Sequence record: NC_030884.1 | Length of the DNA stretch: 32,995 nucleotides | Strand: one strand, 5' to 3' | Shown: one piece after another, positions 1 through 32,995 of the stretch | Layout: every line of letters begins with the position of its first letter | How positions within the stretch are numbered: the stretch's first letter is position 1 | Program-made: the position numbers and the translations under genes | The notes under the pieces: generated by a model | The model's input: the letters and a program-made list of their open reading frames with translations, nothing else | The model's database searches: none | Told to the model about the DNA's origin: nothing

Positions 1-86
1 AAAAAATGAAAAAAACTCCCATTTCCTTTTTACTACTCTACAATTATAAAACATTAAGAAGGTATTAGGAGTTTTTTTCATTTTTT
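1..86. other. Terminal imperfect palindrome / putative hairpin telomere
   Basis: 1..19 pairs perfectly with 68..86; inner 24 positions pair in register with 15 Watson-Crick pairs and 9 mismatches around a central AATT (42..45). Confidence 0.75.
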
Positions 87-127
87 GCGTAAATTTCGCA
101 ACTAATGAGATAAATTGGAAATTCCAA

Positions 128-154
128 TTTTTTTCGTTTTTTTCGTTTTTTTCG
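128..154 (+). repeat. (T7CG)3 perfect tandem repeat in ITR
   Basis: TTTTTTTCG three times in a row. Confidence 0.9.
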
Positions 155-160
155 CACCAA

Positions 161-544
161 AGTTAATAAATTGAAAATTCCTAAATTCCTAAATTCCAAT
201 TATTCTGTCATTTTGCGTAATTTTCAAAATAAAGTTAATAAATTGGAAGTTCCTAAATTCCAATTAATTCTACACCTTGTAAAAATATTCCAATAAGTTA
301 ACTAAATTGTAAATTCCTAAGTTCCTAAATTCCAATAAATTGTACACCTTGGAAATTTATTACAAAAAGTTAATAAAATTGAAAATTCCAAAATTCCAAT
401 TAATTGTTCACTTTGGAAAATTATTCCAATTAGTTATGTAAATTGGAAATTACAAAATTCCAAATATTCTATCATTTGTTGAAATTTATATTATAAAATT
501 GCTTAATTGTAAATTCCTAAATTCCAAATAATTATACATTTCCA
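161..544 (+). repeat. About six degenerate 50-72 bp tandem repeats built on AAATTCC(T/A); includes the rudiviral terminal motif AAATTCCTAAATTCCTAAATT (175..195)
   Basis: Units start near 161, 231, 295, 366, 431, 495 with AAGTTAA..AAATTG..AATTCC.AAATTCCAAT; the 21-mer is the complement of the AATTTAGGAATTTAGGAATTT motif recalled from rudivirus ends. Confidence 0.85.
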
Positions 545-740
545 GATATATATATATTAGGAGCTATTAAATTATTAATTAATAATTAGGAGAAACCAAA
601 ACTTTTACGGCTGAAAATTATAAATATACTAAACATATTCGTATATTATAATATATTATATAATTTCCAAATTTTTAGTTTGCAATTAGTAATTTATGCT
701 TCAATTTTTTGCGTTTGCAATGGAGGAAATTGGAAGTTTA

Positions 741-770
741 GAGAGAAAAGTTTAAATACTAGCAGAAGGC
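741..770 (+). promoter_or_regulatory. Orphan early-type (acr-type) promoter inside the ITR
   Basis: GAGAGAAAAGTTTAAATACTAGCAGAAG resembles the acrID1 promoter AGAGAAAGATTTAAATAGCAGAAG; no long ORF follows. Confidence 0.55.
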
Positions 771-1117
771 ATTTAATTATGTTAGTGAGGACTATCCTTC
801 TTTTTTTTATTATTTTTTTATATATATTAATATTATTACAATCGTAATATCTTAATATTTATATATTTGTATATTATGCTAATTAGTTAATTAGTATATT
901 ATATATATTAGCTAATTAGCTAGATAGTAGTTATTAATTATATAATTATTCTTCAGTTCAAAATAGATTCTTTTAGACTTTTTCACCGCTCGTAATCAAT
1001 TTGTTTCATGCTAGGAATAAAAAGTGGCCTTTTTTAAAAAATTGGAGATAGAAAAATTGGAACCTTCAATTTATATATGCAGCGATGATAAAAATTGGAA
1101 ACTTCTTATTGAAAGTC

Positions 1118-1160
1118 GAGAGATACAAACGTAAAAAGTTGAAGAAAACTTTAAATACTA
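1118..1160 (+). promoter_or_regulatory. Class A (early/acr-type) BRE-TATA promoter of the HTH gene
   Basis: GAGAGATACAAACGTAAAAAG..GAAAACTTTAAATA, near-identical to 3537..3580 and 31835..31878(-). Confidence 0.75.
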
Positions 1161-1192
1161 GTTTATGCATATATGATATCAAGGTGTAAGAA

Positions 1193-1360
1193 ATGAAAAG
1201 ACAAGTAAGAGTTGGGAACACAATATATTACGTAGAAAGTGAGGATGATCTAGTTAGCGTGACTCACGAGCTAGCCCGACAGGGCATAAAAATTGAGAAA
1301 ATAGCGTATTTGTTGGGCGTTAGCGTGCGAAAAGTTCGCCAATATTTGGAGAGTTGTTAA
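1193..1360 (+). CDS. 55-aa HTH DNA-binding protein (SIRV terminal ORF56/83 family; probable Acr-associated repressor, Aca8-like)
   Basis: Not in ORF track; MKRQVRVGNTIYYVESEDDLVSVTHELARQGIKIEKIAYLLGVSVRKVRQYLESC, HTH pattern IAYLLGVSVRKVRQY; SD AGGTG; directly upstream of acrID1; 30/55 identical to the 31633 paralog. Confidence 0.85.
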   Translation: MKRQVRVGNTIYYVESEDDLVSVTHELARQGIKIEKIAYLLGVSVRKVRQYLESC

Positions 1361-1370
1361 GAAGTTAAGT

Positions 1371-1425
1371 TTTCTTTTTTTCTTCTTAGTTTCTAATGCT
1401 ATTTTTTTCTATTTTTTATTTTCTC
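1371..1425 (+). terminator. T-rich archaeal-type terminator
   Basis: Multiple oligo-T tracts right after the HTH stop; similar tracts follow nearly every arm gene. Confidence 0.6.
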
Positions 1426-1510
1426 CTAATTAGCTAAGATTATGCTTAGTTTTTTTCAGGATTGTGATACTAATTCTAAAGGTTGAAAAAATTGAGAGGT
1501 GAAAAAATAA

Positions 1511-1560
1511 AGAGATAGAGAAGTAAAAAGATAGAGAAAGATTTAAATAGCAGAAGATAC
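1511..1560 (+). promoter_or_regulatory. Class A promoter of acrID1
   Basis: AGAGATAGAGAAGTAAAAAGATAGAGAAAGATTTAAATAGCAGAAGATAC; near-identical copy at 31435..31485(-). Confidence 0.8.
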
Positions 1561-1584
1561 ATAGATTATGTTGGGGAAAGAAAA

Positions 1585-1875
1585 ATGAATTACAAAGAAT
1601 TAGAAAAAATGTTAGATGTAATATTTGAAAATTCCGAAATAAAAGAAATAGATTTATTTTTTGATCCTGAGGTCGAAATTTCAAAGCAAGAGTTTGAAGA
1701 TCTTGTGAAAAATGCAGACCCTCTTCAAAAAGTTGTTGGAGACAATTATATAACAGAAACTTTTGAATGGTGGGAATTTGAAAATCAATACTTAGAGTTT
1801 GAACTTGATTATTATGTCAAAGATGAGAAAATATTTGTTTTAGAAATGCATTTTTGGAGGAAAATTAGAAAGTAA
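1585..1875 (+). CDS. acrID1: Anti-CRISPR AcrID1 (type I-D Cas10d inhibitor)
   Basis: Matches my recollection of the characterised AcrID1 (MNYKELEKMLDVIFENSEIKEIDLFFDPEVEISKQEFEDLVKNADPLQKVVGDNY...EMHFWRKIRK); acidic, 96 aa. Confidence 0.92.
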   Translation: MNYKELEKMLDVIFENSEIKEIDLFFDPEVEISKQEFEDLVKNADPLQKVVGDNYITETFEWWEFENQYLEFELDYYVKDEKIFVLEMHFWRKIRK

Positions 1876-2068
1876 TCCTATTTTTTTAATTTTTTAATTT
1901 CATTTTAATTTTCTCTTTTTCTTTTTCTTCTTACTAACTAAAACTATGAACTATTTTTTTCAAAATTGTAATATTATTCCAGTTAGTTGAAAAAATGGAG
2001 AGATGAAATGATAAATAAAAATTTAAAAATGTCATAATCTAAAAGAAAATATAGAGGTGAGAAAAAGT

Positions 2069-2377
2069 ATGAATAAAGATATGGAAGAAGTAATAGATAC
2101 AGTTCAAAGATTAATACAAGAAAATATAATCGGTGAGAAAGTTGTCAGTTTTGAAAATTCAATAGACTTACACATTCAAGAATTCGAATGGGTGATAGAA
2201 GTTTTAATTTATGCAGATGTTAAACATTACTGGTTTACTATCGGGCGTGAAAAAAAGAGATATGATATATTTATTTTTGATAATACTAGAGAATTAAAAC
2301 GAATTATTATTGAAAGTCATTTTAATGTTGAAAGAATTTTTATTGATTCAATACAATTAATTAGATATCCAAGATAA
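2069..2377 (+). CDS. Distant AcrID1-like protein (102 aa from ATG 2069)
   Basis: GTG at 2057 lies within the SD GAGGTGA; SFENSIDLHIQEFEWVI resembles FDPEVEISKQEFEDLV; GTC-type promoter at 2022..2037. Confidence 0.6.
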   Translation: MNKDMEEVIDTVQRLIQENIIGEKVVSFENSIDLHIQEFEWVIEVLIYADVKHYWFTIGREKKRYDIFIFDNTRELKRIIIESHFNVERIFIDSIQLIRYPR

Positions 2378-2405
2378 TTTTGTTTTTTTCTTTTTTTCTA
2401 ATTAG

Positions 2406-2504
2406 CTAATTCTATCTTTAATTTTTTTCAAGTTTGGAATGATAATTCTATTTTTTAGCAATTTCCTAGAATGAAAATTTAAAATTGTCATAGTTTTATC
2501 GAAA
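2406..2504 (+). repeat. 99-bp direct repeat copy 1 (promoter block; copy 2 at 3834..3932)
   Basis: 96/99 identical by manual alignment; ends in TTTAAAATTGTCATAGTTTTATCGAAA. Confidence 0.9.
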
Positions 2505-2520
2505 TTTATTAGTGAGAAAT

Positions 2521-2862
2521 ATGGGCTATCAAGATATTCCAAATGAAATAATTAAACTAAGCGAAAAATATGTGAAAATTGTCGGAGAAAGAAAAAATAT
2601 ATTTAAAACTTTAAGAAGAAAAAGTATCGAAAAAAAGATAATAGAAAAATTTGAAAAATTTTGTGATATAATTCCATTATATATACTTGAAAATATACTT
2701 AAACCAAATAATGTTTTTGAATATAGTTTCGAAAAAAGTTATAAAAACAAAAGTGAGAAAATTGAAGTTATTACTAAAGCTAGACTAAAATTTAAATATG
2801 AAAATTATGAATTAAAATTATTAAGTGTTAAATTTGAAAAATCAATTAATCTAATTTCATAA
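2521..2862 (+). CDS. Basic 113-aa hypothetical protein, possibly a very distant AcrID1-fold member
   Basis: ATG 2521 after SD GTGAG; C-terminus RLKFKYENYELKLLSVKFEK resembles RLFFEKRNNMLKLTKIELEK of the 30584 ORF. Confidence 0.6.
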   Translation: MGYQDIPNEIIKLSEKYVKIVGERKNIFKTLRRKSIEKKIIEKFEKFCDIIPLYILENILKPNNVFEYSFEKSYKNKSEKIEVITKARLKFKYENYELKLLSVKFEKSINLIS

Positions 2863-2920
2863 TTTTTTTATTAGGAATACTATTTCTAAAAGTTAAAAAA
2901 TCAGAGAGATGAAAAAATAG

Positions 2921-2960
2921 AGAGATAGAGATGTAAAAAGATAGAGAAAGCTTTATATAG
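2921..2960 (+). promoter_or_regulatory. Class A promoter
   Basis: AGAGATAGAGATGTAAAAAGATAGAGAAAGCTTTATATAG. Confidence 0.75.
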
Positions 2961-2993
2961 TAGTTTGACAAATATAATATTGAGGTAAGAAAG

Positions 2994-3389
2994 ATGAGTC
3001 AAGAAATCGAATTTCCCGTAAATATAAATTTAGAAAGTCAAGAAGAAAAAATTCAACCGCAAGTCAAGAAGTTATACAAATTTTTTAATTACGTGAGTAA
3101 CTACCATAATGGGAAAATTGATACTATGACGACTCAAAGTTACCTATATTTATTCGTTAGAGACGGTGCCATTAAGGTTGATTATGATGGCGAAATTTCA
3201 ATAGAGACGACGGGTCTAAATATTTCAATTTGGGTCAATAGAGTAGAAAAAGAAGTAGAAATTAACGGTAATGCTAATGGATACGAGTTTAATATACAAT
3301 TTACCGGAAAAGTAAAAGTAAGGACAGAAGAAAATAGACTTGTATTGACGTTAAAGCCTGAGACAATTCCTCAAATTACAACTCATTAA
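2994..3389 (+). CDS. 131-aa beta-rich hypothetical protein, candidate anti-defence gene
   Basis: SD GAGGT, class A promoter, own T-rich terminator; no recognised motif. Confidence 0.75.
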   Translation: MSQEIEFPVNINLESQEEKIQPQVKKLYKFFNYVSNYHNGKIDTMTTQSYLYLFVRDGAIKVDYDGEISIETTGLNISIWVNRVEKEVEINGNANGYEFNIQFTGKVKVRTEENRLVLTLKPETIPQITTH

Positions 3390-3536
3390 TCATTTTTTAT
3401 TTTCTTTTTTTATTTTCTATTATTTTCTTCTTTTTTATGTTTTTTGTTTTTCTATAATTAGCCAATTCTCTCGATTGTTTTTTTCAAGTTTGTGATACTA
3501 ATTCAAGAGGTTGAAAATATAGAGACATAAAAAGTT

Positions 3537-3580
3537 AGAGAGATACAAACGTAAAAAGATAGAGAAAACTTTAAATATTA
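3537..3580 (+). promoter_or_regulatory. Class A promoter
   Basis: AGAGAGATACAAACGTAAAAAGATAGAGAAAACTTTAAATATTA. Confidence 0.75.
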
Positions 3581-3612
3581 GTTTTTACATATATAAGAAT
3601 GAGGTAAGAAAA

Positions 3613-3759
3613 ATGAAAACGAAAATGAGTAAGAAAGAAAACAAAAAGAATAAAGTTTATTTTTGCAGAATGTGTAGTTTTGTAGCTACAGATTTAGATG
3701 AGTTAGATTTTCACTATAAGATGAGTCATGAATCATTTGATGAAGACTCTTTTTGGTAA
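3613..3759 (+). CDS. 48-aa single C2H2 zinc-finger protein
   Basis: Not in ORF track; MKTKMSKKENKKNKVYFCRMCSFVATDLDELDFHYKMSHESFDEDSFW has C-x2-C-x12-H-x4-H; SD GAGGT, class A promoter and terminator. Confidence 0.8.
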   Translation: MKTKMSKKENKKNKVYFCRMCSFVATDLDELDFHYKMSHESFDEDSFW

Positions 3760-3833
3760 GCTTTAAGTTATTTTATTTTTTATTTTCTCTTTCTAATTCT
3801 TCTTTTATATGTTTTTTCTTTTTCTATAATTAA

Positions 3834-3932
3834 CTAATTCTATCTTTAATTTTTCTCAAGTTCGGAATAATAATTCTATTTTTTAGCAATTTCCTAGAAT
3901 GAAAATTTAAAATTGTCATAGTTTTATCGAAA
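3834..3932 (+). repeat. 99-bp direct repeat copy 2
   Basis: 96/99 identical to 2406..2504. Confidence 0.9.
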
Positions 3933-3948
3933 ACATAGTGAGAAAAAA

Positions 3949-4266
3949 ATGGAATTTGAAGATTTAGATGTAGTTCTATATGTATTTTTTGAAAATCAAG
4001 AAATGAAAAGTTTTGAATTTGAATTTAAAGAATTATTTGAAATTACTGAAAATGGATTAAGATATCTTGTAGGAGTTCCAGATTCAAGAAATAAAATCAA
4101 GAGTAATAGCGAAATTATTGAAGAATTTATATATTATCAGAATGATAATATTGTTATTAAGTTGACATTTTATTATACTAAAGACACGAATAAAATTTAT
4201 ATAAGAAAAATTTACGGTTGGAGAGAGAAAAGATCAGAATCTGAGAATGAAGAAGACAATATTTAA
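3949..4266 (+). CDS. AcrID1-family paralog (105 aa)
   Basis: MEFEDLDVVLYVFFENQEMK..FEITENGLRYLV..FYYTKDTNKIYIRKIYGWR aligns with AcrID1 start, middle and end. Confidence 0.8.
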   Translation: MEFEDLDVVLYVFFENQEMKSFEFEFKELFEITENGLRYLVGVPDSRNKIKSNSEIIEEFIYYQNDNIVIKLTFYYTKDTNKIYIRKIYGWREKRSESENEEDNI

Positions 4267-4287
4267 GTATGCTATTTGATTAATTTA

Positions 4288-5220
4288 TTATTCTTCTAAT
4301 TCAATTTCCAAATCATTATTACTTTTCTTTATATTTTGTGGCTTATTTTTCTTTATTTCACTTGCAATTTTATAGTTTTGAATTATCTCATTAACTAGAC
4401 TATCTAGTCCCATTTTTTTTAATTTCTTAGCATATATCGTATATTTATTTTCAATATTCCAATTATTATATTTTAAAATCCAAGCATTTATAGTTTGTAA
4501 AATTTTTACATTTGAAAGATCATATTCAAATGGAAAATTTGTCTTATCTAAAAATTCATATAATAGTTCTTCTTCTTCTTTTGTTAATGTTCTTTTTTTT
4601 CTATCGCCTACATATCTTCTAGAACCATCAAACCAAAAGATCTCTCTGAAACCTGAAATTCTTGTATAAGTTGAAGTATCCATAGAATTAGCATTATCAA
4701 AAGTTTGGAGAAAATATGGAGCAGACATTCCTAGAACATGAAGTTTTTTTGTGTATTTTCTTAGATAATAATACCAAGGAAATGTATAGATTAAAATTTT
4801 TAATTTACTAGATGCAATTATTCCGCCAAATGCTATATAATCAGTGTATTGTTTATAAAAATCTAAGGCTTCATCTACTTCTCTAATTGGATATAAATGT
4901 ATAACTGGGATAATTCTTTCTATATATTCAATTTTAGTATATAGATATTCGAAATATTCGAAATTCTTTCTATTTAATGGTTCAAAAATAGATGGAATAT
5001 CAAGAGAAAAAAATGCATAAGCATTATATGTTTTATATTTTTCTAATACATCTTTTACTGAAATTTTCAAATTGTAAAGGCTAATTTGATAACCGCCACT
5101 GTCAACCCAAGTTTCATTTTTCCAAGTTATTTTTTTGTTATGTAATTGATTAATCAAAACTGGAAAATTTGTCTTGAGTAATAGTTCTTTTGATGATGTT
5201 ATTTCAAATACTAATTTCAT
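4288..5220 (-). CDS. tRNA-guanine transglycosylase-like (TGT/DpdA-like) protein
   Basis: TGT motifs DSGGYQ, SLDIP, IIPVIH, IAFGG, HVLGMS, SMDTS; no CxCxxC zinc motif. Confidence 0.85.
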   Translation of the reverse strand: MKLVFEITSSKELLLKTNFPVLINQLHNKKITWKNETWVDSGGYQISLYNLKISVKDVLEKYKTYNAYAFFSLDIPSIFEPLNRKNFEYFEYLYTKIEYIERIIPVIHLYPIREVDEALDFYKQYTDYIAFGGIIASSKLKILIYTFPWYYYLRKYTKKLHVLGMSAPYFLQTFDNANSMDTSTYTRISGFREIFWFDGSRRYVGDRKKRTLTKEEEELLYEFLDKTNFPFEYDLSNVKILQTINAWILKYNNWNIENKYTIYAKKLKKMGLDSLVNEIIQNYKIASEIKKNKPQNIKKSNNDLEIELEE

Positions 5221-5228
5221 ATAACTTT

Positions 5229-6428
5229 CTATTTTGGTATGACATTTATTTTATTTCTTCTTAATAAGTATACTATAGATCCTATTATTGGTATTATTAT
5301 AATTCTTAATATTGTATCTTCTATATTTCCAGAGATTACAAATTTATAAAATATTGGATTTTGATATCCTAAGTAGAAGAATAGAAATATCTGAATTGCT
5401 AAAGATGTTAGAACTATAGAAAATAATTTTTTATCATTCATGAGTTTCAAATATGCAAATGCTACAATTATGAAATTCCAGAAGATGAACAATAAACCAT
5501 CAAGTCCAAAAGATATATTAAATCCAAGTAGATTTTCTAGAACATTTGCTATTGTTTCTGTCGCAAAAATCAATAATAAAATATTTGGATTTATTTTGCT
5601 AAATGTTTCAGGTAATACTTTATCGAAACTCATAGTTTGAATTAATCTACTTTGGATTTTATTTGCAATTGGCATGTAACTAAAGAACCAAATTGGCATT
5701 AATGCAAACAATATTGACAAATTTGAATAGCTATCTAGAATTGAAAGTATCACGACTACTAAATAGCTTACAAAATATCCGACCATACTAGATTTTTTAA
5801 TATTTTTTATTTCTCCAGCTATGTAACTGATTGCATTTATGAATATAAACGCTGATAAATCAAATAGTAATGCAGATAATAAAGTATTAGAAATTGTGAA
5901 GTTTTGATATTGAAAATTAAATGATTTAAAAACTATAAATAATGCTACTATTATTTGTGCAATTGCTAATATATCAACAATTTTTGCATATATTCTCTTA
6001 TTAGCGATAATTAGTAAAACAATAGGAAATAAAGATTCAACAATTAGAAATTGTTCAAATTGATTTTGAATATTAAAGTTTAAGAGTACAAGATCACCTA
6101 AGATTGGTTGAGATAGTACATATGTTAACCATAATGAAATTCCAAAAATTGTAAAGAATTTTGAAGAAAATGCAGTTCTAATATATGCATAATCACCGCC
6201 ATTAAGTGGATATTTTGTTGTTAAACGATAATACATTAATAATAGTGGAATTTCAAATACTGCTCCAATTAAAATTGCGTATAATAAGTTAACATTTTTT
6301 AGCAAACTACTGACAAATAATGGATAACTTATCCCGCTTAAAATTCCTATATAGAGAAGATTTATTGAAAAAATATCTAGGATATTAAATGATTTTACAA
6401 TTCCAGAACTTTTTCTTTCAAGTTCCAT
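5229..6428 (-). CDS. APC-superfamily (amino-acid permease-like) membrane transporter
   Basis: About 11-12 hydrophobic segments; YYRLTTKYPLNGGDYAYIRTAFS matches the APC loop motif (P..GGdYvY....f). Confidence 0.85.
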   Translation of the reverse strand: MELERKSSGIVKSFNILDIFSINLLYIGILSGISYPLFVSSLLKNVNLLYAILIGAVFEIPLLLMYYRLTTKYPLNGGDYAYIRTAFSSKFFTIFGISLWLTYVLSQPILGDLVLLNFNIQNQFEQFLIVESLFPIVLLIIANKRIYAKIVDILAIAQIIVALFIVFKSFNFQYQNFTISNTLLSALLFDLSAFIFINAISYIAGEIKNIKKSSMVGYFVSYLVVVILSILDSYSNLSILFALMPIWFFSYMPIANKIQSRLIQTMSFDKVLPETFSKINPNILLLIFATETIANVLENLLGFNISFGLDGLLFIFWNFIIVAFAYLKLMNDKKLFSIVLTSLAIQIFLFFYLGYQNPIFYKFVISGNIEDTILRIIIIPIIGSIVYLLRRNKINVIPK

Positions 6429-6471
6429 AAGCTCTTGTGCAGTTTAAGACATAAATAAAGACTCAAAACTA

Positions 6472-6489
6472 ATACATAATATAATGTAT
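6472..6489. promoter_or_regulatory. Palindromic element ATACATAATATAATGTAT upstream of the transporter/TGT operon
   Basis: Member of the ATACATwATATwATGTAT family (also 11525, 20747 and partial sites). Confidence 0.6.
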
Positions 6490-6664
6490 ATGATGTCTCC
6501 TTTTTGTAAGTAAAACTTCATTAAATTCTTATTGACAATAACAAAATTTTTTTATATAAATTTCATAGCAAGTAAATCAAACCATATACATTATATAATA
6601 TATATGATATATAGCTTTAGAAATAAGTTGATAAAAAAAAGAAAATATCTTTAATTTGGTTTTT

Positions 6665-6835
6665 TTAACCGCCTCGTTTTTGCAAATACTCTCTTATTGC
6701 TTCTTCTATAGCTTGAGTTAATTGAAGATTATTTTTTGCACAGTATACTTTCAGTCTAGTTTTCAAATCCTTGTCCATATAAATTCCAAATACTGCTTTT
6801 TGCTTCTTTTTTTGACTCTGTTCTTGAGTTTGCAT
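6665..6835 (-). CDS. svtR: Ribbon-helix-helix repressor SvtR (56 aa from ATG 6835)
   Basis: MQTQEQSQKKKQKAVFGIYMDKDLKTRLKVYCAKNNLQLTQAIEEAIREYLQKRGG matches recalled SIRV1 ORF56b; RHH pattern. Confidence 0.9.
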   Translation of the reverse strand: MQTQEQSQKKKQKAVFGIYMDKDLKTRLKVYCAKNNLQLTQAIEEAIREYLQKRGG

Positions 6836-6859
6836 TTTTCCTCGTTTGTTCATTTTGAT

Positions 6860-6882
6860 TTATGACATTTTTATATCTTTTT
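6860..6882 (-). promoter_or_regulatory. GTC-type promoter of svtR, embedded in the rep 3' end
   Basis: AAAAAGATATAAAAATGTCATAA identical to 7665..7687 and 10093..10115. Confidence 0.75.
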
Positions 6883-7219
6883 TTGTCTTTATCATATATT
6901 TATATACATTTTTTATATCACTTATATTTTTTGGAATTAATTCGATTCTTATATCAGTATGAGGAGGCATATGTTTGTGAACTCTAGAATAATCCAGTTT
7001 TTTATTCGTGAAAACTAAAATATGATAATGAAGACCATTTGAATTTTTTGTGGTTTCCTTTATAGAAAATACATGTGAATTTTTGTCATGATTATAAATA
7101 TAACTACGAAATTTTTTAAAAATTTTTTCAGTATCTCCATATTTATAATTAGTTGCAATAGTAATGAAATAAGTATAAGTATAAGAAAAATGAAAATTTA
7201 AAACTTTTTTCAAATCCAC
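6860..7219 (-). CDS. rep: HUH-family Rep endonuclease (119 aa from GTG 7219)
   Basis: Motif 1 FITI, motif 2 LHYHIL, motif 3 YKYMIK; matches recalled SIRV ORF119; the 192-aa track call is an over-extension. Confidence 0.9.
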   Translation of the reverse strand: MDLKKVLNFHFSYTYTYFITIATNYKYGDTEKIFKKFRSYIYNHDKNSHVFSIKETTKNSNGLHYHILVFTNKKLDYSRVHKHMPPHTDIRIELIPKNISDIKNVYKYMIKTKKDIKMS

Positions 7220-7320
7220 AATATTACGTGCGGAAATGACGTTTAAAAACTTATGTCGACAGAAAGGCGAAAGGTTTAAAAATGTATAATCACAAATTTT
7301 TATAAGCGAGGTGGCTAGAG

Positions 7321-7587
7321 ATCCAGCGTAGAAAGTATATATGCCTAAGAGTTCCAAGTGAAGTAAAACAAATTTTTTACGAAAAAAGAGAAGAGATAAA
7401 AAAACAATTAGATGATATTTTAGAAGGAAAAAGAACACTAGAAATTAAAGAAACTGCAGATTTATATGATGAAAAAGTATTCTTTACAGTAGATATGTTA
7501 TATTATGCGAAATTGCAAGAATTATCAAAAAAATATAAAAAACCATTATCGAAAATAATCAGATCTGTATTCTTTAATCTAAGTTAA
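7321..7587 (+). CDS. Cryptic tandem RHH-like protein (~88 aa) lacking a canonical start codon
   Basis: Stop-free frame 7306..7587: IQRRKYICLRVPSEVKQIFYEKREEIKKQLDDILEG..EKVFFTVDMLYYAKLQELSKKYKKPLSKIIRSVFFNLS; SD-like GAGGTG 7308..7313; T-rich tract after stop. Confidence 0.6.
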   Translation: MQRRKYICLRVPSEVKQIFYEKREEIKKQLDDILEGKRTLEIKETADLYDEKVFFTVDMLYYAKLQELSKKYKKPLSKIIRSVFFNLS

Positions 7588-7612
7588 ATCTTTTTTTTCT
7601 TTTTCTTTTTTA
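7588..7612 (+). terminator. T-rich terminator after the cryptic RHH ORF
   Basis: ATCTTTTTTTTCTTTTTCTTTTTT immediately after TAA 7587. Confidence 0.6.
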
Positions 7613-7664
7613 TTTCTCATATTATATATTGGAAATTCTATATTTCTCTTCATATTATGAAATT

Positions 7665-7687
7665 AAAAAGATATAAAAATGTCATAA
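7665..7687 (+). promoter_or_regulatory. GTC-type promoter of the SSB-ATPase-nuclease operon
   Basis: TATA-like ATATAAAAAT followed by GTC, the rudiviral promoter trinucleotide as recalled from SIRV transcription work. Confidence 0.75.
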
Positions 7688-7714
7688 TTAAAAGATATTT
7701 TTAGAGGGAGAAAC

Positions 7715-8110
7715 ATGGCGTCCCTTAAACAAATACTGGATGAATTAGGAAAACAAGCTAAAGAACAAAACAAGATAGCTAGTAGAATTTTAAAGATAAA
7801 GGGAATAAAAAGAATTGTTGTACAATTAAATGCGGTTCCACAGAATGGTTCAATAAGATATTCAATGACAATCCATAGTCAAAACAATTTCAGGAAACAA
7901 ATTGGAATAACGCCACAAGACGCAGAAGATTTAAAATTGATTGCAGAGTTTCTAGAGAAATATGCAGACTTTCTTAATGAATATGTAAAGTTTACTCCAA
8001 GGAATAATAGCACAGTTCAAGAAGAAGAACTAGACATGGAGCAACAAGAAGAAAAAGAAGAAAAACCTAGTACGAAAAGCAGAAAGAAGAACGTAGAGGA
8101 GGAGTTTTAA
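7715..8110 (+). CDS. Single-stranded DNA-binding protein (SIRV ORF131 family)
   Basis: Matches recalled SIRV2 gp17 family; acidic low-complexity C-tail ending VEEEF typical of SSB partner-binding tails; first gene of the operon. Confidence 0.8.
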   Translation: MASLKQILDELGKQAKEQNKIASRILKIKGIKRIVVQLNAVPQNGSIRYSMTIHSQNNFRKQIGITPQDAEDLKLIAEFLEKYADFLNEYVKFTPRNNSTVQEEELDMEQQEEKEEKPSTKSRKKNVEEEF

Positions 8111-8135
8111 AACGTCATAAAGTCATTTTTTTTTC

Positions 8136-9458
8136 ATGAATGAAACTACACAACAGAATCTTCAATTATTTGAAAAGTTAAAAAGTCATTCTTTTTTTTA
8201 TAATCCAAGAGATAATGAAAGAATTTTAAGTCTAATTCTTGGCGAAAAACAAGTTGAAGAAAATAAGAAAATTGAGATTTTGAAAGCTTACAAGAGAGGA
8301 ATTGATTCTCAATATTTTAGTGCTAATTTGCCATATTATAACGAAATAAAATTTATAAGTAAAATTACTGGATTTAAAGTTAAAGATGATCTAGTAATTG
8401 CAAAATTTCAAAATGGTTTTACTGGAGATTTTGATCCACATGAAATTGCTGATAATCCAGATGATTTTTATAATCTTATTTCTTCATATATGTTTGTAAA
8501 GATCAAAAAAGGATCAGAAAACTGGTTTATTGATGAAATATTTTCTATAGAACCGCCTAATAATTTTGAAATTGCAAAAGAAATTCTAGAAGAAGCTGAT
8601 AAACAACATTTAACTTATGCTATTCTATTGCAAGCTTTTGGATATGATTCACAAAAGATGGATTCAGATGATATTTTCTTAACTTTACCACGATTATTCC
8701 CACTTTTCAAATCTCCAATTACTAAAAGACAGATAAACACAATAGAAATTTCAAATAGAGGTACTGGAAAAACTACAACATTTATGATTTTACAAGAAGT
8801 TTTCAATTTTCGTTATTATACAGAACCTCCAACTTATGCAAATTTGATCTATGATGCTAGAAATAATATGTACGGTTCAGTATTTTTATCAAACGGATTA
8901 ATTTTTGACGAAATACAAACTTGGAAAGATGGATATGCAGTTAAAGAATTAAATTCTATAAATTCTACATTATCTACTGGAATTGAAAATTGCATTTGGA
9001 CAAGAGGAGCAGGTACAGAAAGTAAATCTGCTACAATTCAAAAATGTATTCCAATTATTTATGCTGGAAATCCTTTCTCTTTAACTTTAGATAAATATCA
9101 AACTCCAGATATAGAATCATATTTACAACAATATGAAATTTTTACGCCGGCAATTTTAGATAGAATTCATATTATTCAATTAGCAATTAAGAAAACTTAT
9201 GATAAAATAATAAATGCTAGAGTTCTTTATCCTTCAATTCTAAGAGCATTAGTGGAATTAATTCAGGAAAAAATTAACAGAACTACAAATTATGCGGACT
9301 GTGGAAATCTAGAAAGTAGAAGAAAAGAACAATCTATAGATATTCAAATACTTTTACAAGCTTTAGATATAGATTTGCAAATTGGAAAAGTTTCAAATGA
9401 AGAAGTATGTAATAAAATTGTAAATCTAATGAGATTTAGCAATTTAGGAGGATGGTGA
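8136..9458 (+). CDS. AAA+/P-loop ATPase (SIRV ORF436/440; annealing/helicase-like)
   Basis: Walker A SNRGTGKT, Walker B LIFDE, sensor AGNP, arginine-finger-like ILDRI. Confidence 0.88.
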
Positions 9459-10075
9459 AAATGAATTATGAAGATCATATAAAAGAAAGTTTTAAAGTTA
9501 AATATCCTAGTGATACAATTTTTCCAAGTGAAGTTGGTATTTGTTATAGAAAAAGCTATCTTGCTAGAAATATTGAATTTGAGAGAGGAATAAATGAAAT
9601 TTATCTTGATCTAGGAGAACAATATCATGAGAGAATTGAACAATATTTTAAAGAAAAATTGAATTGTCAAACTGAAGTTGAAATTAAAGATGAAGTTGAG
9701 GGAATGAAAATTAGCGGTAGAATTGATATAATTTGTAATAATGACTTATTGGAAATTAAAACAATTAGTTATAATTATTTCCAAGTAAAAGAATATCATT
9801 TATACCAAGTCGCATTATATTATCATATTTTGAAAAAGCAAAATTATCAAATCAATAATGTATATATTATATATTTAAATAGAAACACTAGAGAAGTTAA
9901 GCAATTTAAAATTGATGAAAAAGTTTTAGAAAATTATTATCAAAAAGTTATTGAATGGATAAAGAAATTTAAAGAATATCTAAAAGAAACAGATTATAAA
10001 AAAGTTCCAGGAGTTAATAATTATATCTGTAAATCTTGTGAGTTTAAGCAAAAATGCATTATATCACTTTTTTAA
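9452..10075 (+). CDS. Cas4-like RecB-family nuclease
   Basis: [31 protein letters not shown] and C-terminal [10 protein letters not shown] Fe-S cysteines. Confidence 0.92.
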
Positions 10076-10092
10076 TGAAAAAATAGAAGAGT

Positions 10093-10115
10093 AAAAAGAT
10101 ATAAAAATGTCATAA
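10093..10115 (+). promoter_or_regulatory. GTC-type promoter of the ORF81-RHH operon
   Basis: Identical 23-mer AAAAAGATATAAAAATGTCATAA. Confidence 0.75.
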
Positions 10116-10138
10116 TATAAAATGTAAAAATAGAGAAC

Positions 10139-10384
10139 ATGAGTCAAGTAGAAGAAGTCATAAAAAGTTTAAATAAAAAAGATATAAAAGATATAATAAC
10201 TAAAAATATTAATTTTTTAGTAGAACCACAAATTCTATTTTATGCAAAAAAGAGAAATAGGATAGTAGGATATCTAGAAATCAATAATAAACATTATCGT
10301 TTTGAATTGATATTTAGCAAAGATAATAGCGTAAGTATAACAGTTGGAGAAATAATAGTTTTCGGGAGCAGTGATTTGAAATGA
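10139..10384 (+). CDS. Conserved rudiviral hypothetical protein (81 aa)
   Basis: Own promoter; stop overlaps the next start (ATGA). Confidence 0.75.
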   Translation: MSQVEEVIKSLNKKDIKDIITKNINFLVEPQILFYAKKRNRIVGYLEINNKHYRFELIFSKDNSVSITVGEIIVFGSSDLK

Positions 10385-10560
10385 TGAAGATTGTCACATT
10401 TAAAATTCCAGATGAAATGTTACTATTACTAGAGGCTTATGCTATGAAACATAAGATGAACAGGTCAGAAGTAATAAGGTTAGCAATAGAGAAATTAGTA
10501 GTAGACGAAATGAAAAATGAACCAGTTCCAAAAGCTAAAGTTGAAAAAATAAAGTTATGA
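10381..10560 (+). CDS. 59-aa ribbon-helix-helix (CopG-like) regulator
   Basis: Not in ORF track; MMKIVTFKIPDEMLLLLEAYAMKHKMNRSEVIRLAIEKLV is a classic RHH; ATGA coupling with upstream ORF. Confidence 0.88.
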   Translation: MMKIVTFKIPDEMLLLLEAYAMKHKMNRSEVIRLAIEKLVVDEMKNEPVPKAKVEKIKL

Positions 10561-10609
10561 AAAGTGCATAAAATATCCATAAAAAATAAGATATTATTTT
10601 TTTGATTTT

Positions 10610-11086
10610 TTAATCATTTTTTGCTAAAGTTACTCCTTTTTGACCTTGATATTTTCCGTTATATGGCTTTTCGACTGGCGTTATAGTTCTTGCAAAAATT
10701 AAGTGTAAAAATCTTTCTCCTGTTTTTAGTTTTACTGGAATTGAAGAACCAACAAGTTCTATAGTTAATTGTCCTTCAAATCCCGCATCTACTATAGTCG
10801 GCGGAATTAATAATCCTTTTCTTGCAAATGTAGATCTTAAATTGCAAAATGCTATAATATCATTTGGTAATTTTATATATTCTTTAGTTGTTAAGAGAAC
10901 ATGTTCATATGGATAAATTATAAATTCATCTCTTATTTCTTTCGTCATATTTTCTTTTATTCTAACTATTTCATTTCCAATTTTTAAGTCTACTCCATTT
11001 TCTCTAATTGTATCCTCACTTAAAGGTTCAATTACAAGTCTATTTAAATTTATATATCTTTTTATATCTCTATCTGATAAAATCAT
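10610..11086 (-). CDS. dut: dUTPase (trimeric dUTPase/dCTP deaminase fold)
   Basis: [49 protein letters not shown] motifs. Confidence 0.93.
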
Positions 11087-11092
11087 CTTTTC

Positions 11093-11404
11093 TCAGTTCT
11101 TATTTTCAGTTTCTGACATATTTATTTCTCCACAAATTACTGAGATTTTAAACATATTTCTATCATATCTCCAATTTACTTTTATATAATTTGGATATTT
11201 GAAAGTATGAACTAAATATTTTAAGATAGACATTCCAATTTTTTCGTATTCTTTCTTCTTCATATTTATTTTTATTTGTATTAATATTATTTCTTCATCT
11301 TCAAAAACATTAAAGAAATAAATATTGTCAGAGTATCTACTTTCTAACCAATTTCGAAATTGAATTATATATTTTCTACACTCATTCTTTATATCAATTT
11401 CCAT
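11093..11404 (-). CDS. Conserved hypothetical protein (103 aa), co-transcribed with dut
   Basis: 6-nt gap to dut; GTC-type promoter at ~11421..11433(-). Confidence 0.75.
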   Translation of the reverse strand: MEIDIKNECRKYIIQFRNWLESRYSDNIYFFNVFEDEEIILIQIKINMKKKEYEKIGMSILKYLVHTFKYPNYIKVNWRYDRNMFKISVICGEINMSETENKN

Positions 11405-11523
11405 ATTTTAGTTAGAACAATATGACAATTTAATAGTTTTTCGTATTCTATGATATAGTCTATGATATAATATATAATCTCCGAAATTATTTTCATATTA
11501 TTTTTTGCAAATGTTAAACGTGA

Positions 11524-11543
11524 TATACATAATATTATGTATA
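11524..11543. promoter_or_regulatory. Perfect 20-bp palindrome upstream of the capsid gene
   Basis: TATACATAATATTATGTATA, flanked by ACGTGA direct repeats. Confidence 0.7.
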
Positions 11544-11592
11544 AGACGTGAAAATTTATTAATTTCAAATCATTAATTGTAATTGACCAAAT

Positions 11593-11997
11593 ATGGCAAA
11601 AGGCAGAACGCCAAGAAGTTATTCACAAAGGTACGCGAAATGGCAAGCTAAATTTAACGCATTTTCTAATCCAACAGTCGCTAGTACTATATTGTCAAAT
11701 GTAGCTCCAGTTGCCCAACAAAATTTCCAGACTAATGTACCTAAGTTTACCGCGATAAATGAAAATGTTAGTGCAGTATTATCACAATATGGAATAACTG
11801 GTCCTAACAGGGCAGTTTATCAAGGTTTTGCATTAAAGATAGCTAGAGCACTTAATAGGATTGGTGGTGGCCCGGCATTAGTAAATATGATTAGCGGTTT
11901 GAAAGCATATTATATTTCAGCCTTTAACGCAAATCCACAAGTTCTTGACGCTGTAGTTAATATTATAACTGGAAGCCCAACTGGATATGTAAGTTAA
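11593..11997 (+). CDS. Major capsid (DNA-wrapping) protein, 134 aa
   Basis: MAKGRTPRSYSQRYAKWQAKFNAFSNPTVASTILSNV..SPTGYVS matches the recalled rudiviral MCP. Confidence 0.97.
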   Translation: MAKGRTPRSYSQRYAKWQAKFNAFSNPTVASTILSNVAPVAQQNFQTNVPKFTAINENVSAVLSQYGITGPNRAVYQGFALKIARALNRIGGGPALVNMISGLKAYYISAFNANPQVLDAVVNIITGSPTGYVS

Positions 11998-12027
11998 AAT
12001 ATTTAAGCTATTTTTTTCTTTTTTTCT

Positions 12028-12195
12028 TTATTCTTCTTCAGCCTTTATTTCTATATATTCTCCAGTTCTTAAACTTATCCTTCTACAATTAGATAATTTT
12101 AAATTTTTATTATGCTTTCTTAAATGAGTAACCATACTTTTTCTTTTTATATAAATTTTTCCACAAATTGGGCATTCATATCCTAAAAGTGCCAT
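12028..12195 (-). CDS. 55-aa C2H2 zinc-finger protein (from ATG 12195)
   Basis: YECPICGKIYIKRKSMVTHLRKH = C-x2-C-x12-H-x3-H. Confidence 0.85.
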   Translation of the reverse strand: MALLGYECPICGKIYIKRKSMVTHLRKHNKNLKLSNCRRISLRTGEYIEIKAEEE

Positions 12196-12327
12196 AGCGA
12201 TAAATTTGGATTTGACATTTTTAAATGCTATTAAATCCAATCAACCATATACATTATATTTATTATATGAATTATAGGTTAAGTTATCAGTCAGCTTTAT
12301 TTTTGTCATAATTTTTAGATTTCAATT

Positions 12328-13335
12328 ATGAAAACTGCAATTTTAACTATGAATTATTCTTCTATATCAAATGTTTCAGAAGATATAGCTGAAGTATTAA
12401 GAGAAAATGGAGAAATTGCGACAATAACAAAAAATCCATATTATATTCCAAAAGCTGAAAAATTGATCATTTTTATACCATTCCATCCGCCATCTCTAAA
12501 TCCATATCTTTATGCTTTTTATCAATTTCAAGGAAAGAAATTATTTTATACAACTTGTGATGGAATTCCAAATATTGAAATTGTTAACAAGTATTTATTA
12601 CAAGATGTTAAATTTATACCAAATTCAAAATTTTCCGCCATAAATCTTCAGGAAGTAGGATTACAGGTCGATTTGCCAGTTTTTCATGGAATTAATTTTA
12701 AAATTGTAGAAAATGCCGAAAAATTAGTTTCACAAATGAGACAAAAATTAGATAAAGATTTTCCAAATAGTATAAAATTTGGAATTGTTAGTGGATTGAC
12801 AAAAAGGAAAAATATGGATTTAATGTTACAAGTTTTTAATGAACTAAATACTAAATATCCAGATATAGCTAAGAAAATCCACTTTTTCGTAATTTCTCAT
12901 AAACAGTTTACTCAATATGAAGTTCCACAAAATGTTCATTTTGTTGCGGAATTTGGATATAATTCCAGGGAATATATATTTGCATTCTATGGAGCTATGG
13001 ATTATGTTATTGTTCCTAGTGGGACTGAAGGATTTGGAATGCCAGTTCTAGAAAGTATGAGTATGGGAACTCCAGTTATCCATCAATTAATGCCTCCTTT
13101 TGATGAATTTACAAGTTGGCAATGGAATTTACTAATTAAATCTTCTAGAGTTGAGGAATATTATGATAAGGAACATGGACAAAAATGGAAAATTCATAAA
13201 TTTGAAATTGAAGATATGACAAATGCAATTATATTAGCTACAGAATTACAAGATAGAGAAGAAAGAAGTGTTAAATTAAAAGAATTAGCAAAAAGATATG
13301 ATATTAGAAATTTATATACTAGATTCTTAGAATAG
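12328..13335 (+). CDS. Glycosyltransferase, GT-B/GT4-like (335 aa)
   Basis: KRKN, VPSGTEGFGMPVLESMSMGTPVI (EX7E motif). Confidence 0.93.
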   Translation: MKTAILTMNYSSISNVSEDIAEVLRENGEIATITKNPYYIPKAEKLIIFIPFHPPSLNPYLYAFYQFQGKKLFYTTCDGIPNIEIVNKYLLQDVKFIPNSKFSAINLQEVGLQVDLPVFHGINFKIVENAEKLVSQMRQKLDKDFPNSIKFGIVSGLTKRKNMDLMLQVFNELNTKYPDIAKKIHFFVISHKQFTQYEVPQNVHFVAEFGYNSREYIFAFYGAMDYVIVPSGTEGFGMPVLESMSMGTPVIHQLMPPFDEFTSWQWNLLIKSSRVEEYYDKEHGQKWKIHKFEIEDMTNAIILATELQDREERSVKLKELAKRYDIRNLYTRFLE

Positions 13336-13377
13336 TATAAATTTGTCATAATACATAATATATAATAGTGATAGGAC

Positions 13378-13518
13378 GTGAAGCTAAAAATAATATGCGA
13401 AAAACTAACGACATTTCATGTAAATTCTGAAGATCAAGAATTAATAGATAGAATAATAAAAATGTGTAATGATTATAATTTAAATTATAAAATTGAATTT
13501 GAATATAATAAGAAGTGA
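13378..13518 (+). CDS. 46-aa hypothetical protein
   Basis: Not in track; GTG start, MKLKIICEKLTTFHVNSEDQELIDRIIKMCNDYNLNYKIEFEYNKK; GTC-type promoter at ~13336..13349; stop abuts the next gene's SD. Confidence 0.6.
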   Translation: MKLKIICEKLTTFHVNSEDQELIDRIIKMCNDYNLNYKIEFEYNKK

Positions 13519-13523
13519 TAAAA

Positions 13524-13718
13524 ATGATATTTTATCAATATGATGAAAAAGATAAAACATTACATGTTAAGATTTATCTGCTTATAGAACAAGTTCCAAA
13601 TAAACCAACAGAAGAACAATTAAGAAAAGTATTGCCAAAAATTCTAAGAGATTATGCAAATATGATAGAAAATGGAAAAATAAAAATTATAGATAGTAAT
13701 GAATGGGGCACTTGGTAA
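13524..13718 (+). CDS. Conserved rudiviral 64-aa protein (from ATG 13524)
   Basis: GTG 13515 looks like SD sequence; convergent with the TM/coiled-coil gene. Confidence 0.7.
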   Translation: MIFYQYDEKDKTLHVKIYLLIEQVPNKPTEEQLRKVLPKILRDYANMIENGKIKIIDSNEWGTW

Positions 13719-13726
13719 AAAAAATT

Positions 13727-13954
13727 TTATTTTTCATCTAACTTTCTTTTTATTTCTTCAACTTGTCTTGATAATTCATCTTGTTTTATTTTTAATTCTT
13801 CAATTTCTGTCTTTAGATTTGATAATTCTGAATTTACTATCTCTTTTACTGCATCTTTTAATGCTTGTTTAATTTTTAAATATAGTTGAACAATTGCAAA
13901 TAATGTAGTTACAGTTGTAGAAAATAATGCAAATGTTAGAGTAAGATCACTCAT
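13727..13954 (-). CDS. 75-aa N-terminal transmembrane + coiled-coil protein
   Basis: ATG 13954 after purine-rich GAGGAAAGTGAAG; hydrophobic LTLTFALFSTTVTTLFAIVQLYL followed by heptads. Confidence 0.8.
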   Translation of the reverse strand: MSDLTLTFALFSTTVTTLFAIVQLYLKIKQALKDAVKEIVNSELSNLKTEIEELKIKQDELSRQVEEIKRKLDEK

Positions 13955-14279
13955 CTTCACTTTCCTCCTCAGATAATTCAAAATTTGCAGTACTATTAAT
14001 TTGTTTCGCGTAAGGTTGAGGATAAACCACGCGAAAATCATCTATAAAAATTTGCTTAGTTTGTTGATCTTGAATTATAGAAAATTGAAAATAAAAAGTA
14101 AATCCAGGAATATATAAATCTACAATAAGCGGATAATCAATAGTTTTCATTACAATTATTGAATTTGGTAAAAAACGCGATAAACCATAAATTTGACCTC
14201 TCTGTTCAAGTTCACGAATTTTATCTATCGCAATTCTAACAACTCCAAAAATATTTTGAAAAGGATCTTCAATTTTCAT
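13947..14279 (-). CDS. Conserved hypothetical protein (110 aa)
   Basis: 8-nt overlap with the downstream gene; palindrome-family element upstream at 14326..14351. Confidence 0.78.
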   Translation of the reverse strand: MKIEDPFQNIFGVVRIAIDKIRELEQRGQIYGLSRFLPNSIIVMKTIDYPLIVDLYIPGFTFYFQFSIIQDQQTKQIFIDDFRVVYPQPYAKQINSTANFELSEEESEDE

Positions 14280-14368
14280 ATGATATCTTTTATCTCAAGC
14301 CGTTAAAAAATATACAAGTAGCATAATACATATATATTATATAATGTATATAGTGTTTAGATTTTGTG

Positions 14369-15757
14369 TTATCTGACTGCAATATTTTGAAAGTTTTTAT
14401 AATGGAAAATTGGCTTATATTGTTTCGTTTTTGCAGATTTTTGAGCTAATTTTATCTGATTCTCAATTTTTGCCTGTCCTTGTAATTGTTCTCCTAATTG
14501 TTGTGCAAATTGCAAATCTTGATCTGAAATGCCATAAAATTTCCACTTAGTTTTCCAATAATTCAAAAATTCTTGATATGATAATGTTCTTTTTCCAGAT
14601 GTATAACTGTAATTTTGTTGGTAAGGATATCTTGCAATTTCTATAGTAGCACTTGCTACCATTTTCGCGTACCAAATATTTGCATATTTCTTATTGACAA
14701 TTTTTTGAACTTGTAAAAATTGCTCATATGTAACTGCATAGTTTTCAATTTCTGAACTATAAGCTATATTTGTACCGCCTGGAGAAGGATCATATAAATG
14801 CATTTTGAATAGATTTCCAAATATCGAAATTACAGTTTTATCTGCGGATAGAATTGCTATTAGGTCATCTTGAGTTACATTTTCTGGATTAAAATCAGGC
14901 ATTAATACGGCAAAATCAAGAGGAGTATAATCTAAAATCATTCCAAAAACATCTGCAAAATATTGTAAAATCATACCATTTTGTAATTGAATTCCATCTT
15001 GAGTTTCTGGAGCTAAAACACATCTATCTAACCAACCGACATCTAAAGCAAAACCACTATTAATTATACTATTTAAGTCTGGAATAAATGCAATTATGAA
15101 TTTGGCAAAATCTGGAAGTTGATTAAAATTGATATTTAAAGCATTTAACAAATCTGAAATACCAGTATCTGCAATATTATTATATATATAGTTATCTACA
15201 TTTGGAATATTTGTACTACCAATTCCTAAAGTTGTAACATCAACACTGACATTTGCAGTAGTTAAACTAGAAAAAGATTGTTCAATTTTCTGACAAGATT
15301 GATTTTGATATTCTGTAGCTAATGCCGGCTGATATACAGATAAATCAAAATAAGTTTCATCAAAAACTGCCGGTTGATACAAAACTGAACATAATTGTAC
15401 ATAATTATCATATAAACTAGTATAATTATTTAATAAACTTATTCCATTTGAAGTACCAAAATTTGCAGATTGACCTAAATTAAGAAATGTTTGAGAATTA
15501 AAATTAGGATTAAAAGTTGAACTTGCTAGATTATTTAATGCAGAAAGTAAAGAAGAAACAATTGAAGCATATGCAATTCCATAATTTGTATTTATTCCTG
15601 GAGGAATTTGAATATTCTCTAATGGAGTCGGCAAAACTGAAGAAACTCCAGCGTCAAACATTACAGAAAATGCGGGAAAAGATTTTCTATTCAATATTTT
15701 ATTATACAAGTGATATTTCATAGCTGAAATATTTCTTTGACCTTTCCTTTTTCCCAT
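14369..15757 (-). CDS. Minor virion structural protein (SIRV ORF486/488 family); start probably MGKRK at 15757
   Basis: Long ORF in the recalled syntenic position; the upstream extension to 15853 overlaps the divergent promoter, so start is uncertain. Confidence 0.75.
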   Translation of the reverse strand: MGKRKGQRNISAMKYHLYNKILNRKSFPAFSVMFDAGVSSVLPTPLENIQIPPGINTNYGIAYASIVSSLLSALNNLASSTFNPNFNSQTFLNLGQSANFGTSNGISLLNNYTSLYDNYVQLCSVLYQPAVFDETYFDLSVYQPALATEYQNQSCQKIEQSFSSLTTANVSVDVTTLGIGSTNIPNVDNYIYNNIADTGISDLLNALNINFNQLPDFAKFIIAFIPDLNSIINSGFALDVGWLDRCVLAPETQDGIQLQNGMILQYFADVFGMILDYTPLDFAVLMPDFNPENVTQDDLIAILSADKTVISIFGNLFKMHLYDPSPGGTNIAYSSEIENYAVTYEQFLQVQKIVNKKYANIWYAKMVASATIEIARYPYQQNYSYTSGKRTLSYQEFLNYWKTKWKFYGISDQDLQFAQQLGEQLQGQAKIENQIKLAQKSAKTKQYKPIFHYKNFQNIAVR

Positions 15758-15843
15758 AACTATCAATTTATATACCTCAACTAGAAAAATAAACTTACAA
15801 ATTGCATAATGTATATAAATGTCATACATTATTGAGTTAATAA

Positions 15844-16308
15844 ATGAATCCAAAATATGAAGTTGAAGAAGTAAAAAATAAAGAATTAATAAAATTAGTA
15901 AGAATGTTAATTGACTATTATCATATTCAGGGAATGGTAAAAGGCGGTGGAGCTGGAAGAAATAGTAGATATTTTATATATCTTCAAAAAGAAGAAGACA
16001 AGAAATATATTGTAGCAGTAGCTTGGTTACACGATAATACACCATTCCGTTTTATTGCACAACAATATAATATTCCAAACGACAGATCTTATTTTATTAG
16101 AAGAGTTACAAAAACTGCTCCAGGAGATCATTTAGTGAATTTTCTAAATGATTTATCTGAGAAATTGAAGAATGACGGTTTTGAAGTTCTATGGACTTTA
16201 GGACTACCAGATCATAGTAACGCTTTATACAAGAAAGCTGGATTTAAATTAGTAGGACAAACTAGTAGGACAAAACATGAAGTTTATGTAAAATATCTAA
16301 ATAAGTGA
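15844..16308 (+). CDS. GNAT-family acetyltransferase
   Basis: FIRRV..PG and NALYKKAGFKLVG (GNAT motif B-like). Confidence 0.8.
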   Translation: MNPKYEVEEVKNKELIKLVRMLIDYYHIQGMVKGGGAGRNSRYFIYLQKEEDKKYIVAVAWLHDNTPFRFIAQQYNIPNDRSYFIRRVTKTAPGDHLVNFLNDLSEKLKNDGFEVLWTLGLPDHSNALYKKAGFKLVGQTSRTKHEVYVKYLNK

Positions 16309-16314
16309 TAGAAA

Positions 16315-16680
16315 ATGAACATTAGGCAATCTGGTAAGTATTATGAATATAAAACTTTAGAAATTCTTGAACAAAATGGATTTAAAGCGTTAAGAATTCC
16401 AACTTCTGGAACTGGAAAACAAGCAATTCCAGATCTTATAGCGACAAAAGACAATACAATTTATCCAATTGAAGTAAAGTCAACTTCAAAAGATTTAATA
16501 ACTATTAAGAAATTTCAAATTGAAAAACTTTTCAAATTTTGTGAAATTTTCGATTTCTGTAATTGTCAACCATTAGTAGCTATTCATTACAAAAAATATA
16601 AAACTGTCATAGTTTATACTTTGTCTCAAGATGTCAGAAACAAGGAAAAAATCAAATTTAAATACGGAATTAACAGCTAA
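16315..16680 (+). CDS. hjc: Holliday junction resolvase (archaeal Hjc family)
   Basis: GKYYE..L..NGF..LRIPTSG, PDLIA, IEVKST PD-(D/E)xK motifs. Confidence 0.95.
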   Translation: MNIRQSGKYYEYKTLEILEQNGFKALRIPTSGTGKQAIPDLIATKDNTIYPIEVKSTSKDLITIKKFQIEKLFKFCEIFDFCNCQPLVAIHYKKYKTVIVYTLSQDVRNKEKIKFKYGINS

Positions 16681-16840
16681 ATTGTATTTAGCTCTAGATG
16701 ATCTAACTATGGCTTTAGCAACAGAAGATAAAGAAGAAGTTAGAAAATCTGAAGTATTTCAAAAAGCTTTAGAAGTTGTAAAAGTTGTAAAAGAAATGAG
16801 AAGATTACAAGTTAAACCTGTTGAAGGTGAAGAAAAATGA
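16631..16840 (+). CDS. 69-aa helical hypothetical protein
   Basis: Own GTC promoter inside hjc (16594..16611); ATGA-coupled to acrIII-1. Confidence 0.75.
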
Positions 16841-17181
16841 ATAAAAATTATTTAGCAAATGCATTCTCAATAAATATGTTATCTAAATTTCCAATAAAAG
16901 TTACAATTGATAAAATTGACAGATTAGAATTTTGTACAAATATTGATAATGAAGAAATAATAAATGCAATTGGACATGATTCAACAGTTCAACTAATAAA
17001 TTCATTATGTGATACAAAATTTGAGAAAAATAGGATAGAAATTAAATTAGACAAAAGAGACAAACTATATATTGTGCAAATTTCACAAAGATTAGAAGAA
17101 GGAAAAATATTAACGCTAGAAGAAATATTGAAATTGTACGAAACTGGAAAAGTTCAATTTTTCGAGATAATTGTAGACTAA
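16837..17181 (+). CDS. acrIII-1: AcrIII-1 viral ring nuclease (DUF1874; degrades cA4)
   Basis: [17 protein letters not shown] (catalytic GH), [14 protein letters not shown] match recalled SIRV1 gp29. Confidence 0.95.
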
Positions 17182-17494
17182 TAAGTCAAATAAAATTTTT
17201 TTCATCTTTTTGGAATTACGCATTTGGGTTAACTCTTTTATGCTAAAATTTTTTAATATATAAATGTTTTTACGCCGTTATTTTGCGTAAATTATCGTTA
17301 GAAAAGTAAAAATTTGTGTGAGTTAAAAGTTTAAAAAGATTTCTTGTAAATTATCGACTCTCATTTATATACTTGTCATTACAATTTTTCAGCAGATGAA
17401 TGCAAAAAAGTAACAAACGAAAAATTGAAAGAACTTTTAGTTTTGTATTTTTTTAGTAATGTTTATAATTTTGAAAAGAAACAATTTAATCAAT

Positions 17495-20400
17495 ATGAGT
17501 TTTCTATTGAATTTAGGTGAGTTAGGAACATTCTTTGCAGATGAAATTGAAAATTTGGAAAATTTCACAAACTGGATATCTAGTGATTTTATAAATTTTA
17601 TTAATGCAATAGTTAATGATATCAAAAATATTACAAGTTTCCTAGGACAAGCAATTTCCGATATTCCTACTTTTATGACAAATATTGCAACTAATTTCTT
17701 AACAATTTTACAGAATTTTGTACAAACTGCAATTTCTACAATTCAAGGATTTGTTTCATGGTTTGAACAACAAGTTGTAGGAGCTTTTGAATTTCTATCC
17801 TCAATTGCGTCTGATTTCATAAATTCAGCATATTCATTTTTCCAAAATGTAGCTAACGCATTTGCACAAATTATATCAGGAGTAATTTCCGATTTTCTGA
17901 ACTTTTTCGGAGCTAATATGAAACATATTTCTAATGCAATTTCTCAACTTACTCAATTTTTATCACCATTTATTGCTCCAATTACAATTGGAAAATTCTT
18001 ACCAGTTATTGTAGATAAATTAGCTGAAATTTTACCAGAAATAGAAATAGATTTAGCTCCAGTTGGATTAGGCGGAAAAATTCCAATTAAATTTGGAGAA
18101 ATTATAAAAGCTTTTGCAGAAACTTCAGTAGATTTTTTAAATGAAATAAGAACTGAACTTGCTATAACTTTAAAAGAATTTATAAAAGAACCATTTATTT
18201 CAGATTTTAAAATTACAGCGAGAGAAATATTTAATGAAATTGGTTTGGGCGATTTGCCATTTGCAGATCCGCCATTTGTACAAATTGGAAGATGGGTAGC
18301 TGTAAGGTCTTTTGAAGAAATTAAAGATCACTTAAAAGAAACAATATTGCTAACTGGTTATCCAGCTTGGTTTACTAATGCTTATCTAGAACCTCCAGTT
18401 AATGATTTCGCTCCTAAAAATCCATTATTTAGACCTGTAGGAATTCGCGATCTAATCTTAGGGACACAATATGGAATTTTAAACATTTCAGATCTTGAAA
18501 AATATGCATATAACAATTTATTAACTCCAAAAACTGCAAAATTAATGTATCAAAACCAAACTGCTAGACTTTTACAAAGAACTGTAGAGCAAGGGATTCG
18601 ACAATTTATTATTACTCCTCAAAAAGCTTATGAAGAAATAATTCAAAATGTTAATTTAACTGGTAAAGAATTATTTCTAAAAACTTTCACATTAGAATAT
18701 GAATATGCAGTTCAGAGAATTGTTAGACAATTTTTAAGATCATTATTATCTAGAGCTTTATCAAATTTTGGAAGACCGTACCTTGATTTTAAATATTTAG
18801 ATGATACAATTGCTAAATTATTTAAAGATCTAGGATATCCAGAAGAAGTAAGAACAGTTTTCGATACTATGATCACACAATCTCAGTTAATTTATACTAA
18901 TCAACTTCTATTAAGACAATTACAACAAATCGTTAGGTTAGGAATTTTTGATCAGAAAAAGATTAAAGAAGAATTGAAAGCTAATAAATTTAATGAACAA
19001 ATAGCATTACAAATTTTAGAAAGTGAATTACAATTTGCACAATTGCAAAATATACTAAAAGAATATCAATTCAAACTTAAAAGTTTTCTAATTTCTCCAA
19101 GAGATTTAGAAAAAGATCTAAAACATATTGGATTTGATTCTGCAATTATTTCAGCTTTGATTTACGAAAATCAAACAGAACAACTTATAAAGTTTCAATT
19201 ATCAAATCTAGAAAGTTTAGCGAAAAAAGGCTATTTATCTTTAGATGAAATCAAAAAGCAATTTAAAGCAATTGGAATAATAAAAGAATATGAAGATGCA
19301 TTTATAAACTTTATAAATCAAGAATTACAAATATCTGCATTTTTGACAATTTTAAAGAGTCAATTAAGACAATTCCAAATAGATTCAAAAATTGCAGAAG
19401 TAGAATTGAAGAAATTGAATATTAATGAATATCTGCTAAATCAGATAATTCAAGAAGAATATAACATAAATATCGCAAAACTACAATTAAGCGTAATTGA
19501 AACAATTGCGAAAACTTTATACTATGATCAACAACAATTATCTGGAGAATTAGGAAAAATAGTAAAAGATAAAACAGCTCTTGATTTATATAATCAAAAG
19601 TTTTATTACGAATACATATATCCAAAAATTATTAATTATCATCTCCAATTGGCTAGACATGGAATTCTTTCAGATATTTCAAAATTACCAAAAGAAGTTA
19701 TAGAATATGAAATTAAGCCTGCATTATTGACTTATCAAACTACGCTAGAAATTGAGTATATAAAAGAATCATTAAAAGATTTGGAAATTAAGCCAGATAA
19801 CGCAATAAATGAACTAGAGAAATTAGGAATGCAGAAAGATATAGCTCAATTAATTGTAAATACTTATATTCCGACATTTTATAACGTACATACAATAATT
19901 CAAAATGTTATAGAAGGTCAATTATATAAAGTCGGGAAAGTTCCAATAAATCTAGGAAATGCAGAAAGTGAACTAAGAAAACTAGGAATTCCTGATAATC
20001 AAATAAAGATTCTTCTAGAACAATATGCTAGTACTTTTGGTCTTGAAATTTGGAGAAGACATTTGCCTTCAATTTCCATAATTGAAAATGCAATAAAGTA
20101 CAATTATCTAGATCAAAAATTAATAGAATATAGCTTTATCCCATCTGAATTATTGAATTTGTATGTAAACTATTATCAACATTTACTAGTAGCACAAGAA
20201 GTACAATCTTTCAAATCTGAATACATAACTGCATTAATTTATAATTATCAGAATTTACAATTTGAAAGTTTGTTAAAACAATATGGAATTAATGAAGCAT
20301 TATTAAATGTAATAAAATTATTTGCACAAGTAAGAAAAATTGTGACAGGCTTACAAGAACTATATCTAACGCCGACAAAAGCACTTTCAATTAGCGAATA

Positions 20401-20671
20401 TGTATCAAATCCACAACAATTACTACAGAAAGTATTTACAGAATTCCAGATTCCGCAAGAGTTACAAAATACATATTTTGAATATGCAAGAAATAGAAGA
20501 GTTAGCAGATATGTTAATGAAATAATTACTACAATTAGCTTACTATTTGAGAAACATAAAATAGATCTTAATACTGCACAATCTTATCTTCAACAATTGA
20601 AGAAATATGGATTAACTGATGAAGAAATTCAATTGATAACACTCAATTGGCAATTAAGAAGTGCTTACTAA
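17495..20671 (+). CDS. Terminal (tail) fibre protein, SIRV ORF1070 family; start 17459 or 17495
   Basis: Largest ORF, amphipathic N-terminus and helical repeats; size and position match the recalled fibre protein. Confidence 0.88.
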   Translation: MSFLLNLGELGTFFADEIENLENFTNWISSDFINFINAIVNDIKNITSFLGQAISDIPTFMTNIATNFLTILQNFVQTAISTIQGFVSWFEQQVVGAFEFLSSIASDFINSAYSFFQNVANAFAQIISGVISDFLNFFGANMKHISNAISQLTQFLSPFIAPITIGKFLPVIVDKLAEILPEIEIDLAPVGLGGKIPIKFGEIIKAFAETSVDFLNEIRTELAITLKEFIKEPFISDFKITAREIFNEIGLGDLPFADPPFVQIGRWVAVRSFEEIKDHLKETILLTGYPAWFTNAYLEPPVNDFAPKNPLFRPVGIRDLILGTQYGILNISDLEKYAYNNLLTPKTAKLMYQNQTARLLQRTVEQGIRQFIITPQKAYEEIIQNVNLTGKELFLKTFTLEYEYAVQRIVRQFLRSLLSRALSNFGRPYLDFKYLDDTIAKLFKDLGYPEEVRTVFDTMITQSQLIYTNQLLLRQLQQIVRLGIFDQKKIKEELKANKFNEQIALQILESELQFAQLQNILKEYQFKLKSFLISPRDLEKDLKHIGFDSAIISALIYENQTEQLIKFQLSNLESLAKKGYLSLDEIKKQFKAIGIIKEYEDAFINFINQELQISAFLTILKSQLRQFQIDSKIAEVELKKLNINEYLLNQIIQEEYNINIAKLQLSVIETIAKTLYYDQQQLSGELGKIVKDKTALDLYNQKFYYEYIYPKIINYHLQLARHGILSDISKLPKEVIEYEIKPALLTYQTTLEIEYIKESLKDLEIKPDNAINELEKLGMQKDIAQLIVNTYIPTFYNVHTIIQNVIEGQLYKVGKVPINLGNAESELRKLGIPDNQIKILLEQYASTFGLEIWRRHLPSISIIENAIKYNYLDQKLIEYSFIPSELLNLYVNYYQHLLVAQEVQSFKSEYITALIYNYQNLQFESLLKQYGINEALLNVIKLFAQVRKIVTGLQELYLTPTKALSISEYVSNPQQLLQKVFTEFQIPQELQNTYFEYARNRRVSRYVNEIITTISLLFEKHKIDLNTAQSYLQQLKKYGLTDEEIQLITLNWQLRSAY

Positions 20672-20746
20672 CAATTTCTAAACATCATATACATTATATA
20701 TTTTATATAGTGTATGGGTTACGTTATCACATGCAAAACAACTCAT

Positions 20747-20764
20747 ATACATTATATAATGTAT
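20747..20764. promoter_or_regulatory. Perfect 18-bp palindrome ATACATTATATAATGTAT
   Basis: Upstream of the minor structural genes; a 16-bp direct copy TCATATACATTATATA also lies at 20685..20700. Confidence 0.7.
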
Positions 20765-20807
20765 TAGATTTGATTTTTTATTTACCGCATTTTTGATATA
20801 TTATATC

Positions 20808-22505
20808 ATGCCTTTGCCATACAAGATGAGTTACAAATTACCGTTAGAATATCTATCATTACAAGACTGGAACAACTTTGTTCAGAATTTAATATTTATA
20901 AATCAATACGGTACAGCTAAATTATTACAATATTATCAAAATGGTAATTTTCAAAATCTAAAAGATGTATTTGCAAAATATTTATATGTAGCACAATTGA
21001 AAGTTAATGGATATAATGTATTATATAATTTGGCAAAACCACTAGCGTATACTTTTGGAAATGTTTTTCAAGAACTCGCAAATAGACCTACCGTCGAATT
21101 ATCTGAAGTTATTGTTCCGCCTCCTTCACTTAGCTATAATATAAATTATAAATTACCAACTATAAAAAAGCAAATAGAAGTATTAATTCCTAATTTAATT
21201 TCTAAAATTGTAATTCCTAACGTCATAGCCGGCACACAATTTATATTTTCTGGAAATTCGAATTTAGCACAACTAACATCTCAATATTTACAATCTGGAT
21301 ATCTTCAAACTTGGAGAAGTATAACATTACAAAATTTAGGAAATAATTCAATTCAAATAAATAATTCGATTTATTTAATGCCTAAACAATGTTTGAAAAT
21401 TACAGTTTCAAATCCGCAAGAAGTACAAATTTCAGCACAAAATCCTACTTTGGTAAGTGAATTAATTGAATTTGGTGCAATACTAATTACTGCTTATACA
21501 ATTACAATTACAAATTCTCAACCTGATCCAACTTCAAGTCCATTTCAACAATTGCTAATTTTGAATTTATCAAACATAATTTCTAGTCCTTCACAATTAC
21601 TTAATTTACAATTTTGCTTAGATTCTCAGTGTCAAACGCCATTATATGCTTGGATTGAAAGTTATAATTCCAATTTATCAAACGTTTATATCTGGATTAA
21701 TTTACCAATTTCAATTCCCGCAAATTCTTCAATTACAATTTATATGTTTGTAAGAAATTCAATTCAATATCCTTATACTGGACTGAGATCGGATTTATCT
21801 CAGACTTATGCACAATATGATAATGGAAAAAATGTATTCTTAATTTATTTTAACGGAAATGAACCATTATCAAATTTTGATACTTTTGGAAATACAATTC
21901 AACAAATTTCTACAACTGGGCCATTAGGAAATCAAATAAATGCAATATATTTATCTGGATATTCAAATAATGTTGGATTTGTTTATATTGGAAAAAGTGT
22001 ACCAAATCAACCAGTAATTGCAGAATCTTCAACAATAGACCTAGGAAATCAAGCTGGAGGATTAGGAGCTAATAACGGTATGGCGGGAATTGCAGATAAT
22101 ACAAATACATCTTCTATAAATGCAATTGGAGTAACTATGGGATATAGTAACTCATATTTTTCTCAATCATATTATATAAATGGCAGTGAAACTAATGATT
22201 TAAATCAACAAGGTAGTGCAGTTTCACAGTGGGTTTATGCATGGGTTTATTATTACGGATCTTCAGCTAGTTCATGGTATGGATGTATAGCTCCACAATT
22301 CTATAGTTCTGCCGGCGGATATTGTGGAACAGTTAATAATAACCCACTTTCTAGTTCTACACAATTATATTTAAGTGCTATTGGTTCTGTTAGCTCAGGC
22401 TTTTGGTGGCAAACAGCTTGGAATTTCATGAGAATGAGGACTTATCCGCCTAACGGCGTAATGCCGTCTAACACAAATCCTCAATTAACTGCAATTTATA
22501 GTTAG
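20808..22505 (+). CDS. Minor virion protein (SIRV ORF562/564 family) with DUF2341-like/lectin-like C-terminal domain
   Basis: PFQQLLILNL..PLYAWIESYN..IWINLP.SIPANSSITIYM resembles DUF2341; ATG 20808 or 20826 more plausible than TTG 20793. Confidence 0.75.
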   Translation: MPLPYKMSYKLPLEYLSLQDWNNFVQNLIFINQYGTAKLLQYYQNGNFQNLKDVFAKYLYVAQLKVNGYNVLYNLAKPLAYTFGNVFQELANRPTVELSEVIVPPPSLSYNINYKLPTIKKQIEVLIPNLISKIVIPNVIAGTQFIFSGNSNLAQLTSQYLQSGYLQTWRSITLQNLGNNSIQINNSIYLMPKQCLKITVSNPQEVQISAQNPTLVSELIEFGAILITAYTITITNSQPDPTSSPFQQLLILNLSNIISSPSQLLNLQFCLDSQCQTPLYAWIESYNSNLSNVYIWINLPISIPANSSITIYMFVRNSIQYPYTGLRSDLSQTYAQYDNGKNVFLIYFNGNEPLSNFDTFGNTIQQISTTGPLGNQINAIYLSGYSNNVGFVYIGKSVPNQPVIAESSTIDLGNQAGGLGANNGMAGIADNTNTSSINAIGVTMGYSNSYFSQSYYINGSETNDLNQQGSAVSQWVYAWVYYYGSSASSWYGCIAPQFYSSAGGYCGTVNNNPLSSSTQLYLSAIGSVSSGFWWQTAWNFMRMRTYPPNGVMPSNTNPQLTAIYS

Positions 22506-22514
22506 TGATCTAGA

Positions 22515-24464
22515 ATGTCTTCTAATCTAGTTACTACTAGTTCATCAACTCAATCATTAACTCAATCATCAAATCAATATTCATATCCAATATCAACTTG
22601 TTATCCAATTACTTCATTTAGTAAATTACTGAATAAAATAGCGAAACAATCTTTAATTTCTTCACAACTTTGGAATGAAATAGTTCAAGATCTTTATACT
22701 GCATACTCAGTTTACAAATATATAAATACTTCATTTCAATATCTATTACAATATCAATTTTCATATGGAAATATATATACTCTTTATGATTTATTTAAAG
22801 ATATGTATTTTTATATTTCAAATTTAAAGCCATATCCATTTATTCCATTAATTCAAGCTAGACCTGGACTGCCTTTAACTATAGAATATATGAATAATTT
22901 AATAAAAGCAATTATAAAATTAGCAAATGAAAATAATATAGCATTAGCAAAATCTTTAAACTTTGTTCAGCCTAATGAAATTGTTAAATCTAGAAAATTT
23001 AACGATATCATATACACAGTTAAACAATTCCTAACTTTTGATTTTAATACTTATTTTCTATTAGATTGTTATGGTTCAATATTCAGTAATTTAGTAAATT
23101 CAAAATCGGCATTTTTAAATGTATTAATTTATAATCTTCAATATCCTATTAATGCTAATAATACATATATCAAAAATTTGATTATATATCAATTAGATAA
23201 TACTATATATCTTAATGGTTATTCAATTATTAATGATTTTCTAATTGGAACAAATAATGGAACTATTGTTTTAAATGATAACGCAATTATAGAAAATTTA
23301 ATATGTAGACAAAATTATGGAGAAATATTGATAAATGGAAATGCAATTATAATAAATAATAAATGTTTTACAGCATTATTTTCAACTACACTTCAACAAA
23401 CACTTCCAGATTCCATTTCCTTAAATGCTAGATACTTCTTACCTCCGAATAAAATAGTATTTCAATTAACTCCAGGAAGCACAGGTGATTACGCAGTATT
23501 AATAAATCCAGATGGTTCTGTTTCTGTATTACCTGATAATACTACGATAAATTCCAATACAGATTACAGTAATATAACCGGTTATTCTACGGTACCTGGT
23601 CTTATTGCATTTGGAGGCGGAGAAGAAGCTTATAATCCTTGGTCTCCATGTGCGGAACCATGTTCACCATATGTCGCATTTTACAATACTTCAACTCAAC
23701 AATTGTCAATTTTCAAAATTCCTGGTGGAAGTTGTGATAATATGAATACTTCATCAATTGTTAAAGGTAATAGTAATGATATAATAGCAATAGGTGGCGC
23801 TAACCCAGGATCTTTAACTGGTGGAACTGGATATGTAATTTTTAACTCATCATTATCACCATATTTATATGGAACATTTGCACTTACAGATTCAGCTGGT
23901 AATTCGTTATATTTATATAGAATGCCCAAAATAACTGTTGGAAACAATCTTTATTTAATAGCTGGAATTAATAATTCTAATACTATTGCAATAGAATATG
24001 TTCCATTACAACTTCTATATACCAACGGGCATAGTTATGCTAATGTATTATGTAACAGTGAAACTATAACTCCAAATTATATAACAACTATTACAAATGA
24101 TTTTAACTATGAAGGAATATTATCTATATATACAGACGGTACAAATATTTATTTTGTATATTATTCAACTAATGGATATGTAAAATTAGTAATATTTGAC
24201 ACATTCACGAATACTGTCATATCTATTAAACAATTAATTCAATTATCAAATAATAGTTCAACTTTTACTATCGCTAACGGATACGTATATGTATCCGTAC
24301 AACAAACGAATTCATTTACTGTATATAAATTTGATTTAAATGGAAATTTAATAACATCAAAAAGTTTTACAGGAACTGGATTTATAGATATGAATGGATA
24401 TATAGTACAGTTTACAAATGGACTAAATGCAGGTTCTAAAATTTTAGTTTATCCGCCGTTCTAA
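22515..24464 (+). CDS. 649-aa probable virion/receptor-binding protein (helical N-terminus, beta-helix-like repeats, beta-rich C-terminus)
   Basis: Operonic with the upstream structural gene; Asn/Ser/Thr/Tyr-rich with many N-x-S/T sequons. Confidence 0.7.
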   Translation: MSSNLVTTSSSTQSLTQSSNQYSYPISTCYPITSFSKLLNKIAKQSLISSQLWNEIVQDLYTAYSVYKYINTSFQYLLQYQFSYGNIYTLYDLFKDMYFYISNLKPYPFIPLIQARPGLPLTIEYMNNLIKAIIKLANENNIALAKSLNFVQPNEIVKSRKFNDIIYTVKQFLTFDFNTYFLLDCYGSIFSNLVNSKSAFLNVLIYNLQYPINANNTYIKNLIIYQLDNTIYLNGYSIINDFLIGTNNGTIVLNDNAIIENLICRQNYGEILINGNAIIINNKCFTALFSTTLQQTLPDSISLNARYFLPPNKIVFQLTPGSTGDYAVLINPDGSVSVLPDNTTINSNTDYSNITGYSTVPGLIAFGGGEEAYNPWSPCAEPCSPYVAFYNTSTQQLSIFKIPGGSCDNMNTSSIVKGNSNDIIAIGGANPGSLTGGTGYVIFNSSLSPYLYGTFALTDSAGNSLYLYRMPKITVGNNLYLIAGINNSNTIAIEYVPLQLLYTNGHSYANVLCNSETITPNYITTITNDFNYEGILSIYTDGTNIYFVYYSTNGYVKLVIFDTFTNTVISIKQLIQLSNNSSTFTIANGYVYVSVQQTNSFTVYKFDLNGNLITSKSFTGTGFIDMNGYIVQFTNGLNAGSKILVYPPF

Positions 24465-24941
24465 TCATAATTTACAAAATACAAATTCTCTATTATCATC
24501 AGTTATAAAAGTTAGAATTGTTCCATATAATTTTCTCAACAAATCAAATCTATTCTCTGTCCAATCATGAATTGCTATACAATATTGTTTGTACTTTTGT
24601 AATTTAGAAAAATCTAGATTTTTTTCGCAACCTTCACAATCCATAATGAAAATATCACTGTCAGGATATTCGTTACTTTTCCATTCCTCATGAATTTCAA
24701 CTTTATCACAAATCTTGAATTCTTTACAAATTTTTTCTTTAAAAATTTGATTTAGTTTCTCTTCTTTTTCAAATCCAATTATCTTTTTAGCACCTTTTAA
24801 AAGAAAATATAAAGCAGAACTACCACAGTCATTACCAATTATTGTAATTGTTTTATCTTTAACATCTAATTTTGAATAAGCATATTCGAATTCTCTCCAA
24901 TAACAACACTGTAATTTACAAAAATAATCATCAAAATTCAT
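24465..24941 (-). CDS. SAM-dependent methyltransferase (FkbM-like)
   Basis: Motif I ITIIGNDCGSSALYF, acidic GFEKE, IMDCEGCE (FkbM-type xDxEGxE). Confidence 0.8.
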   Translation of the reverse strand: MNFDDYFCKLQCCYWREFEYAYSKLDVKDKTITIIGNDCGSSALYFLLKGAKKIIGFEKEEKLNQIFKEKICKEFKICDKVEIHEEWKSNEYPDSDIFIMDCEGCEKNLDFSKLQKYKQYCIAIHDWTENRFDLLRKLYGTILTFITDDNREFVFCKL

Positions 24942-25771
24942 GTTTGAACTACCTCAAATAGAGCATAAACTTTACATTTTCCAGTTGCCCAAGCGTAAAC
25001 ATTAGCTGGATTTCTAACATGAAATTCTAAACTATCACCGGGCAAGATTGGAAAACTGTTGTACAATTGATTACCAATATAAACTACATAATTACTCAAA
25101 TTCTGGAGAATTATCCTAACAGTTTCTAATGTTGAACCGCTATAAAGTGGAGAAGGAACTGTCGATAAATTAATTTGTAAACCTTCTATAGTTGGAGGAG
25201 ATAAATATAATGTTAATTTATTTAAAGTATTAGCTAATCCGACAGTAGCTAAATAGAAATATGTAAATGTATAAGCTACAAAATCTGCAATTTGATAAAG
25301 TGTAATTGTTGTAGATTTTTGTAATTGTTTAACTTGTGAAACTAAAGAATAAAATAAATCAGAAACAGATTTATAAATTAAATCTGAAATAGTTCTATAT
25401 AAATTTGTATATAAATCATATGAAATTTGTTTTGGTAATTTAGAAATAGAATAATAAAGTTGTTGATTTGAATATAGAATTTGATTTATTTGTTGATTTG
25501 CAGTTGAGATAAATCCAGCTATATAAATTGGATCTTGTTCTGTAAGAACTGGTTGACCAGAAACATAGACTTCATTTTTGAAAAATCCAGCTAATGCATT
25601 TACGCTATTCGGGATATATAAATTTCCATTTTGTAGAATTGAAGTTAATGAATTTCCACCGGTTTCATAGAGTTGATATAGAAGTAATGTAGCAGTGTTC
25701 CACATGCTAGAAGTTAGTCTTTGGAATGGACTAGCTAAAAGTGAAGAAATTGAAGTATAAGTTACACTCAT
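24938..25771 (-). CDS. 277-aa hypothetical, probable virion-associated protein
   Basis: Shares LTSSMWN and ILQNL..NP modules with the 20808 and 22515 proteins; ATGA-coupled to the methyltransferase. Confidence 0.72.
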   Translation of the reverse strand: MSVTYTSISSLLASPFQRLTSSMWNTATLLLYQLYETGGNSLTSILQNGNLYIPNSVNALAGFFKNEVYVSGQPVLTEQDPIYIAGFISTANQQINQILYSNQQLYYSISKLPKQISYDLYTNLYRTISDLIYKSVSDLFYSLVSQVKQLQKSTTITLYQIADFVAYTFTYFYLATVGLANTLNKLTLYLSPPTIEGLQINLSTVPSPLYSGSTLETVRIILQNLSNYVVYIGNQLYNSFPILPGDSLEFHVRNPANVYAWATGKCKVYALFEVVQT

Positions 25772-25878
25772 ACAATTTTAATAAGTAATTGACTAAAATA
25801 AAGTGTCACATCTTATAATTCATATAATAAATATAATGTATATAGTTTGTTCTCATTTAGATCATTTAAAATTAAAAT

Positions 25879-26508
25879 ATGTCATATTGTTTAGAAATTA
25901 TTATGAAAATTTTCACTTTTGTTGGATTTACAAAACATTTAGATGAACTAGATTTTGATTACGTAGTAGTCGATAAAACTTTTAATGATATAACTGAAGA
26001 ACAAATTAAGAAATATCAAGAAAAAATAATTTGGAACGAAACGAATACGGATATTAGATGGTTAAGAATTGCAAAACAATTATTAACAATTGTAAATTTT
26101 GCAAAAAATATAGAAGATGATATAATTGCAATTATTGATAGTGATTTAATTATACCAAATTTGAGACAAATTATTCCAAATGAAAGAATTTTTATTCCTT
26201 GCTATTGGCTTTATTATTCCTGGGCAAATGAAATTAGACCATTTTGCAGTGGTACAAATTATATTTTCAGAAAATCATTATTACCATATTTGGAATATAC
26301 AATAAATACATATATAGAAAATGAATATTATAAAGAAATACCAGTTGACATATTTATTCATAATTTTGTTCCGCATATGAACATATTAAAATTAGGAACT
26401 ATTCATTATGTAAAAACTCCAGATAGAGAAATAAAAATGGAATTTAGATATGAAGATATTCCACAAATTTTCAAACATATTCCTGAATTTGTACTTTTGA
26501 TAGGTTGA
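25879..26508 (+). CDS. Glycosyltransferase, GT-A-like (start 25879 or 25903)
   Basis: AIIDSDLII DxD motif; operonic with the GT4 gene. Confidence 0.75.
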   Translation: MSYCLEIIMKIFTFVGFTKHLDELDFDYVVVDKTFNDITEEQIKKYQEKIIWNETNTDIRWLRIAKQLLTIVNFAKNIEDDIIAIIDSDLIIPNLRQIIPNERIFIPCYWLYYSWANEIRPFCSGTNYIFRKSLLPYLEYTINTYIENEYYKEIPVDIFIHNFVPHMNILKLGTIHYVKTPDREIKMEFRYEDIPQIFKHIPEFVLLIG

Positions 26509-26515
26509 TCTGGAA

Positions 26516-27586
26516 ATGCAAACAACTATTTTCTATGTTTATCCTCAACACCACGACGTTTCATTCAAATTTGTAGCTCAAGAACATGTGAAAATGCTAA
26601 GAGAGAAATATATAGTTTATGAAATTCCAACATTATCATTTTACCAATTTACACCTTTTAGATATCCAATTTCAATAATTCATCCCTTATTTTACTCTAT
26701 GTGGAGATGGTCAAAAGTCGAATTTTCATTTTTTGAACAATATAGAACTAGAGTTTCCGCACTTCTAGGAGTTGAAGTAGCAGATACTGATAAAATTGCA
26801 AAACAATATATAGATTATGCAAATAATTATACGGATGGAATGATTTTAAATTCTACTTGGTCAATTAATGCATTTAAAAATTCTGGATTAAAAGTTCCTG
26901 TTTATAAAGTTTTCCATAATTTTAAAGATAGACTTTTGGCGAAAGATGAAGAACTACAATTAGATGATCAAGTTCTATATATTGAAAAATTAAAGAAAGA
27001 GAAGAATTTCAAACTAATATTTATTTCATTATGGCATAGTGATTATAGAAAAGGAGCTGATATTTTTCATGTGATAGCTAAGGAACTACAAAAAGAAAGA
27101 AATGATATATATTTCTTGATAAAAAGCGGTCTCCCAAGAACAGATTTTCAAGATTTAAAAATGTTCAATATCTATGGAAATACTTCTTTTGACAATATCG
27201 TTAAAATGTACAGAATTTCAGATTTATATTTGCTAACTAGTAGAGGCGGAAGTTTCGAATTAAATGGTTTAGAAGCTTTTATAAATAAAATTCCAGCTAT
27301 AGCGACAAAAGGTGGAGCTTGGGAAGACTATTATCCTCTTAACTTGAAAGATCTATTAATTGATAGTTGTAAAAATCCACAAATTTTCCCAGATAATCCG
27401 ATACATATTGGAAATGGAGTTCAAATGTGTATAGAAAAAGCAATAGATAAAATTCTAGATGTTCTAAATAATTATGAAGAATATAAGGCTAAAGTTGAAG
27501 AAAATTACAATTTCTGGATAGAAAACTTTAGTTATAATGCAGTTAAAAAACAGCTATTAAATGTTATAGAAAAATATGCTAACTAA
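26516..27586 (+). CDS. Glycosyltransferase, GT-B/GT4-like (356 aa)
   Basis: YRKGAD, LTSRGGSFELNGLEAF..IPAIAT. Confidence 0.9.
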   Translation: MQTTIFYVYPQHHDVSFKFVAQEHVKMLREKYIVYEIPTLSFYQFTPFRYPISIIHPLFYSMWRWSKVEFSFFEQYRTRVSALLGVEVADTDKIAKQYIDYANNYTDGMILNSTWSINAFKNSGLKVPVYKVFHNFKDRLLAKDEELQLDDQVLYIEKLKKEKNFKLIFISLWHSDYRKGADIFHVIAKELQKERNDIYFLIKSGLPRTDFQDLKMFNIYGNTSFDNIVKMYRISDLYLLTSRGGSFELNGLEAFINKIPAIATKGGAWEDYYPLNLKDLLIDSCKNPQIFPDNPIHIGNGVQMCIEKAIDKILDVLNNYEEYKAKVEENYNFWIENFSYNAVKKQLLNVIEKYAN

Positions 27587-27859
27587 TTAACTAGATCTCC
27601 AAAAATCAATTTCAACAATATAAACTTTACTGTCTTTCACATAATAATTAATTATTGAATTAATATTTTTTCTATATTCACAAATATCAGTTCTTATATT
27701 TCTATCATCATATCTATGCAATAAATCGGCATCTTTAACAATCTCTTCAAATTGGTCATATGAAGCTATTACTTCTTTATTAAATCTTAAATTTATTCTT
27801 ATTATTGTCGAATCTTGGAAAAATTTATCAATAATCGATTTTAATTCTTCAAATTCCAT
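27587..27859 (-). CDS. AcrID1-family paralog (90 aa from ATG 27859)
   Basis: MEFEELKSIIDKFFQDSTI..FEEIVKDAD..NYYVKDSKVYIVEIDFWR. Confidence 0.85.
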   Translation of the reverse strand: MEFEELKSIIDKFFQDSTIIRINLRFNKEVIASYDQFEEIVKDADLLHRYDDRNIRTDICEYRKNINSIINYYVKDSKVYIVEIDFWRSS

Positions 27860-27871
27860 TTTTATCACCTT

Positions 27872-28159
27872 TTATCTTTTTTCACGAAATAGATCAATTT
27901 CTAAGATATTTATAAAACCATCTTCTTTAAAATAATGAATAATAAGCTTAACTACTTTGTTTGATAATTCATAATATACAAATTCATCTGAAGTTATCCA
28001 GGGATCCTTATCTATAAAAGATAGATTTGGTCTCCTTACTAATTCGTTATATTCATTTTCTGTAAGTATTAAAGATCTCTTAAACGCTAAAGTTAACTCA
28101 TCAAGATTTTTTTCTTTGAAGAACATGTCTATAATTCGTTTAACTTTCTTTAAATTCAT
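27872..28159 (-). CDS. AcrID1-family paralog (95 aa)
   Basis: MNLKKVKRIIDMFFKEKNLDELTLAF..LTENEYNELV..HYFKEDGFINILEIDLFR. Confidence 0.82.
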   Translation of the reverse strand: MNLKKVKRIIDMFFKEKNLDELTLAFKRSLILTENEYNELVRRPNLSFIDKDPWITSDEFVYYELSNKVVKLIIHYFKEDGFINILEIDLFREKR

Positions 28160-28198
28160 ATCTCATTTCACCTACTTCTATTCCTAGACTGAAAAAAA

Positions 28199-28471
28199 TT
28201 AAACTTCACGCCACATCTTAATTTCTTTTACATAAGCTATATCATCAATCTCTTCATATTTAAATAAGAATTTCGTGAACTCATTTTGTTCAAATTCAAC
28301 TGTAAAAATTGCATTTTTTACAGATGTATTTACGAATTTTTTATCTTTTGTCAACTCATAAAATTCATCACCTGATAATTCAATTGAATCATTAGTTTTA
28401 ATTATGATTTCCTTTATTTCAGCATTTTTTGAAAATATATTAACAAGTTCTTTTAATTCTTTAAATTTCAT
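28199..28471 (-). CDS. AcrID1-family paralog (90 aa)
   Basis: MKFKELKELVNIFSKNAEIKEI..ELSGDEFYELTK..YVKEIKMWR; GTC-type promoter at 28506..28521(-). Confidence 0.85.
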   Translation of the reverse strand: MKFKELKELVNIFSKNAEIKEIIIKTNDSIELSGDEFYELTKDKKFVNTSVKNAIFTVEFEQNEFTKFLFKYEEIDDIAYVKEIKMWREV

Positions 28472-28620
28472 TTACCTATTCACCACCTTCAAAAATCTAA
28501 AAGAATTATGACATTTTTAAATCTTTATTTTTTGGAATAAGTAGGATTAATATTTGGAATTTGAGAAAAATTATCGATAGAATTAGGTAATTAGGAGAAA
28601 AGAAAAAATTTAAAAAAAGA

Positions 28621-28923
28621 TTAACTTTCAAATTGACTTTTTAATTTTTCTGCTATGCTAGAATGCATACACAAAAACTTTTTGTTTCTTTTTACTTTTT
28701 TAACTTTTATGAAAAATATGCCTTTCTCTACTAATCTCATTATCCTGAAATAAGCATATGGTTGATATTTTTGTGCATCTTGTTCAAATAAAGTTAGTTT
28801 ACCATTAGAATTGTACATGGAAATACATAGATCTCCAACCTCATCCTTTTGTGCAATTGAAAAAAACTTTTGTAATAACTCTTTTTGTTTTGACCTTAGA
28901 CTTAACTTTATTTGTTCAGTCAT
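28621..28923 (-). CDS. 100-aa basic hypothetical protein (from ATG 28923), candidate anti-defence gene
   Basis: SD GGTGA and class A promoter directly upstream; the track's 12 extra residues are promoter sequence. Confidence 0.75.
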   Translation of the reverse strand: MTEQIKLSLRSKQKELLQKFFSIAQKDEVGDLCISMYNSNGKLTLFEQDAQKYQPYAYFRIMRLVEKGIFFIKVKKVKRNKKFLCMHSSIAEKLKSQFES

Positions 28924-28954
28924 TTTTCTTTCACCAATATACATTATGTAAAAA

Positions 28955-28994
28955 CTCATATATAAAGCTTTCTCTCAATTTTTACGTTTATAGC
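28955..28994 (-). promoter_or_regulatory. Class A promoter
   Basis: Minus strand AAACGTAAAAATTGAGAGAAAGCTTTATATATGAG. Confidence 0.72.
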
Positions 28995-29151
28995 TTTCTA
29001 CTTTTTTATGCTTACAATTTCTGCGGAATTAGTAAAAATATCTAAAAAATGAGAAAAATTATCGATAAAAATAAATAATTATAAGAAAATAAGAAATTAG
29101 AAATACTAGAAATAATATTAAGAACTTGAAAAAAATTATTGATAAAAAAAA

Positions 29152-29601
29152 TTAACTTGATAACAAATATGCTAATAAGACAAGAACATCAGTAGGAACA
29201 TTAACGCCTGTGATATCTTTTATCGCATTTAGTAATGAAGATAATCCTTTTATATCTATTTGGCTTTTGCTTGTATCGACTAATAAATTTCCGCTGATAT
29301 CATCTGCTACATTCAGTAAATCGAAATTGACAACTTCATAATCACTTAGAAATATTGGTGGACTTATAGGAATGAAGGAAAATAGTAAATTCCCCTTTTT
29401 ATCGCTCCATAACTTTAGTATTACTTTTTTTGATAACGGAACATAAAACACATCCTTATTGATTGCTTTCTTGATGATATATTGGTATACGCCGAAATGT
29501 GTCTTTATCACAAGCAATGATAGTCTACTACTATCAAGACTATCGTCATTACTGAAAAAATAATATGCTTTAACTTTTTTTTCGACTTGTGCTTTTTCCA
29601 T
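29152..29601 (-). CDS. 149-aa candidate anti-CRISPR (locus syntenic with SIRV2 acrIIIB1)
   Basis: ATG 29601 after SD GGTGA; class A promoter; lies just downstream of pvap, where I recall acrIIIB1 in SIRV2; homology not verified. Confidence 0.55.
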   Translation of the reverse strand: MEKAQVEKKVKAYYFFSNDDSLDSSRLSLLVIKTHFGVYQYIIKKAINKDVFYVPLSKKVILKLWSDKKGNLLFSFIPISPPIFLSDYEVVNFDLLNVADDISGNLLVDTSKSQIDIKGLSSLLNAIKDITGVNVPTDVLVLLAYLLSS

Positions 29602-29630
29602 CCTTTTCACCAATACTATATATGTAAAAA

Positions 29631-29670
29631 CTAGTATATAAAGTTTTCTCTAATCTTTTACATCTCTATT
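29631..29670 (-). promoter_or_regulatory. Class A promoter
   Basis: Minus strand AGAGATGTAAAAGATTAGAGAAAACTTTATATACTAG. Confidence 0.72.
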
Positions 29671-29748
29671 TTTCATCTTCAAAACTTGAAAAATATGCAA
29701 AAATAAAATATAAAAAAGACTAAAAAAATAATACCTTAAAAATTAAAA

Positions 29749-30045
29749 TTATTTAGCTTGCGTATTTGGATTTTGATCTTTTGCTTTTTCTCTAGCTAAT
29801 GAATTTACATCTCTTAAAGTATCCATATTCAATAATGCATTTATTCCAGTTACTGTCGTGTCCTTAATTGATTCAATAGCAATAACTGTACTTTTTGACA
29901 TTTGATCAACAGCTTTAGCAAAATTCTCATTTGACTGCTTTTCATTATATAAGTGTACTATTTCTCCAATTACGAAACTACCAATTAACACTCCTGTTAC
30001 TGCAAAAAATCCATATAGTGCTCCTTCTAATAATGTTATCGCCAT
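29749..30045 (-). CDS. pvap: Virus-associated pyramid protein PVAP/P98 (egress)
   Basis: MAITLLEGALYGFFAVTGVLIGSF..NENFAKAVDQMSKST..AREKAKDQNP matches recalled SIRV2 P98. Confidence 0.95.
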   Translation of the reverse strand: MAITLLEGALYGFFAVTGVLIGSFVIGEIVHLYNEKQSNENFAKAVDQMSKSTVIAIESIKDTTVTGINALLNMDTLRDVNSLAREKAKDQNPNTQAK

Positions 30046-30148
30046 TTTTGGTCAAATAATATTATCAAGAACTAAATAATATAGTTTTCTGTAAATTTAA
30101 AAAAATAAAGAATTTTTCAGAAAGATAGATAATGAAATTAGAAAAGAT

Positions 30149-30403
30149 TCACAATTTTTTAGTACGCACTATTTGAATTTCATATAATAAATCTTTTTCA
30201 TTATCTGTTAACTCCATAGTATTAATTCTTATCTCAATATTATCGTTTAAAGGATAAATAAATTGACTAAATGCTAATTCAATTAATTGCCGATAATCTT
30301 CTTCATTAATTTCAAAAGAAATCTTAAATTTTAAACTTAATTCTTGTATATTAGAATCTTCAAAAAACAAATCTATAATTTTTTTAACTTCTTTAAAACT
30401 TAT
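30149..30403 (-). pseudogene. AcrID1-family paralog with ATA at the expected start (pseudogene or non-canonical start)
   Basis: Leader TTGGGGAAAGAAAA identical to that of acrID1 but followed by ATA; (M)SFKEVKKIIDLFFEDSNIQELSL aligns from residue 1. Confidence 0.6.
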
Positions 30404-30583
30404 TTTTCTTTCCCCAATATTTCCATAAAAATATGACAATTTTATATTTTTACATCTTAAATTTTTCTATCTGCAGAATTAGTATCTGGAAAATGAAAAA
30501 AATTCGGCATAGCTTTAGCTAATATTTAGAAAAGAAAAAAACAAACTAAGAATTAAAAAGAAGAAAAAGAAAAAAAGAAAGAC

Positions 30584-30907
30584 TTACTTTTCAAGTTCAA
30601 TTTTAGTCAATTTTAACATATTGTTTCTTTTTTCAAAAAATAATCTTATGTATCTAGTTTCGTGATATATACCAAATACAGTGCCAAAATCATAATCAAA
30701 TCTGAATTCAATCTTATCATTAAAGATATTGATATTATTTGAATTTATCCCGTAATATTCCATAATTTTTTCAACAATTTCTTTAAGCTGTTTTTCGCTA
30801 AATGTCAGTTCTTTTTTCGTTTTTAACACTTTCCTCTGTACGAATTGATCATTTAAAAAATCTCTAACTACTGAAATTATCTTTTGACTTAATTCTTGAC
30901 CATTCAC
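30584..30907 (-). CDS. 107-aa distant AcrID1-like protein
   Basis: GTG start after GAGGGG; ELTFSEKQLKEIV and LFFEKRNNMLKLTKIEL echo AcrID1 segments; class A promoter. Confidence 0.65.
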   Translation of the reverse strand: MNGQELSQKIISVVRDFLNDQFVQRKVLKTKKELTFSEKQLKEIVEKIMEYYGINSNNINIFNDKIEFRFDYDFGTVFGIYHETRYIRLFFEKRNNMLKLTKIELEK

Positions 30908-30930
30908 CTTTTTCCCCTCATTCTTTCATA

Positions 30931-30980
30931 TGTATCTTCTACTATTTAAATCTTTCTCTATTCTTTTATCTTTCTATCTC
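30931..30980 (-). promoter_or_regulatory. Class A promoter
   Basis: Minus strand ATAGAGAAAGATTTAAATAGTAGAAGATACA. Confidence 0.75.
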
Positions 30981-31120
30981 TTTATCTTTTCACCGTCTTG
31001 ATTTTTCAACCTCCTGAATTAGTATCTGAAAAATGAAAAAAATAGTCCATAGTCTTAGATAATAAAGAAAAAATTAAAAAATAAAAATAAGAAAAAAATT
31101 AATGAAATAAAAAAAGAAAA

Positions 31121-31411
31121 TTATAGCTTAATCTCTCTCCACATTTGTAACTCCATTACGTAATATTTCTCATCTTTCTTATAGTAGACCAATAACATTT
31201 TAACGTACCTTTTTCCTTCTTCCCAATATTCGTAAATGTCAGTTATTACACCGTAATCTTCTGTACCAGTTACCAAGGTACCTTGACCGATTAACTGTTT
31301 AAATTCTTCTGGACTAACTTCAACATCTTCCCTAAATCTCAGCTGTAACTCGTCTACTGTACTGTCTTCAAATACTTGATTTACGATTTGATTTAAGACT
31401 TCATACTTCAC
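31121..31411 (-). CDS. AcrID1-family paralog (96 aa)
   Basis: QVFEDSTVDELQLRFREDVEVSPEEFKQLI..YYKKDEKYYVMELQMWR aligns with AcrID1 without gaps. Confidence 0.88.
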   Translation of the reverse strand: MKYEVLNQIVNQVFEDSTVDELQLRFREDVEVSPEEFKQLIGQGTLVTGTEDYGVITDIYEYWEEGKRYVKMLLVYYKKDEKYYVMELQMWREIKL

Positions 31412-31434
31412 TTTTTACTCACCACTTACATATA

Positions 31435-31485
31435 TGTATCTTCTGCTATATAAATCTTTCTCTATCTTTTTACTTCTCTATCTCT
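31435..31485 (-). promoter_or_regulatory. Class A promoter, mirror of the acrID1 promoter
   Basis: AGAGATAGAGAAGTAAAAAGATAGAGAAAGATTTATATAGCAGAAGATAC, one mismatch to 1511..1560. Confidence 0.8.
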
Positions 31486-31632
31486 TTATTTTTTCACCTC
31501 CTTGATTTTTCAACCTTTACAATTACTATCACAAAACTGAAAAAAACTAAGCATAATCTTAGCTAATTAGGAGAAAAATAAAAATTCTAAAAAGGAGAAT
31601 TAGAACTTACAAATAAAAAAACAAAACTTAAC

Positions 31633-31803
31633 TTACCAACAGTCTTCTAAATATTTCCTGACCTTTTTCTCACTGATTCCTAGTCCGTATGCAATCTCCT
31701 TAACTGTAAACCCTCTTTTGACTAACTCATGAACTATGCTAACTAGGTCATCCTCACTTTCAATATAGTACGTTTCTCCTTCAATTATTACTTCTTTTTT
31801 CAT
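31633..31803 (-). CDS. 56-aa HTH protein, paralog of 1193..1360 (Aca8-like)
   Basis: ATG 31803; YYIESEDDLVS..IAYGLGISEKKVRKYLE; the 92-aa track call runs through the promoter. Confidence 0.85.
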   Translation of the reverse strand: MKKEVIIEGETYYIESEDDLVSIVHELVKRGFTVKEIAYGLGISEKKVRKYLEDCW

Positions 31804-31834
31804 TTCTCTTTCACTGATATCATATATGTAAAAA

Positions 31835-31878
31835 CTCATATATAAATCTTTCTCTAAACTTTTACGTTTGTATCTCTC
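31835..31878 (-). promoter_or_regulatory. Class A promoter straddling the right ITR boundary
   Basis: Minus strand GAGAGATACAAACGTAAAAGTTTAGAGAAAGATTTATATATGAG. Confidence 0.75.
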
Positions 31879-32995
31879 GACTTTCAATAAGAAGTTTCCA
31901 ATTTTTATCATCGCTGCATATATAAATTGAAGGTTCCAATTTTTCTATCTCCAATTTTTTAAAAAAGGCCACTTTTTATTCCTAGCATGAAACAAATTGA
32001 TTACGAGCGGTGAAAAAGTCTAAAAGAATCTATTTTGAACTGAAGAATAATTATATAATTAATAACTACTATCTAGCTAATTAGCTAATATATATAATAT
32101 ACTAATTAACTAATTAGCATAATATACAAATATATAAATATTAAGATATTACGATTGTAATAATATTAATATATATAAAAAAATAATAAAAAAAAGAAGG
32201 ATAGTCCTCACTAACATAATTAAATGCCTTCTGCTAGTATTTAAACTTTTCTCTCTAAACTTCCAATTTCCTCCATTGCAAACGCAAAAAATTGAAGCAT
32301 AAATTACTAATTGCAAACTAAAAATTTGGAAATTATATAATATATTATAATATACGAATATGTTTAGTATATTTATAATTTTCAGCCGTAAAAGTTTTGG
32401 TTTCTCCTAATTATTAATTAATAATTTAATAGCTCCTAATATATATATATCTGGAAATGTATAATTATTTGGAATTTAGGAATTTACAATTAAGCAATTT
32501 TATAATATAAATTTCAACAAATGATAGAATATTTGGAATTTTGTAATTTCCAATTTACATAACTAATTGGAATAATTTTCCAAAGTGAACAATTAATTGG
32601 AATTTTGGAATTTTCAATTTTATTAACTTTTTGTAATAAATTTCCAAGGTGTACAATTTATTGGAATTTAGGAACTTAGGAATTTACAATTTAGTTAACT
32701 TATTGGAATATTTTTACAAGGTGTAGAATTAATTGGAATTTAGGAACTTCCAATTTATTAACTTTATTTTGAAAATTACGCAAAATGACAGAATAATTGG
32801 AATTTAGGAATTTAGGAATTTTCAATTTATTAACTTTGGTGCGAAAAAAACGAAAAAAACGAAAAAAATTGGAATTTCCAATTTATCTCATTAGTTGCGA
32901 AATTTACGCAAAAAATGAAAAAAACTCCTAATACCTTCTTAATGTTTTATAATTGTAGAGTAGTAAAAAGGAAATGGGAGTTTTTTTCATTTTTT
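31860..32995. repeat. Right inverted terminal repeat (1136 bp)
   Basis: Reverse complement of 1..1136; contains AATTTAGGAATTTAGGAATTT at 32801..32821. Confidence 0.95.

Follow-up and report, generated by a model that had tools for sequence, protein, structure and literature searches.

Spacers between anti-CRISPR genes in the arms of the rudivirus SIRV3 carry promoters and look like sites of gene loss, swap and conversion

The window analyzed here, 32,995 bp in length, matches NC_030884.1/KX712143 at 100% identity and comprises the whole genome of Sulfolobus islandicus rudivirus 3 (SIRV3). Most of its arm genes have a copy of one composite spacer ahead of them; the copies probably both drive and insulate single genes and act as crossover points for homology-driven recombination. 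What is new is that these copies look like sites at which anti-CRISPR genes are lost, swapped and converted. Read along the gene, its parts are oligo-T tracts, then a block of 58 nt (M2-M3, with CTAATTAGCTAA and TTTTTTTCA..GATACTAATTC), in some copies the block M4 (GGTTGAAAA), a promoter of class A or class B, and a Shine-Dalgarno (SD) site. The left arm, given first below, is mirrored by the right arm.

1118-1192, + strand, class A promoter, 5' leader and SD of gp01 (aca8)
1193-1360, + strand, gp01, Aca8, a 55-aa wHTH protein
1361-1423, + strand, T-rich tract past gp01 with three T runs of at least 5, putative archaeal terminator
1424-1476, + strand, M2-M3 block CCTAATTAGCTAAGATTATGCTTAG-TTTTTTTCAGGATTGTGATACTAATTC, holding a non-conserved stem-loop
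1480-1509, + strand, M4 block AGGTTGAAAAAATTGAGAGGTGAAAAAAT
1510-1584, + strand, class A promoter (BRE/TATA 1533-1549), leader and SD of gp02
1585-1875, + strand, gp02, AcrID1
1928-2068, + strand, gp03 spacer: M2-M3 1930-1980, M4 1985-1993, class B promoter 2022-2036, SD
2069-2377, + strand, gp03
2384-2520, + strand, gp04 spacer: M2-M3 2398-2448, variant M4', class B promoter 2478-2492
2521-2862, + strand, gp04, 72% aa identity to SIRV2 ORF116
2863-2993, + strand, truncated gp05 spacer: T7, 3' half of M3, M4, class A promoter 2943-2959
2994-3389, + strand, gp05, predicted anti-defence gene ADG.13 in the published listing
3390-3612, + strand, mosaic gp06 spacer
3613-3759, + strand, gp06, a 48-aa C2H2 zinc finger protein (ADG.04)
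3812-3948, + strand, gp07 spacer: M2-M3 3826-3876, M4', class B promoter 3906-3920
3949-4266, + strand, gp07, AcrID1-family paralogue, 85-90% aa identity to SIRV1 ORF102 and SIRV2 ORF105a
28472-28620, - strand, gp38 spacer: M2-M3 28544-28594, class B promoter 28507-28521
28924-29151, - strand, gp39 spacer: two tandem M2-M3 blocks (29109-29144, 29032-29067), class A promoter 28959-28975
29152-29601, - strand, gp40, experimentally validated AcrIIIB2
29602-29748, - strand, short gp40 spacer: T runs, TTTTTCAAGTTTTGAAGATGAAAAA, class A promoter 29635-29651
30404-30583, - strand, gp42 spacer: T-rich tract, M2-M3 30476-30528, class B promoter 30432-30446
30908-31120, - strand, gp43 spacer: T-rich tract, M2-M3 31016-31066, M4, class A promoter 30943-30959
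31412-31632, - strand, gp44 spacer: T-rich tract, M2-M3 31520-31572, M4 31507-31515, class A promoter 31447-31463
31633-31803, - strand, gp45, a second, divergent aca8 allele
31804-31878, - strand, class A promoter of gp45

The motifs that define the spacer were counted against dinucleotide-preserving shuffles. With 10 matches to 0.81 expected, TTTTTTCANNTTNNNRATRNTAATTC was confined to the arms and always oriented with the gene, while a longer M2-M3 pattern gave seven matches and none expected. The class A core GTAAAAAGATAGAGAAAGNTTTAWATA (27-nt pattern, up to 3 mismatches) also gave seven against none, again only in the arms and in the orientation of the gene; the SIRV3 core held no match to M2-M3 or to class A. 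Direct-repeat families D7, D11 and D12 coincide with the class A core sites. Enrichment was weak for the CTAATTAGCTAA-like motif (29 versus 16), and AGGTTGAAAAA by itself was not significant (6 versus 2.75 in shuffles). The CTAATTAGCTAA-like motif also occurs in the terminal repeat. Across 43 units from Icerudivirus arms, M2-M3 aligned without gaps, and it contains the palindrome CTAATTAG. The initial annotation, which had placed such an element before nearly every arm gene, was right about the composite spacer but too generous about its coverage: a full M2-M3 block precedes 10 of the 17 arm genes, the block is truncated before gp05 and gp40, gp01 and gp45 have the promoter only, and no spacer element lies upstream of gp41 (the egress pyramid protein), gp37 or gp36. 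At least eight unrelated protein families stand behind the common spacer.

An oligo-T tract is a signal at which archaeal RNA polymerase terminates, and T7 runs alone suffice. A run of at least five T was found within 60 nt of the stop codon in 16 of the 17 arm genes (gp07 has no T run in that interval), mostly with two to five such runs per gene, and 13 of the 17 have a run of 7 or 8. Most arm genes combine T runs of 6-8 with 55-78% T in that interval, a richness that few core genes approach; over the 60 nt past their stop codons, gp04, gp37 and gp38 reach just 33%. The T tracts of the arm spacers probably terminate transcription. The stem-loop that had been proposed as part of the element (CTAAG-ATTATG-CTTAG) does exist at both places named, 1431-1450 and its right-arm paralogue, and nowhere else. 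These two paralogous copies of 10 in SIRV3 fold at -7.2 and -5.5 kcal/mol at 37 C, which is not significant (z-scores -1.5 and -1.3), the other eight fold at 0 to -2.8 kcal/mol, and the hairpin is not conserved in the SIRV1 or SIRV2 spacer copies.

Two promoter classes occur in the spacers. AGAGAAAGNTTTAWATA or close variants, with a purine-rich BRE directly upstream of a TTTAWATA box, precede gp01, 02, 05, 06, 39, 40, 43, 44 and 45, and the nine core coordinates given in the initial annotation were all correct. The class A core is the published early anti-defence-gene regulatory motif (Bhoobalan-Chitty et al., 2024; PMC11065993), with the same purine-rich BRE, TTTAWATA box and conserved flanks before single small genes at rudiviral termini. 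The Supplementary Data of that paper list the same nine SIRV3 genes, so that the class A promoter was already known, and the idea that the element expresses its genes is borne out; the transcript data cited there are for SIRV2 only, and Aca8 is presumed to be the repressor of the genes with this motif (PMC11065993). Aca8 (gp01) carries the RefSeq label 'terminase small subunit'. The view of the arms as an anti-defence library is largely right, given AcrID1 (gp02), AcrIIIB2 (gp40), Aca8 and the AcrIA3-like gp39 (69% identity to SIRV2 gp47, named AcrIA3), but the pyramid protein gp41 does not fit it. Class B promoters (TTTAAAAWTGTCATA) lie upstream of gp03, 04, 07, 38 and 42, all absent from the published SIRV3 list (PMC11065993), and also upstream of the core genes gp10, gp12 and gp15. 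The early-motif study covered 100 nt upstream of start codons, whereas the T tracts, M2-M3 and M4 of class A units lie further upstream; M2-M3 and M4 are also common to the genes with class B promoters, which that study excluded, and the words 'terminator' and 'recombination' do not occur in the paper (PMC11065993).

Within one arm the spacer copies form direct repeats, and across the two arms they are inverted; stretches of 60-200 nt are 70-95% similar and hold exact runs of 13-63 nt. All exact direct repeats of at least 16 nt in the arms fall within spacers, among them a 63-nt perfect repeat with copies 1,428 nt apart (2442-2504 and 3870-3932). Each spacer is a mosaic whose parts have their nearest relatives at different loci, and among the 43 units the M2 type, the M3 type, the promoter class and the presence or absence of M4 were seen in all combinations. 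Before gp06, the T-rich part (3425-3469) shares 91% identity with 3797-3841, so that 45-nt direct repeats lie on either side of this gene; M3-M4 (3478-3533) matches the SIRV2 spacer downstream of aca8 at 94.6% identity, and the promoter (3538-3584) matches that of SIRV2 aca8 at 95.7%. The gp04 spacer is 95% identical over 121 nt to 3812-3932 in the gp07 spacer, including the 63-nt repeat. The gp07 spacer shares 93% identity with the gp04 spacer versus 65-72% with its positional orthologues in other viruses; the gp07 gene and promoter are 92-93% identical to theirs, and orthologue-level identity begins at 3899. Segment 3812-3898 has been converted by the gp04 spacer.

Breakpoints compared across rudiviruses, as the initial annotation had proposed, map to the spacers in a gene swap, a gene insertion, the differing contexts of the gp03 family, the SIRV2M deletions and the ends of terminal repeats. 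In the AcrIIIB1/AcrIIIB2 slot, homology between SIRV1/2 and SIRV3 runs through the promoter to the SD, stops at the start codon and returns at the stop codon. The proteins themselves are unrelated (probability 0.2% in hhalign), and gp40 is an exact start-to-stop replacement of AcrIIIB1 inside a conserved spacer frame. Gene gp38 is an insertion between a promoter and the gp37 start codon, and 85 nt of its spacer match the SIRV1 spacer ahead of ORF95 at 98.8% identity. At gp42, orthologue-level identity to SIRV1/2 begins 49 nt ahead of the start position. Perfect terminal repeats end at M3 in SIRV1 (2032), where promoter and SD meet in SIRV2 (1602), and inside the class A core of gp01 in SIRV3 (~1137), which places the boundary inside a spacer element in three of four genomes. 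Coordinates of three spontaneous SIRV2 deletions were taken from Table 1 of PMC6315595. Deletion 1491-5474 of SIRV2M joined the M3 upstream of gp02 in register to the M3 upstream of gp10, with a 13-nt identical run at the junction (ATTTTTTTCAAGT) inside M3. Deletion 32426-33939 has its two ends in homologous 63-nt tracts of M3-M4, one ahead of gp50 and the other ahead of gp53, with the ends 34 nt out of register. All four SIRV2M end points thus fall in M3-M4 blocks, for which the chance is 1e-7 genome-wide and 9e-6 within the dispensable arms, where the target covers 5%. The third deletion (5678-8557) ends inside two genes and shows no homology, which, together with the out-of-register junction, indicates that illegitimate joining also occurs. 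The proposal that the element mobilizes genes therefore gains real support as regards loss, replacement, conversion and shifts of the terminal repeat, tempered by one deletion of three that is unrelated to the repeats and one that is out of register.

We propose that each SIRV3 arm gene would be a self-contained, single-gene transcription unit, separated from its neighbors by copies of the spacer and supplied with either the strong early anti-defence promoter (class A) or the general viral one (class B). The spacers would serve the expression and insulation of an anti-CRISPR regulon under the presumed control of Aca8, and, because the copies are direct repeats in an arm and inverted between arms and share exact runs, they probably also serve as crossover points for ordinary homology-driven recombination. 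Recombination genes are present in the SIRV3 annotation, and plausible agents would be the ssDNA-binding protein, annealing ATPase and Cas4-like exonuclease (gp12-14) and the Holliday-junction resolvase (gp27). The outcomes observed are deletions between copies, replacement of a reading frame in a constant frame, spacer conversion and shifts of the inner terminal-repeat boundary. Recombination at the spacer repeats is, we infer, more frequent than elsewhere.

A competing explanation, which we regard as unlikely, is that the spacers are alike only for regulation, to terminate the upstream gene and drive Aca8-controlled early transcription, and that recombination is no commoner there while selection removes intragenic breaks. 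Viable variants would break between genes under any mechanism, so intergenic position alone is weak evidence. Spacer copies are no more alike within than between genomes (0.696 versus 0.688, p 0.11), which shows no genome-wide homogenization and makes exchange episodic rather than pervasive; a homoplasy-based recombination test was marginal at short range (p 0.02-0.04) and not significant at longer range, and deletion 5678-8557 again fits regulation alone. So does the M3-M4 at the aca8 3' flank, nearly invariant across distant rudiviruses from Icelandic SIRVs to metagenome contigs with Aca8 at just 33-40% identity, which indicates purifying selection on a cis function. Regulation alone accounts poorly for the in-register junction inside M3, the four end points in so small a target, the 95% identical tract ahead of two unrelated genes whose positional orthologues differ, the terminal-repeat boundaries, and the free assortment of multi-nucleotide module variants. 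The near-invariance of M3-M4 does point to a sequence-specific function outside the crossover explanation, and for this sub-element only we tentatively entertain, as a minority reading, that it mainly serves as an operator or insulator bound by Aca8 or by a host factor rather than as a terminator, with its ancestral site at the aca8 3' flank. Within M3-M4, TTTTTTTCA and TGAAAAA are inverted relative to each other with some three helical turns between them. M3-M4 is found with both promoter classes, and distant rudivirus-like contigs carry it once, directly downstream of aca8 (~88% identity, by eye from the alignment), with five repeats of the class A promoter that lack it. However, both arms of the inverted repeat are invariant, leaving no covariation to test, T7 runs are already archaeal termination signals by themselves, and the published placement of the presumed Aca8 site, no more than 100 nt ahead of the start codon (PMC11065993), leaves the M3 of class A units outside.

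Two further explanations were weighed. One holds that an AcrID1-type gene and its flanks were duplicated in tandem to build up the arms, after which arms-race selection drove the coding sequences apart and common descent kept the flanks similar; this seems improbable to us. The arms do contain seven paralogues of the AcrID1 family and another set of paralogues, gp04 and gp43, and are co-linear up to ~position 2015, but the spacer is common to the unrelated Aca8 wHTH, C2H2 zinc finger, AcrIIIB2, gp39, gp05 and gp03 families, and its parts trace to different loci. Moreover, the gp03 family lies in different arms and neighborhoods among SIRV3, SIRV2 and SIRV1 variants, the SIRV2 relative (ORF108, 60% aa identity) being in the right arm. 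We consider it very improbable that M2-M3 is the recombination site of an integron-like, site-specific cassette system whose dedicated recombinase excises and inserts gene circles. The strong, gap-free conservation of M2-M3, its palindrome and the direct repeats around gp06 would suit such a system; against it, no integrase or transposase is annotated or was detected in the SIRV3 genome, each cassette has its own promoter, and crossover positions vary (M3, class A core, promoter/SD junction, start codon), as fits general homologous recombination.

The arms and their spacers were compared with known systems. As in bacteriophage acr-aca loci, an HTH regulator gene (aca8) stands beside anti-CRISPR genes with strong early promoters, but instead of an operon SIRV3 has a regulon of many monocistronic units at both genome ends, each with its own promoter and putative terminator. 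With integron cassettes the arms share small, unrelated, dispensable genes in one orientation, a recurring element between them and a content that varies between relatives, and they differ in having no integrase, a promoter per gene and variable crossover points. There is also a likeness to the PeSL elements of T4-type phages (Arbiol, 2010, PMC2839356; Comeau, 2014, PMC4122927), of which the SIRV3 spacer is an archaeal, hairpin-less counterpart. Both are repeated ~100-nt intergenic composites of a terminator and a strong host-type early promoter (43 such units in Icerudivirus arms). Both cluster in hyperplastic regions, where they precede small orphan genes, both bound the insertions, deletions and replacements that distinguish close relatives, and in both a crossover leaves a single chimeric copy. 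The SIRV3 promoter is an archaeal BRE/TATA one, not sigma-70, so the likeness is functional, not sequence-based. Whereas PeSL has a stable stem-loop, the SIRV3 spacer has no conserved one and termination would rest on oligo-T tracts; unlike PeSL, it adds a strongly conserved M2-M3-M4 block, is inverted between the arms of a linear, hairpin-ended genome and coincides with terminal-repeat boundaries.

The window matched the complete linear genome of SIRV3 (Sulfolobus islandicus rudivirus 3; NC_030884.1/KX712143; 32,995 bp) with 100% identity over the query. Its terminal inverted repeat spans 1-1214 and 31782-32995 (98% identity). The feature under study is the left arm of this genome (gp01-gp07), and the right arm (gp36-gp45, minus strand) has equal construction. 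Start codons of gp45, gp39, gp04 and gp42 were corrected for the analysis. The RefSeq starts of gp45 and gp39 fall within the genes' own promoters, and shorter gp45 coordinates were likewise used by Bhoobalan-Chitty et al. (2024; PMC11065993). Both gp01 and gp45 bear the RefSeq name "terminase small subunit", their actual identity being Aca8 wHTH proteins.

1193-1360: gp01, Aca8
31633-31911 (annotated; start 31911), 31633-31803 (corrected; start 31803), minus strand: gp45, Aca8
28621-28959 (annotated; start 28959), corrected start 28923, minus strand: gp39
30403, minus strand: ATA at the position where paralogues of gp42 (AcrID1 family) carry ATG

This ATA is kept in all four viruses compared (SIRV3, SIRV1, SIRV2 and the SIRV1 variant XX), and the end of a short upstream reading frame, ATGGAAATATTGGGGAAAGAAAAATAA, overlaps it. 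The start of gp42 is inconsistent in databases, where it is placed at various upstream or downstream positions.

Spacer anatomy was read from the 240 nt preceding each arm gene (corrected starts). The typical spacer consists, in gene direction, of a T-rich tract after the preceding stop codon, motifs M2 and M3, often M4, a promoter and a Shine-Dalgarno (SD) sequence.

M2: (C/T)TAATTAGCTAA, then CTATG.. or CTATC..
M3: TTTTT(T/C)TCA, 7 variable bases, (G/A)ATAYTAWTTC
M4: GGTTGAAAA..GAGAGATGAAAAA, often present

Compared with dinucleotide-preserving shuffles, the core of class A, the early anti-defence promoter with BRE and TATA elements, had seven matches (0 expected), M3 had 10 (0.81 expected) and the longer M2-M3 pattern seven (0 expected), all of them located in the arms and oriented as the downstream gene. 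On its own, CTAATTAGCTAA was weakly enriched and was found in the terminal repeat too; AGGTTGAAAAA was rejected as a stand-alone motif, as it was not significant. The initial annotation had placed a T-rich terminator, a core promoter and an SD ahead of nearly every arm gene, with the stem-loop in two copies. Most arm genes do carry the spacer, but none was found at gp41 (pyramid protein), gp37 or gp36, and those of gp05 and gp40 are truncated. Most arm genes are followed by T-rich DNA: the first 60 nt past the stop codon contain T runs of 6-8 and are 55-78% T, as is the case at few core genes. Archaeal RNA polymerase terminates at oligo-T, so these tracts are putative termination sites. The stem-loop can be drawn at ~1431-1450 and in its right-arm paralogue, but its stability is low (z -1.5 and -1.3), and neither the other eight copies in SIRV3 nor those of SIRV1 and SIRV2 have it. 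A conserved hairpin terminator was rejected, with two paralogous copies only and no significance. Sites for the host activator Sta1 were also dropped as the basis of M2-M4, because the consensus (ATNT-N8-WNAT) is too degenerate and the studied promoters were different ones. A search of Rfam returned no known RNA family in the window.

All nine class A positions proposed in the initial annotation were correct, and the genes behind them are exactly the nine listed for SIRV3 in the supplementary table of PMC11065993 (gp01, 02, 05, 06, 39, 40, 43, 44 and 45). There, early genes at the ends of rudivirus genomes were described as sharing an upstream regulatory consensus, composed of a strong BRE/TATA promoter with conserved flanks; anti-defence genes were predicted from this motif, and Aca8 was put forward as the repressor. 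The view that the shared spacer expresses the arm genes is thus borne out, since class A is the published early regulatory motif on an identical gene set. The feature is real and its promoter component was previously known. The analysis in PMC11065993 is limited to 100 nt before each start codon, and "terminator" and "recombination" are absent from its text; in the literature searched, we found neither the upstream block nor recombination between repeats described for rudiviruses. The second promoter type, class B (TTTAAAAWTGTCATA), drives gp03, 04, 07, 38 and 42 by position. It also lies ahead of the core genes gp10, gp12 and gp15 and is therefore a general viral promoter type. Other repeated or promoter-like sequences in the genome were recorded as follows.

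119-566 and mirror copy: terminal repeat, array of 64/72-nt units around AAATTCC(T/A)AAATTCCAA (families D1-D4)
879-923 and 32073-32117: terminal repeat, cluster of CTAATTAG / GCTAATTAGC palindromes, whose core is also in M2 and which may share a binding protein with it
6455-6628, 12243-12291, 14315-14374 and 20686-20769: intergenic regions of the core genome, separate repeated element CATATACATTATATAAT(G/A)TATAT.. (families D13, D16, D19, D20)
16595-16840: class B promoter-like site (AATATAAAACTGTCATAGTT) ahead of a 69-aa frame (16631-16840), annotated in SIRV2 as ORF69 and missing from the SIRV3 record

At least eight unrelated protein families stand behind the M2-M3 block: Aca8, the AcrID1 family, the gp03, gp04/gp43, gp05 and gp39 families, a C2H2 zinc finger and AcrIIIB2. 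The description of the arms as an anti-defence library is experimentally backed through the identities of gp02 (AcrID1), gp40 (AcrIIIB2, validated in S. islandicus; PMC10681719), gp39 (69% identity to SIRV2 gp47, named AcrIA3 in a preprint) and gp01/gp45 (Aca8). We rejected gp40 as a diverged AcrIIIB1 (hhalign probability 0.2%), and no relatives of it were found in phage records, viral contigs or metagenome contigs. The two SIRV3 aca8 alleles share 55% protein identity; gp01 is nearest to the SIRV2 allele (75%) and gp45 to that of SIRV1 (64%), so that the arms look chimeric between virus lineages.

The initial annotation further held that the spacers mobilize these genes. Exact coordinates of spontaneous deletions in SIRV2 stocks (Mayo-Munoz et al., 2018; PMC6315595, Table 1) were mapped onto the SIRV2 sequence. 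Deletion 1491-5474 (gp02-09) fused the M3 downstream of aca8 in register to the M3 upstream of gp10, with a 13-nt identical run (ATTTTTTTCAAGT) at the junction within ~55 nt of ~85% similarity. Deletion 32426-33939 (gp51-53) begins and ends in the M3-M4 tracts that precede gp50 and gp53, which are homologous over 63 nt; the join is 34 nt out of register and leaves M3-M3-M4. The third, 5678-8557, ends within two genes with no homology. Of the three laboratory deletions, two are not clean homologous events. M3-M4 blocks make up 1.8% of the genome of SIRV2 and 5.5% of its dispensable arms. Deletions 1491-5474 and 32426-33939 are those of the SIRV2 variant SIRV2M, and the probability of all its four end points landing in such blocks by chance is 1e-7 (genome) or 9e-6 (dispensable arms); for at least four of the six end points it is 1.2e-4 within the arms. 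Repeats at the deletion borders are not mentioned in PMC6315595.

Comparisons between genomes gave further traces. The perfect terminal repeat of SIRV1 stops within M3 (position 2032) and that of SIRV2 at the gp02/gp53 promoter/SD junction (1602). In SIRV3 it stops within the class A core of the promoter that precedes aca8 (~1137), past which SIRV3 holds its two divergent aca8 alleles; variant XX is the sole genome of the four in which it ends elsewhere. AcrIIIB2 (gp40) occupies the slot of AcrIIIB1 in SIRV1 and SIRV2: the genomes are alike from the pyramid gene across the promoter as far as the SD, lose their similarity at the start codon and regain it at the stop codon. Gene gp38 sits inserted between a promoter and the gp37 start codon. 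Over 85 nt, its upstream spacer (28507-28591, minus strand; right-arm positions 4405-4489) and the SIRV1 spacer before ORF95 are 98.8% identical, far more than the adjacent core genes at 88-90%. This suggests that the lineages of SIRV1 and SIRV3 exchanged sequence here recently. For gp07 and gp42, orthologue-level identity begins at the TATA box, 50 and 49 nt before the start, in every comparison, and upstream of that onset the similarity is only at spacer level. The 87 nt that precede the gp07 promoter match the SIRV3 gp04 spacer at 93% identity, but the spacers ahead of the gp07 orthologues of four other genomes at only 65-72%, and their M4 variant (M4') is native to the gp04 lineage; judging from these alignments, the gp07 spacer is a product of conversion by that of gp04. 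The gp05/gp06 spacer is a mosaic of three parts with best matches at three separate loci. All exact direct repeats of at least 16 nt in the SIRV3 arms are in spacers, the longest (63 nt; 2442-2504 and 3870-3932) flanking gp04-gp06. Mobilization is supported in part, by deletions, a slot swap, spacer conversion and terminal-repeat boundaries, but one deletion (5678-8557) took place without repeats.

The block itself was examined in 43 units from the arms of SIRV1, SIRV1 variant XX, SIRV2, SIRV3 and three SIRV1 variant fragments. These units align gap-free over the 58 nt of M2-M3, the block occurs with both promoter classes, and M2 type, M3 type, M4 presence and promoter class are seen in every combination. 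Among deposited genomes, the complete M3-M4 pattern is limited to SIRV1, 2 and 3; American SIRV9 has two matches to the M2-M3 block (0 expected) near five class A promoters. A scan of viral contigs with the 18-nt M2/M3 junction was discarded as too unspecific. A metagenome scan yielded four contigs of distant rudivirus-like genomes (Ga0080003_1002483, Ga0080003_1007740, OGCG01024811.1 and OGCG01015315.1), which encode Aca8 (33-40% identical) and an AcrIIIB1 homologue (31%) and also carry several SIRV9-like genes. Their DNA similarity to the SIRV arms is limited to spacers. The class A promoter is repeated in them, and M3-M4 is present once, directly downstream of aca8, and nearly invariant in the alignment. 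This pattern leads us to infer purifying selection on M3-M4, an ancestral position in the 3' flank of aca8 and amplification in the Icelandic viruses.

Selection alone would favor intergenic breakpoints. The homoplasy (PHI-type) recombination test on the 43 aligned units was marginal, and genome-wide concerted evolution was unsupported, as copies were no more alike within than between genomes. The use of BLAST match end points as a statistical breakpoint test was dropped as biased, because alignments extend into any similar spacer copy. A more far-reaching reading, which taken jointly we consider improbable, makes M2-M3-M4, beyond the terminator, an amplified portable landing pad that would serve anti-CRISPR genes much as an integron does, but driven by homology and with no integrase. 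The pad would be a conserved cis element of which each arm at first had a single copy, in the 3' flank of aca8, and in Icelandic rudiviruses it would have been duplicated with each gene insertion. Viruses infecting one cell together would trade cassettes of the AcrIIIB1/AcrIIIB2 type by way of excised circles or double crossovers, at a rate set by the annealing/nuclease module gp12-14.

Anti-CRISPR and other counter-defense genes of archaeal viruses turn over fast. If spacer recombination underlies their loss and swapping, it would account for the loss of arm genes in stocks passaged in CRISPR-free hosts, for two unrelated type III-B inhibitors in one slot and for the differences in terminal-repeat length between SIRV1, SIRV2 and SIRV3. 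It would also predict a 1,428-bp deletion of gp04-gp06 in SIRV3 between the two perfect 63-nt repeats, and the spacers would be natural insertion sites for engineering rudiviruses. M3-M4, a conserved upstream addition to the published promoter motif, offers a search handle for rudiviral arms and is a candidate operator or insulator.

These observations amount to a composite spacer that is probably a preferred crossover site and an archaeal counterpart of the promoter-early stem-loop (PeSL) elements of T4-type phages. The likeness drawn in the initial annotation holds for the way the spacer appears to work. SIRV3 has annotated genes for a ssDNA-binding protein, an annealing ATPase, a Cas4-like nuclease and a resolvase, which may act in spacer recombination. 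Unlike PeSL, the spacer uses archaeal signals and has an extra, deeply conserved M3-M4 element. Tested for the stem-loop by which PeSL elements are defined, it was found to lack it, and we therefore do not count it among them.

Follow-up and report, generated by a model that had tools for sequence, protein, structure and literature searches.

SIRV3 carries a family of AcrID1-like genes

The locus raises the question of whether a set of small genes on both arms of a viral genome belongs to one family with the type I-D inhibitor AcrID1, and if so, what its members act upon. The window analysed (32,995 nucleotides, record NC_030884.1) spans the whole genome of SIRV3, an archaeal virus, and matches KX712143 at 100% identity. 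Ten ORFs had been flagged in it by a sequence-only reading, and all ten were present where the reading had placed them, in agreement with the deposited SIRV3 annotation (gp02, gp03, gp04, gp07, gp36, gp37, gp38, gp42, gp43 and gp44). These genes are the already published AcrID1 look-alike family; the family is real, and the observation is not new, since the expansion of paralogs and their possible functional diversification are in the literature (PMC11065993). Large paralog families in rudiviruses, also mentioned by the reading, are likewise a known feature (PMC11065993). The reading had counted about nine AcrID1-fold paralogs. The family stands, and its size is now about ten members (seven secure, gp03 probable, and gp43 with gp04 as a divergent branch). 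Scanning every ORF of at least 45 aa by HMM revealed no further family member in the window.

Seven ORFs passed the curated cut-offs of both family models, which are 21 bits for Pfam PF07118 (DUF1374) and 30 bits for NCBIfam NF033952 (AcrID1_fam). Their scores were 33-120 bits and 54-117 bits, respectively. All-against-all BLASTP also supported the relationship (E-values down to 1e-16, with pairwise identities of 21-37%), and the pattern that the reading had seen in these seven is far above chance. The secure members are:

1585..1875, plus strand: gp02, AcrID1, a Cas10d binder characterised by experiment (96/96 identical to PDB 6EXP/6THH; NCBIfam 111.6 bits)
3949..4266, plus strand: gp07 (Pfam 120.5 bits; NCBIfam 97 bits; 90% identity to SIRV2 gp10; dN/dS 0.20)
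27587..27859, minus strand: gp36, last gene of the gp38-gp37-gp36 unit (Pfam 78.6 bits; NCBIfam 102 bits)
27872..28159, minus strand: gp37, charge-neutral (Pfam 113.3 bits; NCBIfam 100.5 bits; 92% identity to SIRV2 gp46; dN/dS 0.08)
28199..28471, minus strand: gp38, found in SIRV3 only (Pfam 33 bits; NCBIfam 79 bits)
30149..30403, minus strand: gp42 (NCBIfam 54.4 bits over the full length; family-aligned start ATA)
31121..31411, minus strand: gp44, acidic, mirroring gp02 in position (Pfam 64.6 bits; NCBIfam 117 bits; 35% identity to gp02)

The identity of the first ORF as AcrID1 and a Cas10d binder, as the reading had it, is borne out by the structures and by published work (PMC7689449). gp02 also matched SIFV0014 (2H36) at the sequence level (E 1.6e-4). 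The ortholog of gp36 is SIRV2 gp45 (78% identity), and the gap of 12 nt between gp36 and gp37 contains no TATA box. An ortholog of gp38 was not found in SIRV1 or SIRV2 (best match 31%); the gene lies between the ancestral gp37 promoter and gp37. At the right end, degenerate ITR homology reaches into the first 15 codons of gp44.

Distant members are placed by profile and fold evidence

The remaining three ORFs are:

2069..2377, plus strand: gp03, probable distant member (seed HMM E 0.047 over the full length; no Pfam or NCBIfam match)
2521..2862, plus strand: gp04, basic, of the gp43-like subfamily (hhalign against the gp43 group 97.8%, E 7e-13, 101 columns)
30584..30907, minus strand: gp43, divergent basic member (Pfam 15.2 bits, E 0.032; NCBIfam 15.4 bits, E 0.018; N-terminal half only)

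The reading had graded gp03 and gp43 as weaker and gp04 as doubtful, and this was accurate. None of the three reached the curated Pfam and NCBIfam cut-offs (gp03 and gp04 had no matches at all), and their SIRV1 and SIRV2 orthologs likewise failed the Pfam cut-off. They can therefore be placed only as distant relatives, through profile and fold evidence.

For gp43, none of 1000 shuffled sequences reached its score against the core-family HMM. The comparison of the gp43 group with the core by hhalign was at noise level (E 0.11 vs 0.11-0.4 for controls). We modelled gp43 from an alignment that contained only gp43- and gp04-type sequences and no core-family sequence; the model is of low confidence (pLDDT 52). 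The best Foldseek matches of this model among 350,542 PDB chains were 2H36, 6EXP and 3DF6 (probability 0.99-1.0, TM 0.44-0.50). With VIA-align over 48,161 chains, 2H36 ranked first (Z 6.7 over 92 residues), 3DF6 third (Z 6.2 over 89) and 6EXP fourth (Z 6.2 over 84), so that all three solved family structures were in the top 4 by both methods. The modelled fold of gp43 is that of AcrID1, in a divergent basic branch.

gp04 showed no direct signal to the core family (389/1000 shuffles reached its score). It matched the gp43 group by hhalign and SIRV2 gp52 by BLASTP (40% identity, E 2e-11). By profile comparison gp04 is a clear homolog of gp43, and the two make up a basic subfamily of their own. 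As a homolog of gp43, gp04 is expected to have the same fold.

gp03 outscored 997/1000 shuffles against the core-family HMM (3/1000 reached its score), and its SIRV2 ortholog gp51 outscored 1000/1000 (seed HMM E 4e-4). All four orthologs (4/4) scored above at least 95% of shuffles, and hhalign gave E 0.012 over 90 columns. The gp03 model, which is of low confidence (pLDDT 57), has an alpha-beta-alpha-beta-beta-beta order that fits the family alignment pattern. Foldseek against the PDB found no family match for this model, and VIA-align placed 3DF6 (Z 4.2, rank 9) and 6EXP (Z 3.4, rank 43) mid-list among ties. From a sequence signal that is weak but above chance, gp03 is probably a distant member of the AcrID1 family.

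The family falls into two promoter tiers

A motif scan found 7 sites of the early anti-defence promoter (type A) in the window, with 0 expected. The promoters of the family members, along with the two Aca8 genes, are:

1523..1549, plus strand: type A promoter of gp02 (exact consensus match; upstream alignment)
30943..30969, minus strand: type A promoter of gp43 (3 mismatches; upstream alignment)
31447..31473, minus strand: type A promoter of gp44 (exact match)
2022..2036, plus strand: type B promoter (generic TATA+GTC) of gp03 (exact motif match; upstream alignment)
2478..2492, plus strand: type B promoter of gp04 (exact motif match)
3906..3920, plus strand: type B promoter of gp07 (exact motif match)
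28507..28521, minus strand: type B promoter of gp38-gp37-gp36 (exact motif match)
30432..30446, minus strand: type B promoter of gp42, containing the annotated TTG start (motif scan and upstream alignment)
1193..1360, plus strand: gp01, Aca8-type HTH regulator, left copy (annotation; Aca8 in Suppl. Data 1 of PMC11065993)
31633..31803, minus strand: gp45, Aca8, right copy, short 56-aa form (start re-annotated in Suppl. Data 1 of PMC11065993)

The early ADG regulon is marked by the consensus upstream and an Aca8 gene nearby, and both were found for gp02, gp43 and gp44 (tier 1). Exactly these three are listed as AcrID1-family ADGs in Suppl. Data 1 of PMC11065993, in agreement with our scans. A type A promoter also sits within the long annotated gp45 ORF. 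Upstream of gp03, gp04, gp07, gp38-gp37-gp36 and gp42 (tier 2), the early ADG promoter was not found, and the generic TATA+GTC promoter was present instead. The region upstream of gp38-gp37-gp36 is homologous to those of SIRV1 gp38 and SIRV2 gp46.

The tiers also differ in divergence. The best SIRV2 matches of gp02, gp43 and gp44 were 55%, 29% and 42% identical, with dS of 1.1-2.3, as against 0.4-0.7 for the core genome. The six tier-2 genes that have SIRV2 orthologs (all but gp38) showed 60-94% identity and dS of 0.08-0.54. Divergence from SIRV2 is thus far greater in the tier-1 genes than in the core genome, and tier-2 orthologs evolve no faster than the core. As tier-1 dS is saturated and the pairs may not be strict orthologs, this apparent fast evolution could be cassette replacement instead. 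Purifying selection is clear for gp37 and gp07.

In another explanation, the tier-2 paralogs share AcrID1 ancestry only and act as conserved accessory factors on the general viral programme, for example as small adaptors or regulators whose partner is a viral protein or a housekeeping protein of the host, with no role in anti-defence. Their promoter is common to core genes such as those for the ssDNA-binding protein and SvtR, their dS is at or below the core level, and dN/dS is 0.08-0.34 for gp37, gp07, gp36 and gp04. The SIRV2 orthologs have no CRISPR phenotype in published genetics, and five SIRV2 homologs have neither an early promoter nor an assigned function (PMC11065993). However, tier-2 genes are dispensable for growth in a CRISPR-null host and absent from the SIRV1-11 core gene set, and proven Acr genes lie nearby (the AcrIA3 homolog gp39, and gp40, which is AcrIIIB2). 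We consider this explanation quite improbable.

gp42 may be silent

In independent studies, gp36-38, gp43 and gp44 are covered by RNA-seq contigs, and neighbouring contigs differ more than 100-fold in depth, which argues against DNA carry-over. At gp42 the contig depths were 11.6 and 0, with 157-3445 in its neighbours; as contig depths from unknown time points, these cannot demonstrate absence of a gp42 transcript. The annotated TTG start falls within the TATA box of the gene's own type B promoter, and in SIRV1 and SIRV2 the frame from the upstream TTG is interrupted. With no canonical start and very low RNA coverage, gp42 may be silent.

It could be argued from these features that gp42, and possibly gp03, are remnants of cassette duplication and of recombination between the arms, expressed weakly or not at all, and either decaying or kept in reserve with no current function. 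Their dN/dS (0.32-0.55 for gp42 and 0.64 for gp03) and the spontaneous loss of terminal genes in culture would agree with this. Against it, four viruses retain the 84-codon frame of gp42 together with its ATA and a GGGG-type leader, and such a frame is unlikely to stay open at 25% GC unless selected. We consider this explanation very unlikely.

Charge, conserved core and targets

The spread from acidic to basic members was as the reading had described. Net charge ranges from -13 in gp02 (pI 4.4), through -9 in gp07, -8 in gp44, 0 in gp37 and +3 in gp43 (pI 9.1), to +10 in gp04 (pI 9.6). gp02, gp07 and gp44 are strongly acidic, and gp43, gp04 and gp37 do not have AcrID1-like acidity. Among the conserved columns of the family, 28/35 are hydrophobic; as almost all belong to the hydrophobic core, the surface is free to vary. 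According to Manav et al., even the two proven I-D inhibitors share hardly any of their contacts to Cas10d. A pair prediction for gp37 and gp36 scored 0.71 (best of 3 controls, 0.00), although this may merely mirror the solved homodimers.

Within the family, binding to Cas10d and block of I-D interference have been shown for gp02 alone (PMC7689449). For the other members, no target was reported in the literature or found here, and no phenotype tied to the paralogs has been reported. In published SIRV2 genetics, SIRV2M, which lacks gp02-09 and gp51-53, is sensitive to I-D; it retains gp10, gp45, gp46 and gp50, the counterparts of SIRV3 gp07, gp36, gp37 and gp42 at 78-94% identity. The orthologs of these four are thus insufficient against I-D in the laboratory host. 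They are also insufficient against I-A or III-B immunity in that host (LAL14/1), in which inhibition of both systems is explained by SIRV2 gp47 and gp48 alone. None of the paralogs is needed in CRISPR-null LAL14/1, which still carries non-CRISPR systems. If they have another target, it must be missing or redundant there.

The reading had proposed that diverged members act on other Cas10/Cas8 variants or on non-CRISPR defences. That they have other targets is reasonable, given the conserved hydrophobic core and the I-D sensitivity of SIRV2M. The specific targets named fared less well, as I-A and III-B inhibition is explained by gp47 and gp48 and the paralogs are dispensable. Different targets for the diverged paralogs are plausible.

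Alternatively, the paralogs (chiefly the acidic gp44, and perhaps gp07) might each be tuned to the Cas10d variant of a different Sulfolobus or Saccharolobus strain, and the family would then widen the host range against I-D, and not the range of systems. gp44 occupies the mirror position of gp02 with the same early promoter, a net charge of -8 and the top AcrID1-model score (117 bits). SIRV2 gp03 and SIRV3 gp02 are only 53-55% identical with few contacts in common, and both inhibit I-D. However, SIRV2M is not rescued by the orthologs of gp07, gp36, gp37 and gp42, and the neutral and basic members do not fit an acidic, DNA-path-blocking model. An arms-race interface would also predict faster evolution than that of the tier-2 orthologs, which do not outpace the core. 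We regard this alternative as unlikely, though it deserves some weight.

We consider it probable, with some reservation, that both arms of SIRV3 carry members of a multigene family sharing a single small alpha/beta scaffold (the AcrID1/DUF1374 fold), with re-surfaced paralogs in two tiers. In the published mechanism, gp02 is an acidic homodimer that binds the I-D large subunit Cas10d and either sequesters it or blocks its DNA path. The other members would be dimeric protein binders in which the core is kept and the exteriors are re-surfaced, and so would bind something other than LAL14/1 Cas10d. Tier 1, lying beside the Aca8 genes under the early promoter, would comprise fast-turnover, front-line anti-defence genes; tier 2 would provide stable accessory functions on the general viral schedule. 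The paralogs would most likely act on components of host defence, ones that are missing from the laboratory host or redundant there.

Comparison with known relatives

The closest relative is AcrID1 itself (SIRV3 gp02/SIRV2 gp03; 6EXP, 6THH). gp02 is identical to it, six more ORFs pass AcrID1_fam and DUF1374, and gp43 has the same fold by its model. Unlike AcrID1, with its demonstrated target, the other SIRV3 members (21-37% identical or less) include everything between acidic and strongly basic proteins, and the early Aca8-linked promoter is missing from most. SIFV0014 (2H36) and AFV1 ORF99 (3DF6/3DJW), the DUF1374 members from structural genomics, are the best matches of the gp43 model; however, they are filamentous-virus proteins, with one homolog per virus listed in the literature. 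The SIRV2 set of 12 AcrID1 homologs (PMC11065993) belongs to the same family, with the same arm locations, the same split between early and non-early promoters, and orthologs of SIRV3 gp03, gp04, gp07, gp36, gp37 and gp42. It differs in that SIRV3 has about ten members, that gp38 is without a SIRV2 ortholog, that the gp03 ortholog lies on the opposite arm in SIRV2, and that the tier-1 genes of SIRV3 reach no more than 29-55% identity with their best SIRV2 matches.

AcrID1 and its relatives in the SIRV3 genome

The product of the ORF at 1585-1875 (96 residues), in this genome of 25% GC, was fully identical to crystallised SIRV3 AcrID1 (gp02; PDB 6EXP), and likewise to the AcrID1 of the complex with Cas10d (6THH). 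As this ORF is AcrID1 itself, the family described here lies on the type genome of AcrID1, the founding archaeal anti-CRISPR, which was characterised in SIRV3. The sequence-only reading had noted about nine AcrID1-fold paralogs from three shared motifs, and had graded the ORFs at 2069 and 30584 as weaker and that at 2521 as doubtful. The ten flagged ORFs correspond to annotated genes (bare gp numbers are SIRV3 genes), given here by first coordinate and strand:

1585 (+), gp02, AcrID1
2069 (+), gp03
2521 (+), gp04
3949 (+), gp07
27587 (-), gp36
27872 (-), gp37
28199 (-), gp38
30149 (-), gp42
30584 (-), gp43
31121 (-), gp44

Seven of these (gp02, gp07, gp36, gp37, gp38, gp42 and gp44) passed both curated family models, with scores of 33-120 bits for Pfam DUF1374 (cut-off 21 bits) and 54-117 bits for NCBIfam AcrID1_fam (cut-off 30 bits). 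Pairwise identity among them was 21-37%. Hydrophobic residues made up 28 of the 35 conserved alignment columns, and the terminal Arg of the "FWR" motif was among the few conserved polar ones. All three motifs could be seen in the ten-way alignment.

An HMM built from the seven secure members was run on all 324 ORFs of SIRV1, SIRV1-XX, SIRV2 and SIRV3. It recovered the known members, followed by a short grey zone containing only the weaker candidates and their SIRV2 relatives (E-values: SIRV2 gp51, 4e-4; SIRV2 gp05, 1.5e-3; gp43, 0.013; SIRV2 gp08, 0.022; gp03, 0.047). Noise began at 0.27, and gp04 fell within it. Iteration added gp03 and gp43 and converged at 28 proteins. The curated models and the HMM scan thus bear out the shared pattern, including the certainty with which each candidate had been graded. 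The reported variation in charge was also confirmed, with net charge ranging from -13 (gp02) to +10 (gp04).

gp43 and gp04 form a basic subfamily

Against the core-family HMM, gp43 outscored 1000 of 1000 shuffles of itself, and its N-terminal part gave sub-threshold matches to both the Pfam and the NCBIfam model. Unexpectedly, gp43 and gp04 proved clearly homologous (hhalign probability 97.8%, E 7e-13, 101 columns), and SIRV2 gp52 was a BLASTP match for both (E 2e-11 for gp04, 4e-10 for gp43). The alignment was persuasive on visual inspection, and the subfamily comprises gp43, gp04, SIRV2 gp52 and gp06, and SIRV1 gp02/gp44.

Comparison of the gp43 group with the core family by hhalign was at noise level, so the fold link between the two rests on model comparison and on the single-sequence signals. 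A Pfam search of the SIRV1 and SIRV2 orthologs of gp03, gp04 and gp43 gave no bridging match. Relatives were few: when 1.84 billion proteins were searched exhaustively with a profile of the gp43/gp04 alignment, 3 were found, and word searches with gp03, gp04 and gp43 yielded 1-3 near relatives apiece. The folding alignments were therefore shallow, and the models of both gp43 and gp03 are of low confidence.

The AlphaFold2 model of gp43 (pLDDT 52) was made from an alignment of gp43/gp04 subfamily sequences only. Its best Foldseek matches among 350,542 PDB chains were 2H36 (SIFV0014), 6EXP (AcrID1) and 3DF6 (AFV1 ORF99), with probabilities of 0.99-1.0 and TM scores of 0.44-0.50. VIA-align, which is independent of Foldseek, placed the same structures at ranks 1 (2H36; Z 6.7, 92 aligned residues), 3 (3DF6; Z 6.2, 89) and 4 (6EXP; Z 6.2, 84) among 48,161 chains. 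Since chance would not bring these three to the top of two aligners, we accept that gp43 shares the AcrID1 fold, as its model predicts; for gp04 the same fold is accepted through its homology to gp43. A look-up of gp43 in the ESM Atlas returned nothing by features and generic alpha+beta matches by structure; as the Atlas is limited to clusters of at least 50 members, a small viral family such as this cannot turn up there.

gp03 is a probable family member

For gp03, a full-length profile match to the core was found (hhalign E 0.012, 90 columns). The four orthologs ranked 3, 0, 50 and 39 in 1000 shuffles, compared with 144-749 for unrelated controls. The gp03 model (pLDDT 57) had an alpha-beta-alpha-beta-beta-beta order compatible with the family alignment pattern. 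Foldseek did not match this model to the family structures, its top rows being designed curved-sheet and NTF2-like proteins at rmsd >12 Å, and VIA-align gave only tied mid-list matches (3DF6, Z 4.2; 6EXP, Z 3.4). We consider gp03 a probable AcrID1-family member. The SIRV2 ortholog of gp03, a left-arm gene (2069-2377), is gp51 on the right arm (SIRV2 32493-32819), and accessory cassettes thus move between the genome arms.

Promoters divide the family into two tiers

Promoter classes were read from an alignment of the 100-nt regions preceding all arm genes. The class A promoter corresponds to the published early anti-defence consensus (7 occurrences at up to 3 mismatches, 0 expected), and was found upstream of gp02, gp43 and gp44 (tier 1), and also of both Aca8 genes, gp05, gp06, gp39 (an AcrIA3 homolog) and gp40 (AcrIIIB2). 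These assignments agree with Supplementary Data 1 of Bhoobalan-Chitty et al. 2024 (PMC11065993), in which the SIRV3 anti-defence genes of the AcrID1 family are exactly gp02, gp43 and gp44. For gp39 and gp45 (Aca8), the start given in the annotation falls before or within the early promoter of the gene itself (28924-28959 (-) and 31804-31911 (-), respectively). The true starts are likely the ATG at 28923 (Met13) for gp39 and, matching the re-annotation in PMC11065993, the ATG at 31803 for gp45.

Class B, a TATA box followed by TGTCATA, was seen upstream of gp03, gp04, gp07, gp38 and gp42 (tier 2, like the remaining members). The same element stands before numerous core genes too (17 sites with no more than 2 mismatches, 4 expected, several of them within 6861-25886) and so looks like a generic rudiviral promoter. 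Downstream of gp38 come gp37, after 39 nt, and gp36, after a further 12 nt, neither gap holding a TATA box. In SIRV1 and SIRV2, the homolog of the gp38 promoter region sits immediately before the gp37 ortholog, and gp38 was thus inserted into a pre-existing gp37-gp36 unit. The T7 run that follows gp38 might act as a transcriptional attenuator.

The right arm was present in RNA-seq libraries of several studies as assembled contigs, from which strand, ends and levels cannot be read. In two of these studies, separate contigs covered gp36-38 (depth 710 and 124), gp40-41 (3445 and 1353), and gp43 and gp44 (232-323 and 157); gp42 had a coverage of 11.6 in one study and none in the other. Adjoining contigs differed more than 100-fold in depth, which favours RNA over carried-over DNA as their source. 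In a third library, a single contig spanned gp40 to gp44 (29485-31251) and was uninformative, and the sole raw-read RNA run examined had no viral reads. One study's contig (depth ~4,180) has an additional T behind 29574, close to where gp40 begins at its 5' end; this is either a strain variant that moves the annotated gp40 out of frame or an assembly artefact.

In the gp42 start region (30401-30446 (-)), the family-aligned start codon is an ATA, kept in SIRV1, SIRV1-XX, SIRV2 and SIRV3, with a GGGG-type leader and a 43-nt spacing from the TATA box, both as for the gp02 ATG. The TTG annotated as the start falls within the TATA+GTC promoter, and in SIRV1 and SIRV2 a stop interrupts this upstream frame.

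The two tiers diverge at different rates

Compared with their best SIRV2 matches, the class A members were 55% (gp02), 42% (gp44) and 29% (gp43) identical, with dS of 1.1-2.3. Core genes were 89-96% identical (dS 0.40-0.72), and class B members with orthologs 60-94% (dS 0.08-0.54). dN/dS was 0.08 for gp37, 0.20 for gp07, 0.32 for gp36 and 0.34 for gp04; no ortholog of gp38 was found in SIRV1 or SIRV2. As dS is saturated, the class A genes either represent lineages of far greater age or were brought in by exchange from divergent viruses. The same range of dS was seen in all early-promoter genes tested (aca8, gp02, gp05, gp39, gp43 and gp44), which fall in 1193-3389, 28621-29613 and 30584-31803. 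It seems that the early regulon either has been traded with viruses of greater divergence or predates the core by far.

The inverted terminal repeat (1-1629 / 31367-32995) is 98% identical over its first 1,214 bp and then 75% identical through the Aca8 genes, ending about 45 nt (the first 15 codons) into gp02 and gp44. The promoter-plus-5' segment of gp02 also resembles those of gp42 and gp43 in DNA (71-75%). This decay of the repeat and the likeness of the 5' segments suggest that such stretches may serve as recombination substrates for cassette exchange.

Targets of the diverged members

Published SIRV2 genetics bear on function. The deletion mutant SIRV2M lacks SIRV2 gp02-09 and gp51-53 and is sensitive to I-D. 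SIRV3 gp02 alone rescues it, though it retains SIRV2 gp10, gp45, gp46 and gp50, which are 90%, 78%, 92% and 94% identical to SIRV3 gp07, gp36, gp37 and gp42. SIRV2M remains resistant to I-A and III-B targeting. III-B resistance is gone once SIRV2 gp48 is lost, and loss of SIRV2 gp45-47 abolishes I-A resistance, which requires SIRV2 gp47 and gp48 together and does not need gp45 or gp46. In a CRISPR-null host, all SIRV2 deletion mutants grow as wild type, save one that also lacks SIRV2 gp37 (ORF114).

From these data we infer that none of the three CRISPR types in the laboratory host LAL14/1 is inhibited by the tier-2 members, and that any targets would lie outside the repertoire of this host or be redundant there. 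The proposal that diverged members hit other targets is thus supported in part, while I-A and III-B, which had been among the alternatives, are removed as candidates in the standard host by the gp47/gp48 genetics. The acidic AcrID1 homodimer contacts all Cas10d domains and sequesters Cas10d as a 4:2 ring (PMC7689449), and its Cas10d contacts are hardly kept even between SIRV2 gp03 and SIRV3 gp02 (Manav et al.). The basic members presumably cannot act in this way, and the AcrID1 scaffold would be a dimeric binder that can be re-surfaced. New anti-defence specificities are likeliest in gp44, gp43 and gp38; gp37, gp36 and gp07 have conserved functions.

Modelled compatibility of the gp37 and gp36 interfaces

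The neighbouring genes for gp37 and gp36 are closely coupled and stay together in all four icerudiviruses, and the founder of the family is an obligate dimer; for these reasons heterodimerisation was probed in a complex model. The pair passed with a score of 0.71, the best of three controls scoring 0.00; among solved complexes 51 of 78 attained the passing mark, and among mismatched pairs 2 of 108 did. At least 80% of contacts agreed between runs, partner pLDDT was at least 89, and the predicted interface involved residues 16-30 in both chains in a symmetric antiparallel pairing. Since family homodimers have been solved and close cousins of true partners also pass, this result speaks for interface compatibility only. 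We regard it as rather unlikely that, besides acting as homodimers, co-made paralogs, above all gp37/gp36, heterodimerise through the homodimer edge-strand interface to give combinatorial two-headed adaptors. If they did, such a set could cross-link two different host proteins.

Relation to published work

It has already been published that SIRV1, SIRV2 and SIRV3 hold many paralogs still to be characterised, as has the idea of their functional diversification (PMC11065993); according to this study, 5 of the 12 SIRV2 homologs lack the early promoter and their functions are still to be explored. Several orthologs are already named "AcrID1 family anti-CRISPR protein" in RefSeq. The finding is hence a correct re-discovery rather than a discovery. 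What is added here is a tested list of SIRV3 members, the gp04-gp43 basic-subfamily link with fold evidence, the contrast in divergence rate between the tiers, the insertion history of gp38, and the lead on a gp37/gp36 heterodimer. The two-tier picture is now quantitative and indicates which members to examine first.

Follow-up and report, generated by a model that had tools for sequence, protein, structure and literature searches.

The permease and zinc-less TGT-like gene pair of SIRV3: an accessory operon with a candidate role in 7-deazaguanine modification of viral DNA

The stretch of DNA analysed here (the window, 32,995 nucleotides of record NC_030884.1) is the complete genome of SIRV3 (KX712143, 100% identity). 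On its minus strand, a permease gene is followed 8 nt downstream by the gene for a TGT-like protein, TGTL (Table 1), and the coordinates agree exactly with the initial annotation, which had described a permease and a TGT-fold gene on the same strand with that spacing. The two are a known gene pair, an accessory operon common to all SIRV-type rudiviruses. Public annotation names TGTL a queuine/archaeosine tRNA-ribosyltransferase, and a gene of the AcrID1 family adjoins it in both SIRV3 and SIRV2. At the same junction, relatives have a 2-nt gap or short overlaps (-1 or -4, of the forms TAATG and ATGA). From the 8-nt spacer and from these gaps and overlaps, together with the conservation of the promoter, permease and TGTL are almost certainly co-transcribed. 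Neither gene is required in laboratory hosts: SIRV2 gp10-gp14 have been lost spontaneously, in mutants with no reported propagation defect, and SIRV2MII has lost gp13 and gp14 together.

Table 1. Features of the permease-TGTL locus and copies of its upstream palindrome in the window.
Feature	Position	Strand	Size	Remarks
TGTL (TGT-like protein)	4288-5220	minus	310 aa	ORF call; orthologue of SIRV2 gp13/ORF310
Spacer AAAGTTAT	5221-5228	minus	8 nt	from permease TAG to TGTL ATG
Permease	5229-6428	minus	399 aa	orthologue of SIRV2 gp14/ORF399 and SIRV1 gene 399
TATA-like box TTTATTTA	6452-6459	minus		centre about 27 nt upstream of permease ATG; called from position and conservation
Palindrome TACATTATATTATGTA	6473-6488		16 bp	near-perfect; 45-60 nt upstream of permease ATG
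Palindrome copy	6587-6602			one mismatch; same intergenic region as 6473-6488; downstream of SvtR gene
Palindrome copy	11526-11541			52-67 nt upstream of coat-protein ATG (11593)
Palindrome copy	14333-14348			54-69 nt upstream of ORF 13947-14279 (minus strand)
Palindrome copy	20748-20763			perfect; 45-60 nt upstream of structural-protein gene 20808-22505, same layout

The TATA-like box TTTATTTA has an equivalent in the US SIRVs, which keep a TTAAATT box at the same place before the permease, and its position implies a transcript that would be leaderless or have a short leader. About 10 nt further upstream lies the palindrome TACATTATATTATGTA, whose conservation is limited to SIRV1-3. A palindromic element ahead of the pair had been proposed before, and it is real: matches with at most one mismatch occur at 5 sites genome-wide, for 0.03 expected. 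The coat-protein promoter repeats the arrangement of palindrome, roughly 10-nt gap and TATA, which identifies the palindrome as a promoter element common to the permease and coat-protein genes, a finding that is new here. It is probably the binding site of a dimeric regulator of the host Sta1 type. In SIRV1, the 399 promoter pulled down Sta1, which has the consensus ATNT-N8-WNAT; activation by Sta1 has been demonstrated on the SIRV1 promoters 56 and 134, not on 399. The TATA box and the upstream 16-bp palindrome would then drive the permease-TGTL transcript, and the same promoter module, which also lies ahead of the coat-protein gene and of a second structural gene, probably binds this host activator.

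TGTL carries the motifs DSGGYQ (40-45), LDIP (73-76) and SMDTS (179-183). All 36 members of the TGTL family keep their aspartates D40, D74 and D181, and in the profile alignment these fall on D95, D130 and D249 of the archaeosine tRNA-guanine transglycosylase (arcTGT) 1IQ8. The stacking aromatic and the GG backbone motif do not vary either, in viral and cellular members that are 25-40% identical. TGTL has no cysteine, and the CxCxxC zinc motif occurs in none of the 36 family members, as expected from the first reading of the sequence, in which the catalytic Asp motifs were kept and the zinc motif was missing. The predicted catalytic set consists of the three aspartates plus H108. This histidine is likewise invariant, and it aligns with the His of 7UI4 and with Q169 of 1IQ8, a correspondence that concerns a single residue in weak HMM alignments. 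In Salmonella DpdA, H181 (H201 in the 7UI4 chain) contacts the base (PMC10164549).

TGTL matches PHROG 887 (E 3e-73). It has no match to Pfam TGT (PF01702) at E <= 1, none is precomputed for any of its homologues, and a direct phmmer search with TGTL against the solved structures returns nothing. Only the family profile reached arcTGT, hitting P. horikoshii 1IQ8 with E 9e-5; for Salmonella DpdA 7UI4 the same profile gives E 0.15, which is not significant. In the AF2 model (pLDDT 90.5), TGTL is a single barrel with a short helical tail, and the top Foldseek matches are arcTGT, bacterial TGT and human QTRT1 (E 7e-9 to 1e-6, probability 1.00), at 11-14% identity to solved TGTs. Phage DpdA-type models score E 1e-8 to 1e-10, no better than the tRNA TGTs, and the two groups are not told apart by fold, each scoring at about that level. 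PUA or C-terminal C1-C3 tRNA-binding domains are absent from the model, and no ORF nearby encodes them. The NCBIfam model TgtA (TIGR00432) does not match SIRV3 TGTL and gives a cellular homologue 19 bits, against a cutoff of 350. The PADLOC defence library has no match for either SIRV3 protein, for cellular TGTL or for the ArcS-core protein described below. The TGT nature of TGTL rests on the 1IQ8 profile match and the modelled fold, and the invariant residues support its assignment as a putative base-exchange enzyme of the TGT superfamily whose catalytic triad is intact.

The TGTL clade is zinc-less and specific to Sulfolobales, which is new here. The rudiviral copies form a monophyletic group within it (support 100/99). 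Cellular and STSV copies have an ArcS-core gene downstream of them, and in most Sulfolobaceae they stand in a cluster with HerA-like and NurA genes. We find this operon-like layout in Saccharolobus, Acidianus and other Sulfolobaceae, and, with ArcS-core and TGTL swapped, in a contig labelled Thermogutta that is probably mis-binned (L021). In Conexivisphaera the cluster is partial: besides TGTL and the ArcS core it has just a DUF87 fragment and a large protein. The HerA of the cluster scores 98 bits against the 800-bit cutoff of the Thermoproteota HerA model. Its middle genes, of 1012 and 229 aa, have no Mre11 match, and the 229-aa protein has a weak match to Rad50 (17.6 bits, cutoff 700). On these scores we rejected the possibility that the cellular genes are a canonical herA-mre11-rad50-nurA repair operon. 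We also rejected TGTL as the non-catalytic N-domain of a split ArcS, as its three aspartates are invariant and it has no match to the ArcS models. Other neighbours of TGTL are ThyX and/or dUTPase, in STSV2, STSV4, SRV and a metagenomic contig (L070), and a solo TGTL is also found on a plasmid-like element. Scans of IMG/VR returned only SIRV-like and STSV contigs and added no independent lineages.

The permease matches PHROG 8289 (E 1e-194). Against Pfam AA_permease_2 it reaches E 1e-4 and 21.4 bits, below the 27-bit cutoff, but its relatives do pass this model. The relatives come from an exhaustive profile search, used instead of a word-indexed search that was saturated by close relatives. The family is small, with 7 matches below 1e-30 among 1.84 billion representatives, and almost confined to rudiviruses. 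The AF2 model (pLDDT 89.7, pTM 0.90) has 12 transmembrane segments, with TM1 and TM6 broken at 27-31 and 195-199, and the top Foldseek matches are AdiC, GkApcT, ApcT and LAT1 (TMq 0.66-0.73). A mixed alignment that includes canonical relatives matches SLC7/BasC with E 1e-59 to 1e-46. Nucleobase carriers do not occur among the best 50 fold matches, and in Pfam and NCBIfam only APC-type families are hit, with no likeness to YhhQ/QPTR or QueT. The label 'APC-type' given to the gene earlier is right at the level of the fold, where the model is confident and AdiC, ApcT and LAT1 rank highest; the Pfam score stays under the cutoff. As modelled, it is an APC transporter of compact build, with 12 TMs and with amino-acid/amine carriers as its closest kin, which is also new here. 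Two of its cellular relatives lie near xanthine-dehydrogenase-type operons and another shares its operon with an M20 peptidase. Judging from its relatives, the permease would most likely act as an auxiliary nutrient or amine carrier.

For the base that TGTL might use, we find no source in the virus. The initial annotation had seen no preQ0 synthesis genes in SIRV3, and none turned up in the record annotation, among the ten largest ORFs without an assignment when these were scanned with Pfam, or in a six-frame scan for hallmark motifs of QueC, QueD or ArcS; DpdB/DpdC, Gat-QueC, FolE/QueCDE and ArcS partners are likewise absent from the SIRV3 genome. The host S. islandicus has FolE, QueD, QueE, Gat-QueC and arcTGT, and host tRNA contains G+. 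Because S. islandicus makes preQ0 with this set, import is not needed. That Sulfolobus hosts make preQ0 themselves was noted by Hutinet 2019, where proteins of SIRV1-11, SIRV3 included, are listed as DpdA homologues, from iterated PSI-BLAST with annotations verified by HHpred. For viruses with DpdA only, the same work raised either the use of host preQ0 or the uptake of a precursor, some phages carrying the preQ0 transporter YhhQ (Hutinet 2019). The DpdA reading of the SIRV proteins and the idea of host preQ0 or uptake are thus not new. In DNA of STSV2, whose TGTL belongs to the same family and is about 40% identical to that of SIRV3, dCDG has been found at 0.04% of G, a very low level with a chemistry left unexplained by its authors. 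In the searchable literature, no modified base is reported for the DNA of SIRV2 or of any other SIRV, and neither DNA modification nor enzyme activity for any rudivirus.

We favour, with moderate confidence, an account in which the pair is an accessory operon, TGTL uses a host-made deazaguanine, probably on DNA, and the permease is most likely an auxiliary nutrient or amine carrier. Since the general acid/base, base-recognising and nucleophile aspartates are all kept, TGTL would be expected to exchange guanine for a 7-deazaguanine base, an activity suggested by the fold and residues described above. The host has the full pathway, and its preQ0, or a base closely derived from it, would most likely be the substrate. 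As for the target, viral DNA is the most likely one and would carry the base at low frequency, as an anti-defence mark, as suggested by the dCDG of STSV2, the DpdA-type histidine, the lack of tRNA-binding domains and the neighbouring genes of DNA metabolism and anti-defence. The permease is, by its modelled fold, a real 12-TM APC carrier of amino-acid/polyamine type, which may or may not be coupled to TGTL. If TGTL marks DNA, 7-deazaguanine DNA modification extends to crenarchaeal viruses by way of a minimal zinc-free transglycosylase, and the puzzle of dCDG in STSV2 gains a host counterpart in the chromosomal pair of TGT-like and ArcS-core genes. If there is no modification in SIRV2 DNA, the label 'DpdA' on a dozen archaeal virus genomes will have to be withdrawn.

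The central proposal of the initial annotation was a single import-and-insert system, in which the permease brings in from outside a 7-deazaguanine derivative or another unusual base, for TGTL to insert into viral DNA. Several of its components stand, namely the TGT-type enzyme, the absence of viral synthesis genes, the almost certain co-transcription and the joint inheritance in SIRV-like contigs, and several aspects of the linkage speak for it. Besides the tight spacing in SIRV3, the overlaps in relatives and the joint loss in SIRV2MII, both genes are present in every SIRV-like contig with enough flank, and adjacency is kept in three arrangements at 31-39% protein identity (25-39% for the two beyond that of the SIRVs): that of the SIRVs, that of SRV, where the genes are convergent with overlapping 3' ends, and that of the metagenomic contig, where TGTL comes first and the permease start overlaps its stop, behind ThyX and dUTPase. 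Among the rudiviruses in the collection searched, none has TGTL without the permease. The uptake idea of Hutinet 2019, the existence of phage-borne YhhQ and the xanthine-dehydrogenase-type operons near two cellular permease relatives point the same way. Because adjacency persists in three arrangements, a functional link between the two genes may exist, and it may be a mistake to regard the permease as independent. The co-occurrence proposed initially as a check holds for all SIRV-like contigs sampled but breaks down elsewhere: SSRV1 and ARV2 keep the permease and have no TGTL; TGTL occurs with no permease in STSV1, STSV2, STSV4 and plasmid-like elements; SBRV1 has the pair on opposite strands, with about 5 kb between them; and at about 30 informative cellular TGTL loci, not one permease homologue lies within 8-10 kb. 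Adjacency inside a single virus family may also reflect descent alone. Together with host preQ0 synthesis and G+ in host tRNA, which make import unnecessary, and with permease relatives that are amino-acid/amine carriers, one of them in the M20 peptidase operon, rather than nucleobase, YhhQ/QPTR or QueT transporters, these uncoupled lineages leave the proposal doubtful as a whole, and a transporter that feeds TGTL is weakly supported.

A broader scheme, which we consider unlikely, is that Sulfolobales chromosomes bear a Dpd-like 7-deazaguanine mark of 'self' DNA, that mobile elements stamp their own DNA in the same way, and that the permease is part of this counter-defence. The parts of such a system may be the zinc-less TGTL, the ArcS-core amidotransferase, the non-canonical HerA-like ATPase, the protein of about 1000 aa, the short SMC/Rad50-like protein and NurA. 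Rudiviruses, STSV-type viruses and plasmid-like elements may then be carriers of an orphan transglycosylase, to which the rudiviral permease may supply, for example, a base or a co-substrate.

Alternatively, TGTL could be a stripped-down arcTGT that raises or alters the 7-deazaguanine content of host tRNA during infection, with an unrelated permease. Of the solved structures, arcTGT is indeed the closest in sequence and in fold, public annotations are those of a tRNA-ribosyltransferase, and the cellular relatives are paired with the core of ArcS, its catalytic part, and ArcS is a tRNA enzyme. We find this quite improbable given that TGTL lacks the PUA and C-terminal tRNA-recognition domains and the Zn subdomain, that it has the DpdA-type His in place of the Gln of tRNA TGTs, that even cellular TGTL is so far below the TgtA cutoff, that the host already has a canonical arcTGT and Gat-QueC, that the viral neighbours of TGTL are DNA-precursor genes, and that deazaguanine is present in the DNA of its relative STSV2. 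Last, the idea that TGTL has drifted to a non-catalytic role or one outside 7-deazaguanine (it may, for example, bind or excise another base), in a pair of unrelated accessory genes kept by synteny, would fit the lack of a Pfam match and Zn site, the low identity to solved TGTs, the dispensability in culture and the relaxed purifying selection on all SIRV core clusters, with Pn/Ps < 1 (Bautista 2017), but it is very unlikely in view of the three aspartates, stacking aromatic and GG motif held invariant at 25-40% identity, and of a rudiviral clade that is old and monophyletic, which argues for a maintained enzymatic function.

The favoured account, host-made deazaguanine and an auxiliary carrier, can be compared with several known systems. 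Like the APC amino-acid/amine transporters AdiC, GkApcT, ApcT and SLC7/LAT, the permease has a predicted LeuT fold of 12 TMs with the 5+5 inverted repeat, in which TM1 and TM6 are unwound; the likeness extends to a conserved G-E-x-K-N signature in TM6, a TM-score of about 0.7 and the profile link to AA_permease_2. Compared with its nearest cellular relatives, it is about 100 residues shorter, with trimmed loops. The transporters YhhQ/QPTR (COG1738) and the ECF S-components QrtT/QueT, some of them phage-encoded, realize the same concept of a viral transporter beside a deazaguanine-inserting enzyme, but they have no sequence or fold relationship to the SIRV3 permease, an APC-fold carrier.

The phage and bacterial DpdA enzymes, DNA-guanine transglycosylases (bDpdA, DpdA1-4), share with TGTL the TIM-barrel TGT fold, the three catalytic aspartates, a His at the base-contacting position and viral carriage without tRNA-binding modules. 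Hutinet 2019 placed the SIRV proteins in the group 'DpdA only, host supplies preQ0', and a TGTL family member, that of STSV2, is associated with dCDG in DNA. Unlike DpdA, a family reported to conserve the CxCx2Cx22H zinc site, TGTL lacks it; tRNA TGTs and bacterial DpdA alike keep the structural Zn site (PMC10164549). The loss of the zinc motif is therefore no pointer to DpdA. TGTL is also much shorter: it has 310 aa, and Salmonella DpdA about 416 (of the 436 aa in the 7UI4 chain, about 20 at the N-terminus appear to be extra); its profile match to 7UI4 is not significant, and it comes with neither DpdB/DpdC nor preQ0 genes. With P. horikoshii arcTGT (1IQ8/1J2B), the best match to TGTL by sequence and by fold (E 7e-9), it shares aligned DSGxxQ, LDIP, GG and D-x-S motifs; unlike arcTGT, it has no Zn site and no C1-C3/PUA domains, carries His for Gln169 and falls far below the TgtA cutoff. 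The host has a canonical arcTGT of its own besides the viral TGTL. The true closest family of SIRV3 TGTL is the chromosomal pair of Sulfolobales, formed by a TGT-like protein and a DUF5591 protein (ArcS-core, 'ArcS2'). Its TGT-like member belongs to the same family, with about 40% identity, the same invariant residues and the same absence of Zn, and the pair is also carried by STSV1, STSV2 and STSV4. The rudiviral copies are set apart from it as a separate clade, in which the ArcS-core partner is missing and the permease adjoins TGTL instead.

Both genes of the SIRV3 pair were already known and annotated, and we confirm what the initial annotation read from the sequence: the permease and the TGT-like protein (TGTL) are separated by an 8-nt spacer on the same strand, a real palindrome lies upstream of the operon, and the enzyme has the motifs DSGGYQ (residues 40-45), LDIP (73-76) and SMDTS (179-183), the Asp of each being invariant when 36 viral and cellular relatives are aligned. 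The zinc motif is indeed missing; TGTL has no cysteine, and CxCxxC occurs in no family member. There are no preQ0-pathway genes in the SIRV3 annotation, none by a Pfam scan of the ten largest unassigned ORFs, and no hallmark motifs by motif scans of the genome. The SIRV2 orthologues are gp14/ORF399 (permease) and gp13/ORF310 (TGTL). SIRV2 gp10-gp14 were spontaneously lost during passage in CRISPR-null hosts, and a SIRV2 deletion series kept wild-type propagation up to the removal of gp37 (Mayo-Munoz et al. 2018). The convergent neighbour of TGTL, a homologue of SIRV2 gp10, is annotated as an anti-CRISPR gene. The loss of gp10-gp14 as one block and this neighbour put the operon in that arm of the genome which carries anti-defence and accessory genes. 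On the permease side, the only recognisable domain of the 192-aa ORF (Pfam '117-like_vir' / Rep ORF2-G2P-like) spans residues 85-185, and its N-terminal extension is probably an annotation artefact.

Coordinates of the gene pair, its surroundings and related loci (SIRV3 unless a contig is named)
Feature	Position	Strand	Description
AcrID1-family anti-CRISPR (RefSeq)	3949-4266	+	convergent with TGTL
TGTL	4288-5220	-	310 aa; annotated 'queuine/archaeosine tRNA-ribosyltransferase'
Permease	5229-6428	-	399 aa; annotated 'permease transmembrane protein'
Palindrome TACATTATATTATGTA	6473-6488		45-60 nt upstream of permease ATG
Palindrome site	6587-6602
Annotated ORF	6860-7438	-	192 aa, GTG start; SIRV2 counterpart ORF119c
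Palindrome site	11526-11541
Palindrome site	14333-14348
Palindrome site	20748-20763
Full chromosomal TGTL cluster, contig L003	8001-15888		Saccharolobus
Chromosomal TGTL cluster, other contigs			L006, L014-L016, L018, L131-L134, L136
Virus-like module, metagenomic contig L070	1-3813		JGI 3300029921, GC 43%

The 16-bp palindrome (TACATWATATWATGTA) occurs with at most one mismatch at five SIRV3 sites, where 0.03 are expected. Three of the five share one layout, palindrome, gap of roughly 10 nt and TATA box; they stand before the coat-protein gene, the permease operon and, at 20808, a structural gene. SIRV1 promoters 56, 134 (coat protein) and 399, the last belonging to the permease orthologue, captured the host winged-helix activator Sta1 from extracts (Kessler et al. 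2006). Footprinting in that study located 16-bp imperfect inverted repeats, of consensus ATNT-N8-WNAT, both within the core promoter and some 30 nt further upstream, and activation by Sta1 was shown solely for promoters 56 and 134. Read as ATAT-ACATTATA-TTAT, the SIRV3 palindrome fits this consensus; it is kept in SIRV1-3 and absent from the US SIRVs, which keep the TATA-like box alone. Since the same element stands at five sites, other promoters included, it is a shared promoter module rather than an operon-specific one, and the five copies probably mark a Sta1-type regulon.

The permease has only seven close relatives, essentially rudiviral, among 1.84 billion representatives searched exhaustively by profile; the next matches, 460-550 aa long, are AA_permease_2 proteins. 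Its model (pLDDT 89.7) has the complete LeuT/APC fold of 12 TMs, in which TM1 and TM6 are broken; its fold neighbours are AdiC, the CAT homologue GkApcT, ApcT and LAT1 (TMq about 0.7), and its top 50 fold matches include no nucleobase carrier. The TM6 signature G-E-x-K-N is retained, with E206 invariant. Cellular relatives have varied contexts, with an M20 peptidase, radical-SAM genes or, twice, xanthine-dehydrogenase/CODH-type operons nearby. Some phages encode the preQ0 transporter YhhQ (Hutinet et al. 2019); the SIRV3 permease is related neither to it nor to QueT, with no similarity in Pfam or NCBIfam. The best-supported reading makes the permease an amino-acid/amine-type carrier, with a possible link to TGTL.

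The initial annotation had proposed that the permease imports a base which TGTL then inserts into viral DNA or host tRNA. That the two form one functional system in this way seems to us unlikely. The junction, 8 nt in SIRV3, shrinks to 2 nt or to an overlap (TAATG or ATGA) in US SIRVs and metagenomic relatives, and every SIRV-like contig with enough flank has both genes, but elsewhere the pair is broken up: in SBRV1 about 5 kb separate the two, which lie on opposite strands, SSRV1 and ARV2 carry a permease but no TGTL, and the STSVs and a plasmid-like element (L135) carry TGTL but no permease. In SRV the genes are adjacent and convergent, with overlapping 3' ends. In contig L070, whose TGTL is the closest outgroup of the rudiviral clade, a ThyX end, a dUTPase (58% identical to that of SIRV3), TGTL and a 483-aa permease (42% identical to a cellular homologue, L065) lie in a row, TGTL preceding the permease, start overlapping stop; this is a virus-like nucleotide-metabolism module with gene order reversed relative to SIRV3. 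The pair is thus kept adjacent in three arrangements at 25-39% identity, yet a permease homologue is nearby in none of about 30 informative cellular TGTL loci, and the host itself makes preQ0. The literature searched yielded no paper tying permease to TGTL.

The most interesting lead lies outside the SIRV3 pair, in an operon-like host chromosomal cluster. TGTL homologues of about 40% identity are chromosomal in Saccharolobus (including S. solfataricus and the SIRV host S. islandicus), Acidianus, Stygiolobus, Sulfuracidifex, Ca. Aramenus and Conexivisphaera. At most of the informative cellular loci TGTL adjoins a protein of about 190 aa with DUF5591, the catalytic core of archaeosine synthase (ArcS), alone; the two genes often overlap, and both orders occur. 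In most Sulfolobaceae they are directly followed on the same strand by a HerA-like ATPase, a protein of about 1000 aa, an SMC/Rad50-like protein and NurA. The ATPase is non-canonical (98 bits, where the model for canonical Thermoproteota HerA has its cutoff at 800), the large protein (1012 aa) has no detectable family, and the SMC/Rad50-like protein has 229 aa. Contig L021, probably mis-binned, carries a rearranged version (ArcS core, TGTL, HerA, part of the large protein), and Conexivisphaera contig L068 a partial one (only the ArcS core, TGTL, a DUF87 fragment and a large protein). The cluster may serve in Dpd-like modification and restriction or in DNA repair; that it is a Dpd-like self-marking system mimicked by viral orphan copies is speculative and, in our judgement, improbable.

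STSV1, STSV2 and STSV4 carry the TGTL and DUF5591 pair (67% and 62% identity to the Saccharolobus pair), and their TGTLs nest within the cellular clade, which indicates recent capture. Rudiviral TGTLs (SIRVs, SBRV1, SRV) have no DUF5591 partner and form their own clade (support 100/99), which implies one old acquisition. The solo TGTL of L135 (37.9-kb ERZ1684502 contig), an element that also encodes Orc1/Cdc6, a TFIIB zinc-ribbon protein and a TraG/HerA-like ATPase, shows that mobile elements of several kinds carry this family in Sulfolobales. The chromosome of Sulfolobus tengchongensis, the STSV host species, encodes a TGTL-family protein (P0101, WP_338603968.1); the STSV host was reported to encode no Q/G+ pathway proteins (Cui et al. 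2023). DNA encoding proteins 96-100% identical to SIRV3 TGTL also turns up in assemblies (L010-L013) labelled Streptomyces gamaensis, Planomonospora alba JCM 9373 (31,951-bp contig), Paenochrobactrum glaciei and Nocardioides koreensis, almost certainly as contamination or sequencing spike-in, not biology.

Bautista et al. (2017) placed the transglycosylase among SIRV core genes. Hutinet et al. (2019) listed DpdA homologues in SIRV1-11 (including NC_030884), SRV and STSV1/2, stated that viruses with DpdA alone might draw on host preQ0 or import precursors, and reported FolE, QueD, QueE, Gat-QueC and arcTGT in Sulfolobus hosts, so the DpdA and host-supply hypotheses are already in print. In STSV2 DNA, dCDG makes up 0.04% of G, its origin unexplained by the authors (Cui et al. 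2023).

TGTL has no TGT match in Pfam and no match in a direct sequence search of the PDB. With a profile of its family, P. horikoshii arcTGT (1IQ8) is hit in the catalytic domain at E 9e-5, the aligned positions including D95, D130 and D249 as well as the GG motif and the stacking aromatic residue; bacterial DpdA (7UI4) reaches only E 0.15. The AlphaFold model, made from the family alignment, is confident (pLDDT 90.5), and in the PDB it comes closest to arcTGT, bacterial TGT and human QTRT1 (E 7e-9 to 1e-6). In a viral structure library, phage DpdA-type proteins (nt-1, phiST, actinophages) fall in the same score range as the PDB TGTs, so the fold says TGT superfamily without a DNA-versus-tRNA verdict. 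On the best-supported reading, the operon is accessory, not required under laboratory conditions, and its TGTL would exchange guanine for host-made 7-deazaguanine. Four points make DNA likelier than tRNA as the target: the His is of DpdA type, domains for binding tRNA are absent, the neighbours include DNA-metabolism and anti-CRISPR genes, and STSV2 offers a precedent. Two residue-level features cut opposite ways. The initial annotation took the missing zinc site as a departure from tRNA TGTs, but the CxCx2Cx22H site is reported conserved in DpdA as well as TGTs, so its loss throughout the TGTL family argues equally against a canonical DpdA, whereas the invariant H108 of TGTL aligns with the base-contacting His H181 of Salmonella DpdA, at a position where tRNA TGTs have Gln.

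Follow-up and report, generated by a model that had tools for sequence, protein, structure and literature searches.

A palindrome conserved upstream of virion-gene promoters in SIRV3 and other rudiviruses as a candidate regulatory site

The Sulfolobus ara-box is a dyad-symmetric upstream activating site situated just upstream of the BRE. The same position is occupied by the dyad element of Methanocaldococcus known as the Ptr2 UAS (as cited in PMC1635249). Such sites recruit TBP/TFB to promoters that would otherwise be weak. The palindrome considered here differs from both in that its sequence and factor are unrelated to theirs and its own activator is only proposed. In rudiviruses, the element of early (anti-defence) genes with the proposed regulator Aca8 (PMC11065993) resembles the palindrome in being specific to a promoter class, in defining a temporal gene set and in the logic of its discovery, namely conserved upstream DNA with divergent genes; it is located around the strong TTTAWATA/BRE core of terminal early genes, whereas the palindrome lies upstream of the TTTATTTA cores of central virion genes. 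The SvtR operator of SIRV1 is also a virus-specific cis element of structural-gene promoters (ORF1070), an imperfect dyad with a dimeric binder, but has another sequence, and its targets, gp08 itself and gp30/ORF1070, are both devoid of the palindrome. The aCcr1-box/gp21 motif (PMC9976892, PMC9976878) is likewise a short AT-rich palindrome, with a GTA/TAC core, and is bound by a rudivirus-encoded dimeric RHH protein.

The same virus group and the same promoter as for the palindrome are concerned in the case of Sta1 (SSO0048), a wHTH host protein of the Lrs14 family that binds as a dimer. According to Kessler et al. 2006 (PMC1635249), one of its two footprints of ~20 bp is located roughly 30 nt upstream of the core of SIRV1 promoter 134, this promoter is stimulated in vitro, and activation takes place when TBP or TFB is limiting. 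Genes 134 and 399 are singled out there as probably regulated ('could be under transcriptional control'), and neither a perfect 18-bp palindrome nor a regulon is described in the text consulted.

The window studied (32,995 nt, NC_030884.1) corresponds to the whole genome of Sulfolobus islandicus rod-shaped virus 3 (SIRV3). The 18-bp palindrome ATACATWATATWATGTAT is present there in three exact copies (6472-6489, 11525-11542 and 20747-20764), and five copies are found when one mismatch is allowed, the one-mismatch pair being at 6586-6603 and 14332-14349. Chance occurrence was estimated from 2000 dinucleotide-preserving shuffles of intergenic DNA only (6.58 kb, 19-22% GC). The three exact 18-mers compare with a mean of 0.000, the five with up to one mismatch with 0.003, six with up to two mismatches with 0.034, and seven 12-mer half sites with 0.03; all these forms are absent from the 26.4 kb of coding DNA. 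A description of the palindrome motif was not found in the searchable literature. The sole C and G of the motif are its most informative positions (2.4 bits), which favours base-specific read-out over mere AT-richness.

The full, one-mismatch and stretched sites listed by the first-pass annotation were found at the same coordinates in the SIRV3 sequence, and its 23-mer at 6584-6606 is indeed the exact reverse complement of 14329-14351. The comparison with shuffled AT-matched intergenic DNA that it had suggested came out in favour of enrichment, for exact and one-mismatch copies alike, and its statement that all sites are intergenic agrees with the GenBank annotation. The 'stretched' site at 14326-14349 reads ATACAT-N12-ATGTAT, and the 12-mer half site TATACATTATAT occurs at 12248, 20688 and 25831-25842 (- strand). 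A further half site proposed near 13351 did not hold, as it has one arm only and closely follows a leftover TATAAATTTGTCATAAT promoter, SIRV3 lacking the gene to which that promoter belongs (ORF156 in SIRV2 and SIRV1-XX); for these reasons it was left out of the site set. The sites and the neighbouring promoter elements are as follows.

6448..6459, - strand: TATA box and GTC of ORF399, TTTATTTATGTC, at 12 nt from the palindrome on its downstream side; the ATG follows after ~27 nt
6472..6489, no strand: ORF399 proximal site, perfect N6 palindrome ATACATAATATAATGTAT, promoter of ORF399 (permease)-TGT310, genes on the - strand
6586..6603, no strand: ORF399 distal site, one-mismatch palindrome ATACATTATATAATATAT, 114 bp upstream of the proximal site
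11525..11542, no strand: capsid gene site, perfect N6 palindrome ATACATAATATTATGTAT, upstream of the major capsid gene ORF134 (+ strand)
11548..11562, + strand: BRE and TATA box of the capsid gene, GTGAAA ATTTATTAA, matching the first part of Reg2, an oligonucleotide of the Sta1 paper
12249..12272, no strand: ZnF55/GT335 site, N12 variant ATACAT-TATATTTATTAT-ATGAAT between divergent genes
14326..14349, no strand: ORF110 site, with the one-mismatch N6 site at 14332-14349, genes on the - strand
20689..20715, no strand: ORF565 distal site, degenerate, ATACAT...GTGTAT
20747..20764, no strand: ORF565 proximal site, perfect N6 palindrome ATACATTATATAATGTAT, promoter of ORF565 (minor virion protein)-ORF649 (+ strand)
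20774..20784, + strand: ORF565 TATA box, TTTTTTATTTA
25818..25841, no strand: ORF277/ORF209 site, N12 variant, on the + strand ATTCAT-ATAATAAATATA-ATGTAT

The centres of the N6 sites are ~52-61 nt before leaderless start codons: 52.5 nt for ORF399 (ATG 6428; site and distance are the same in SIRV1 and SIRV2) and for the proximal site of ORF565 (ATG 20808), 59.5 nt for the capsid gene (ATG 11593), and 61.5 nt for ORF110 (ATG 14279), at whose promoter the extra ATACAT arm (14326-14331) is specific to SIRV3. Three sites lie between divergent genes, in accordance with the earlier remark that several would be found at divergent promoters. The capsid site is also 129.5 nt from the divergent hyp103; the second is 65.5 nt from ATG 12195, probably the real start of the zinc-finger gene, and 67.5 nt from the GT335 ATG 12328; the third is 58.5 nt from ORF277-MTase158 (-) and 49.5 nt from ORF209-GT356 (+). 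A 30-mer at the last of these is identical to the element at 12247-12276. The distal element of ORF565, degenerate in SIRV3, takes the N12 form, 107.5 nt from the ATG, in SIRV1 and SIRV1-XX with one arm mismatch and in SIRV2 with two. The distal site of ORF399 is followed on the - strand by a second conserved BRE/TATA-like block (6549-6563), to which no conserved ORF belongs, and may represent an upstream promoter or a second operator.

The palindrome is located 11-12 nt upstream of a BRE/TATA region (TTTATTTA, often followed by GTC, a virus-specific element reported for SIRV promoters in PMC5569661), and the gap between its end and the BRE is from 5 bp (capsid gene) to ~6 bp. A separate TATA box is found ~27 nt before each ATG, and the start codons have no Shine-Dalgarno leader. 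The Reg2 oligonucleotide, representing Sta1 protected region 2 of promoter 134, begins with AATTTATTAA and lies 10 bp beyond the palindrome in the downstream direction; we read Reg2 as the region that PMC1635249 places in the core promoter, so that our assignment of the capsid-gene TATA box agrees with that paper.

The palindrome was rejected as a TATA box or BRE, its centre being 52-61 nt and not ~26 nt upstream of the leaderless ATGs, the putative starts. A related suggestion, that it is a symmetric core promoter with a central TATATAA-like box and BRE-like arms, working in one or both directions to give long-leader or antisense RNA, seems to us quite improbable. Several site centres do read TATATAA, ATACAT fits five of the six positions of RNWAAW, the Sulfolobus BRE consensus, and the AT-rich spacer of an N12 variant sits where the ORF209 TATA box could be. 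However, the centre of the capsid site, AATATT, is a poor TATA box, sites 6472 and 20747 have no gene on the other side, every unit has a better-placed TATA box, often with GTC, and the core of gene 134 lies downstream of the palindrome on our reading of the Sta1 paper.

About eight transcription units carry the palindrome, comprising virion and morphogenesis genes: the capsid protein, ORF565-ORF649, GT335, ORF209-GT356, ORF110-ORF75, ORF277/methyltransferase, ORF399-TGT and the divergent zinc-finger gene. These units are presumably expressed late. The palindrome is absent from all early 'class A' promoters of SIRV3, as the first-pass annotation had noted. Its claim that the motif marks core genes was borne out for a coherent virion and morphogenesis set but not for core genes generally: promoters of other types serve the replication genes, ORF1070, the pyramid (VAP) gene and, in SIRV3, also the ORF486 virion-protein gene. 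A lone ATACAT hexamer was seen downstream of the TATA box in three class A promoters.

Comparison of two clades, Icerudivirus and Usarudivirus, revealed identical centre-to-ATG distances in the Icelandic viruses SIRV1/2/3 and the North American SIRV4/8 for ORF565 (52.5), the capsid gene (59.5) and ORF110 (61.5). At or next to the palindrome, the best 18-nt window has an inter-clade identity of 0.81-0.93; most of the flanking DNA has 0.2-0.5. The capsid-gene palindrome is kept in SIRV1, 2, XX, 4 and 8 and, with one mismatch, in SSRV1, MRV1 and ARV3, hoswirudiviruses infecting three other host genera. The ORF565 site is retained at 52.5 nt in SIRV1, 2, 4 and 8, despite a protein identity of only 49% between the clades, and the ORF110 promoter has at 61.5 nt a perfect N6 palindrome in SIRV4 and a one-mismatch site in SIRV8. 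The GT335 N12 element at 67.5 nt also occurs in SIRV1, SIRV2 and SBRV1, and N12 forms were found at orthologous promoters of SBRV1 and SRV. The exact 18-mer is carried by 105 IMG/VR loci, of which 39 are rudiviral. The earlier proposal to look for conservation in other rudiviruses has thus been answered by a sequence and a position kept across genera in spite of diverged flanks. Preservation at the same places in viruses of other continents suggests that the palindrome is very probably a docking site of a dimeric transcription factor that would control these genes.

The fixed distance to TATA box and ATG across genera is left unexplained if the palindrome is a structural DNA or RNA element, such as a cruciform or hairpin serving replication, resolution, packaging or termination, and this explanation appears scarcely credible. 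It would account for the perfect dyad symmetry and for identical 23- to 30-mers at different loci, but hairpin stability is low (-3 to -9 kcal/mol at 37 C, z-scores mostly within noise), the host grows near 78 C (PMC5537682), and A/T exchanges at the centre sometimes break the pairing. Terminator-like features were not found in 6300-6900, the one region scanned. A hairpin or intrinsic terminator was rejected, as a stable G+C-rich stem-loop with a T run was not observed.

The upstream footprint of Sta1 on SIRV1 promoter 134 appears to fall about where the palindrome lies, which lends some indirect experimental support to the host factor that the first-pass annotation gave as an alternative. The centre of the palindrome is 34 bp upstream of that of the published Reg2 core-promoter oligonucleotide, and no other protein is known to have been footprinted near this position. 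The Sta1 consensus ATNT-N8-WNAT has a match in every palindrome (ATATACATWATATWAT), but, unlike the palindrome, it is degenerate and ignores the conserved C and G; with 13.7 matches per kb of intergenic DNA it is non-discriminating. Promoter 56, which has only a half site, was likewise bound and stimulated by Sta1, and a stimulation of promoter 399 was not reported (PMC1635249). Proteins of the Lrs14 family are now considered to bind AT-rich DNA with little specificity (PMC11841832).

Archaeal repressors typically act at the TATA box or the start site, and the palindrome, being upstream of the BRE, overlaps neither. This weighs against its being an operator of a dimeric repressor, either viral (for example, an early/middle RHH or zinc-finger protein) or of the host, as does the in vitro activation of promoter 134 by the only factor known to footprint there (PMC1635249). 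Such a repressor would spread or bend DNA over the BRE/TATA, keeping virion genes off until it is titrated by replicating genomes or degraded. We consider this unlikely, while noting that most characterised archaeal-virus regulators repress, that SvtR acts from ~80 nt off the TATA box, presumably by polymerising along DNA (PMC5569661), that the end of the palindrome is so close to the BRE, and that several promoters have two elements 55-114 bp apart, which suits looping or cooperative binding.

Two viral proteins named as possible binders by the first-pass annotation find little correspondence in the sites. The published SvtR motif ATnnTTCAAnAnnnnnAAAATG (PMC5569661) is different, and no match to it overlaps a palindrome in SIRV3. 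The motif AGTATTA of the 59-aa RHH protein gp21 (PMC9976892) also differs; a scan for AGTATTA/aCcr1-box gave 17 genomic matches against 12.7 expected, none of them at palindromes, and the viral targets of gp21 are gp17 and gp20-21 (PMC9976892). Some palindrome sites contain TGTATTA, that is, six of the seven letters of AGTATTA.

We think it less likely than not that the virus, and not the host (through Sta1 or some other protein), supplies the binder; the viral candidates are the C2H2 protein ZnF55, the RHH protein gp21/ORF59 and some core protein not yet characterised. By tblastn, a ZnF55 homologue is confined to Icerudivirus and Usarudivirus, in which perfect sites are numerous, and its gene lies between the capsid gene and GT335, its own promoter abutting the N12 element; but SSRV1, MRV1 and ARV3 keep the palindrome, a C2H2 ORF was not found in SSRV1, and a single zinc finger is normally monomeric (PMC3541406). 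The gp21 protein is present in all rudiviruses, apparently essential, and AGTATTA occurs in only some of its bound targets, yet its known motif and viral targets differ from those considered here. A virus-borne factor would easily explain why the capsid palindrome is kept across viruses of four host genera; among the proteins compared, however, no phyletic pattern matches the distribution of the motif, and pull-downs with infected-cell extracts on promoters 134 and 399 gave no extra virus-specific protein (PMC1635249).

Considering the enrichment, the intergenic confinement, the fixed position relative to TATA box and ATG, the cross-genus conservation and the gene set, all of which are established, we regard the palindrome, with moderate confidence and on sequence grounds, as an upstream regulatory site (UAS or operator, activating by preference) of a virion-gene promoter class, recognised by a dimeric factor. 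The operator or activator role put forward earlier may therefore be retained in the form of a probable promoter-linked regulatory site. A dimeric sequence-specific protein would grip both ATACAT arms, the centres of which are 12 bp apart and thus roughly on the same helix face. It would occupy about -61 to -44 relative to the putative transcription start, immediately before the BRE, and could help TFB/TBP to assemble on TATA boxes of the TTTATTTA type (the early cassettes have a different type, TTTAAATA, for which strength has been reported in SIRV2); joint expression of virion-building genes would result. Both dimer binding and the activating effect are what we infer from this arrangement. 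A point against it is provided by the N12 variants, the arms of which are 18 bp apart on opposite helix faces, so that a single rigid dimer would not span both. The binder could equally be host Sta1 or a dedicated viral or host factor.

More tentatively, the palindrome may be the cis code of a dedicated virion-morphogenesis regulon of at least three rudivirus genera, read by a specific activator and not by generic Sta1; an unrecognised DNA-binding protein of the virus, or a host factor of the Sulfolobales exploited by the viruses, might play this part. If true, virion (presumed late) genes of a crenarchaeal virus would for the first time have a defined promoter code together with its regulator.

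The palindrome ATACATWATATWATGTAT, with arms ATACAT and ATGTAT around a six-nucleotide A/T centre, was rescanned through the genome of the rudivirus SIRV3, and all coordinates in the first-pass annotation proved correct. From its list of sites, only the half site near 13351 has to be dropped, being a single arm that comes after a leftover TATAAATTTGTCATAAT promoter. The 32,995 bp analysed match, at 100% identity, the complete genome of Sulfolobus islandicus rod-shaped virus 3 (SIRV3; KX712143 / NC_030884; Icerudivirus, Rudiviridae), which infects a hyperthermophilic archaeon.

Palindrome sites in the SIRV3 genome
6472: exact ATACATWATATWATGTAT (pattern scan)
11525: exact ATACATWATATWATGTAT (pattern scan)
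20747: exact ATACATWATATWATGTAT (pattern scan)
6586: ATACATWATATWATGTAT with one mismatch (pattern scan)
14332: ATACATWATATWATGTAT with one mismatch (pattern scan)
14326-14349: ATACAT-N12-ATGTAT

The segment 14329-14351 is the exact reverse complement of 6584-6606. Because the SIRV3 genome is very AT-rich (G+C about 25%; 13-31% in intergenic DNA), the statistics were redone on intergenic DNA alone, namely on 40 segments (6,582 nt), each shuffled 2000 times with dinucleotide content kept. Enrichment over such AT-rich DNA, on which the earlier proposal depended, is clear: the exact 18-mer was observed 3 times against 0.000 expected, the 18-mer with up to one mismatch 5 times against 0.003 and with up to two mismatches 6 times against 0.034, and the 12-mer TATACATTATAT 7 times against 0.03. 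In the 26.4 kb of SIRV3 coding sequence neither the 18-mer (exact or with up to one or two mismatches) nor the 12-mer was found.

Alignment of all SIRV3 upstream regions, anchored at the start codon, revealed three promoter classes. Class A belongs to the terminal early cassettes, has a long conserved GAGATAGAG...TTTAAATA block with a Shine-Dalgarno leader and is the anti-defence early promoter already described (PMC11065993). Class B consists of a TATA box with TGTCATA and stands ahead of SvtR, SSB, ATPase, hyp81, dUTPase, ORF154, TGT and a few other genes. Class C is that of the palindrome.

Transcription units with class C promoters in SIRV3
ORF399, with TGT310 downstream
Major capsid protein gene ORF134
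GT335 (glycosyltransferase) and the divergent C2H2 zinc-finger gene
ORF110 with ORF75
ORF565 with ORF649
ORF277 with methyltransferase gene ORF158
ORF209 with GT356, divergent from ORF277

ORF134 (SIRV2 Gp26) and, by gene order, ORF565 (Gp39) encode virion components, as does the ORF488 homologue (Gp33, also by gene order) (PMC5537682), which is preceded by the palindrome in the American viruses SIRV4 and SIRV8. In the aligned SIRV3 upstream regions no palindrome was found at ORF1070, the pyramid protein gene or the replication genes. We infer that the palindrome-marked genes are late. In SIRV4 (14251-14296) the annotated start of ORF30, the ORF488 homologue, lies 36.5 nt from the palindrome centre versus about 52 nt in SIRV8, and this start codon is probably mis-annotated.

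Several other features were seen in these upstream regions. The class A promoters (1500-1585, 2900-2994, 3520-3613, 29601-29690, 30907-31000 and 31411-31500) have in common a stretch of about 45 nt in which two GATAGAG repeats precede TTTAAATA; this repeat looks like the SSV1 F55 operator ATAGATAGAGT (PMC5569661), and a lone ATACAT directly follows the TATA box in three of these promoters. At 13336-13352, directly past the GT335 stop, there is an intact promoter with TATA box and TGTCATA (TATAAATTTGTCATAAT) and no gene behind it; its counterpart drives ORF156 in SIRV2 and SIRV1-XX, and SIRV3 and SIRV1, from which ORF156 is missing, appear to have lost the gene and retained the promoter. Between SvtR and ORF399 (6500-6610, minus strand) there is another promoter-like block (6549-6563, GAAATTTATATAAAAAAA), which is preceded by the 6586 element and shared with SIRV1 and SIRV2; no conservation is seen for the 17-codon ORF that follows. 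The block may be a small non-coding RNA or an upstream start for ORF399. Upstream of ORF154 (15795-15843), everted arms surround the class B TATA box (ATGTAT-ATAAATGTC-ATACAT) and lie inside ORF486, the divergent virion-protein gene, at its 5' end; the American SIRVs have a normal palindrome in the matching divergent region.

In the orientation of the gene that it precedes, the class C element reads (C/T)AT-ATACAT-WATATW-ATGTAT; 11-12 nt further on comes a TATA box of TTTATTTA, ATTTATTAA or TTTATTTTT type, often with GTC. According to Kessler 2004, the virus-specific element is reportedly the GTC after the TATA box. This trinucleotide is described as a virus-specific element of SIRV promoters (PMC5569661). 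The TATA box lies about 27 nt ahead of the start codon with no Shine-Dalgarno sequence between, so the transcripts would be leaderless or nearly so, and from this spacing the palindromes with a six-nucleotide spacer (N6) would lie immediately upstream of the BRE, at about -61 to -44. The palindrome is not the TATA box and is unlikely to be the core promoter itself; its dyad symmetry might also be read as an RNA or DNA hairpin, an unlikely explanation that was ruled out on energy grounds.

At ORF399, the capsid gene, ORF565 and ORF110 the spacer is N6 (12 bp between arm centres), and in the two divergent regions, ZnF55/GT335 and ORF277/ORF209, it is N12 (ATACAT-N12-ATGAAT or ATGTAT). ORF399 has a further, weaker element 114 bp upstream of the first, and ORF565 has one about 55 bp upstream. 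The ZnF55/GT335 N12 element stands 67.5 nt from the GT335 start and, when the zinc-finger start is placed at ATG 12195, 65.5 nt from that gene. The zinc-finger gene (12028-12240, minus strand) very probably starts there rather than at TTG 12240, the annotated start: ATG 12195 gives a 55-aa protein, as annotated in SIRV2, and has a TATA box with GTC at the usual distance upstream (12214-12226). An identical 30-mer N12 element, ATATACATTATATTTATTATATGAATTATA, was seen at different promoters (SIRV3 12247-12276 and 25814-25843; SIRV1 20212-20241), and its two spacer variants trade loci between viruses, a pattern that suggests exchange between promoter elements by gene conversion or recombination.

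Conservation is the strongest evidence for the palindrome. Its presence in other rudiviruses, a check proposed in the first-pass annotation, was confirmed at orthologous promoters of the Icelandic SIRV1, SIRV2 and SIRV1-XX and of the Yellowstone viruses SIRV4 and SIRV8 (Usarudivirus). Distances from its centre to the ATG are identical between these clades (ORF565, 52.5 nt; capsid gene, 59.5 nt; ORF110, 61.5 nt), and the ORF565 proteins share only 49% identity. In ungapped alignments anchored at the ATG, between-clade identity reaches 0.81-0.93 in the best 18-nt window versus 0.2-0.5 across most flanking DNA; for ORF565 and ORF110 most of the palindrome falls inside this window, and for the capsid gene the palindrome's end and the adjoining BRE/TATA block do. 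At the capsid gene the American viruses have another perfect site, 60 bp further upstream. Within Hoswirudivirus, the capsid promoter retains CATATACAAAATATTATGTATATG in SSRV1 (host Saccharolobus) and MRV1 (host Metallosphaera), and that of ARV3 (host Acidianus) has ATACATAATATTAGGTAT. SBRV1 carries an N12 element with perfect arms 67.5 nt ahead of the GT335 orthologue, and SRV has degenerate N12 forms ahead of the ORF110, ORF565 and ORF277 orthologues; no palindrome was found at such promoters of SMRV1 (47% G+C) and ARV1. The most informative positions across 65 non-identical sites from rudiviruses are the lone C and G of the arms (2.4 bits each), which argues for base-specific recognition.

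Outside known rudiviruses the motif is scattered. The exact 18-mer in IMG/VR gave 105 loci, 39 of which encode rudiviral proteins; the other 66 (G+C 0.23 to 0.46) are on the order of chance by a rough composition estimate. In 185,579 species genomes at least 120 loci were found, with no Sulfolobales among the matches listed, and a 20-mer scan of metagenomes also gave at least 120 loci, of which 24 of the 120 listed are rudiviral. Matches in STSV1 and ATV were weak and without promoter linkage, and a non-rudiviral metagenome match from a hot-spring-like project proved to be a CRISPR spacer. The metagenome contig Ga0208549_100445 (1400-1620) contains a CRISPR array with the repeat CTTTCAATTCCTTCTAGGATGCTTC and a spacer including the palindrome (…AAAGCATATACATTATATTATGTATA); by eye, this spacer is like the palindrome-bearing capsid-promoter region of American SIRV, and it looks to be of viral origin.

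The host protein Sta1 (wHTH, Lrs14 family) is one candidate binder. In the 2006 study, SIRV1 promoters 56, 134 and 399 pulled it down and SSV1 T6 did not; it stimulated promoters 56 and 134 and protected two regions of about 20 bp on promoter 134, one within the core promoter and the other some 30 nt upstream of it; the 30-mer Reg2, starting AATTTATTAA, is given there as part of protected region 2 (PMC1635249). In SIRV1 Reg2 maps to 11102-11131, which is 10 bp past the palindrome (11074-11091). It must belong to the protected region in the core promoter: if the core promoter lay another 30 nt along, it would overlap the start codon. By this mapping the literature supports the placement of the palindrome upstream of the core promoter at the capsid gene, and the upstream protected region would lie about where the palindrome does. 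Against Sta1 as the palindrome-specific factor are the mere half site at promoter 56, the lack of reported stimulation of promoter 399 (PMC1635249), a non-discriminating published consensus (13.7 matches per kb) and the present view of the Lrs14 family as nucleoid-associated proteins that merely prefer AT-rich promoters (PMC11841832).

The dimeric RHH proteins SvtR and gp21 (59 aa), previously suggested as binders, are disfavoured, since the published motifs of both miss the palindromes on scanning. SvtR represses its own gene and ORF1070 and has the consensus ATnnTTCAAnAnnnnnAAAATG (PMC5569661), which gave no SIRV3 match overlapping the palindromes. The aCcr1 homologue gp21 binds AGTATTA, a motif not present at the palindromes; the accessible text places gp17 and gp20-21 among its viral promoter targets and does not name the capsid promoter among the probes (PMC9976892). 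The C2H2 zinc-finger protein is suggestive by the position of its gene, and its occurrence, confined to Icerudivirus and Usarudivirus, fits motif presence in these two genera; against it, the protein has a single finger and was not found in SSRV1. No SIRV3 protein had a phyletic profile cleanly matching motif presence, and Pfam, PHROGs and PDB sequence searches detected no recognisable DNA-binding domain in the other small proteins (hyp81, hyp103, ORF110 and others).

In our opinion, a dimer would occupy both arms directly upstream of the BRE and could help to recruit TFB/TBP to virion-gene promoters of the TTTATTTA type, in the same position and by the same logic as archaeal activators such as Ptr2 and as Sta1. 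The main alternative is a repressor occluding the BRE or polymerising over it. The paired sites and the N12 elements of the divergent regions suggest that binding is of a higher order or that each arm is occupied separately.

Dyad-symmetric factor sites ahead of archaeal promoters are a well-known kind of object. The palindrome and its regulon appear new; in the literature searched, nothing relevant turned up on the motif or on a Sulfolobus factor matching it. Among rudiviruses, early anti-defence promoters have been described, with Aca8 as their proposed regulator (PMC11065993). An 18-bp site so sharply defined and deeply conserved, placed directly ahead of the BRE, gives a direct handle on the joint switch-on of virion genes, can be used as bait for its factor and predicts regulon membership, including the unknowns ORF110, ORF277 and ORF209. 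SIRV1 and SIRV2 are main models for archaeal virus biology. The 2006 Sta1 footprint merits re-examination in the light of the palindrome, which would offer Sulfolobus genetics a compact regulated promoter module and provide a clean test case for activator action on the archaeal TBP/TFB machinery.

Follow-up and report, generated by a model that had tools for sequence, protein, structure and literature searches.

Genes and signals at the locus

The DNA analysed here, a window of 32,995 nucleotides, is from Sulfolobus islandicus rudivirus 3 (SIRV3; NC_030884.1). Between its genes for Rep and for a ssDNA-binding protein lies a gap of about 500 bp (498 nt) in which no coding sequence is annotated in SIRV3, SIRV1, or SIRV2. 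The plus strand of this region holds the stop-free frame that had been predicted at 7306..7587, consisting of 93 sense codons and a TAA stop (7585-7587) and preceded by another TAA (7303-7305). Within it we place a coding sequence at 7321..7587 for an 88-residue tandem ribbon-helix-helix (RHH) protein. As the original prediction stated, the first canonical start codon in this frame is the ATG at 7495 (codon 63), with no ATG, GTG, or TTG before it, and the ORF that it opens (7495..7587) encodes 30 amino acids. A GTG at 7311 is out of the RHH frame by one base and opens a frame of six codons that is closed by TAG at 7329-7331. Divergent from the RHH frame, on the minus strand, is the gene for the HUH Rep protein (118–119 aa; 6860..7216), which has its true start at GTG 7216 and a TATA/GTC promoter at about 7238-7250.

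A predicted archaeal promoter for the plus strand (7268..7284) combines a purine-rich, BRE-like CGAAAGG with the TATA box TTTAAAAATG (7275-7284). Both elements are kept in SIRV1/2/3 and in a metagenomic relative, L016, and the TATA box matches a recurrent promoter motif of the genome, T[AT]TAAAA[AT]TG(TCATAAT), that occurs about 15 times in SIRV3; judged by its sequence, this is the putative promoter of the RHH gene. A promoter-like string had been noticed here before, and it is indeed present, as TTTAAAAATGTATAAT, but it occupies 7275..7290 rather than 7276..7291 and is an archaeal TATA element with a purine-rich BRE, not a bacterial −10 or TATAAT box. As the ATG of leaderless genes with this TATA motif lies 30–32 nt after the start of the TATA box, transcription would be expected to begin at about 7305/7306 (7275 plus 30 or 31), 2–3 nt before a Shine-Dalgarno (SD) sequence, GAGGTGG, at 7308..7314. 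In SIRV1 and SIRV2 this heptamer reads GAGGTGA, so that the GAGGTG of the original prediction is invariant across the three Icerudiviruses. Heptamers of the form GAGGTGR are rare, with 4 in the SIRV3 genome versus 1.17 expected, and this one lies 33 nt downstream of the start of the TATA box, close to the 32 nt found for the SD-like motifs of both the 2069 gene and ORF131. On the other side of the gene the T-tract that had been described 3′ of the stop codon resolves into runs of T8, T5, and T6 (7591..7611, plus strand) that resemble an archaeal terminator and may act as one, and the run directly 3′ of the stop is kept in Icerudiviruses, Usarudiviruses, and L016. RNA folding gave no structure in 7305-7380 (z = +1.1), and no Rfam family was found in 7150-7750.

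Conservation and orthologues

Dinucleotide shuffling of the 498-nt gap yields a stop-free run of at least 93 codons in 1.9% of cases, and about one such run is expected by chance genome-wide in six frames, so the openness of the frame is by itself weak evidence. At the level of sequence comparison, it is conservation that makes the frame significant. The alignment of SIRV1, SIRV2, and SIRV3 across the frame is gapless, with no indel or stop in any of the three, while the two remaining frames across the region contain 5–11 stops. Pairwise dN/dS values among the three genomes are 0.12–0.34, and they are 0.08–0.38 for the segment upstream of the first ATG (7333-7494). The genomes differ by 16–20 amino acids versus the 31–34 expected under neutrality, a result reached in 0 of 5000 simulations, and the probability that a pair would remain free of stops under neutrality is 0.001–0.12. 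The purifying selection, which extends upstream of the first ATG, argues that the frame is translated. The original prediction had named interruption of the frame in relatives, or an absence of selection, as what would count against it; in SIRV1/2/3 the frame is uninterrupted and its selection purifying.

The tBLASTn search against rudiviruses that had been proposed finds homologues with 53–57% identity in SIRV4–11 and 31% in SBRV1, all with canonical starts. The SIRV3 protein belongs to PHROG 11115 (E 3.6e-28 across 86 of its 88 residues), and phmmer E values across the family range from 4.6e-23 to 1.7e-7. Syntenic ORFs of 89–94 aa with ATG starts are present in SIRV4–11, SBRV1, and metagenomic contigs; those annotated in SIRV4–11 are called ‘hypothetical protein’ (e.g., SIRV5 gp10, YP_009362620.1), and that of SBRV1 (ORF12-94, YP_010771852.1) is annotated ‘ribbon-helix-helix domain’. 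The gene order Rep/RHH/ssDNA-binding is the same in SIRV3, SIRV1, SIRV2, SIRV4, 5, 8, 10, and 11, SBRV1, and the contigs L016 and L017. The SIRV3 protein and its orthologues in SIRV4–11 and SBRV1 (53–59% identity, 31% for SBRV1) are alike in length, in their position beside the ssDNA-binding/ATPase/Cas4-like cassette, and in predicted fold (TM 0.79–0.98). They differ in how they begin, as the orthologues have an ATG (GTG in two metagenomic variants) and mostly leaderless-type transcripts, whereas the copies of SIRV1/2/3 lack a canonical start, retain the SD sequence in its original or a stronger form, and are unannotated. Across 41 distinct metagenomic relatives, the initiation codon (ATG, or GTG in 2) lies 5–6 codons before a KYI motif, where SIRV3, SIRV1, and SIRV2 have CTA, CTA, and ATA, respectively. 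Searches by tblastn with P0007 and P0009, two distant members, found no further ones outside the Ice-, Usa-, and Japarudiviruses. The SIRV1/2/3 protein from this gap is absent among 5.8 billion protein clusters, and a literature search found no name for the ORF. The gene escaped annotation because it has no ATG, GTG, or TTG start.

Taken with the comparative data, which support the overlooked, regulator-type tandem-RHH gene with a non-canonical start that had been predicted divergent from rep, a real translated tandem-RHH gene is very likely present at 7321..7587. That 7321..7587 (plus strand) is a functional, conserved protein-coding gene of SIRV3 and orthologous to the ~90-aa rudiviral gene is, in our estimation, probable. 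The gene family is already known; the novelty lies in a non-canonical start that is conserved and occurs in a model virus.

The initiation codon

The coding frame has an upstream limit at 7312..7314, a TGG codon in SIRV3 that is an in-frame TGA in both SIRV1 and SIRV2. As that stop is followed by synonymous changes at 7330 (AGA/AGA/CGA) and 7333 (AAG/AAA/AAA) among the three genomes, initiation is confined to 7315..7330. Within this interval just one codon differs from AUG by a single base in each of the three genomes, the ATC at 7321..7323, which is ATT in SIRV1 and ATC in SIRV2, and we take it as the proposed initiation codon. It lies 7 nt after GGTG (7310-7313), as the original prediction had it, and is the single in-frame codon 6–9 nt downstream of that motif; the corresponding spacers of nine SD-led SIRV3 genes are 6–9 nt, that of a tenth, at 9454, being 3 nt. 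At +46 from the start of the TATA box, it also falls inside the +43 to +50 range of leadered starts. The locus thus has a near-cognate codon at a canonical SD distance that is conserved in SIRV1/2/3 and has no canonical alternative, and we lean toward the view that translation begins at AUC/AUU 7321 by SD-directed initiation. Such a start would be weak, as Sulfolobus aIF1 is reported, in work cited in PMC6237735, to discriminate against non-canonical start codons. ORFs of the virus SSV10 have been annotated with CUG, AUU, and AUA starts (PMC6080066). The ATC/ATT codon is carried by three genomes only and also reads as Ile, and its conservation across them could be due to chance. Also against this start, the closest relative with an ATG has a spacer of 4 nt, versus the 7 of the SIRV3 ATC.

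An alternative is that translation still begins at the ancestral position, 7315, or at some other non-cognate codon within 7315-7330, by an unconventional mechanism. The ATGs of L016 and of the Usarudiviruses fall at 7315 in the alignment, a position 40 nt downstream of the start of the TATA box, much as for the ATGs of several short-leader genes, and the AUA found there gives SIRV2 a second near-cognate codon. Yet in SIRV3 and SIRV1, two of the three genomes, the codon is CUA, with two mismatches from AUG, and its distance from GGTG is 1 nt versus mostly 6–9 elsewhere, which leaves this an improbable account.

A dead gene or an artefact would explain the missing start in another way, either as a pseudogene or as a frameshift from a sequencing error near GTGG (7311-7314). 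The absence of a canonical start, the GTG displaced by exactly one base, the ATG or GTG of all other relatives, and the truncated or frameshifted state of the metagenomic variants L058, L063, L066, and L069 would all fit. We nevertheless consider it very unlikely, as amino-acid change is half of the neutral expectation in a frame with no stop or indel, and as the GTG is out of frame in L016 too, where the gene has its own ATG. The frameshift or sequencing error that the original prediction held out as its alternative is excluded: SIRV1, SIRV2, and SIRV3 are separate, gapless records with the same one-base offset of the GTG and a shared lack of a canonical start, and the frame has stayed open under purifying selection since their divergence.

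With a similarly small probability, a near-leaderless GUG at 7311, 5–6 nt from the predicted 5′ end, could be the start if a programmed +1 frameshift followed within six codons. The GTG is invariant in SIRV1/2/3, a GTG placed 34–35 nt after the TATA start is in frame with the ORF of three other SIRV3 genes, including Rep, and the short frame-0 ORF is closed in each of the three genomes (TAG/TAG/TAA). However, no codon of this 5- to 6-codon frame permits +1 re-pairing in the P-site, no slippery site is present, and neither an RNA structure nor an Rfam element accompanies it. The short ORF is also poorly conserved between SIRV2 and SIRV1/3 (GTG GCT AGA GAT CCA GCG TAG vs GTG AAT AGC AAT CCA TAA), and its place within the SD sequence is enough to account for the GTG.

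Production of a short C-terminal protein alone, either the 30 aa from ATG 7495, the sole canonical in-frame start, or 78 aa from a GTG that SIRV1 has at the codon equivalent to 7351, is highly improbable, as the selection upstream covers 7333-7494, the SIRV1 codon is GTT in SIRV3 and GTA in SIRV2, and a product of 30 aa would contain neither of the strands and nothing of the first unit, which is conserved family-wide.

Weakest of all is the notion that the plus-strand frame is a mere shadow of minus-strand coding. The GenBank/RefSeq Rep coding sequence gp11 (6860..7438, 192 aa) does span 7306-7438, and the minus-strand frame is open there in SIRV3, but the Rep ORF of SIRV1 and SIRV2 has 117–119 aa and the minus-strand frame is closed beyond it, and the substitution pattern fits the plus-strand frame, so we give this almost no credence. 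The Rep protein matches the Pfam family 117-like_vir over residues 11-111 (E 7.8e-63), a domain that is complete in the 118-aa version, and SIRV1 ORF117 and SIRV2 ORF119c end at the same point as the 118- to 119-aa Rep; the SIRV3 annotation gp11 is over-extended. We also rejected read-through from an ATG at 7282 (MYNHKFL-stop), which lies inside the TATA box and upstream of the predicted transcription start, and after which SIRV1 and SIRV2 have two in-frame stops (TAA and TGA) before the conserved frame.

Predicted fold of the protein

An AlphaFold (AF2) model of the 88-residue protein (pLDDT 92.1, pTM 0.81) confirms the two RHH-like units that had been read from the sequence, with a beta-alpha-alpha arrangement occurring twice in one chain (E4-11/H13-21/H23-34 and E51-58/H59-72/H76-87). 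The first unit (residues 4-34; 7330..7422, plus strand) is assigned from AlphaFold alone, no Pfam family having matched the N-terminal half; the second (residues 51-87; 7471..7581, plus strand), a canonical RHH, is assigned from AlphaFold together with Pfam matches in the family. RHH_3 is detected in 7 of the 10 family members (best E 2.3e-5) and RHH_1 in 3 of the 10 (best E 2e-4), in the C-terminal unit only, and the SIRV3 protein itself scores 16.6 bits against RHH_3 (E 0.0077), under the cut-off of 21.6. As the model of the monomer contains two strands and no more, and as DSSP assigns a strand only when it has a partner, the protein as modelled is a single-chain tandem RHH with intramolecular strand pairing. 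Comparison of the N- and C-terminal halves by hhalign detected no internal repeat (probability 0.1%), and in the PDB neither the protein nor the family profile nor the half-profiles found a sequence relative at E <0.1.

The best Foldseek matches in the PDB are chains E and G, of about 110 residues, in entries of the F-plasmid relaxosome (TMq 0.53–0.66), which are most likely TraY, the single-chain RHH protein of the F plasmid. VirC2 comes next (TMq 0.49), and E-values against the PDB are weak, at 0.3 or above. In BFVD the matches are proteins of rudiviruses and lipothrixviruses described as RHH or ‘putative transcriptional regulator’ (TM 0.6–0.98; 0.60–0.67 for the lipothrixviral RHH proteins), and these structural matches suggest counterparts in SSRV1, SMRV1, and MRV1.

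Proposed expression and function

We propose that the mRNA would start at about 7305/7306 under the BRE/TATA element, with GAGGUGG at its 5′ end. The ancestral ATG would have been lost in the Icelandic clade of SIRV1/2/3, the SD sequence directing initiation at the near-cognate AUC at 7321 (AUU in SIRV1) to give the 88-residue protein, probably at a low level, and transcription probably stopping at the T-tracts. The two strands of the chain, one from each RHH unit, would form the DNA-reading ribbon, so that one monomer would bind DNA as an RHH dimer does.

Several known systems resemble parts of this arrangement. Bacterial infC and pcnB are genes with starts of the AUU/AUC/AUA type; as in these genes and the SSV10 ORFs, the codon of the SIRV3 gene is a near-cognate AUH at canonical SD distance in a regulatory-type gene. 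The SIRV3 AUC start, like those of SSV10, is a prediction, and the SIRV3 machinery is archaeal (aIF1/aIF2), for which the discrimination cited in PMC6237735 is reported. AvtR (AFV6 gp29, PDB 4HV0), a transcription regulator of a betalipothrixvirus, has two RHH motifs per chain and binds DNA as a monomer (PMC5569661); like the SIRV3 protein it is small (~100 aa), comes from a virus of the Ligamenvirales, and carries a tandem RHH in a single chain. The two have no detectable sequence similarity, however, their genomic contexts differ, DNA binding by the SIRV protein is only predicted, and 4HV0 is absent from the 50 best PDB Foldseek matches. SvtR (SIRV1 ORF56b; gp10 in SIRV3, 6665..6853) and the CopG-type repressors of rolling-circle plasmids are likewise small RHH regulators beside rep (PMC5569661), but they have a single RHH unit and form homodimers, whereas the SIRV3 protein fuses two dissimilar units in one chain. 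The F-plasmid TraY is an accessory protein, a single-chain RHH in the relaxosome (PMC12117103). As in the SIRV3 protein, a single polypeptide of TraY or of VirC2 (pTi) holds the entire RHH-dimer fold, and TraY, like the SIRV3 protein, is encoded beside or works with an HUH endonuclease (the TraI relaxase and the rudiviral Rep, respectively). TraY and VirC2 differ from it in being of bacterial plasmid origin, with no sequence homology and the weak Foldseek E-values noted above.

From its fold and its invariant position, divergent from the HUH Rep gene and in front of the replication cassette, the protein is most likely a regulator or an accessory factor of Rep or the replication module, the label ‘regulator’ being drawn from fold and gene position. 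One possibility is that it represses or tunes its own promoter and the divergent one of rep, as do CopG, SvtR, and AvtR; the other is that it is a DNA-binding accessory factor for Rep similar to TraY, a role suggested by analogy only. When the rep/RHH intergenic region was searched for operator-like 11-mers that recur elsewhere in the genome, including at its termini, only the common promoter motif came up, and a repeat search of the genome returned low-complexity A/T matches only. A bolder proposal, which we regard as unlikely, is that SIRV1/2/3 exchanged the ATG for an SD-driven AUC/AUU start under selection, and that the protein is a TraY-like DNA-bending factor that positions Rep at the hairpin termini and not only a transcriptional repressor. 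If that were true, non-canonical initiation would have a natural and conserved example in a crenarchaeal system, perhaps one that keeps the dose of the protein very low.

SIRV2 is the main laboratory model among rudiviruses, and the gene list on which its transcriptomics, knock-outs, and ‘core genome’ are based does not contain the RHH gene. The records of SIRV1 and SIRV3 are without it as well, and the over-extended Rep coding sequence of SIRV3 covers part of it. The absence of ATG, GTG, and TTG together with purifying selection provides a compact and genetically tractable test of near-cognate initiation in the Sulfolobales, whose initiation factors are believed to discriminate against codons of this kind, and is a caution for gene callers limited to canonical starts. 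With the gene added, the replication module of Rep, SSB, annealing ATPase, and Cas4-like nuclease gains a candidate DNA-binding regulator or accessory factor, and the gene, seemingly missing from the Icelandic annotations, would be one that the rudiviruses of Iceland, North America, and Japan share.

An open frame between Rep and ORF131

The stop-free frame that the original prediction had taken for a hidden tandem RHH gene, lying at 7306..7587 between the HUH Rep gene and the ssDNA-binding gene ORF131, is present as 93 sense codons followed by TAA, with a further TAA at 7303-7305 ahead of it. Its sole in-frame ATG, GTG or TTG is ATG 7495, which leaves a product of 30 aa, and the T-tract expected 3' of the stop codon consists of T8, T5 and T6. 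The promoter-like string TTTAAAAATGTATAAT exists as well, displaced by one base from where it had been placed, at 7275-7290. The DNA is that of Sulfolobus islandicus rudivirus 3 (SIRV3; NC_030884.1/KX712143.1, 32,995 bp), with 100% identity over the 661 bases around the frame. The Rep-ORF131 interval (ORF117/119c to ORF131) has no annotated CDS in SIRV3, SIRV1 or SIRV2, so the description of the gene as overlooked holds for all three Icelandic records. The SIRV3 RefSeq CDS gp11 (192 aa, 6860..7438 on the minus strand) does run antisense into the frame. In gp11 the Rep frame has been extended too far: the conserved protein has 118-119 aa and starts from GTG 7216, like ORF117 and ORF119c, and the 117-like_vir Pfam domain (E 7.8e-63) is whole in the 118-aa version. 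The 74 extra codons of the extension lie opposite the RHH gene, on the antisense strand, and the extension is closed in SIRV1 and SIRV2.

Purifying selection on the Icelandic copies

Openness of the frame alone proves little, since shuffling the 498-nt gap gave an open run of equal length 1.9% of the time; over six frames, about one run this long is expected per genome. The comparison of genomes is more telling. The same 661 bases share 88.7% identity with SIRV1 and 87.0% with SIRV2, the DNA alignment of the three has no gaps over 521 columns, and rather than being interrupted and free of purifying selection, the frame stays open in each genome, with pairwise dN/dS values (Nei-Gojobori) of 0.125, 0.339 and 0.141. 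The remaining two frames hold 5-11 stops and give dN/dS of 0.45-3. Amino-acid changes number 16-20 where 31-34 are expected, a result reached in none of 5000 simulations that placed the observed substitutions at random; under this model the probability of staying stop-free is 0.001-0.12 per comparison. In the 162 nt 5' of the first ATG, dN/dS is 0.08-0.38, so the constraint reaches beyond the 30-aa tail. As the start is missing from all three genomes, selection postdates the loss of the ATG, which rules out a pseudogene, and because the same frame relation recurs in three separate records, the frameshift or sequencing error entertained in the original prediction is excluded. We are confident that the RHH frame is a real translated gene.

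Relatives and their start codons

At the same locus, SIRV4-11 (the Yellowstone Usarudiviruses) carry a 90-aa 'hypothetical protein' beginning MKKQRNKYI(E/G)LRIP..., and the rudivirus SBRV1 carries ORF12-94, annotated 'ribbon-helix-helix domain'. The family falls in PHROG 11115 (E 3.6e-28), where its function is given as unknown. Among 5.8 billion protein clusters a search recovered just three relatives, with SIRV1, SIRV2 and SIRV3 unrepresented, and 51 metagenomic loci yielded 41 distinct variants of the gene. All 41 begin with ATG except two with GTG, 5-6 codons before the conserved KYI and usually about 29-31 nt past a TATA box, the leaderless pattern. These relatives have the canonical start that SIRV1, SIRV2 and SIRV3 lack. 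Some Yellowstone metagenomic copies (L058, L063, L066 and L069) are frameshifted or truncated, which may reflect assembly errors or true decay in some lineages.

Predicted promoter geometry

The host being a crenarchaeon, promoters of BRE/TATA type are expected, with leaderless or SD-directed initiation. The TATA motif T[AT]TAAAA[AT]TG has about 15 copies in the genome, usually followed by TCATAAT, and forms with a 'GTC' element the recurrent promoter motif T[AT]TAAAA[AT]TGTCATAAT, found for example at 2022, 2478, 3906, 7672, 10100 and, on the minus strand, 28521 and 6875; the copy at the RHH gene is without the C of GTC. This motif corresponds to the 'GTC' motif that PMC5569661 attributes to Kessler et al. 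2004. Leaderless-looking genes have their ATG 30-32 nt past the TATA start, implying transcription from about +30, and leadered genes have theirs at +39 to +50. Counted from the TATA start at 7275, the RHH transcript would begin at about 7305/7306, just 5' of the SD, which lies 33 nt past the TATA start (the SD-like motifs ahead of ORF131 and the gene at 2069 are at 32 nt). ATC 7321 lies at +46, leadered genes being at +43 to +50. The 5' region is unstructured as RNA and matched no Rfam family.

Three genes (2057, 2512 and, on the minus strand, Rep at 7216) have a GTG in frame with the ORF 34-35 nt past the TATA start, which suggests that near-leaderless GUG starts may be common in this genome, some of the annotated ATG starts perhaps being internal. 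The SvtR-like gp10 (6665..6853, minus strand; promoter 6875) is annotated as 62 aa from an ATG at 6853, only 22 nt past the TATA start and upstream of the expected transcription start; ATG 6835 (+40) gives a 56-aa form, as in SIRV1 ORF56b. The 127-nt spacer from the RHH gene to ORF131 (7588-7714) is 95-96% identical among the three Icelandic genomes, compared with 82-86% for flanking coding and intergenic DNA. Within it are the T-tracts, the promoter of ORF131 and, in antisense orientation, a conserved ORF of 24 aa (MKRNIEFPIYNMR...), and about 26 nt of it are missing from the Usarudiviruses.

Initiation site

Codon 7312-7314 is an in-frame TGA in SIRV1 and SIRV2, and the differences at 7330 (AGA/AGA/CGA, the sixth codon from 7315, at 7330-7332) and 7333 (AAG/AAA/AAA) are synonymous in the main frame, which together place initiation within 7315..7330. 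The codons at 7315-7329 read, in SIRV3/1/2, CTA/CTA/ATA, GAG/GAG/GCA, ATC/ATT/ATC, CAG/CAG/CAT and CGT/AGT/AAA. Of these, ATC/ATT/ATC alone differs from AUG by a single base in every genome. It stands, as had been proposed, 7 nt past the GGTG of GAGGTGG (7308-7314). The GAGGTG is invariant in the three genomes, and the rare heptamer GAGGTGR has 4 copies in the SIRV3 genome, where 1.17 are expected. Nine SD-led genes of this genome have GGTG and start 6-9 nt apart (3 nt in a tenth, at 9454), and ATC is the only in-frame codon of the RHH gene in that range. It would leave three residues before the K of KYI, where relatives have one to five. Near-cognate conservation and SD spacing thus favour the non-canonical start at ATC 7321, and we lean, with some reserve, towards initiation at AUC/AUU 7321.

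One alternative is initiation at CUA 7315. The closest canonical-start relative, the metagenomic L016/P0001 (71% identity), reads AGGTGGGAC-ATG, that is, SD, 4 nt and ATG, and its ATG aligns with CTA 7315 of SIRV3 (CTA in SIRV1, ATA in SIRV2); against this, in two genomes the codon differs from AUG at two positions, and just 1 nt separates it from the SD. GTG 7311 is off the main frame by one base, as had been noted, and its own frame has 6 codons; a +1 frameshift from it was rejected, there being no codon able to re-pair at +1 and the SIRV2 mini-frame being unlike that of SIRV1 and SIRV3. Read-through from ATG 7282 is unlikely: this ATG is inside the TATA box, and two in-frame stops precede the conserved frame in SIRV1 and SIRV2. 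Selection on the segment 5' of ATG 7495 contradicts a short product made from that codon.

Sulfolobus aIF1 reportedly selects against non-canonical starts (PMC6237735), so an AUC start at 7321 would be inefficient; we speculate that this could be useful for a regulator. ORFs of SSV10 annotated with CUG, AUU and AUA starts (PMC6080066) offer a precedent at the level of annotation only. Of the three genomes, only that of SIRV2 carries an in-frame mini-ORF, ATG-AGG-TGA (NC_004086, about 9459-9467; alignment columns 107-115), exactly at the predicted 5' end of the transcript and overlapping the SD; its ATG is ACG in SIRV1 and GCG in SIRV3. Two of the four genomic heptamers, GAGGTGA at 1496-1502 (plus strand) and 31494-31500 (minus strand), lie in mirror-image terminal regions with no open frame after them.

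Predicted fold

An AlphaFold model built from a 10-sequence alignment (pLDDT 92.1, pTM 0.81) bears out the proposed intramolecular RHH arrangement, with beta-alpha-alpha occurring twice: strand 4-11 and helices 13-21 and 23-34, then, after a 16-residue linker, strand 51-58 and helices 59-72 and 76-87. As this is a monomer model with only two strands, the strands must pair with each other in the manner of an RHH dimer, and the product is probably a single-chain tandem RHH protein. Pfam matches cover the second unit only (RHH_3 in 7 of 10 members, RHH_1 in 3), the SIRV3 protein scoring 16.6 bits against a cut-off of 21.6; comparison of the two halves revealed no sequence similarity, and PDB sequence searches no matching chain. 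The best PDB structure matches are chains of about 110 residues in the F-plasmid relaxosome entries 9F0Y-9F12 (TMq 0.53-0.66), which hold three TraY copies (PMC12117103); VirC2 is also among the matches, and the Foldseek E-values are weak, a common outcome with folds this small. Predicted viral structures matched include those of SIRV10 (TM 0.98), the SBRV1 RHH protein (0.79), an SSRV1 'putative transcriptional regulator' (0.72), lipothrixviral RHH proteins (0.60-0.67) and an SMRV1 CopG-domain protein (0.54). AvtR of AFV6 is a characterised single-chain tandem RHH protein of an archaeal virus (PMC5569661); the model predicts this architecture for the SIRV3 protein too. We found no sequence link between them.

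Possible function and significance

Without exception, the RHH gene points away from the HUH Rep gene and runs in the same direction as the SSB/ATPase/Cas4-like cassette, and the predicted rep and RHH promoters stand back-to-back, no more than about 60 bp apart. CopG represses or tunes repB, and SvtR and AvtR act likewise in archaeal viruses; by analogy, the RHH protein may repress or tune the rep promoter and its own. Alternatively, it may assist the HUH Rep as an accessory factor that bends DNA, on the model of TraY and TraI. A computational search for candidate operators of the protein found none.

Our literature search found no paper naming or analysing the RHH ORF of SIRV1, SIRV2 or SIRV3. 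The gene family is already known and annotated in other rudiviruses, so the gene itself is no novelty. What the records lack is its presence in SIRV1, SIRV2 and SIRV3, and its upkeep there by selection without a canonical start.

Follow-up and report, generated by a model that had tools for sequence, protein, structure and literature searches.

A palindrome, TTACGC-N9-GCGTAA (17270-17290), precedes the fibre gene of Sulfolobus islandicus rod-shaped virus 3 (SIRV3) and is tied to the fibre promoter in two genera of rudiviruses; its arms are kept while its spacer drifts, and it stands at the distance from the TATA box that has been published for the orthologous promoter. Very probably, judging from the sequence comparisons described here, the palindrome is a transcription-factor operator in the extended region upstream of the fibre promoter of the S. 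islandicus rudiviruses. On balance, we favor the view that it is the distal high-affinity site of SvtR, a viral repressor of the ribbon-helix-helix (RHH) type, which is gp10 in SIRV3; the identity of the binder, which we infer from distance and conservation, and the spreading mechanism discussed below, are the inferred parts of this proposal. The palindrome also resembles a stretch close to the genome ends, a resemblance that looks largely coincidental. Probably, then, this is an ordinary operator-type element, the SvtR site already footprinted in SIRV1.

The window, i.e., the whole stretch of DNA that was analysed, is the complete SIRV3 genome of 32,995 bp (NC_030884 / KX712143). The palindrome lies in a gap between gp28 (DUF1874, 16837-17181) and gp29, the homologue of ORF1070 of SIRV1 and SIRV2, which is a terminal-fibre or minor structural protein. 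The initial annotation of this DNA had described a non-coding gap of about 280 nt with a GTC promoter ahead of the fibre gene. The gap is 277 nt long (17182-17458), the promoter is present (TATA at 17364-71 and GTC at 17375-77), and all letters and coordinates given at that time were correct when rechecked on SIRV3. The annotated start of gp29 at 17459 is probably wrong and the protein 12 residues shorter, because the Yellowstone SIRVs have non-coding AACATT and no ATG opposite the SIRV3 ATG at 17459, and the homologues of every rudivirus genus align with residue 1 as read from the ATG at 17495. The gene is therefore listed as follows:

17495-20671, plus strand: fibre gene gp29, start corrected (17459 in the annotation).

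The DUF1874 gene, which is gp28 in SIRV3 and stands between the ORF69-like and fibre genes in the Icelandic viruses, is missing from the Yellowstone SIRVs. The Yellowstone SIRVs without this gene still retain the entire upstream regulatory block.

The palindrome itself consists of three parts, to which no strand is assigned:

17270-17275: left arm, TTACGC (extended form TTTTTACGC, 17267-75), 95% column identity in 11 rudiviruses.
17276-17284: spacer, CGTTATTTT, 9 nt, 79% column identity.
17285-17290: right arm, GCGTAA, within the 13-mer at 17281-93, 97% column identity.

In SIRV3 the symmetry extends to TTTACGC-N9-GCGTAAA at 17269-91 (TTTACGC at 17269-75, the 9-nt spacer and GCGTAAA at 17285-91), exactly as first reported. 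TTACGC-N9-GCGTAA is identical in SIRV1, SIRV1-XX, SIRV2 and SIRV3, within a 56-nt near-invariant block. The more distant comparison was made with a Yellowstone set of eight SIRVs, which belong to the genus Usarudivirus and share about 73-75% identity in this region, plus one IMG/VR contig. The CGTAA of the right arm is invariant in 11 of the 11 sequences, with ACGTAA in SIRV4 and SIRV11 only, and the left arm varies to TTACGT (V60) and to TTACAC (SIRV9 and SIRV10), so that four arm pairs are seen: TTACGC/GCGTAA, TTACGC/ACGTAA, TTACGT/GCGTAA and TTACAC/GCGTAA. The spacer has five different sequences among the relatives and a constant length of 9 nt. In the alignment the arms have 96% column identity, compared to 79% for the spacer and 86% for the alignable gap as a whole. 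Arms that are kept around a drifting spacer are the pattern expected of a dimeric protein-binding site, and we regard this as suggestive, not overwhelming, because other blocks of the gap (17329-51, 17376-87 and 17423-34) are conserved at least as well as the palindrome. Twelve of 225 gap windows are as conserved as the palindrome, and eight of 225 show as strong a contrast between arms and spacer, which places it in the top 4%.

Within SIRV3 alone, a palindrome with 7-nt arms is not above chance: six with at least three G/C in the arm and a spacer of up to 15 nt were found, compared to 5.0 expected. One could accordingly suppose that the palindrome has no sequence-specific function, that the upstream region is constrained in a general way, and that both the symmetry and the match to the inverted terminal repeat (ITR) arose by chance. 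The expected frequency would agree with this, as would the ease with which 13-mers are shared with the ITR (see below) and the several gap blocks that are equally or more conserved, with the gap mean already at 86%. However, the arms survive about 25% divergence while the spacer has changed five times at a fixed length, the contrast between the two is matched at few gap positions, and the arm variants TTACGT, TTACAC and ACGTAA are all transitions that keep the YG/CR core. We consider the absence of a specific function distinctly unlikely. The check for conservation suggested at the outset came out positive, the palindrome being retained in relatives of two genera, and it is this conservation, not single-genome statistics, that on present comparisons makes the palindrome real.

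Its association with the fibre gene is constant. SIRV1, SIRV2 and SIRV3 each contain a single copy of the palindrome in relaxed form, always before the fibre gene, with its centre 84 nt before the TATA and GTC promoter and at a constant position relative to the gene. No such palindrome is present upstream of the fibre gene in SSRV1, MRV1, ARV2, SBRV1, SRV and ARV1, which represent four other genera and have much shorter fibre-gene upstream regions of 35-239 nt. A palindrome scan of IMG/VR gave 107 matches, two of them rudiviral and the remainder due to chance.

The motif was also counted over the genome. TGCGTAA is found seven times compared to 1.55 expected, an excess that is inflated since four of the seven are two ITR copies and their mirror images. 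The shorter GCGTAA is over-represented 3.5- to 4.5-fold in SIRV1, SIRV2 and SIRV3 (15-19 copies compared to about four in dinucleotide shuffles); most of these copies are at conserved coding positions, and several are at the same offsets in orthologous genes. In another side observation, assemblies labelled Colwellia asteriadis, Streptomyces gamaensis, Planomonospora alba and Paenochrobactrum glaciei contain 100% matches to SIRV gp16, and the Planomonospora contig of 31,951 bp also holds the identical palindrome. This looks like contamination of bacterial assemblies by rudivirus DNA.

The gap contains several other elements that bear on the function of the palindrome:

17364-17379, plus strand: distal fibre promoter, TATA box TTTATATA (17364-71) and GTCAT (17375-79), conserved in all SIRVs.
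17339-17356, plus strand: second copy, ATTTCTTGTAAATTATCG, of a direct repeat whose first copy (17280-97) overlaps the right arm; 83% identity, 59-nt spacing.
17329-17351, plus strand: most conserved block of the gap, GTTTAAAAAGATTTCTTGTAAAT, with BRE-like AAAAAG; 97-100% column identity.
17257-17264, no strand assigned: TATA-like octamer TATATAAA, 5 nt left of the palindrome; T.TATAAA invariant in 11 sequences.

The promoter at 17364-79 matches the TATA-N-GTCAT type found before gp10, gp12, gp15 and gp26. Standard SIRV3 promoters read AAAAAGATATAAAAATGTCAT and are located 22-43 nt before their start codons; the fibre promoter is 93 nt before the annotated ATG at 17459 and 131 nt before the ATG at 17495. 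Thus, the fibre mRNA seems to have a conserved and unusually long leader, probably of about 100 nt. In other rudivirus genera, too, a TATA-like element stands some 100 nt ahead of the fibre ATG. In SIRV3 the leader region (17380-17494) includes AATTGAAAGAAC at 17423-34, a T7 run at 17448-54 and a TATA-like octamer at 17462-69, 33 nt before the ATG. SIRV9, SIRV10 and one contig (L092) have about 84 nt inserted in the fibre leader. The second copy of the 18-nt direct repeat ends 7 nt before the TATA box, and GTAAWWTWWCG is present in all relatives.

Contigs of four RNA runs span the gap unbroken, although assembled contigs of this kind carry no information on transcription start sites, nicks or depth. 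In addition, four RNA-seq runs, each from a different study, yielded contigs in which two viral stretches, 15924-15953 and 18398-18435, are joined to the Sulfolobus CRISPR repeat CTTTCAATTCTATAGTAGATTAGC. Therefore, gp26 and, with one mismatch, the fibre gene are targeted by spacers of the hosts in these runs.

The case for SvtR starts from work on SIRV1, summarized in a review (PMC5569661). SvtR has four sites on the SIRV1 genome, with the highest affinity for the promoter of gp30 (ORF1070), and it represses this promoter in vitro, in agreement with the initial annotation, in which SvtR was named as a repressor of the fibre gene. The high-affinity site is located about 80 nt upstream of TATA/BRE on the gp30 promoter, and polymerisation has been proposed to proceed from this distal site towards the promoter (PMC5569661). 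The centre of the SIRV3 palindrome, 17280, is 84 nt upstream of the first position of the TATA box (17364), and its right arm ends 73 nt upstream, an agreement that assumes that 17364-71 corresponds to the promoter meant by the authors, since the TATA-like octamer at 17462-69 would put -80 elsewhere. At -80 ± 15 of the SIRV3 fibre promoter the palindrome is the sole conserved item.

SIRV3 encodes the repressor as well:

6665-6853, minus strand: svtR homologue gp10 (annotated as an Arc-like repressor / 'transcriptional regulator SvtR'), candidate binder.

The gp10 protein is 95-98% identical to SvtR of SIRV1 and SIRV2 over the RHH domain. Homologues of svtR are present in all Ice- and Usarudivirus genomes, that is, in the genera that have the palindrome, and none was found in SSRV1, MRV1, SBRV1, SRV, ARV1-3 or SMRV1. 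Six of these svtR-less rudiviruses were examined upstream of the fibre gene, and they are also without the palindrome and without the long upstream region; this phyletic co-occurrence counts as approximately one evolutionary event. SIFV, an independent lineage that encodes an SvtR homologue, has no such palindrome, which is formally a point against SvtR but is uninformative. Of the two functions initially offered for the site, a replication site or an operator, the operator is the better supported, both by the distance in the review and by the shared distribution of palindrome and svtR, with SvtR itself as the favored binder.

The SvtR operator of SIRV1 (Guilliere et al. 2009, via PMC5569661) therefore provides the closest comparison: the promoter is that of the orthologous gene, the palindrome is 100% identical in SIRV1 and SIRV3, and the published and observed distances to the TATA box agree (about 80 and 84 nt). 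The difference is that the quoted consensus is unlike the palindrome; we equate the two sites by distance and conservation. The SvtR consensus of the review, ATnnTTCAAnAnnnnnAAAATG, is not matched by the palindrome and has at least four mismatches anywhere in the gp30 upstream region of SIRV1 and SIRV3. Scans of SIRV1, SIRV2 and SIRV3 with this consensus produced no significant match in the gap and counts equal to those in shuffled sequences. The consensus is, however, a weak criterion for the palindrome because it fits perfectly only the promoter of svtR itself in SIRV1, with a 4-nt spacer, and that site is unconserved in SIRV2 and SIRV3. The SIRV1 own-promoter site, ATAATTCAAAATCTTAAAATG, is located just after GTCAT, and its lack of conservation in SIRV2 and SIRV3 contrasts with proteins that are 95-98% identical (the comparison covered SIRV3 6854-6900 and the SIRV1/2 stretches 5569-5600 and 8989-9020). 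The SvtR promoter contains no GCGTAA, and the other papers citing SvtR give no site sequence. An alternative SvtR-like site near the transcription start, ATTTTTCAACA in SIRV1, was rejected; it is unconserved even in SIRV2 and SIRV3.

The arms of most RHH operators are spaced 7-11 bp apart, and those of NikR about 16 bp. In SIRV3 the distance between the arm centres is 15 bp, which is longer than usual for RHH operators and speaks against SvtR, although NikR-type spacing is similar. The palindrome is similar to the sites of RHH proteins that spread along DNA (AvtR of AFV6 and the bacterial Arc, CopG, MetJ and NikR types) in that a small palindromic or repeated site lies away from the core promoter. 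Closer to the TATA box there is another, related repeat, which is consistent with the cooperative spreading described for SvtR and AvtR (PMC5569661). If SvtR is the binder, its dimers would occupy both arms of the palindrome early in infection; cooperative spreading would then carry SvtR downstream over the second GTAAATTATCG repeat, in the direction of the BRE/TATA at 17364-71. According to this model, which is that of the review, spreading would delay transcription of the fibre gene until late.

Another possibility is that the palindrome is an operator or a core element of a second promoter and not an SvtR site. The octamer at 17257-64, where T.TATAAA is invariant in 11 genomes, could be a candidate second promoter, either upstream or divergent, and 17257-66 is the exact reverse complement of 17362-71. 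If this promoter were directed rightwards, the palindrome would cover about -18 to +5, which is a classical position for a repressor. If it were directed leftwards, the promoter would be divergent, with a BRE overlapped by the left arm (minus-strand sequence GCGTAAAAA) and with an RNA product antisense to the gene upstream; on the minus strand of SIRV11, AAAAAG precedes ATTTATAAA, and this is near the standard SIRV promoter AAAAAGATATAAAA. The mismatch between the palindrome and the published SvtR consensus also favors such a promoter. However, the TATA at 17257-64 has no GTC, its BRE is poor on the plus strand and acceptable on the minus strand only, and the minus strand has no ORF. Binders could include the CopG-like gp16, the C2H2 zinc-finger protein gp20, the product of an unannotated tandem-RHH gene or a host factor. 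The motif of aCcr1/gp21, AGTATTA, differs from the palindrome. The palindrome is absent from four Sulfolobales MAGs, none of them S. islandicus, an absence that carries no weight either way for a host factor. Overall, a second promoter is possible but doubtful, and SvtR remains the binder that we prefer.

Among host factors, Sta1 can be compared directly. The available part of PMC1635249 describes sites for Sta1, a host wHTH activator, on SIRV1 promoters 134 and 56; these are imperfect palindromes, one in the core promoter and one about 30 nt upstream, and that part of the paper reports no Sta1 data for the 1070 promoter. The stretch ATTTTGCGTAAATTAT (17280-95) formally fits ATNT-N8-WNAT. It was rejected as a Sta1 site, since the pattern consists of six A/T-only positions and a chance match is expected every few hundred bases in SIRV3.

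The resemblance to the genome ends was what first drew attention to the palindrome. SIRV3 has a perfect ITR of 1,136 bp, and three items enter the comparison:

83-95, plus strand: subterminal ITR copy of TTTTGCGTAAATT, 40-52 bp from the hairpin tip; mirror copy at 32901-32913.
211-223, plus strand: second ITR copy with one mismatch, TTTTGCGTAATTT; mirror copy at 32773-32785.
17214-17222, no strand assigned: 'third half-site' AATTACGCA; 72% column identity, compared to a gap mean of 86%.

The string at 17281-17293, TTTTGCGTAAATT, is indeed equal to ITR 83-95 and to its mirror copy at 32901-32913, and the 13/13 identity between promoter and ITR holds in SIRV1, SIRV2 and SIRV3. SIRV2 has a mutated form of the second ITR copy (TTTTTCGTAATTT), and the Yellowstone ITRs have none. 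The ITR block around 83-95 is deeply conserved, yet all eight Yellowstone genomes read TTCTGCGAAAATT there, with GCGAAA, and their promoter copies read TTTTGCGTAAAAT or TTTTACGTAATTT, with CGTAA kept. As a result, ITR-promoter identity is 9-10/13 in the Yellowstone genomes compared to 13/13 in the Icelandic clade. There is no ITR-promoter co-variation, because the ITR changed at the T of CGTAA that is invariant in the promoters. The third half-site is, as had been claimed, the reverse complement of ITR 214-222; it is unconserved even in SIRV1 and SIRV2, where its counterparts are GTTTGTTAG and GATTACACA, respectively, and it is probably a chance match.

Within SIRV3 alone, a 13-mer shared with the ITR is not above chance. 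The ITR and the unique region have 55 exact 13-mers in common compared to 27 in Markov-2 simulations; for those with at least three G/C the numbers are 12 and 4.8, and at least one such 13-mer occurs in 96% of the simulations. A 13-mer shared by the terminal 300 nt and this particular gap has a P of about 0.03, although this restriction was made post hoc. Most simply, the 13/13 identity, which is confined to the Icelandic clade, reflects chance and a shared AT-rich context.

The ITR copy had also been placed next to a hairpin stem, and this stem is an artefact. The SIRV3 record reads through the tip at 43/44, and the 'stem' ends at the start of the record: positions 1-43 are an imperfect complement of 44-86, with mismatches confined to the 23 nt nearest the centre. 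The SIRV11 record (1-538) extends further and is palindromic for 269 nt about the tip, with 97% complementarity running straight across the motif; its tip mismatches are found only in the terminal 22-23 nt. Since both records continue across the covalently closed tip, the ITR motif is in ordinary duplex, 40-52 bp from the tip.

These results bear on the suggestion that the palindrome is an internal origin, a Rep nick site or a termination site that shares a factor with the subterminal ITR motif. The nearest known system is the rudivirus terminal origin with its HUH protein Rep (Oke et al. 2011, via PMC5062984 and a 2021 preprint), and the likeness is the 13-nt string that the site and the subterminal ITR of the Icelandic clade have in common. 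Rep-dependent initiation occurs at the termini (PMC5062984), and Rep nicking has been reported at the hairpin terminus; compared by position, the shared string is 40-52 bp from the tip and is not the reported nick region. The identity of the string in SIRV1, SIRV2 and SIRV3, the post-hoc P value and the deep conservation of the ITR block that contains the motif would favor such a function, as would the coverage of SIRV2, in which two Rep-independent peaks "around gp26 and gp39" led the 2021 preprint to propose internal origins. However, these peaks are at least 3.5 kb from the motif; the SIRV2 palindrome (20262-20282) is upstream of gp38, in the gp37/gp38 gap, and gp39 starts at 23785, 3.5 kb away. 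The identity is lost in the sister genus, where all eight ITRs have GCGAAA while the promoter arms keep CGTAA, and the second ITR copy carries changes in SIRV2 and is missing in the US clade. The site was noted to lie about 800 bp from the genome midpoint, which is true of SIRV3 (+0.78 kb), but the central position is not conserved (+0.65 kb in SIRV1 and +2.5 kb in SIRV2), so the offset from the midpoint shifts by kilobases whereas that from the fibre gene is constant. The cumulative GC skew of SIRV3 has no switch at 17.3 kb, and its broad maximum at about 19-20 kb tracks gene orientation. Folded as single-stranded DNA, the palindrome has little stability (-5.2 kcal/mol at 37 °C, z = -1.2), and the case for a cruciform is weak as well. 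With the ITR match restricted to Icelandic viruses and no skew switch at 17.3 kb, a site for the telomere-binding factor is unsupported, and we consider a replication function extremely improbable.

A related idea would combine the two functions. In the Icelandic rudiviruses a single factor, either SvtR or a telomere-binding protein, might act on both the ITR block and the palindrome and so couple replication or resolution of the genome ends to late-gene switching; alternatively, the palindrome might aid the Rep-independent initiation hinted at in SIRV2. Both proposals are speculative and quite improbable. A loose parallel to the shared-factor idea exists in the poxviruses, where the telomere resolution element doubles as a late promoter.

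In conclusion, the resemblance between terminus and centre should not serve as evidence for an internal origin in rudiviruses, and the 'hairpin stem' in several deposited SIRV records arises because the sequence continues past the covalently closed end. Should the palindrome be the distal SvtR operator, it would add little beyond the work on SIRV1, and the consensus quoted in the literature would fail to describe the fibre-promoter site. What would be gained is a definition of the operator that holds across genera, TTACGY and RCGTAA arms around a spacer fixed at 9 nt, and, for work with the SIRV2 genetic system, a clean site to mutate.

Follow-up and report, generated by a model that had tools for sequence, protein, structure and literature searches.

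From a comparison of the rudiviruses SIRV1, SIRV2, and SIRV3, Liu et al. (NAR 2023, PMC10681719) selected gp06, gp39, and gp40 as anti-CRISPR candidates. In that study, BHS13_gp40 strongly inhibited type III-B (Cmr-alpha) interference in vivo, and its product, AcrIIIB2, was found to bind Cmr4-alpha and to stall Cmr-alpha turnover. [quoted passage not shown] Lin et al. (2023) arrived at this mechanism as well, and later papers summarize it likewise. For SIRV2, a preprint (bioRxiv 10.1101/2024.04.02.587611) reported that SIRV2 gp47 (AcrIA3) and gp48 (AcrIIIB1/AcrIA4) jointly abolish type I-A immunity and that both are needed. According to that preprint, SIRV2 gp47 cuts csa5 transcripts more than 10,000-fold in a Pcas-dependent manner, its toxicity and its anti-I-A effect are lost once the host promoter Pcas is swapped for an arabinose promoter, and its AlphaFold model is a winged helix like SarS (1P4X), MepR (4XRF/5F6F), and Csa3b. 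SIRV3 gp39 was named there as an AcrIA3 homologue adjoining AcrIIIB2, and the supplement of Bhoobalan-Chitty et al. (2024, Nat Commun) enters gp39 under ADG.09 and gp40 under ADG.14. Both genes have thus been described before: gp40 is AcrIIIB2, and gp39 is listed as a homologue of AcrIA3 (ADG.09).

The window, that is, the whole stretch of DNA that was analyzed (32,995 nucleotides), was 100% identical to NC_030884/KX712143 (Sulfolobus islandicus rudivirus 3, SIRV3) in the 1.5-kb region compared; the SIRV3 record is 32,995 bp long, and the window is therefore the complete SIRV3 genome. RefSeq lists two hypothetical proteins at this locus, BHS13_gp39 (28621-28959, minus strand, 112 aa) and BHS13_gp40 (29152-29601, minus strand), which are flanked by three AcrID1-family genes (gp36-38) and by gp41, the pyramid-forming protein gene. 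A sequence-only reading of this DNA had called a basic 100-aa protein and a 149-aa protein, each in a cassette of its own and neither of the AcrID1 type. Both minus-strand ORFs are present: the gp39 ORF at 28621-28923 encodes a basic protein of 100 aa (pI 9.8; K+R 20 vs D+E 10), and the gp40 ORF at 29152-29601 encodes a nearly neutral protein of 149 aa (pI 7.8). Neither protein matched the NCBIfam model NF033952 (AcrID1_fam), whereas the neighbouring gp38, used as a positive control, scored 79 bits, in agreement with the earlier call. Searches of Pfam, NCBIfam, PADLOC, and PDB sequences gave no match above threshold for gp39 or gp40; matches of gp39 to Por_Secre_tail and MogR were both below the cut-off and were disregarded. 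The features of the locus are as follows.

28590..28620, minus strand: T-rich stretch (T7, then T6) after the gp39 stop; putative archaeal oligo-T terminator, read from the sequence.
28621..28923, minus strand: gp39 coding sequence in its 100-aa form, orthologue of SIRV2 gp47 (AcrIA3/ADG.09), basic protein with a predicted winged helix (ORF, homology, AF2 model, and published coordinates).
28924..28976, minus strand: gp39 promoter and leader, with the anti-defence-gene motif including the TATA box at 28945-28976 and the GGTGA Shine-Dalgarno sequence at 28931-28935 (sequence and motif counts).
28977..29151, minus strand: inter-cassette spacer, in which the T8 and T7 runs downstream of the gp40 stop lie at 29129-29151; conserved with SIRV2 and similar to further rudiviral intergenic spacers (alignment).
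29152..29601, minus strand: gp40 coding sequence, AcrIIIB2 (RefSeq tag and coordinates; BHS13_gp40 was cloned in PMC10681719).
29602..29652, minus strand: gp40 promoter and leader, with GGTGA at 29607-29611 and the anti-defence-gene motif including the TATA box at 29621-29652 (sequence; the same element precedes SIRV2 acrIIIB1).

The AcrID1 paralogue gp38 (28174-28424), the third of its kind, has no SIRV2 counterpart at that position and looks like a SIRV3-specific cassette insertion or duplication. At position 28645, the contig of one RNA-seq run has C for T, a synonymous strain variant (Lys93 of gp39).

An identical 22-nt element, consisting of the TATA box and downstream sequence, was found at 28945-28966 (gp39), 29621-29642 (gp40), and 31825-31846 (before aca8). 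When up to 3 mismatches were allowed, this element had 5 matches (0.2 expected), and its 18-nt upstream half occurred in 12 copies (0.4 expected), all of which point inward and lie within approximately 4 kb of a genome end. gp39 accordingly carries upstream the regulatory motif of anti-defence genes that is also found with AcrIA3/ADG.09. GGTGA precedes the ATG by 7 nt in gp39 and 5 nt in gp40, and T-runs lie directly 3' of the stop codons (T7/T6 for gp39 and T8/T7 for gp40). Since archaeal transcription generally terminates at oligo-T tracts, these T-runs were read as putative terminators. The promoter, GGTGA, and terminator that had been ascribed to each cassette can thus be located, the last of them as a putative element. 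The stretch was also present in 7 RNA-seq runs, solely as assembled contigs, which are not informative on transcript starts, ends, or levels. The contig ends at 28590 and 29129-29135 fall on T-runs, may equally be assembly breaks at repeats, and were not counted as evidence.

Two other cassettes showed irregular annotations. gp45 (31633-31911, minus strand) is Aca8, carries the RefSeq label "terminase small subunit", and is annotated as 92 aa with the anti-defence-gene promoter motif (31825-31856) inside the ORF; the published supplement gives complement(31633..31803), approximately 56 aa. In gp42 (30149-30446, minus strand), an AcrID1 paralogue, a GGGGA Shine-Dalgarno sequence is followed 7 nt later by ATA where other cassettes have ATG, and the annotated TTG start is located upstream, within the apparent leader.

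Sequence comparison indicates that the RefSeq start of gp39 is wrong and that the gene encodes 100 aa, not 112 aa. The annotated ATG at 28959 sits within the TATA box; the 12 extra codons of the 112-aa form are translated promoter and leader, differ from SIRV2 to SIRV3, and show no conservation at the protein level; and in SIRV1 the homologous protein has 100 aa. The 100-aa start was preferred because of these observations. The supplement of Bhoobalan-Chitty et al. (2024) gives the same coordinates for gp39, complement(28621..28923), and the AcrIA3 preprint (bioRxiv 10.1101/2024.04.02.587611) likewise states that translation begins downstream of the annotated ATG. The position of the TATA box, the length of the SIRV1 protein, and the published coordinates therefore all support the 100-aa start from which the sequence-only reading had worked.

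The gene product of gp40 is AcrIIIB2, because the window is NC_030884, the coding sequence at 29152-29601 is tagged BHS13_gp40, and the same tag was cloned in the published work; locus tag and coordinates agree. The sequence-only reading had named AcrIIIB2 as a type III-B inhibitor from SIRV3, with the ORF left open; this ORF is the 149-aa gp40, and it occupies the position of acrIIIB1 in SIRV2. The biochemical mechanism of AcrIIIB2 is taken from the literature, the present analysis having tested the identity of the gene. An AF2 model of gp40 made from the single sequence was unusable (pLDDT 40).

The alignment of SIRV3 with SIRV2 showed how the two loci differ. Window positions 28425-29155 align to SIRV2 30047-30778 (78%), and positions 29607-30500 align to SIRV2 31530-32422 (91.5%). 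The unaligned segment in between, 29156-29606, is the gp40 coding sequence within approximately 6 nt, and it takes the place of the 750-nt acrIIIB1 coding sequence in SIRV2, which encodes a 249-aa protein next to pvap, in line with the sequence-only reading. The promoter, Shine-Dalgarno sequence, terminator, and spacer are kept around the swapped coding sequence. The proposed comparison with AcrIIIB1 revealed no homology: BLASTP of gp40 against SIRV2 gp48 (AcrIIIB1) gave an E-value of 0.14 over 9 residues, and hhalign with the AcrIIIB2-family profile gave a probability of 0.1%, by which AcrIIIB2 as a diverged AcrIIIB1 was ruled out. The exchange is almost base-exact: between a conserved promoter and terminator, SIRV3 has the gp40 coding sequence where SIRV2 has the non-homologous one of acrIIIB1. 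The segment 28425-29155 has further, weaker matches to several other SIRV2 intergenic regions, and copies of the promoter and spacer sequences accompany many more cassettes in SIRV2 and SIRV3. Given these repeats, recombination at repeated promoter, spacer, and terminator sequences is a plausible route for cassette exchange.

The same slot raises an extension of this reading, not an alternative to it, namely that AcrIIIB2 is active against type I-A as well, in concert with gp39, much as AcrIIIB1/AcrIA4 and AcrIA3 work together in SIRV2. gp40 lies in the exact slot of gp48 behind the same promoter, full I-A inhibition in SIRV2 requires both genes, and the authors of 10.1101/2024.04.02.587611 proposed such a dual function. 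However, gp40 and gp48 have no detectable similarity, even by profile against sequence, and Cmr4-alpha and target RNA are without an obvious equivalent in the DNA-targeting I-A Cascade. We consider this second activity unlikely, at roughly one chance in a few.

AcrIIIB2 has been regarded as a protein without relatives: no homologue was detectable in PMC10681719, and the ADG.14 entry of the ADG catalogue (Bhoobalan-Chitty et al. 2024, supplement) consists of SIRV3 gp40 alone. A tblastn search of 50,697 phage records with gp40 and a word-indexed search of 5.8 billion proteins likewise returned SIRV3 itself only. An exhaustive phmmer search of 1.84 billion representatives detected P0006 (52% identity, E 2e-29) and ten more proteins of 138-171 aa (E 7e-6 to 1.5e-4), and a profile search added four relatives, giving approximately 15 metagenomic relatives in all. 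The core of the alignment consists of an N-terminal YYF..DD region, FY-I/V-P, and K-L/I-W-x-D-x-K-G-N-L/I-L, with K44, K63, W65, D67, and L73 invariant. A profile made without AcrIIIB2 and P0006 still matched the gp40 ORF at 77 bits. These sequence comparisons indicate that AcrIIIB2 is not an orphan and that its relatives are detectable. The family profile gave only chance-level matches to PDB and Pfam, and ESM Atlas feature matches of 0.94 to unnamed clusters were uninformative. When viral and genome contigs were searched with the family alignment, pattern matches and no confirmed locus were obtained, probably because confirmation relies on the first, divergent sequence only.

The genes encoding two of the relatives lie in cassettes with a rudivirus-type promoter. 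In the locus of the closest homologue (L003, P0006), the gene is preceded by GGTGA and by a TATA element of this type, and a second cassette with the same promoter follows; an approximately 80-nt repeat with a GC-rich hairpin precedes both cassettes (L003:1-110 and L003:860-940), followed by the same TATA element. In the other, that of a rudiviral relative with 33% identity (L004, P0007), the promoter is nearly identical to that of gp40, the next gene has a gp39-type promoter, and the flanks match intergenic regions of the North-American rudiviruses SIRV8-11. A third relative (L008, P0018) is located 1.9 kb from the end of a 35.9-kb hot-spring contig, the primase-polymerase of which shares 48% identity with its counterpart in Hyperthermophilic Archaeal Virus 2. 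The gene for P0018 belongs to a terminal run of small genes (L008:1300-6200); a T-rich leader that closes with CGGGG(A/T)GA recurs before every one of them, and one adjacent pair consists of partial duplicates (repeat families D4-D6). A further relative (L009, P0019) comes from a 2.4-kb contig that was assigned by binning to a Nanopusillaceae MAG; the same contig bears a second, weaker copy. In L005 (P0009), the AcrIIIB2-like gene and two ORFs of unknown function (1-1630) abut a segment (1631-3279) that shares 98.8% identity with a Brevinematia/Spirochaetes MAG. The two parts join approximately 70 nt past an aminotransferase gene; in the MAG, the left part, and with it the AcrIIIB2-like gene, is absent from that place. 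This arrangement is either an insertion or an assembly chimera.

On this basis, the metagenomic relatives may be type III inhibitors themselves. A broader proposal is that AcrIIIB2 is the first-described member of a wider protein family (approximately 140-170 aa) with a conserved core, carried in promoter-flanked cassettes of uncultured rudiviruses and of other hyperthermophile elements (the 35.9-kb HAV2-like contig and the Nanopusillaceae-binned contig), and that the SIRV3 protein may also cooperate with gp39 against type I-A. Taken as a whole, this proposal is tentative, its chances falling somewhat short of even. If the family is indeed that wide, stalling the turnover of type III effectors would be a widespread viral strategy. 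The relatives also offer an alignment on which structures could be predicted, conserved positions for mutagenesis, and candidate new type III inhibitors.

gp39 showed 69% identity to SIRV2 ORF112 (gp47) over its full length of 100 residues (tblastn E 1e-26) and 59% identity to the SIRV1 homologue. Both gp39 and SIRV2 gp47 belong to PHROG 21188 (gp39 match, E 6e-54), and the protein database search placed the homologues of gp39 in only three database clusters. The full-length homology to SIRV2 gp47 is that of an AcrIA3/ADG.09 member. Across SIRV1, SIRV2, and SIRV3, hardly any residue changes in the long helix or in the basic beta-hairpin (residues 69-85), and conservation extends to the predicted recognition helix; this pattern would fit a conserved DNA target. 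These comparisons suggest that gp39 is most likely a type I-A transcriptional anti-CRISPR by orthology with SIRV2 gp47, and we infer that the two proteins do the same job. At 69% identity, the operator specificity of gp39 could differ from that of SIRV2 gp47.

The AF2 model of gp39 (pLDDT 76) consists, in order, of a helix, short strands, a long helix (51-66), a hairpin (71-86), and a C-terminal helix. Its matches by VIA were SarS 1p4x (Z 8.5, rmsd 2.9, 80 residues), MepR 5f6f/4xrf (Z 8.1), and the wHTH domain of Csa3 6wxq (Z 7.8, rmsd 2.4, 77 residues); Z-values of 7.8-8.5 are within the range that the tool calls common for chance arrangements, and the winged-helix call rests on the consistent hit list and no single score. 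The Foldseek list consisted mostly of MarR, TubR, and PadR proteins with weak E-values. The modeled fold is thus a winged helix-turn-helix resembling the HTH of SarS, MarR, and Csa3b, as in AcrIA3/ADG.09. In a homodimer prediction, gp39 scored 0.50 (best control, 0.01), the runs agreed in at least 93% of contacts, and pLDDT was at least 80; among solved structures, 20 of 30 homodimers and 1 of 23 monomers reach that mark. Much of the interface in the dimer model comes from the hairpin. The prediction supports gp39 being probably a homodimer.

A small wHTH protein would also suit an Aca-like viral autoregulator that acts on the virus's own anti-defence-gene promoters, instead of or besides the host promoter. 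The surrounding cassettes have one 18-22 nt promoter element in common, and Acr loci commonly have an HTH regulator. However, the assigned regulator, Aca8, is already encoded twice in SIRV3 (gp01 and gp45), and the loss of the toxicity and anti-I-A effect of SIRV2 gp47 when an arabinose promoter takes the place of Pcas points to a host target; this role is improbable. It is likewise improbable that gp39 is itself a type III-B anti-CRISPR acting directly on Cmr complexes: although its over-expression raised the beta-galactosidase activity of a Cmr-targeted lacS reporter in S. islandicus E233 (P<0.001; PMC10681719), the targeted mRNA was barely up in that experiment, the effect was judged "slight" by the authors, who did not take the gene further, a DNA-binding winged-helix fold is predicted instead, and the orthologue SIRV2 gp47 works through the I-A promoter.

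Among the points against the reading of gp39 as an AcrIA3 orthologue, we count this III-B assay, with its raised reporter activity (P<0.001) and little change in mRNA, and the fact that the AcrIA3 work is a preprint. gp39 is a poor type III candidate, because its effect in the III-B assay was slight and its 69%-identical orthologue is a type I-A inhibitor, and it is probably not a type III inhibitor. The suggestion that both ORFs are type III candidates therefore holds for gp40, which is AcrIIIB2, and probably fails for gp39. The layered suppression that had been envisaged was right in spirit, with the layers being I-D, I-A, and III-B rather than I-D and type III. As for the expectation that at least one of the two genes would be uncharacterised, gp40 has been characterised and gp39 had already been named as an AcrIA3 homologue; what is left of it is that the anti-I-A role of SIRV3 gp39 is assigned by orthology.

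The best explanation of the locus as a whole, which we hold with high confidence, is that gp40 is AcrIIIB2, that gp39 is an AcrIA3 orthologue most likely acting on Pcas, and that the second gene has been swapped relative to SIRV2. gp39 and gp40 would be two independent, early-expressed anti-CRISPR cassettes of SIRV3. gp39, as a small basic winged-helix protein and probably a homodimer, would bind the host type I-A cas promoter Pcas and thereby block the infection-induced up-regulation of Cascade. gp40, according to the published experiments, binds the Cmr4-alpha backbone subunit and locks the Cmr-alpha complex on cleaved target RNA; with turnover blocked, RNase activity, ssDNase activity, and cyclic-oligoadenylate synthesis all fade. 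Together, the two genes fill the slot of AcrIA3 and AcrIIIB1/AcrIA4 in SIRV2, the second gene having been exchanged as a coding sequence only.

The main value of the case is that anti-CRISPR cassettes were correctly called, blind, from promoter anatomy. The near base-exact coding-sequence swap, the Csa3-like winged-helix and homodimer models of gp39, and the relatives of AcrIIIB2 are new here and are modest points. The exchange of acrIIIB1 and acrIIIB2 as bare coding sequences between conserved flanks fits cassette shuffling by recombination. The corrected start of gp39, the swap, and the AcrIIIB2 relatives may be useful to those who work on archaeal anti-CRISPRs.

Compared with the known systems, the 149-aa ORF is the very same gene as AcrIIIB2 (SIRV3 BHS13_gp40), and nothing in the gene differs. 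AcrIIIB1/AcrIA4 (SIRV2 gp48, ORF249) has the same genomic slot, promoter, Shine-Dalgarno sequence, and terminator as SIRV3 gp40, and according to the literature both AcrIIIB1 and AcrIIIB2 inhibit type III-B by binding to the Cmr complex. However, the two proteins differ in length (249 aa vs 149 aa), lack sequence similarity, and have different published mechanisms. Members of the AcrID1 family (SIRV3 gp36-38 and gp42) are, like gp39 and gp40, small early genes in the terminal anti-defence region; the family model is matched by gp38 and not by gp39 or gp40. Winged-helix regulators of the Csa3b and MarR-SarA types are of the same fold class as gp39, which is a predicted dimer, and Csa3b regulates the promoter that is proposed as the target of gp39. 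On the other hand, gp39 has no sequence homology to these regulators (the Pfam, NCBIfam, and PDB sequence searches were empty) and no CARF domain, and the basic hairpin accounts for much of the interface in its dimer model. In comparison with AcrIA3 (SIRV2 gp47), the copy used in the I-A assays, about a third of the residues of gp39 are changed, and most of these changes spare the predicted recognition helix and hairpin. The two genes share the shortened start, the promoter type, and the place beside a III-B inhibitor and next to AcrID1 paralogues, and both products are predicted winged-helix proteins with SarS, MepR, and Csa3 as the best structural matches.

What the first reader, a model, noticed from the sequence alone, without database searches (positions are those of the whole stretch)
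30149..30446. AcrID1 paralog whose ATG has become ATA: silenced reserve or leaky start
Seen: the 14-nt leader TTGGGGAAAGAAAA is identical to acrID1's (1571..1584) but followed by ATA (30403..30401); the downstream 84-codon frame is intact and aligns from residue 1 with MNYKE, MKFKE and MEFEE paralogs. The track's TTG start lies inside the TGTCAT promoter motif. Inference: recent single-base inactivation (e.g. a toxic or redundant Acr), a revertible switch, or attenuated non-AUG initiation, echoing the start-less gene at 7321.
Basis: partly seen in the sequence, partly recalled or inferred. Interest (0 to 1): 0.65.

Follow-up and report, generated by a model that had tools for sequence, protein, structure and literature searches.

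The report
Anti-CRISPR-family gene with ATA start
A small gene of the archaeal virus SIRV3, from a known anti-CRISPR protein family, has ATA where its relatives have the ATG start codon; all five known versions share this old change, so the gene is either translated only weakly or is a slowly decaying relic.

Summary
The window is the complete SIRV3 genome, and the finding is gp42, annotated 30149..30439 (-) as "AcrID1 family anti-CRISPR protein".

**Observation: confirmed.**
- The 14-nt leader at 30417..30404 is identical to the one before acrID1 (1571..1584).
- It is followed by ATA (30403..30401) and an intact 84-codon frame.
- That frame aligns from residue 1 with the paralogs and with the AcrID1 crystal structure 6EXP.
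- The annotated TTG start lies inside the TATA + TGTCATA promoter module. SIRV2 and both SIRV1 alleles have an in-frame stop two codons after it.

**Interpretation: partly supported.** ATA is not a recent SIRV3 event or a consensus error.
- It is present in seven further independent SIRV3 assemblies.
- It is present in all four other alleles: SIRV2 gp50/ORF73, SIRV1 gp43, SIRV1-XX ORF96 and a SIRV1 variant.
- No ATG variant exists.

**Evolution since the change looks neutral.** There are 27 substitutions spread 8/9/10 over the codon positions, with nonsynonymous to synonymous 21:6.

**One oddity:** the cassette is the most nucleotide-conserved gene of the genome.

**Best reading:** an anciently fixed start lesion, with the gene probably still transcribed and at most weakly translated from AUA.

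**Context:**
- SIRV2 lacking gp50 is viable.
- This scan already reported the same thing for SIRV1 ORF75 (s1-165273).

The parts
30431..30446 (-). Core promoter module: TATA box directly followed by TGTCATA
   Evidence: Nine copies of this module in the genome, before gp03, gp04, gp07, gp10, gp12, gp15, gp38, gp42 and one at 13336. Conserved in all five alleles.
30437..30439 (-). Annotated TTG start of gp42 (rejected as a start)
   Evidence: Lies inside the promoter module, upstream of the expected transcript start. In SIRV2 (TAG) and in SIRV1 and its variant (TAA) an in-frame stop follows two codons later.
30404..30417 (-). 14-nt leader with a Shine-Dalgarno-like GGGG and an A-rich spacer, identical to the acrID1 leader at 1571..1584
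   Evidence: Near-identical leaders precede the ATG of gp39 (28923), gp05 and gp06. SIRV2 has TTGAGGAGAGAAAA, which still has a purine-rich GAGG.
30401..30403 (-). ATA in the start slot, 43 nt from the first base of the TATA box
   Evidence: The start codons of gp04 (ATG 2521), gp07 (3949) and gp12 (7715) lie at exactly the same +43. ATA is found in all five alleles and in 7 extra SIRV3 assemblies.
30149..30403 (-). 84-codon AcrID1-family (DUF1374) frame plus TGA stop
   Evidence: Pfam PF07118, 34.6 bits (cut-off 21), E 2.7e-8, residues 3-50. 6exp_A E 0.003. AF2 model pLDDT 78.6; best Foldseek hit 6EXP, TM 0.80. 12-residue internal deletion relative to the paralogs.
30368..30376 (-). Codons 10-12 (ATA GAT TTG): the alternative starts used by other annotations
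   Evidence: SIRV1 has ATG at codon 10 (gp43, 75 aa). SIRV2 ORF73 is annotated from the TTG at codon 12. Both would remove most of the predicted helix 3-15, and neither has a G-rich motif upstream.

Best explanation
gp42 is a true AcrID1-family (DUF1374) gene cassette whose ancestral ATG became ATA before the last common ancestor of all known alleles (SIRV3 gp42, SIRV2 gp50/ORF73, SIRV1 gp43/ORF75, SIRV1-XX ORF96, SIRV1-variant ORF73). Its promoter (TATA + TGTCATA) and its 14-nt SD-like leader are intact. I infer that it is still transcribed into a short-leadered mRNA. The only route to the full-length protein is then weak near-cognate initiation at AUA. Since the lesion, the coding sequence has changed in a way that cannot be told from neutral drift. 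It is therefore best seen as an attenuated, decaying paralog that the virus can lose, not as a recent SIRV3 mutation or a switch. The annotated TTG start, and the differing starts in the other genomes, are artefacts of gene callers looking for any canonical codon. Shown: the ATA, its conservation, the promoter geometry, family membership and the substitution pattern. Inferred: transcription, the transcript start, and the level of translation.
For: ATA is present in all five alleles and in seven extra SIRV3 assemblies. Its position is fixed at +43 from the TATA box, as for the ATG of gp04, gp07 and gp12. The upstream TTG frame is closed by stops in three of the five alleles. Family membership rests on Pfam, PDB sequence and fold matches. 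There are 27 substitutions among the alleles, spread 8/9/10 over the codon positions. Nonsynonymous to synonymous is 21:6, against a neutral expectation of 73% nonsynonymous. The chance of no stop arising under neutrality is 0.30. The N:S ratio is higher than in the pooled ATG-bearing paralogs gp07, gp36 and gp37 (44:43, Fisher p=0.015). An aromatic residue (Y) that most paralogs have and a W conserved in most of them are lost, and there is a 12-residue deletion. SIRV2 with gp50 deleted is viable (PMC6315595). The gene is absent from the anti-defence gene list of PMC11065993.
Against: The frame is open in all five alleles. The model still folds confidently like AcrID1. The cassette is kept next to the pyramid gene in every Icelandic rudivirus, although the neighbours on both sides differ between viruses. 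It is the most nucleotide-conserved gene of the genome: 96.5, 93.2 and 94.8% identity to SIRV2, SIRV1 and XX, with dS 0.08-0.12 against 0.17-2.1 (mostly 0.3-0.6) for the other genes. This needs either a recent spread by recombination or some constraint. A high N:S ratio is also what an arms-race gene would show, and gp36, which has ATG, is not significantly different on its own (p=0.27). With 27 substitutions the tests have little power.
Confidence: 0.48

Rival explanations
1. Functional gene that uses AUA on purpose. The SD-like leader directs low-level near-cognate initiation, which keeps a dosage-sensitive or specialised AcrID1-like protein at a low level. The high nonsynonymous rate would then reflect arms-race diversification.
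For: The leader is identical to that of the active acrID1. SIRV2 changes it to a better GAGG match. The frame is intact in 5 of 5 alleles and the predicted fold is preserved. The cassette is retained in all Icelandic rudiviruses and is unusually conserved. The same viruses have an unannotated RHH gene (7321..7587) that starts at ATC or ATT behind GAGGTG, with omega 0.12-0.33. In Haloferax, about 30% of putative alternative initiation sites were near-cognate codons (PMC7261190). An AUA start was proposed by annotation for SSV10 ORF D60 (PMC6080066).
Against: There is no protein-level constraint: codon positions 8/9/10 and N:S 21:6. Family-typical Y and W residues are lost. gp50 is dispensable in SIRV2. 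No expression data could be obtained.
Confidence: 0.3
2. Translation starts downstream, at TTG codon 12 (as SIRV2 ORF73 is annotated) or, in SIRV1, at ATG codon 10. This would give a 73-75 aa protein.
For: TTG at codon 12 is conserved in all alleles, and SIRV1 has gained ATG at codon 10. These are the annotated starts in SIRV2 and SIRV1.
Against: There is no G-rich SD motif before either codon. Either start would delete most of the predicted N-terminal helix 3-15, which is part of the conserved half of the family. Codons 1-11 are as well conserved as the rest.
Confidence: 0.07
3. The stretch is kept for a nucleotide-level role: a non-coding RNA, a DNA site, or a contribution to expression of the adjacent pyramid gene. 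The frame would be incidental.
For: It has the highest nucleotide identity of any gene between these viruses, and equally low change at all three codon positions. The 5' part is most conserved. It always sits directly upstream of the essential pyramid gene.
Against: The RNA fold is no better than shuffles (z = -0.03). For SIRV2 the high-identity tract runs on into the intergenic region and the start of the pyramid gene, and identity along the pyramid gene is patchy. This fits mosaic recombination. SIRV2 with gp50 deleted is viable.
Confidence: 0.08
4. One reading: a recent single-base inactivation in SIRV3, possibly polymorphic or revertible, or a consensus error.
For: ATA differs from ATG by one transition. 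The rest of the cassette is intact.
Against: ATA is shared by all five alleles from independently sequenced viruses and by seven further SIRV3 assemblies. No ATG variant was seen.
Confidence: 0.03
5. The database annotation is right: a 96-aa protein starting at TTG 30439.
For: The frame is open from that TTG in SIRV3 and SIRV1-XX.
Against: The TTG is part of the TATA + TGTCATA promoter module and lies upstream of the expected transcript start. SIRV2, SIRV1 and the SIRV1 variant have in-frame stops two codons later. The extra 12 residues have no counterpart in any paralog.
Confidence: 0.02

Closest known systems
AcrID1 (SIRV3 gp02; PDB 6EXP, 6THH) and the DUF1374 / PF07118 family
   Same: Same family by profile, sequence and predicted fold. 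It aligns from residue 1 and has an identical 14-nt leader. It lies in the same terminal cluster of small single-gene cassettes.
   Different: ATA instead of ATG. A different promoter class: TATA + TGTCATA rather than the early-gene consensus described in PMC11065993. A 12-residue internal deletion, and loss of a Y that most paralogs have and of the W that precedes the invariant R. No activity has been tested. Only 25% identical to gp02; the closest paralog is gp07 (30%), which shares the promoter type.
SIRV2 gp50 (ORF73), SIRV1 gp43 (ORF75), SIRV1-XX ORF96
   Same: Orthologous alleles, 85-92% identical as annotated proteins (87-94% by tblastn over the 84-codon frame). Same position upstream of the pyramid gene, same promoter, same ATA.
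   Different: They are annotated with three different start codons. SIRV1 alone has a canonical ATG, at codon 10, and a W at the family-conserved position.
Genes with near-cognate AUH starts behind a Shine-Dalgarno motif (the rudivirus RHH gene at 7321..7587; E. coli infC and pcnB with AUU, from my own knowledge)
   Same: An AUH codon at the proper distance from an SD-like motif, with no canonical start available in several alleles.
   Different: The RHH gene is under clear purifying selection (omega 0.12-0.33). gp42 is not. No autoregulatory logic is known for gp42.
Start-codon pseudogenes among duplicated accessory genes
   Same: Loss of the canonical start in one member of a multi-copy family, a neutral-looking substitution pattern, and dispensability.
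   Different: No frameshift, stop or truncation in any allele. Promoter and leader are fully preserved, and nucleotide conservation is unusually high.

Membership tests
AcrID1 family (Pfam DUF1374, PF07118) | Sequence match to the family profile above the curated cut-off | tested here: met
   34.6 bits against a cut-off of 21, E 2.7e-8, but only residues 3-50 of 84 are matched. phmmer to 6exp_A gives E 0.003, residues 2-44 to 2-44.
AcrID1 family (Pfam DUF1374, PF07118) | Helix-strand-helix-strand-strand fold as in the AcrID1 crystal structure | tested here: met
   AF2 model pLDDT 78.6, pTM 0.67. The best Foldseek hits are 6EXP (TM 0.80), 2H36 (SIFV0014) and 3DF6 (AFV1 ORF99), all family members. 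This is a predicted model, not a solved structure.
AcrID1 family (Pfam DUF1374, PF07118) | C-terminal aromatic residues typical of the SIRV3 paralogs: a Y before the last strands and a W before the invariant R | tested here: inconclusive
   The invariant R80 is kept. In most paralogs the Y position is aromatic; gp42 has E/L there in all alleles. The W is V in SIRV3, L in three alleles and W only in SIRV1. These residues are typical of the family, not formally defining.
AcrID1 family (Pfam DUF1374, PF07118) | Inhibition of subtype I-D CRISPR-Cas through binding of Cas10d | not testable with these tools
   Shown only for gp02 and its SIRV2 homolog (PMC7689449). That paper notes that the contact residues are not conserved even between those two.
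Near-cognate (non-AUG) initiated gene | SD-like motif at working distance, with no canonical in-frame start between the upstream stop and the conserved N-terminus | tested here: met
   GGGG or GAGG ends 8 nt before the ATA. In SIRV2, SIRV1 and the variant no ATG, GTG or TTG lies between the in-frame stop and the ATA.
Near-cognate (non-AUG) initiated gene | Evidence that the frame is translated: purifying selection, footprints or peptides | tested here: not met
   Codon positions 8/9/10 and N:S 21:6 fit neutral expectation. Reads could not be obtained. The tests have low power.
Pseudogene | Disabling lesion plus a neutral substitution pattern | tested here: inconclusive
   The start codon is lost and the pattern looks neutral. 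No stop or frameshift occurs in any of 5 alleles, but that has P=0.30 under neutrality. Nucleotide conservation is unusually high.

The most novel reading that the evidence does not exclude
Icelandic rudiviruses use AUH start codons behind Shine-Dalgarno leaders as a selected way to set very low protein doses. This would apply to ATA for the gp42/gp50 AcrID1-like protein and to ATC/ATT for the unannotated RHH regulator. In that case gp42 is a working, low-dose and fast-evolving anti-defence protein that recently spread by recombination through all these viruses.
Probability: 0.22. Interest if true: 0.55.

Novelty: new member of a known kind. Interest (0 to 1): 0.3.

Why it matters
The gene is counted in databases as one of the many AcrID1 paralogs of SIRV1, SIRV2 and SIRV3, but under four different and mutually inconsistent start annotations. 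Knowing that the true start slot holds ATA in every allele has three practical consequences:
- It corrects those annotations.
- It warns against treating this paralog as an expressed anti-CRISPR when counting or cloning family members.
- It gives a clean natural test case for whether Sulfolobus ribosomes initiate at AUA behind a Shine-Dalgarno leader, because the neighbouring acrID1 carries the identical leader with ATG.

If the gene turns out to be translated, it would be an example of start-codon tuning of an anti-defence gene. If not, it shows how duplicated anti-CRISPR cassettes decay.

Tried and rejected
- **Reads:** No raw reads or RNA data could be laid, and read laying was not used. 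Independent assemblies were used instead.
- **More alleles:** none were found. IMG/VR returned only SIRV2. GTDB genomes returned only SIRV3 DNA inside two actinobacterial assemblies. The metagenome scan found nothing. The word search of 5.8 billion proteins found 5 proteins. tblastn against phage records found the same five alleles and one weak paralog hit.
- **Papers not held:** Kessler 2004 on SIRV transcription, Quax 2013 on the SIRV2 transcriptome, and He 2018 on AcrID1. Published transcript starts and expression values for ORF73 could not be checked.
- **Structured RNA:** rejected, z = -0.03.
- **Out-of-frame 8-codon ATG mini-frame (30425..30399), whose TAA overlaps the ATA, as a coupling device:** rejected. 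Its ATG lies only 14 nt after the end of the TATA box, upstream of the expected transcript start, and the sister promoters of gp04 and gp07 lack it.
- **Protein-level selection in the N-terminal half:** rejected. The lower rate there affects synonymous and nonsynonymous sites alike: 7:2 against 14:4, my tally of the per-site table.
- **Not run:** Complex prediction and the large profile search. No binding claim is made, and the family assignment was already clear.

Full report
**Identity of the window.** The window is the complete 32,995-bp genome of Sulfolobus islandicus rudivirus 3 (SIRV3; NC_030884.1 / KX712143.1). The finding covers gp42 (BHS13_gp42). RefSeq annotates it on the minus strand at 30149..30439, with a TTG start, as "AcrID1 family anti-CRISPR protein".

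- The 14-mer TTGGGGAAAGAAAA occurs exactly twice in the genome. One copy is at 1571..1584, directly before the ATG of acrID1 (gp02). The other is at 30417..30404 (-), directly before ATA at 30403..30401.
- From the ATA, 84 codons run to TGA at 30151..30149.
- The translated frame hits Pfam DUF1374 above the curated cut-off (34.6 bits, E 2.7e-8, residues 3-50).
- Residues 2-44 align to residues 2-44 of the AcrID1 crystal-structure chain 6exp_A.
- The frame aligns from its first residue with six SIRV3 paralogs. It has one 12-residue internal deletion (A2).
- An AlphaFold2 model (pLDDT 78.6) has the order helix 3-15, strand, helix, two strands.
- Its best PDB matches are 6EXP (TM 0.80), SIFV0014 and AFV1 ORF99, all family members.

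**The annotated start is an artefact.** The TTG at 30439 is part of a 16-nt promoter word, a TATA box directly followed by TGTCATA, at 30446..30431.
- This word has nine copies in SIRV3. They lie before gp03, gp04, gp07, gp10, gp12, gp15, gp38 and gp42, with one more at 13336.
- The start codon lies exactly 43 nt after the first base of the TATA box in gp04 (ATG 2521), gp07 (3949) and gp12 (7715). The ATA of gp42 is at the same +43.
- Sulfolobus promoters start transcription about 26 nt from the TATA centre (established knowledge). I infer a transcript start near 30419..30415 and a leader of about 12-16 nt holding the G-rich SD-like motif.
- In SIRV2 the codon two places after the TTG is TAG. 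In SIRV1 and a SIRV1 variant it is TAA. The 12-residue extension therefore cannot be coding.
- Gene callers have consequently given this gene four different starts in five records: 96 aa in SIRV3 and SIRV1-XX, 73 aa in SIRV2 and the SIRV1 variant, and 75 aa in SIRV1.

**ATA is old, not recent.**
- All five known alleles have ATA: SIRV3, SIRV2 gp50/ORF73, SIRV1 gp43, SIRV1-XX ORF96 and SIRV1 variant AJ703805.
- The exact 96-aa conceptual product, which includes the Ile encoded by ATA, is also found on 14 contigs.
- Seven of these are independent assemblies that are 99.7-100% identical to SIRV3 and show ATA.
- No ATG variant was found anywhere. This excludes a consensus error and a recent SIRV3-specific mutation, and gives no support to a polymorphic switch.
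- No further alleles exist in IMG/VR, GTDB genomes, JGI metagenomes, phage records or the 5.8-billion-protein collection.

**Evolution of the frame since the lesion.**
- The five alleles differ at 27 sites in 252 nt, spread 8/9/10 over the codon positions.
- Twenty-one changes are nonsynonymous and six synonymous. The neutral expectation is 73% nonsynonymous, with 4.4% of random changes creating a stop.
- The chance that 27 neutral changes create no stop is 0.30. An open frame in all five alleles therefore proves nothing.
- The N:S ratio is higher than in the pooled ATG-bearing paralogs gp07, gp36 and gp37 (44:43; Fisher p=0.015). It is not significantly higher than in gp36 alone (p=0.27).
- An aromatic residue (Y) that most paralogs have is replaced in all alleles. 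The W before the invariant arginine is kept only in SIRV1.
- All this fits relaxed constraint. An arms-race gene could look similar, and the power of these tests is low.

**An unexplained oddity.**
- gp42 is the most nucleotide-conserved gene of the genome against SIRV2, SIRV1 and XX: 96.5, 93.2 and 94.8% identity.
- Its dS is 0.08-0.12, against 0.17-2.1 (mostly 0.3-0.6) for the other genes.
- Synonymous differences between SIRV3 and SIRV2 are fewer than in the adjacent essential pyramid gene (p=0.005).
- For SIRV2 the high-identity tract continues through the downstream intergenic region into the start of the pyramid gene. Identity along that gene is patchy, with 100% blocks next to 83% blocks.
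- SIRV1 and XX have almost identical core genes yet differ at gp42 and the pyramid gene.
- The simplest explanation is mosaic recombination: a younger common ancestor for this roughly 450-bp cassette.
- A nucleotide-level function is not excluded, but the RNA folds no better than shuffles (z = -0.03).

**Could AUA be used?**
- The leader is the same as that of the active acrID1. SIRV2 changes it to TTGAGGAGAGAAAA, which matches the anti-SD better (anti-SD from my own knowledge).
The frame 7321..7587 (+) has no ATG, GTG or TTG start. It begins with ATC in SIRV3 and SIRV2 and with ATT in SIRV1 and XX, 6 nt after GAGGTG.
- That frame is under purifying selection: omega 0.12-0.33, codon positions 15/6/23. 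AUH initiation is therefore plausible in this host-virus system.
- In Haloferax, about 30% of putative alternative initiation sites were near-cognate codons (PMC7261190).
- An AUA start was proposed by annotation for SSV10 ORF D60 (PMC6080066).
- None of this shows that gp42 itself is translated.
- The downstream candidates, TTG at codon 12 and ATG at codon 10 in SIRV1 only, lack an SD. Either would remove most of helix 3-15.

**Literature.**
- SIRV2 gp50 (ORF73) is listed as an accessory gene. It was deleted without loss of viability (PMC6315595).
- The study of regulatory sequences of archaeal anti-defence genes (PMC11065993) describes the early-gene consensus that precedes acrID1 and re-defines gp01/gp45 as Aca8.
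- Its supplementary list contains nine SIRV3 entries but none for gp42, SIRV2 gp50, SIRV1 gp43 or CAG38862. gp42 carries the other promoter type, TATA + TGTCATA.
- From memory, Kessler et al. 2004 described a conserved GTC just after the TATA box of SIRV promoters. That paper was not held, so I could not check it.
- I found no paper that mentions the ATA.
- An earlier agent of this scan reached the same reading for SIRV1 ORF75 (s1-165273). My tests agree with it.

**Verdict.**
- The "recent inactivation / revertible switch" reading is wrong.
- I put about 0.48 on an anciently fixed start lesion in a dispensable, drifting AcrID1 paralog that is at most weakly translated.
- I put about 0.30 on a functional gene deliberately using AUA.
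- The remainder goes to a downstream start, a nucleotide-level role, a recent inactivation in SIRV3, or the annotated TTG.
- The gene and its family are known. What is new is a start-codon correction and a testable case of near-cognate initiation, so interest is modest.

Noticed in passing
L019, L020; L008-L014: Near-identical SIRV3 DNA, including a 31,951-bp contig, sits in the published genome assemblies of Streptomyces gamaensis CGMCC 4.7304 and Planomonospora alba JCM 9373, in a third assembly (GCA_016415665.1), and in at least four unrelated SRA runs. This is almost certainly contamination or a spike-in, not biology.
   Followed up: partly
window 7321..7587 (+): An unannotated 88-codon ribbon-helix-helix-like frame with no ATG, GTG or TTG start. 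It begins with ATC (SIRV3, SIRV2) or ATT (SIRV1, XX), 6 nt after GAGGTG. It is under purifying selection (omega 0.12-0.33). Already reported by this scan (s1-165201).
   Followed up: partly
window 2512..2521, 6835..6853, 28923..28959, 31803..31911: Other annotated starts appear to lie inside promoters or SD motifs. In gp04 the GTG at 2512 is the SD, and ATG 2521 sits at +43 from the TATA box. In gp10 the ATG at 6853 is only 22 nt from the TATA start; ATG 6835 fits, and the orthologs are 56 aa. In gp39, ATG 28923 follows the leader TTGGTGAAAGAAAA. gp45 is Aca8, starting at 31803 as stated in PMC11065993, not a 'terminase small subunit'.
   Followed up: partly
window 30149..30446 against SIRV2, SIRV1 and XX: The gp42 cassette is the most nucleotide-conserved gene of the whole genome between the Icelandic rudiviruses, with dS 0.08-0.12 against 0.17 or more (mostly 0.3-0.6) for every other gene. 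The upstream neighbour (gp43 slot) is a different, unrelated gene in each virus. This points to cassette-wise recombination.
   Followed up: partly
L003 (SIRV1 gp43), codons 10 and 79: The SIRV1 allele alone has gained a canonical in-frame ATG (codon 10, from ATA) and a TGG (W) at the family-conserved tryptophan position. Five of its six private changes are nonsynonymous. This could be chance or a partial rescue of the gene.
   Followed up: no
window 30399..30425 (-): An out-of-frame ATG opens an 8-codon mini-frame whose TAA overlaps the ATA (ATAA). The ATG is conserved in all five alleles but lies only 14 nt after the TATA box, so it is probably not transcribed.
   Followed up: partly
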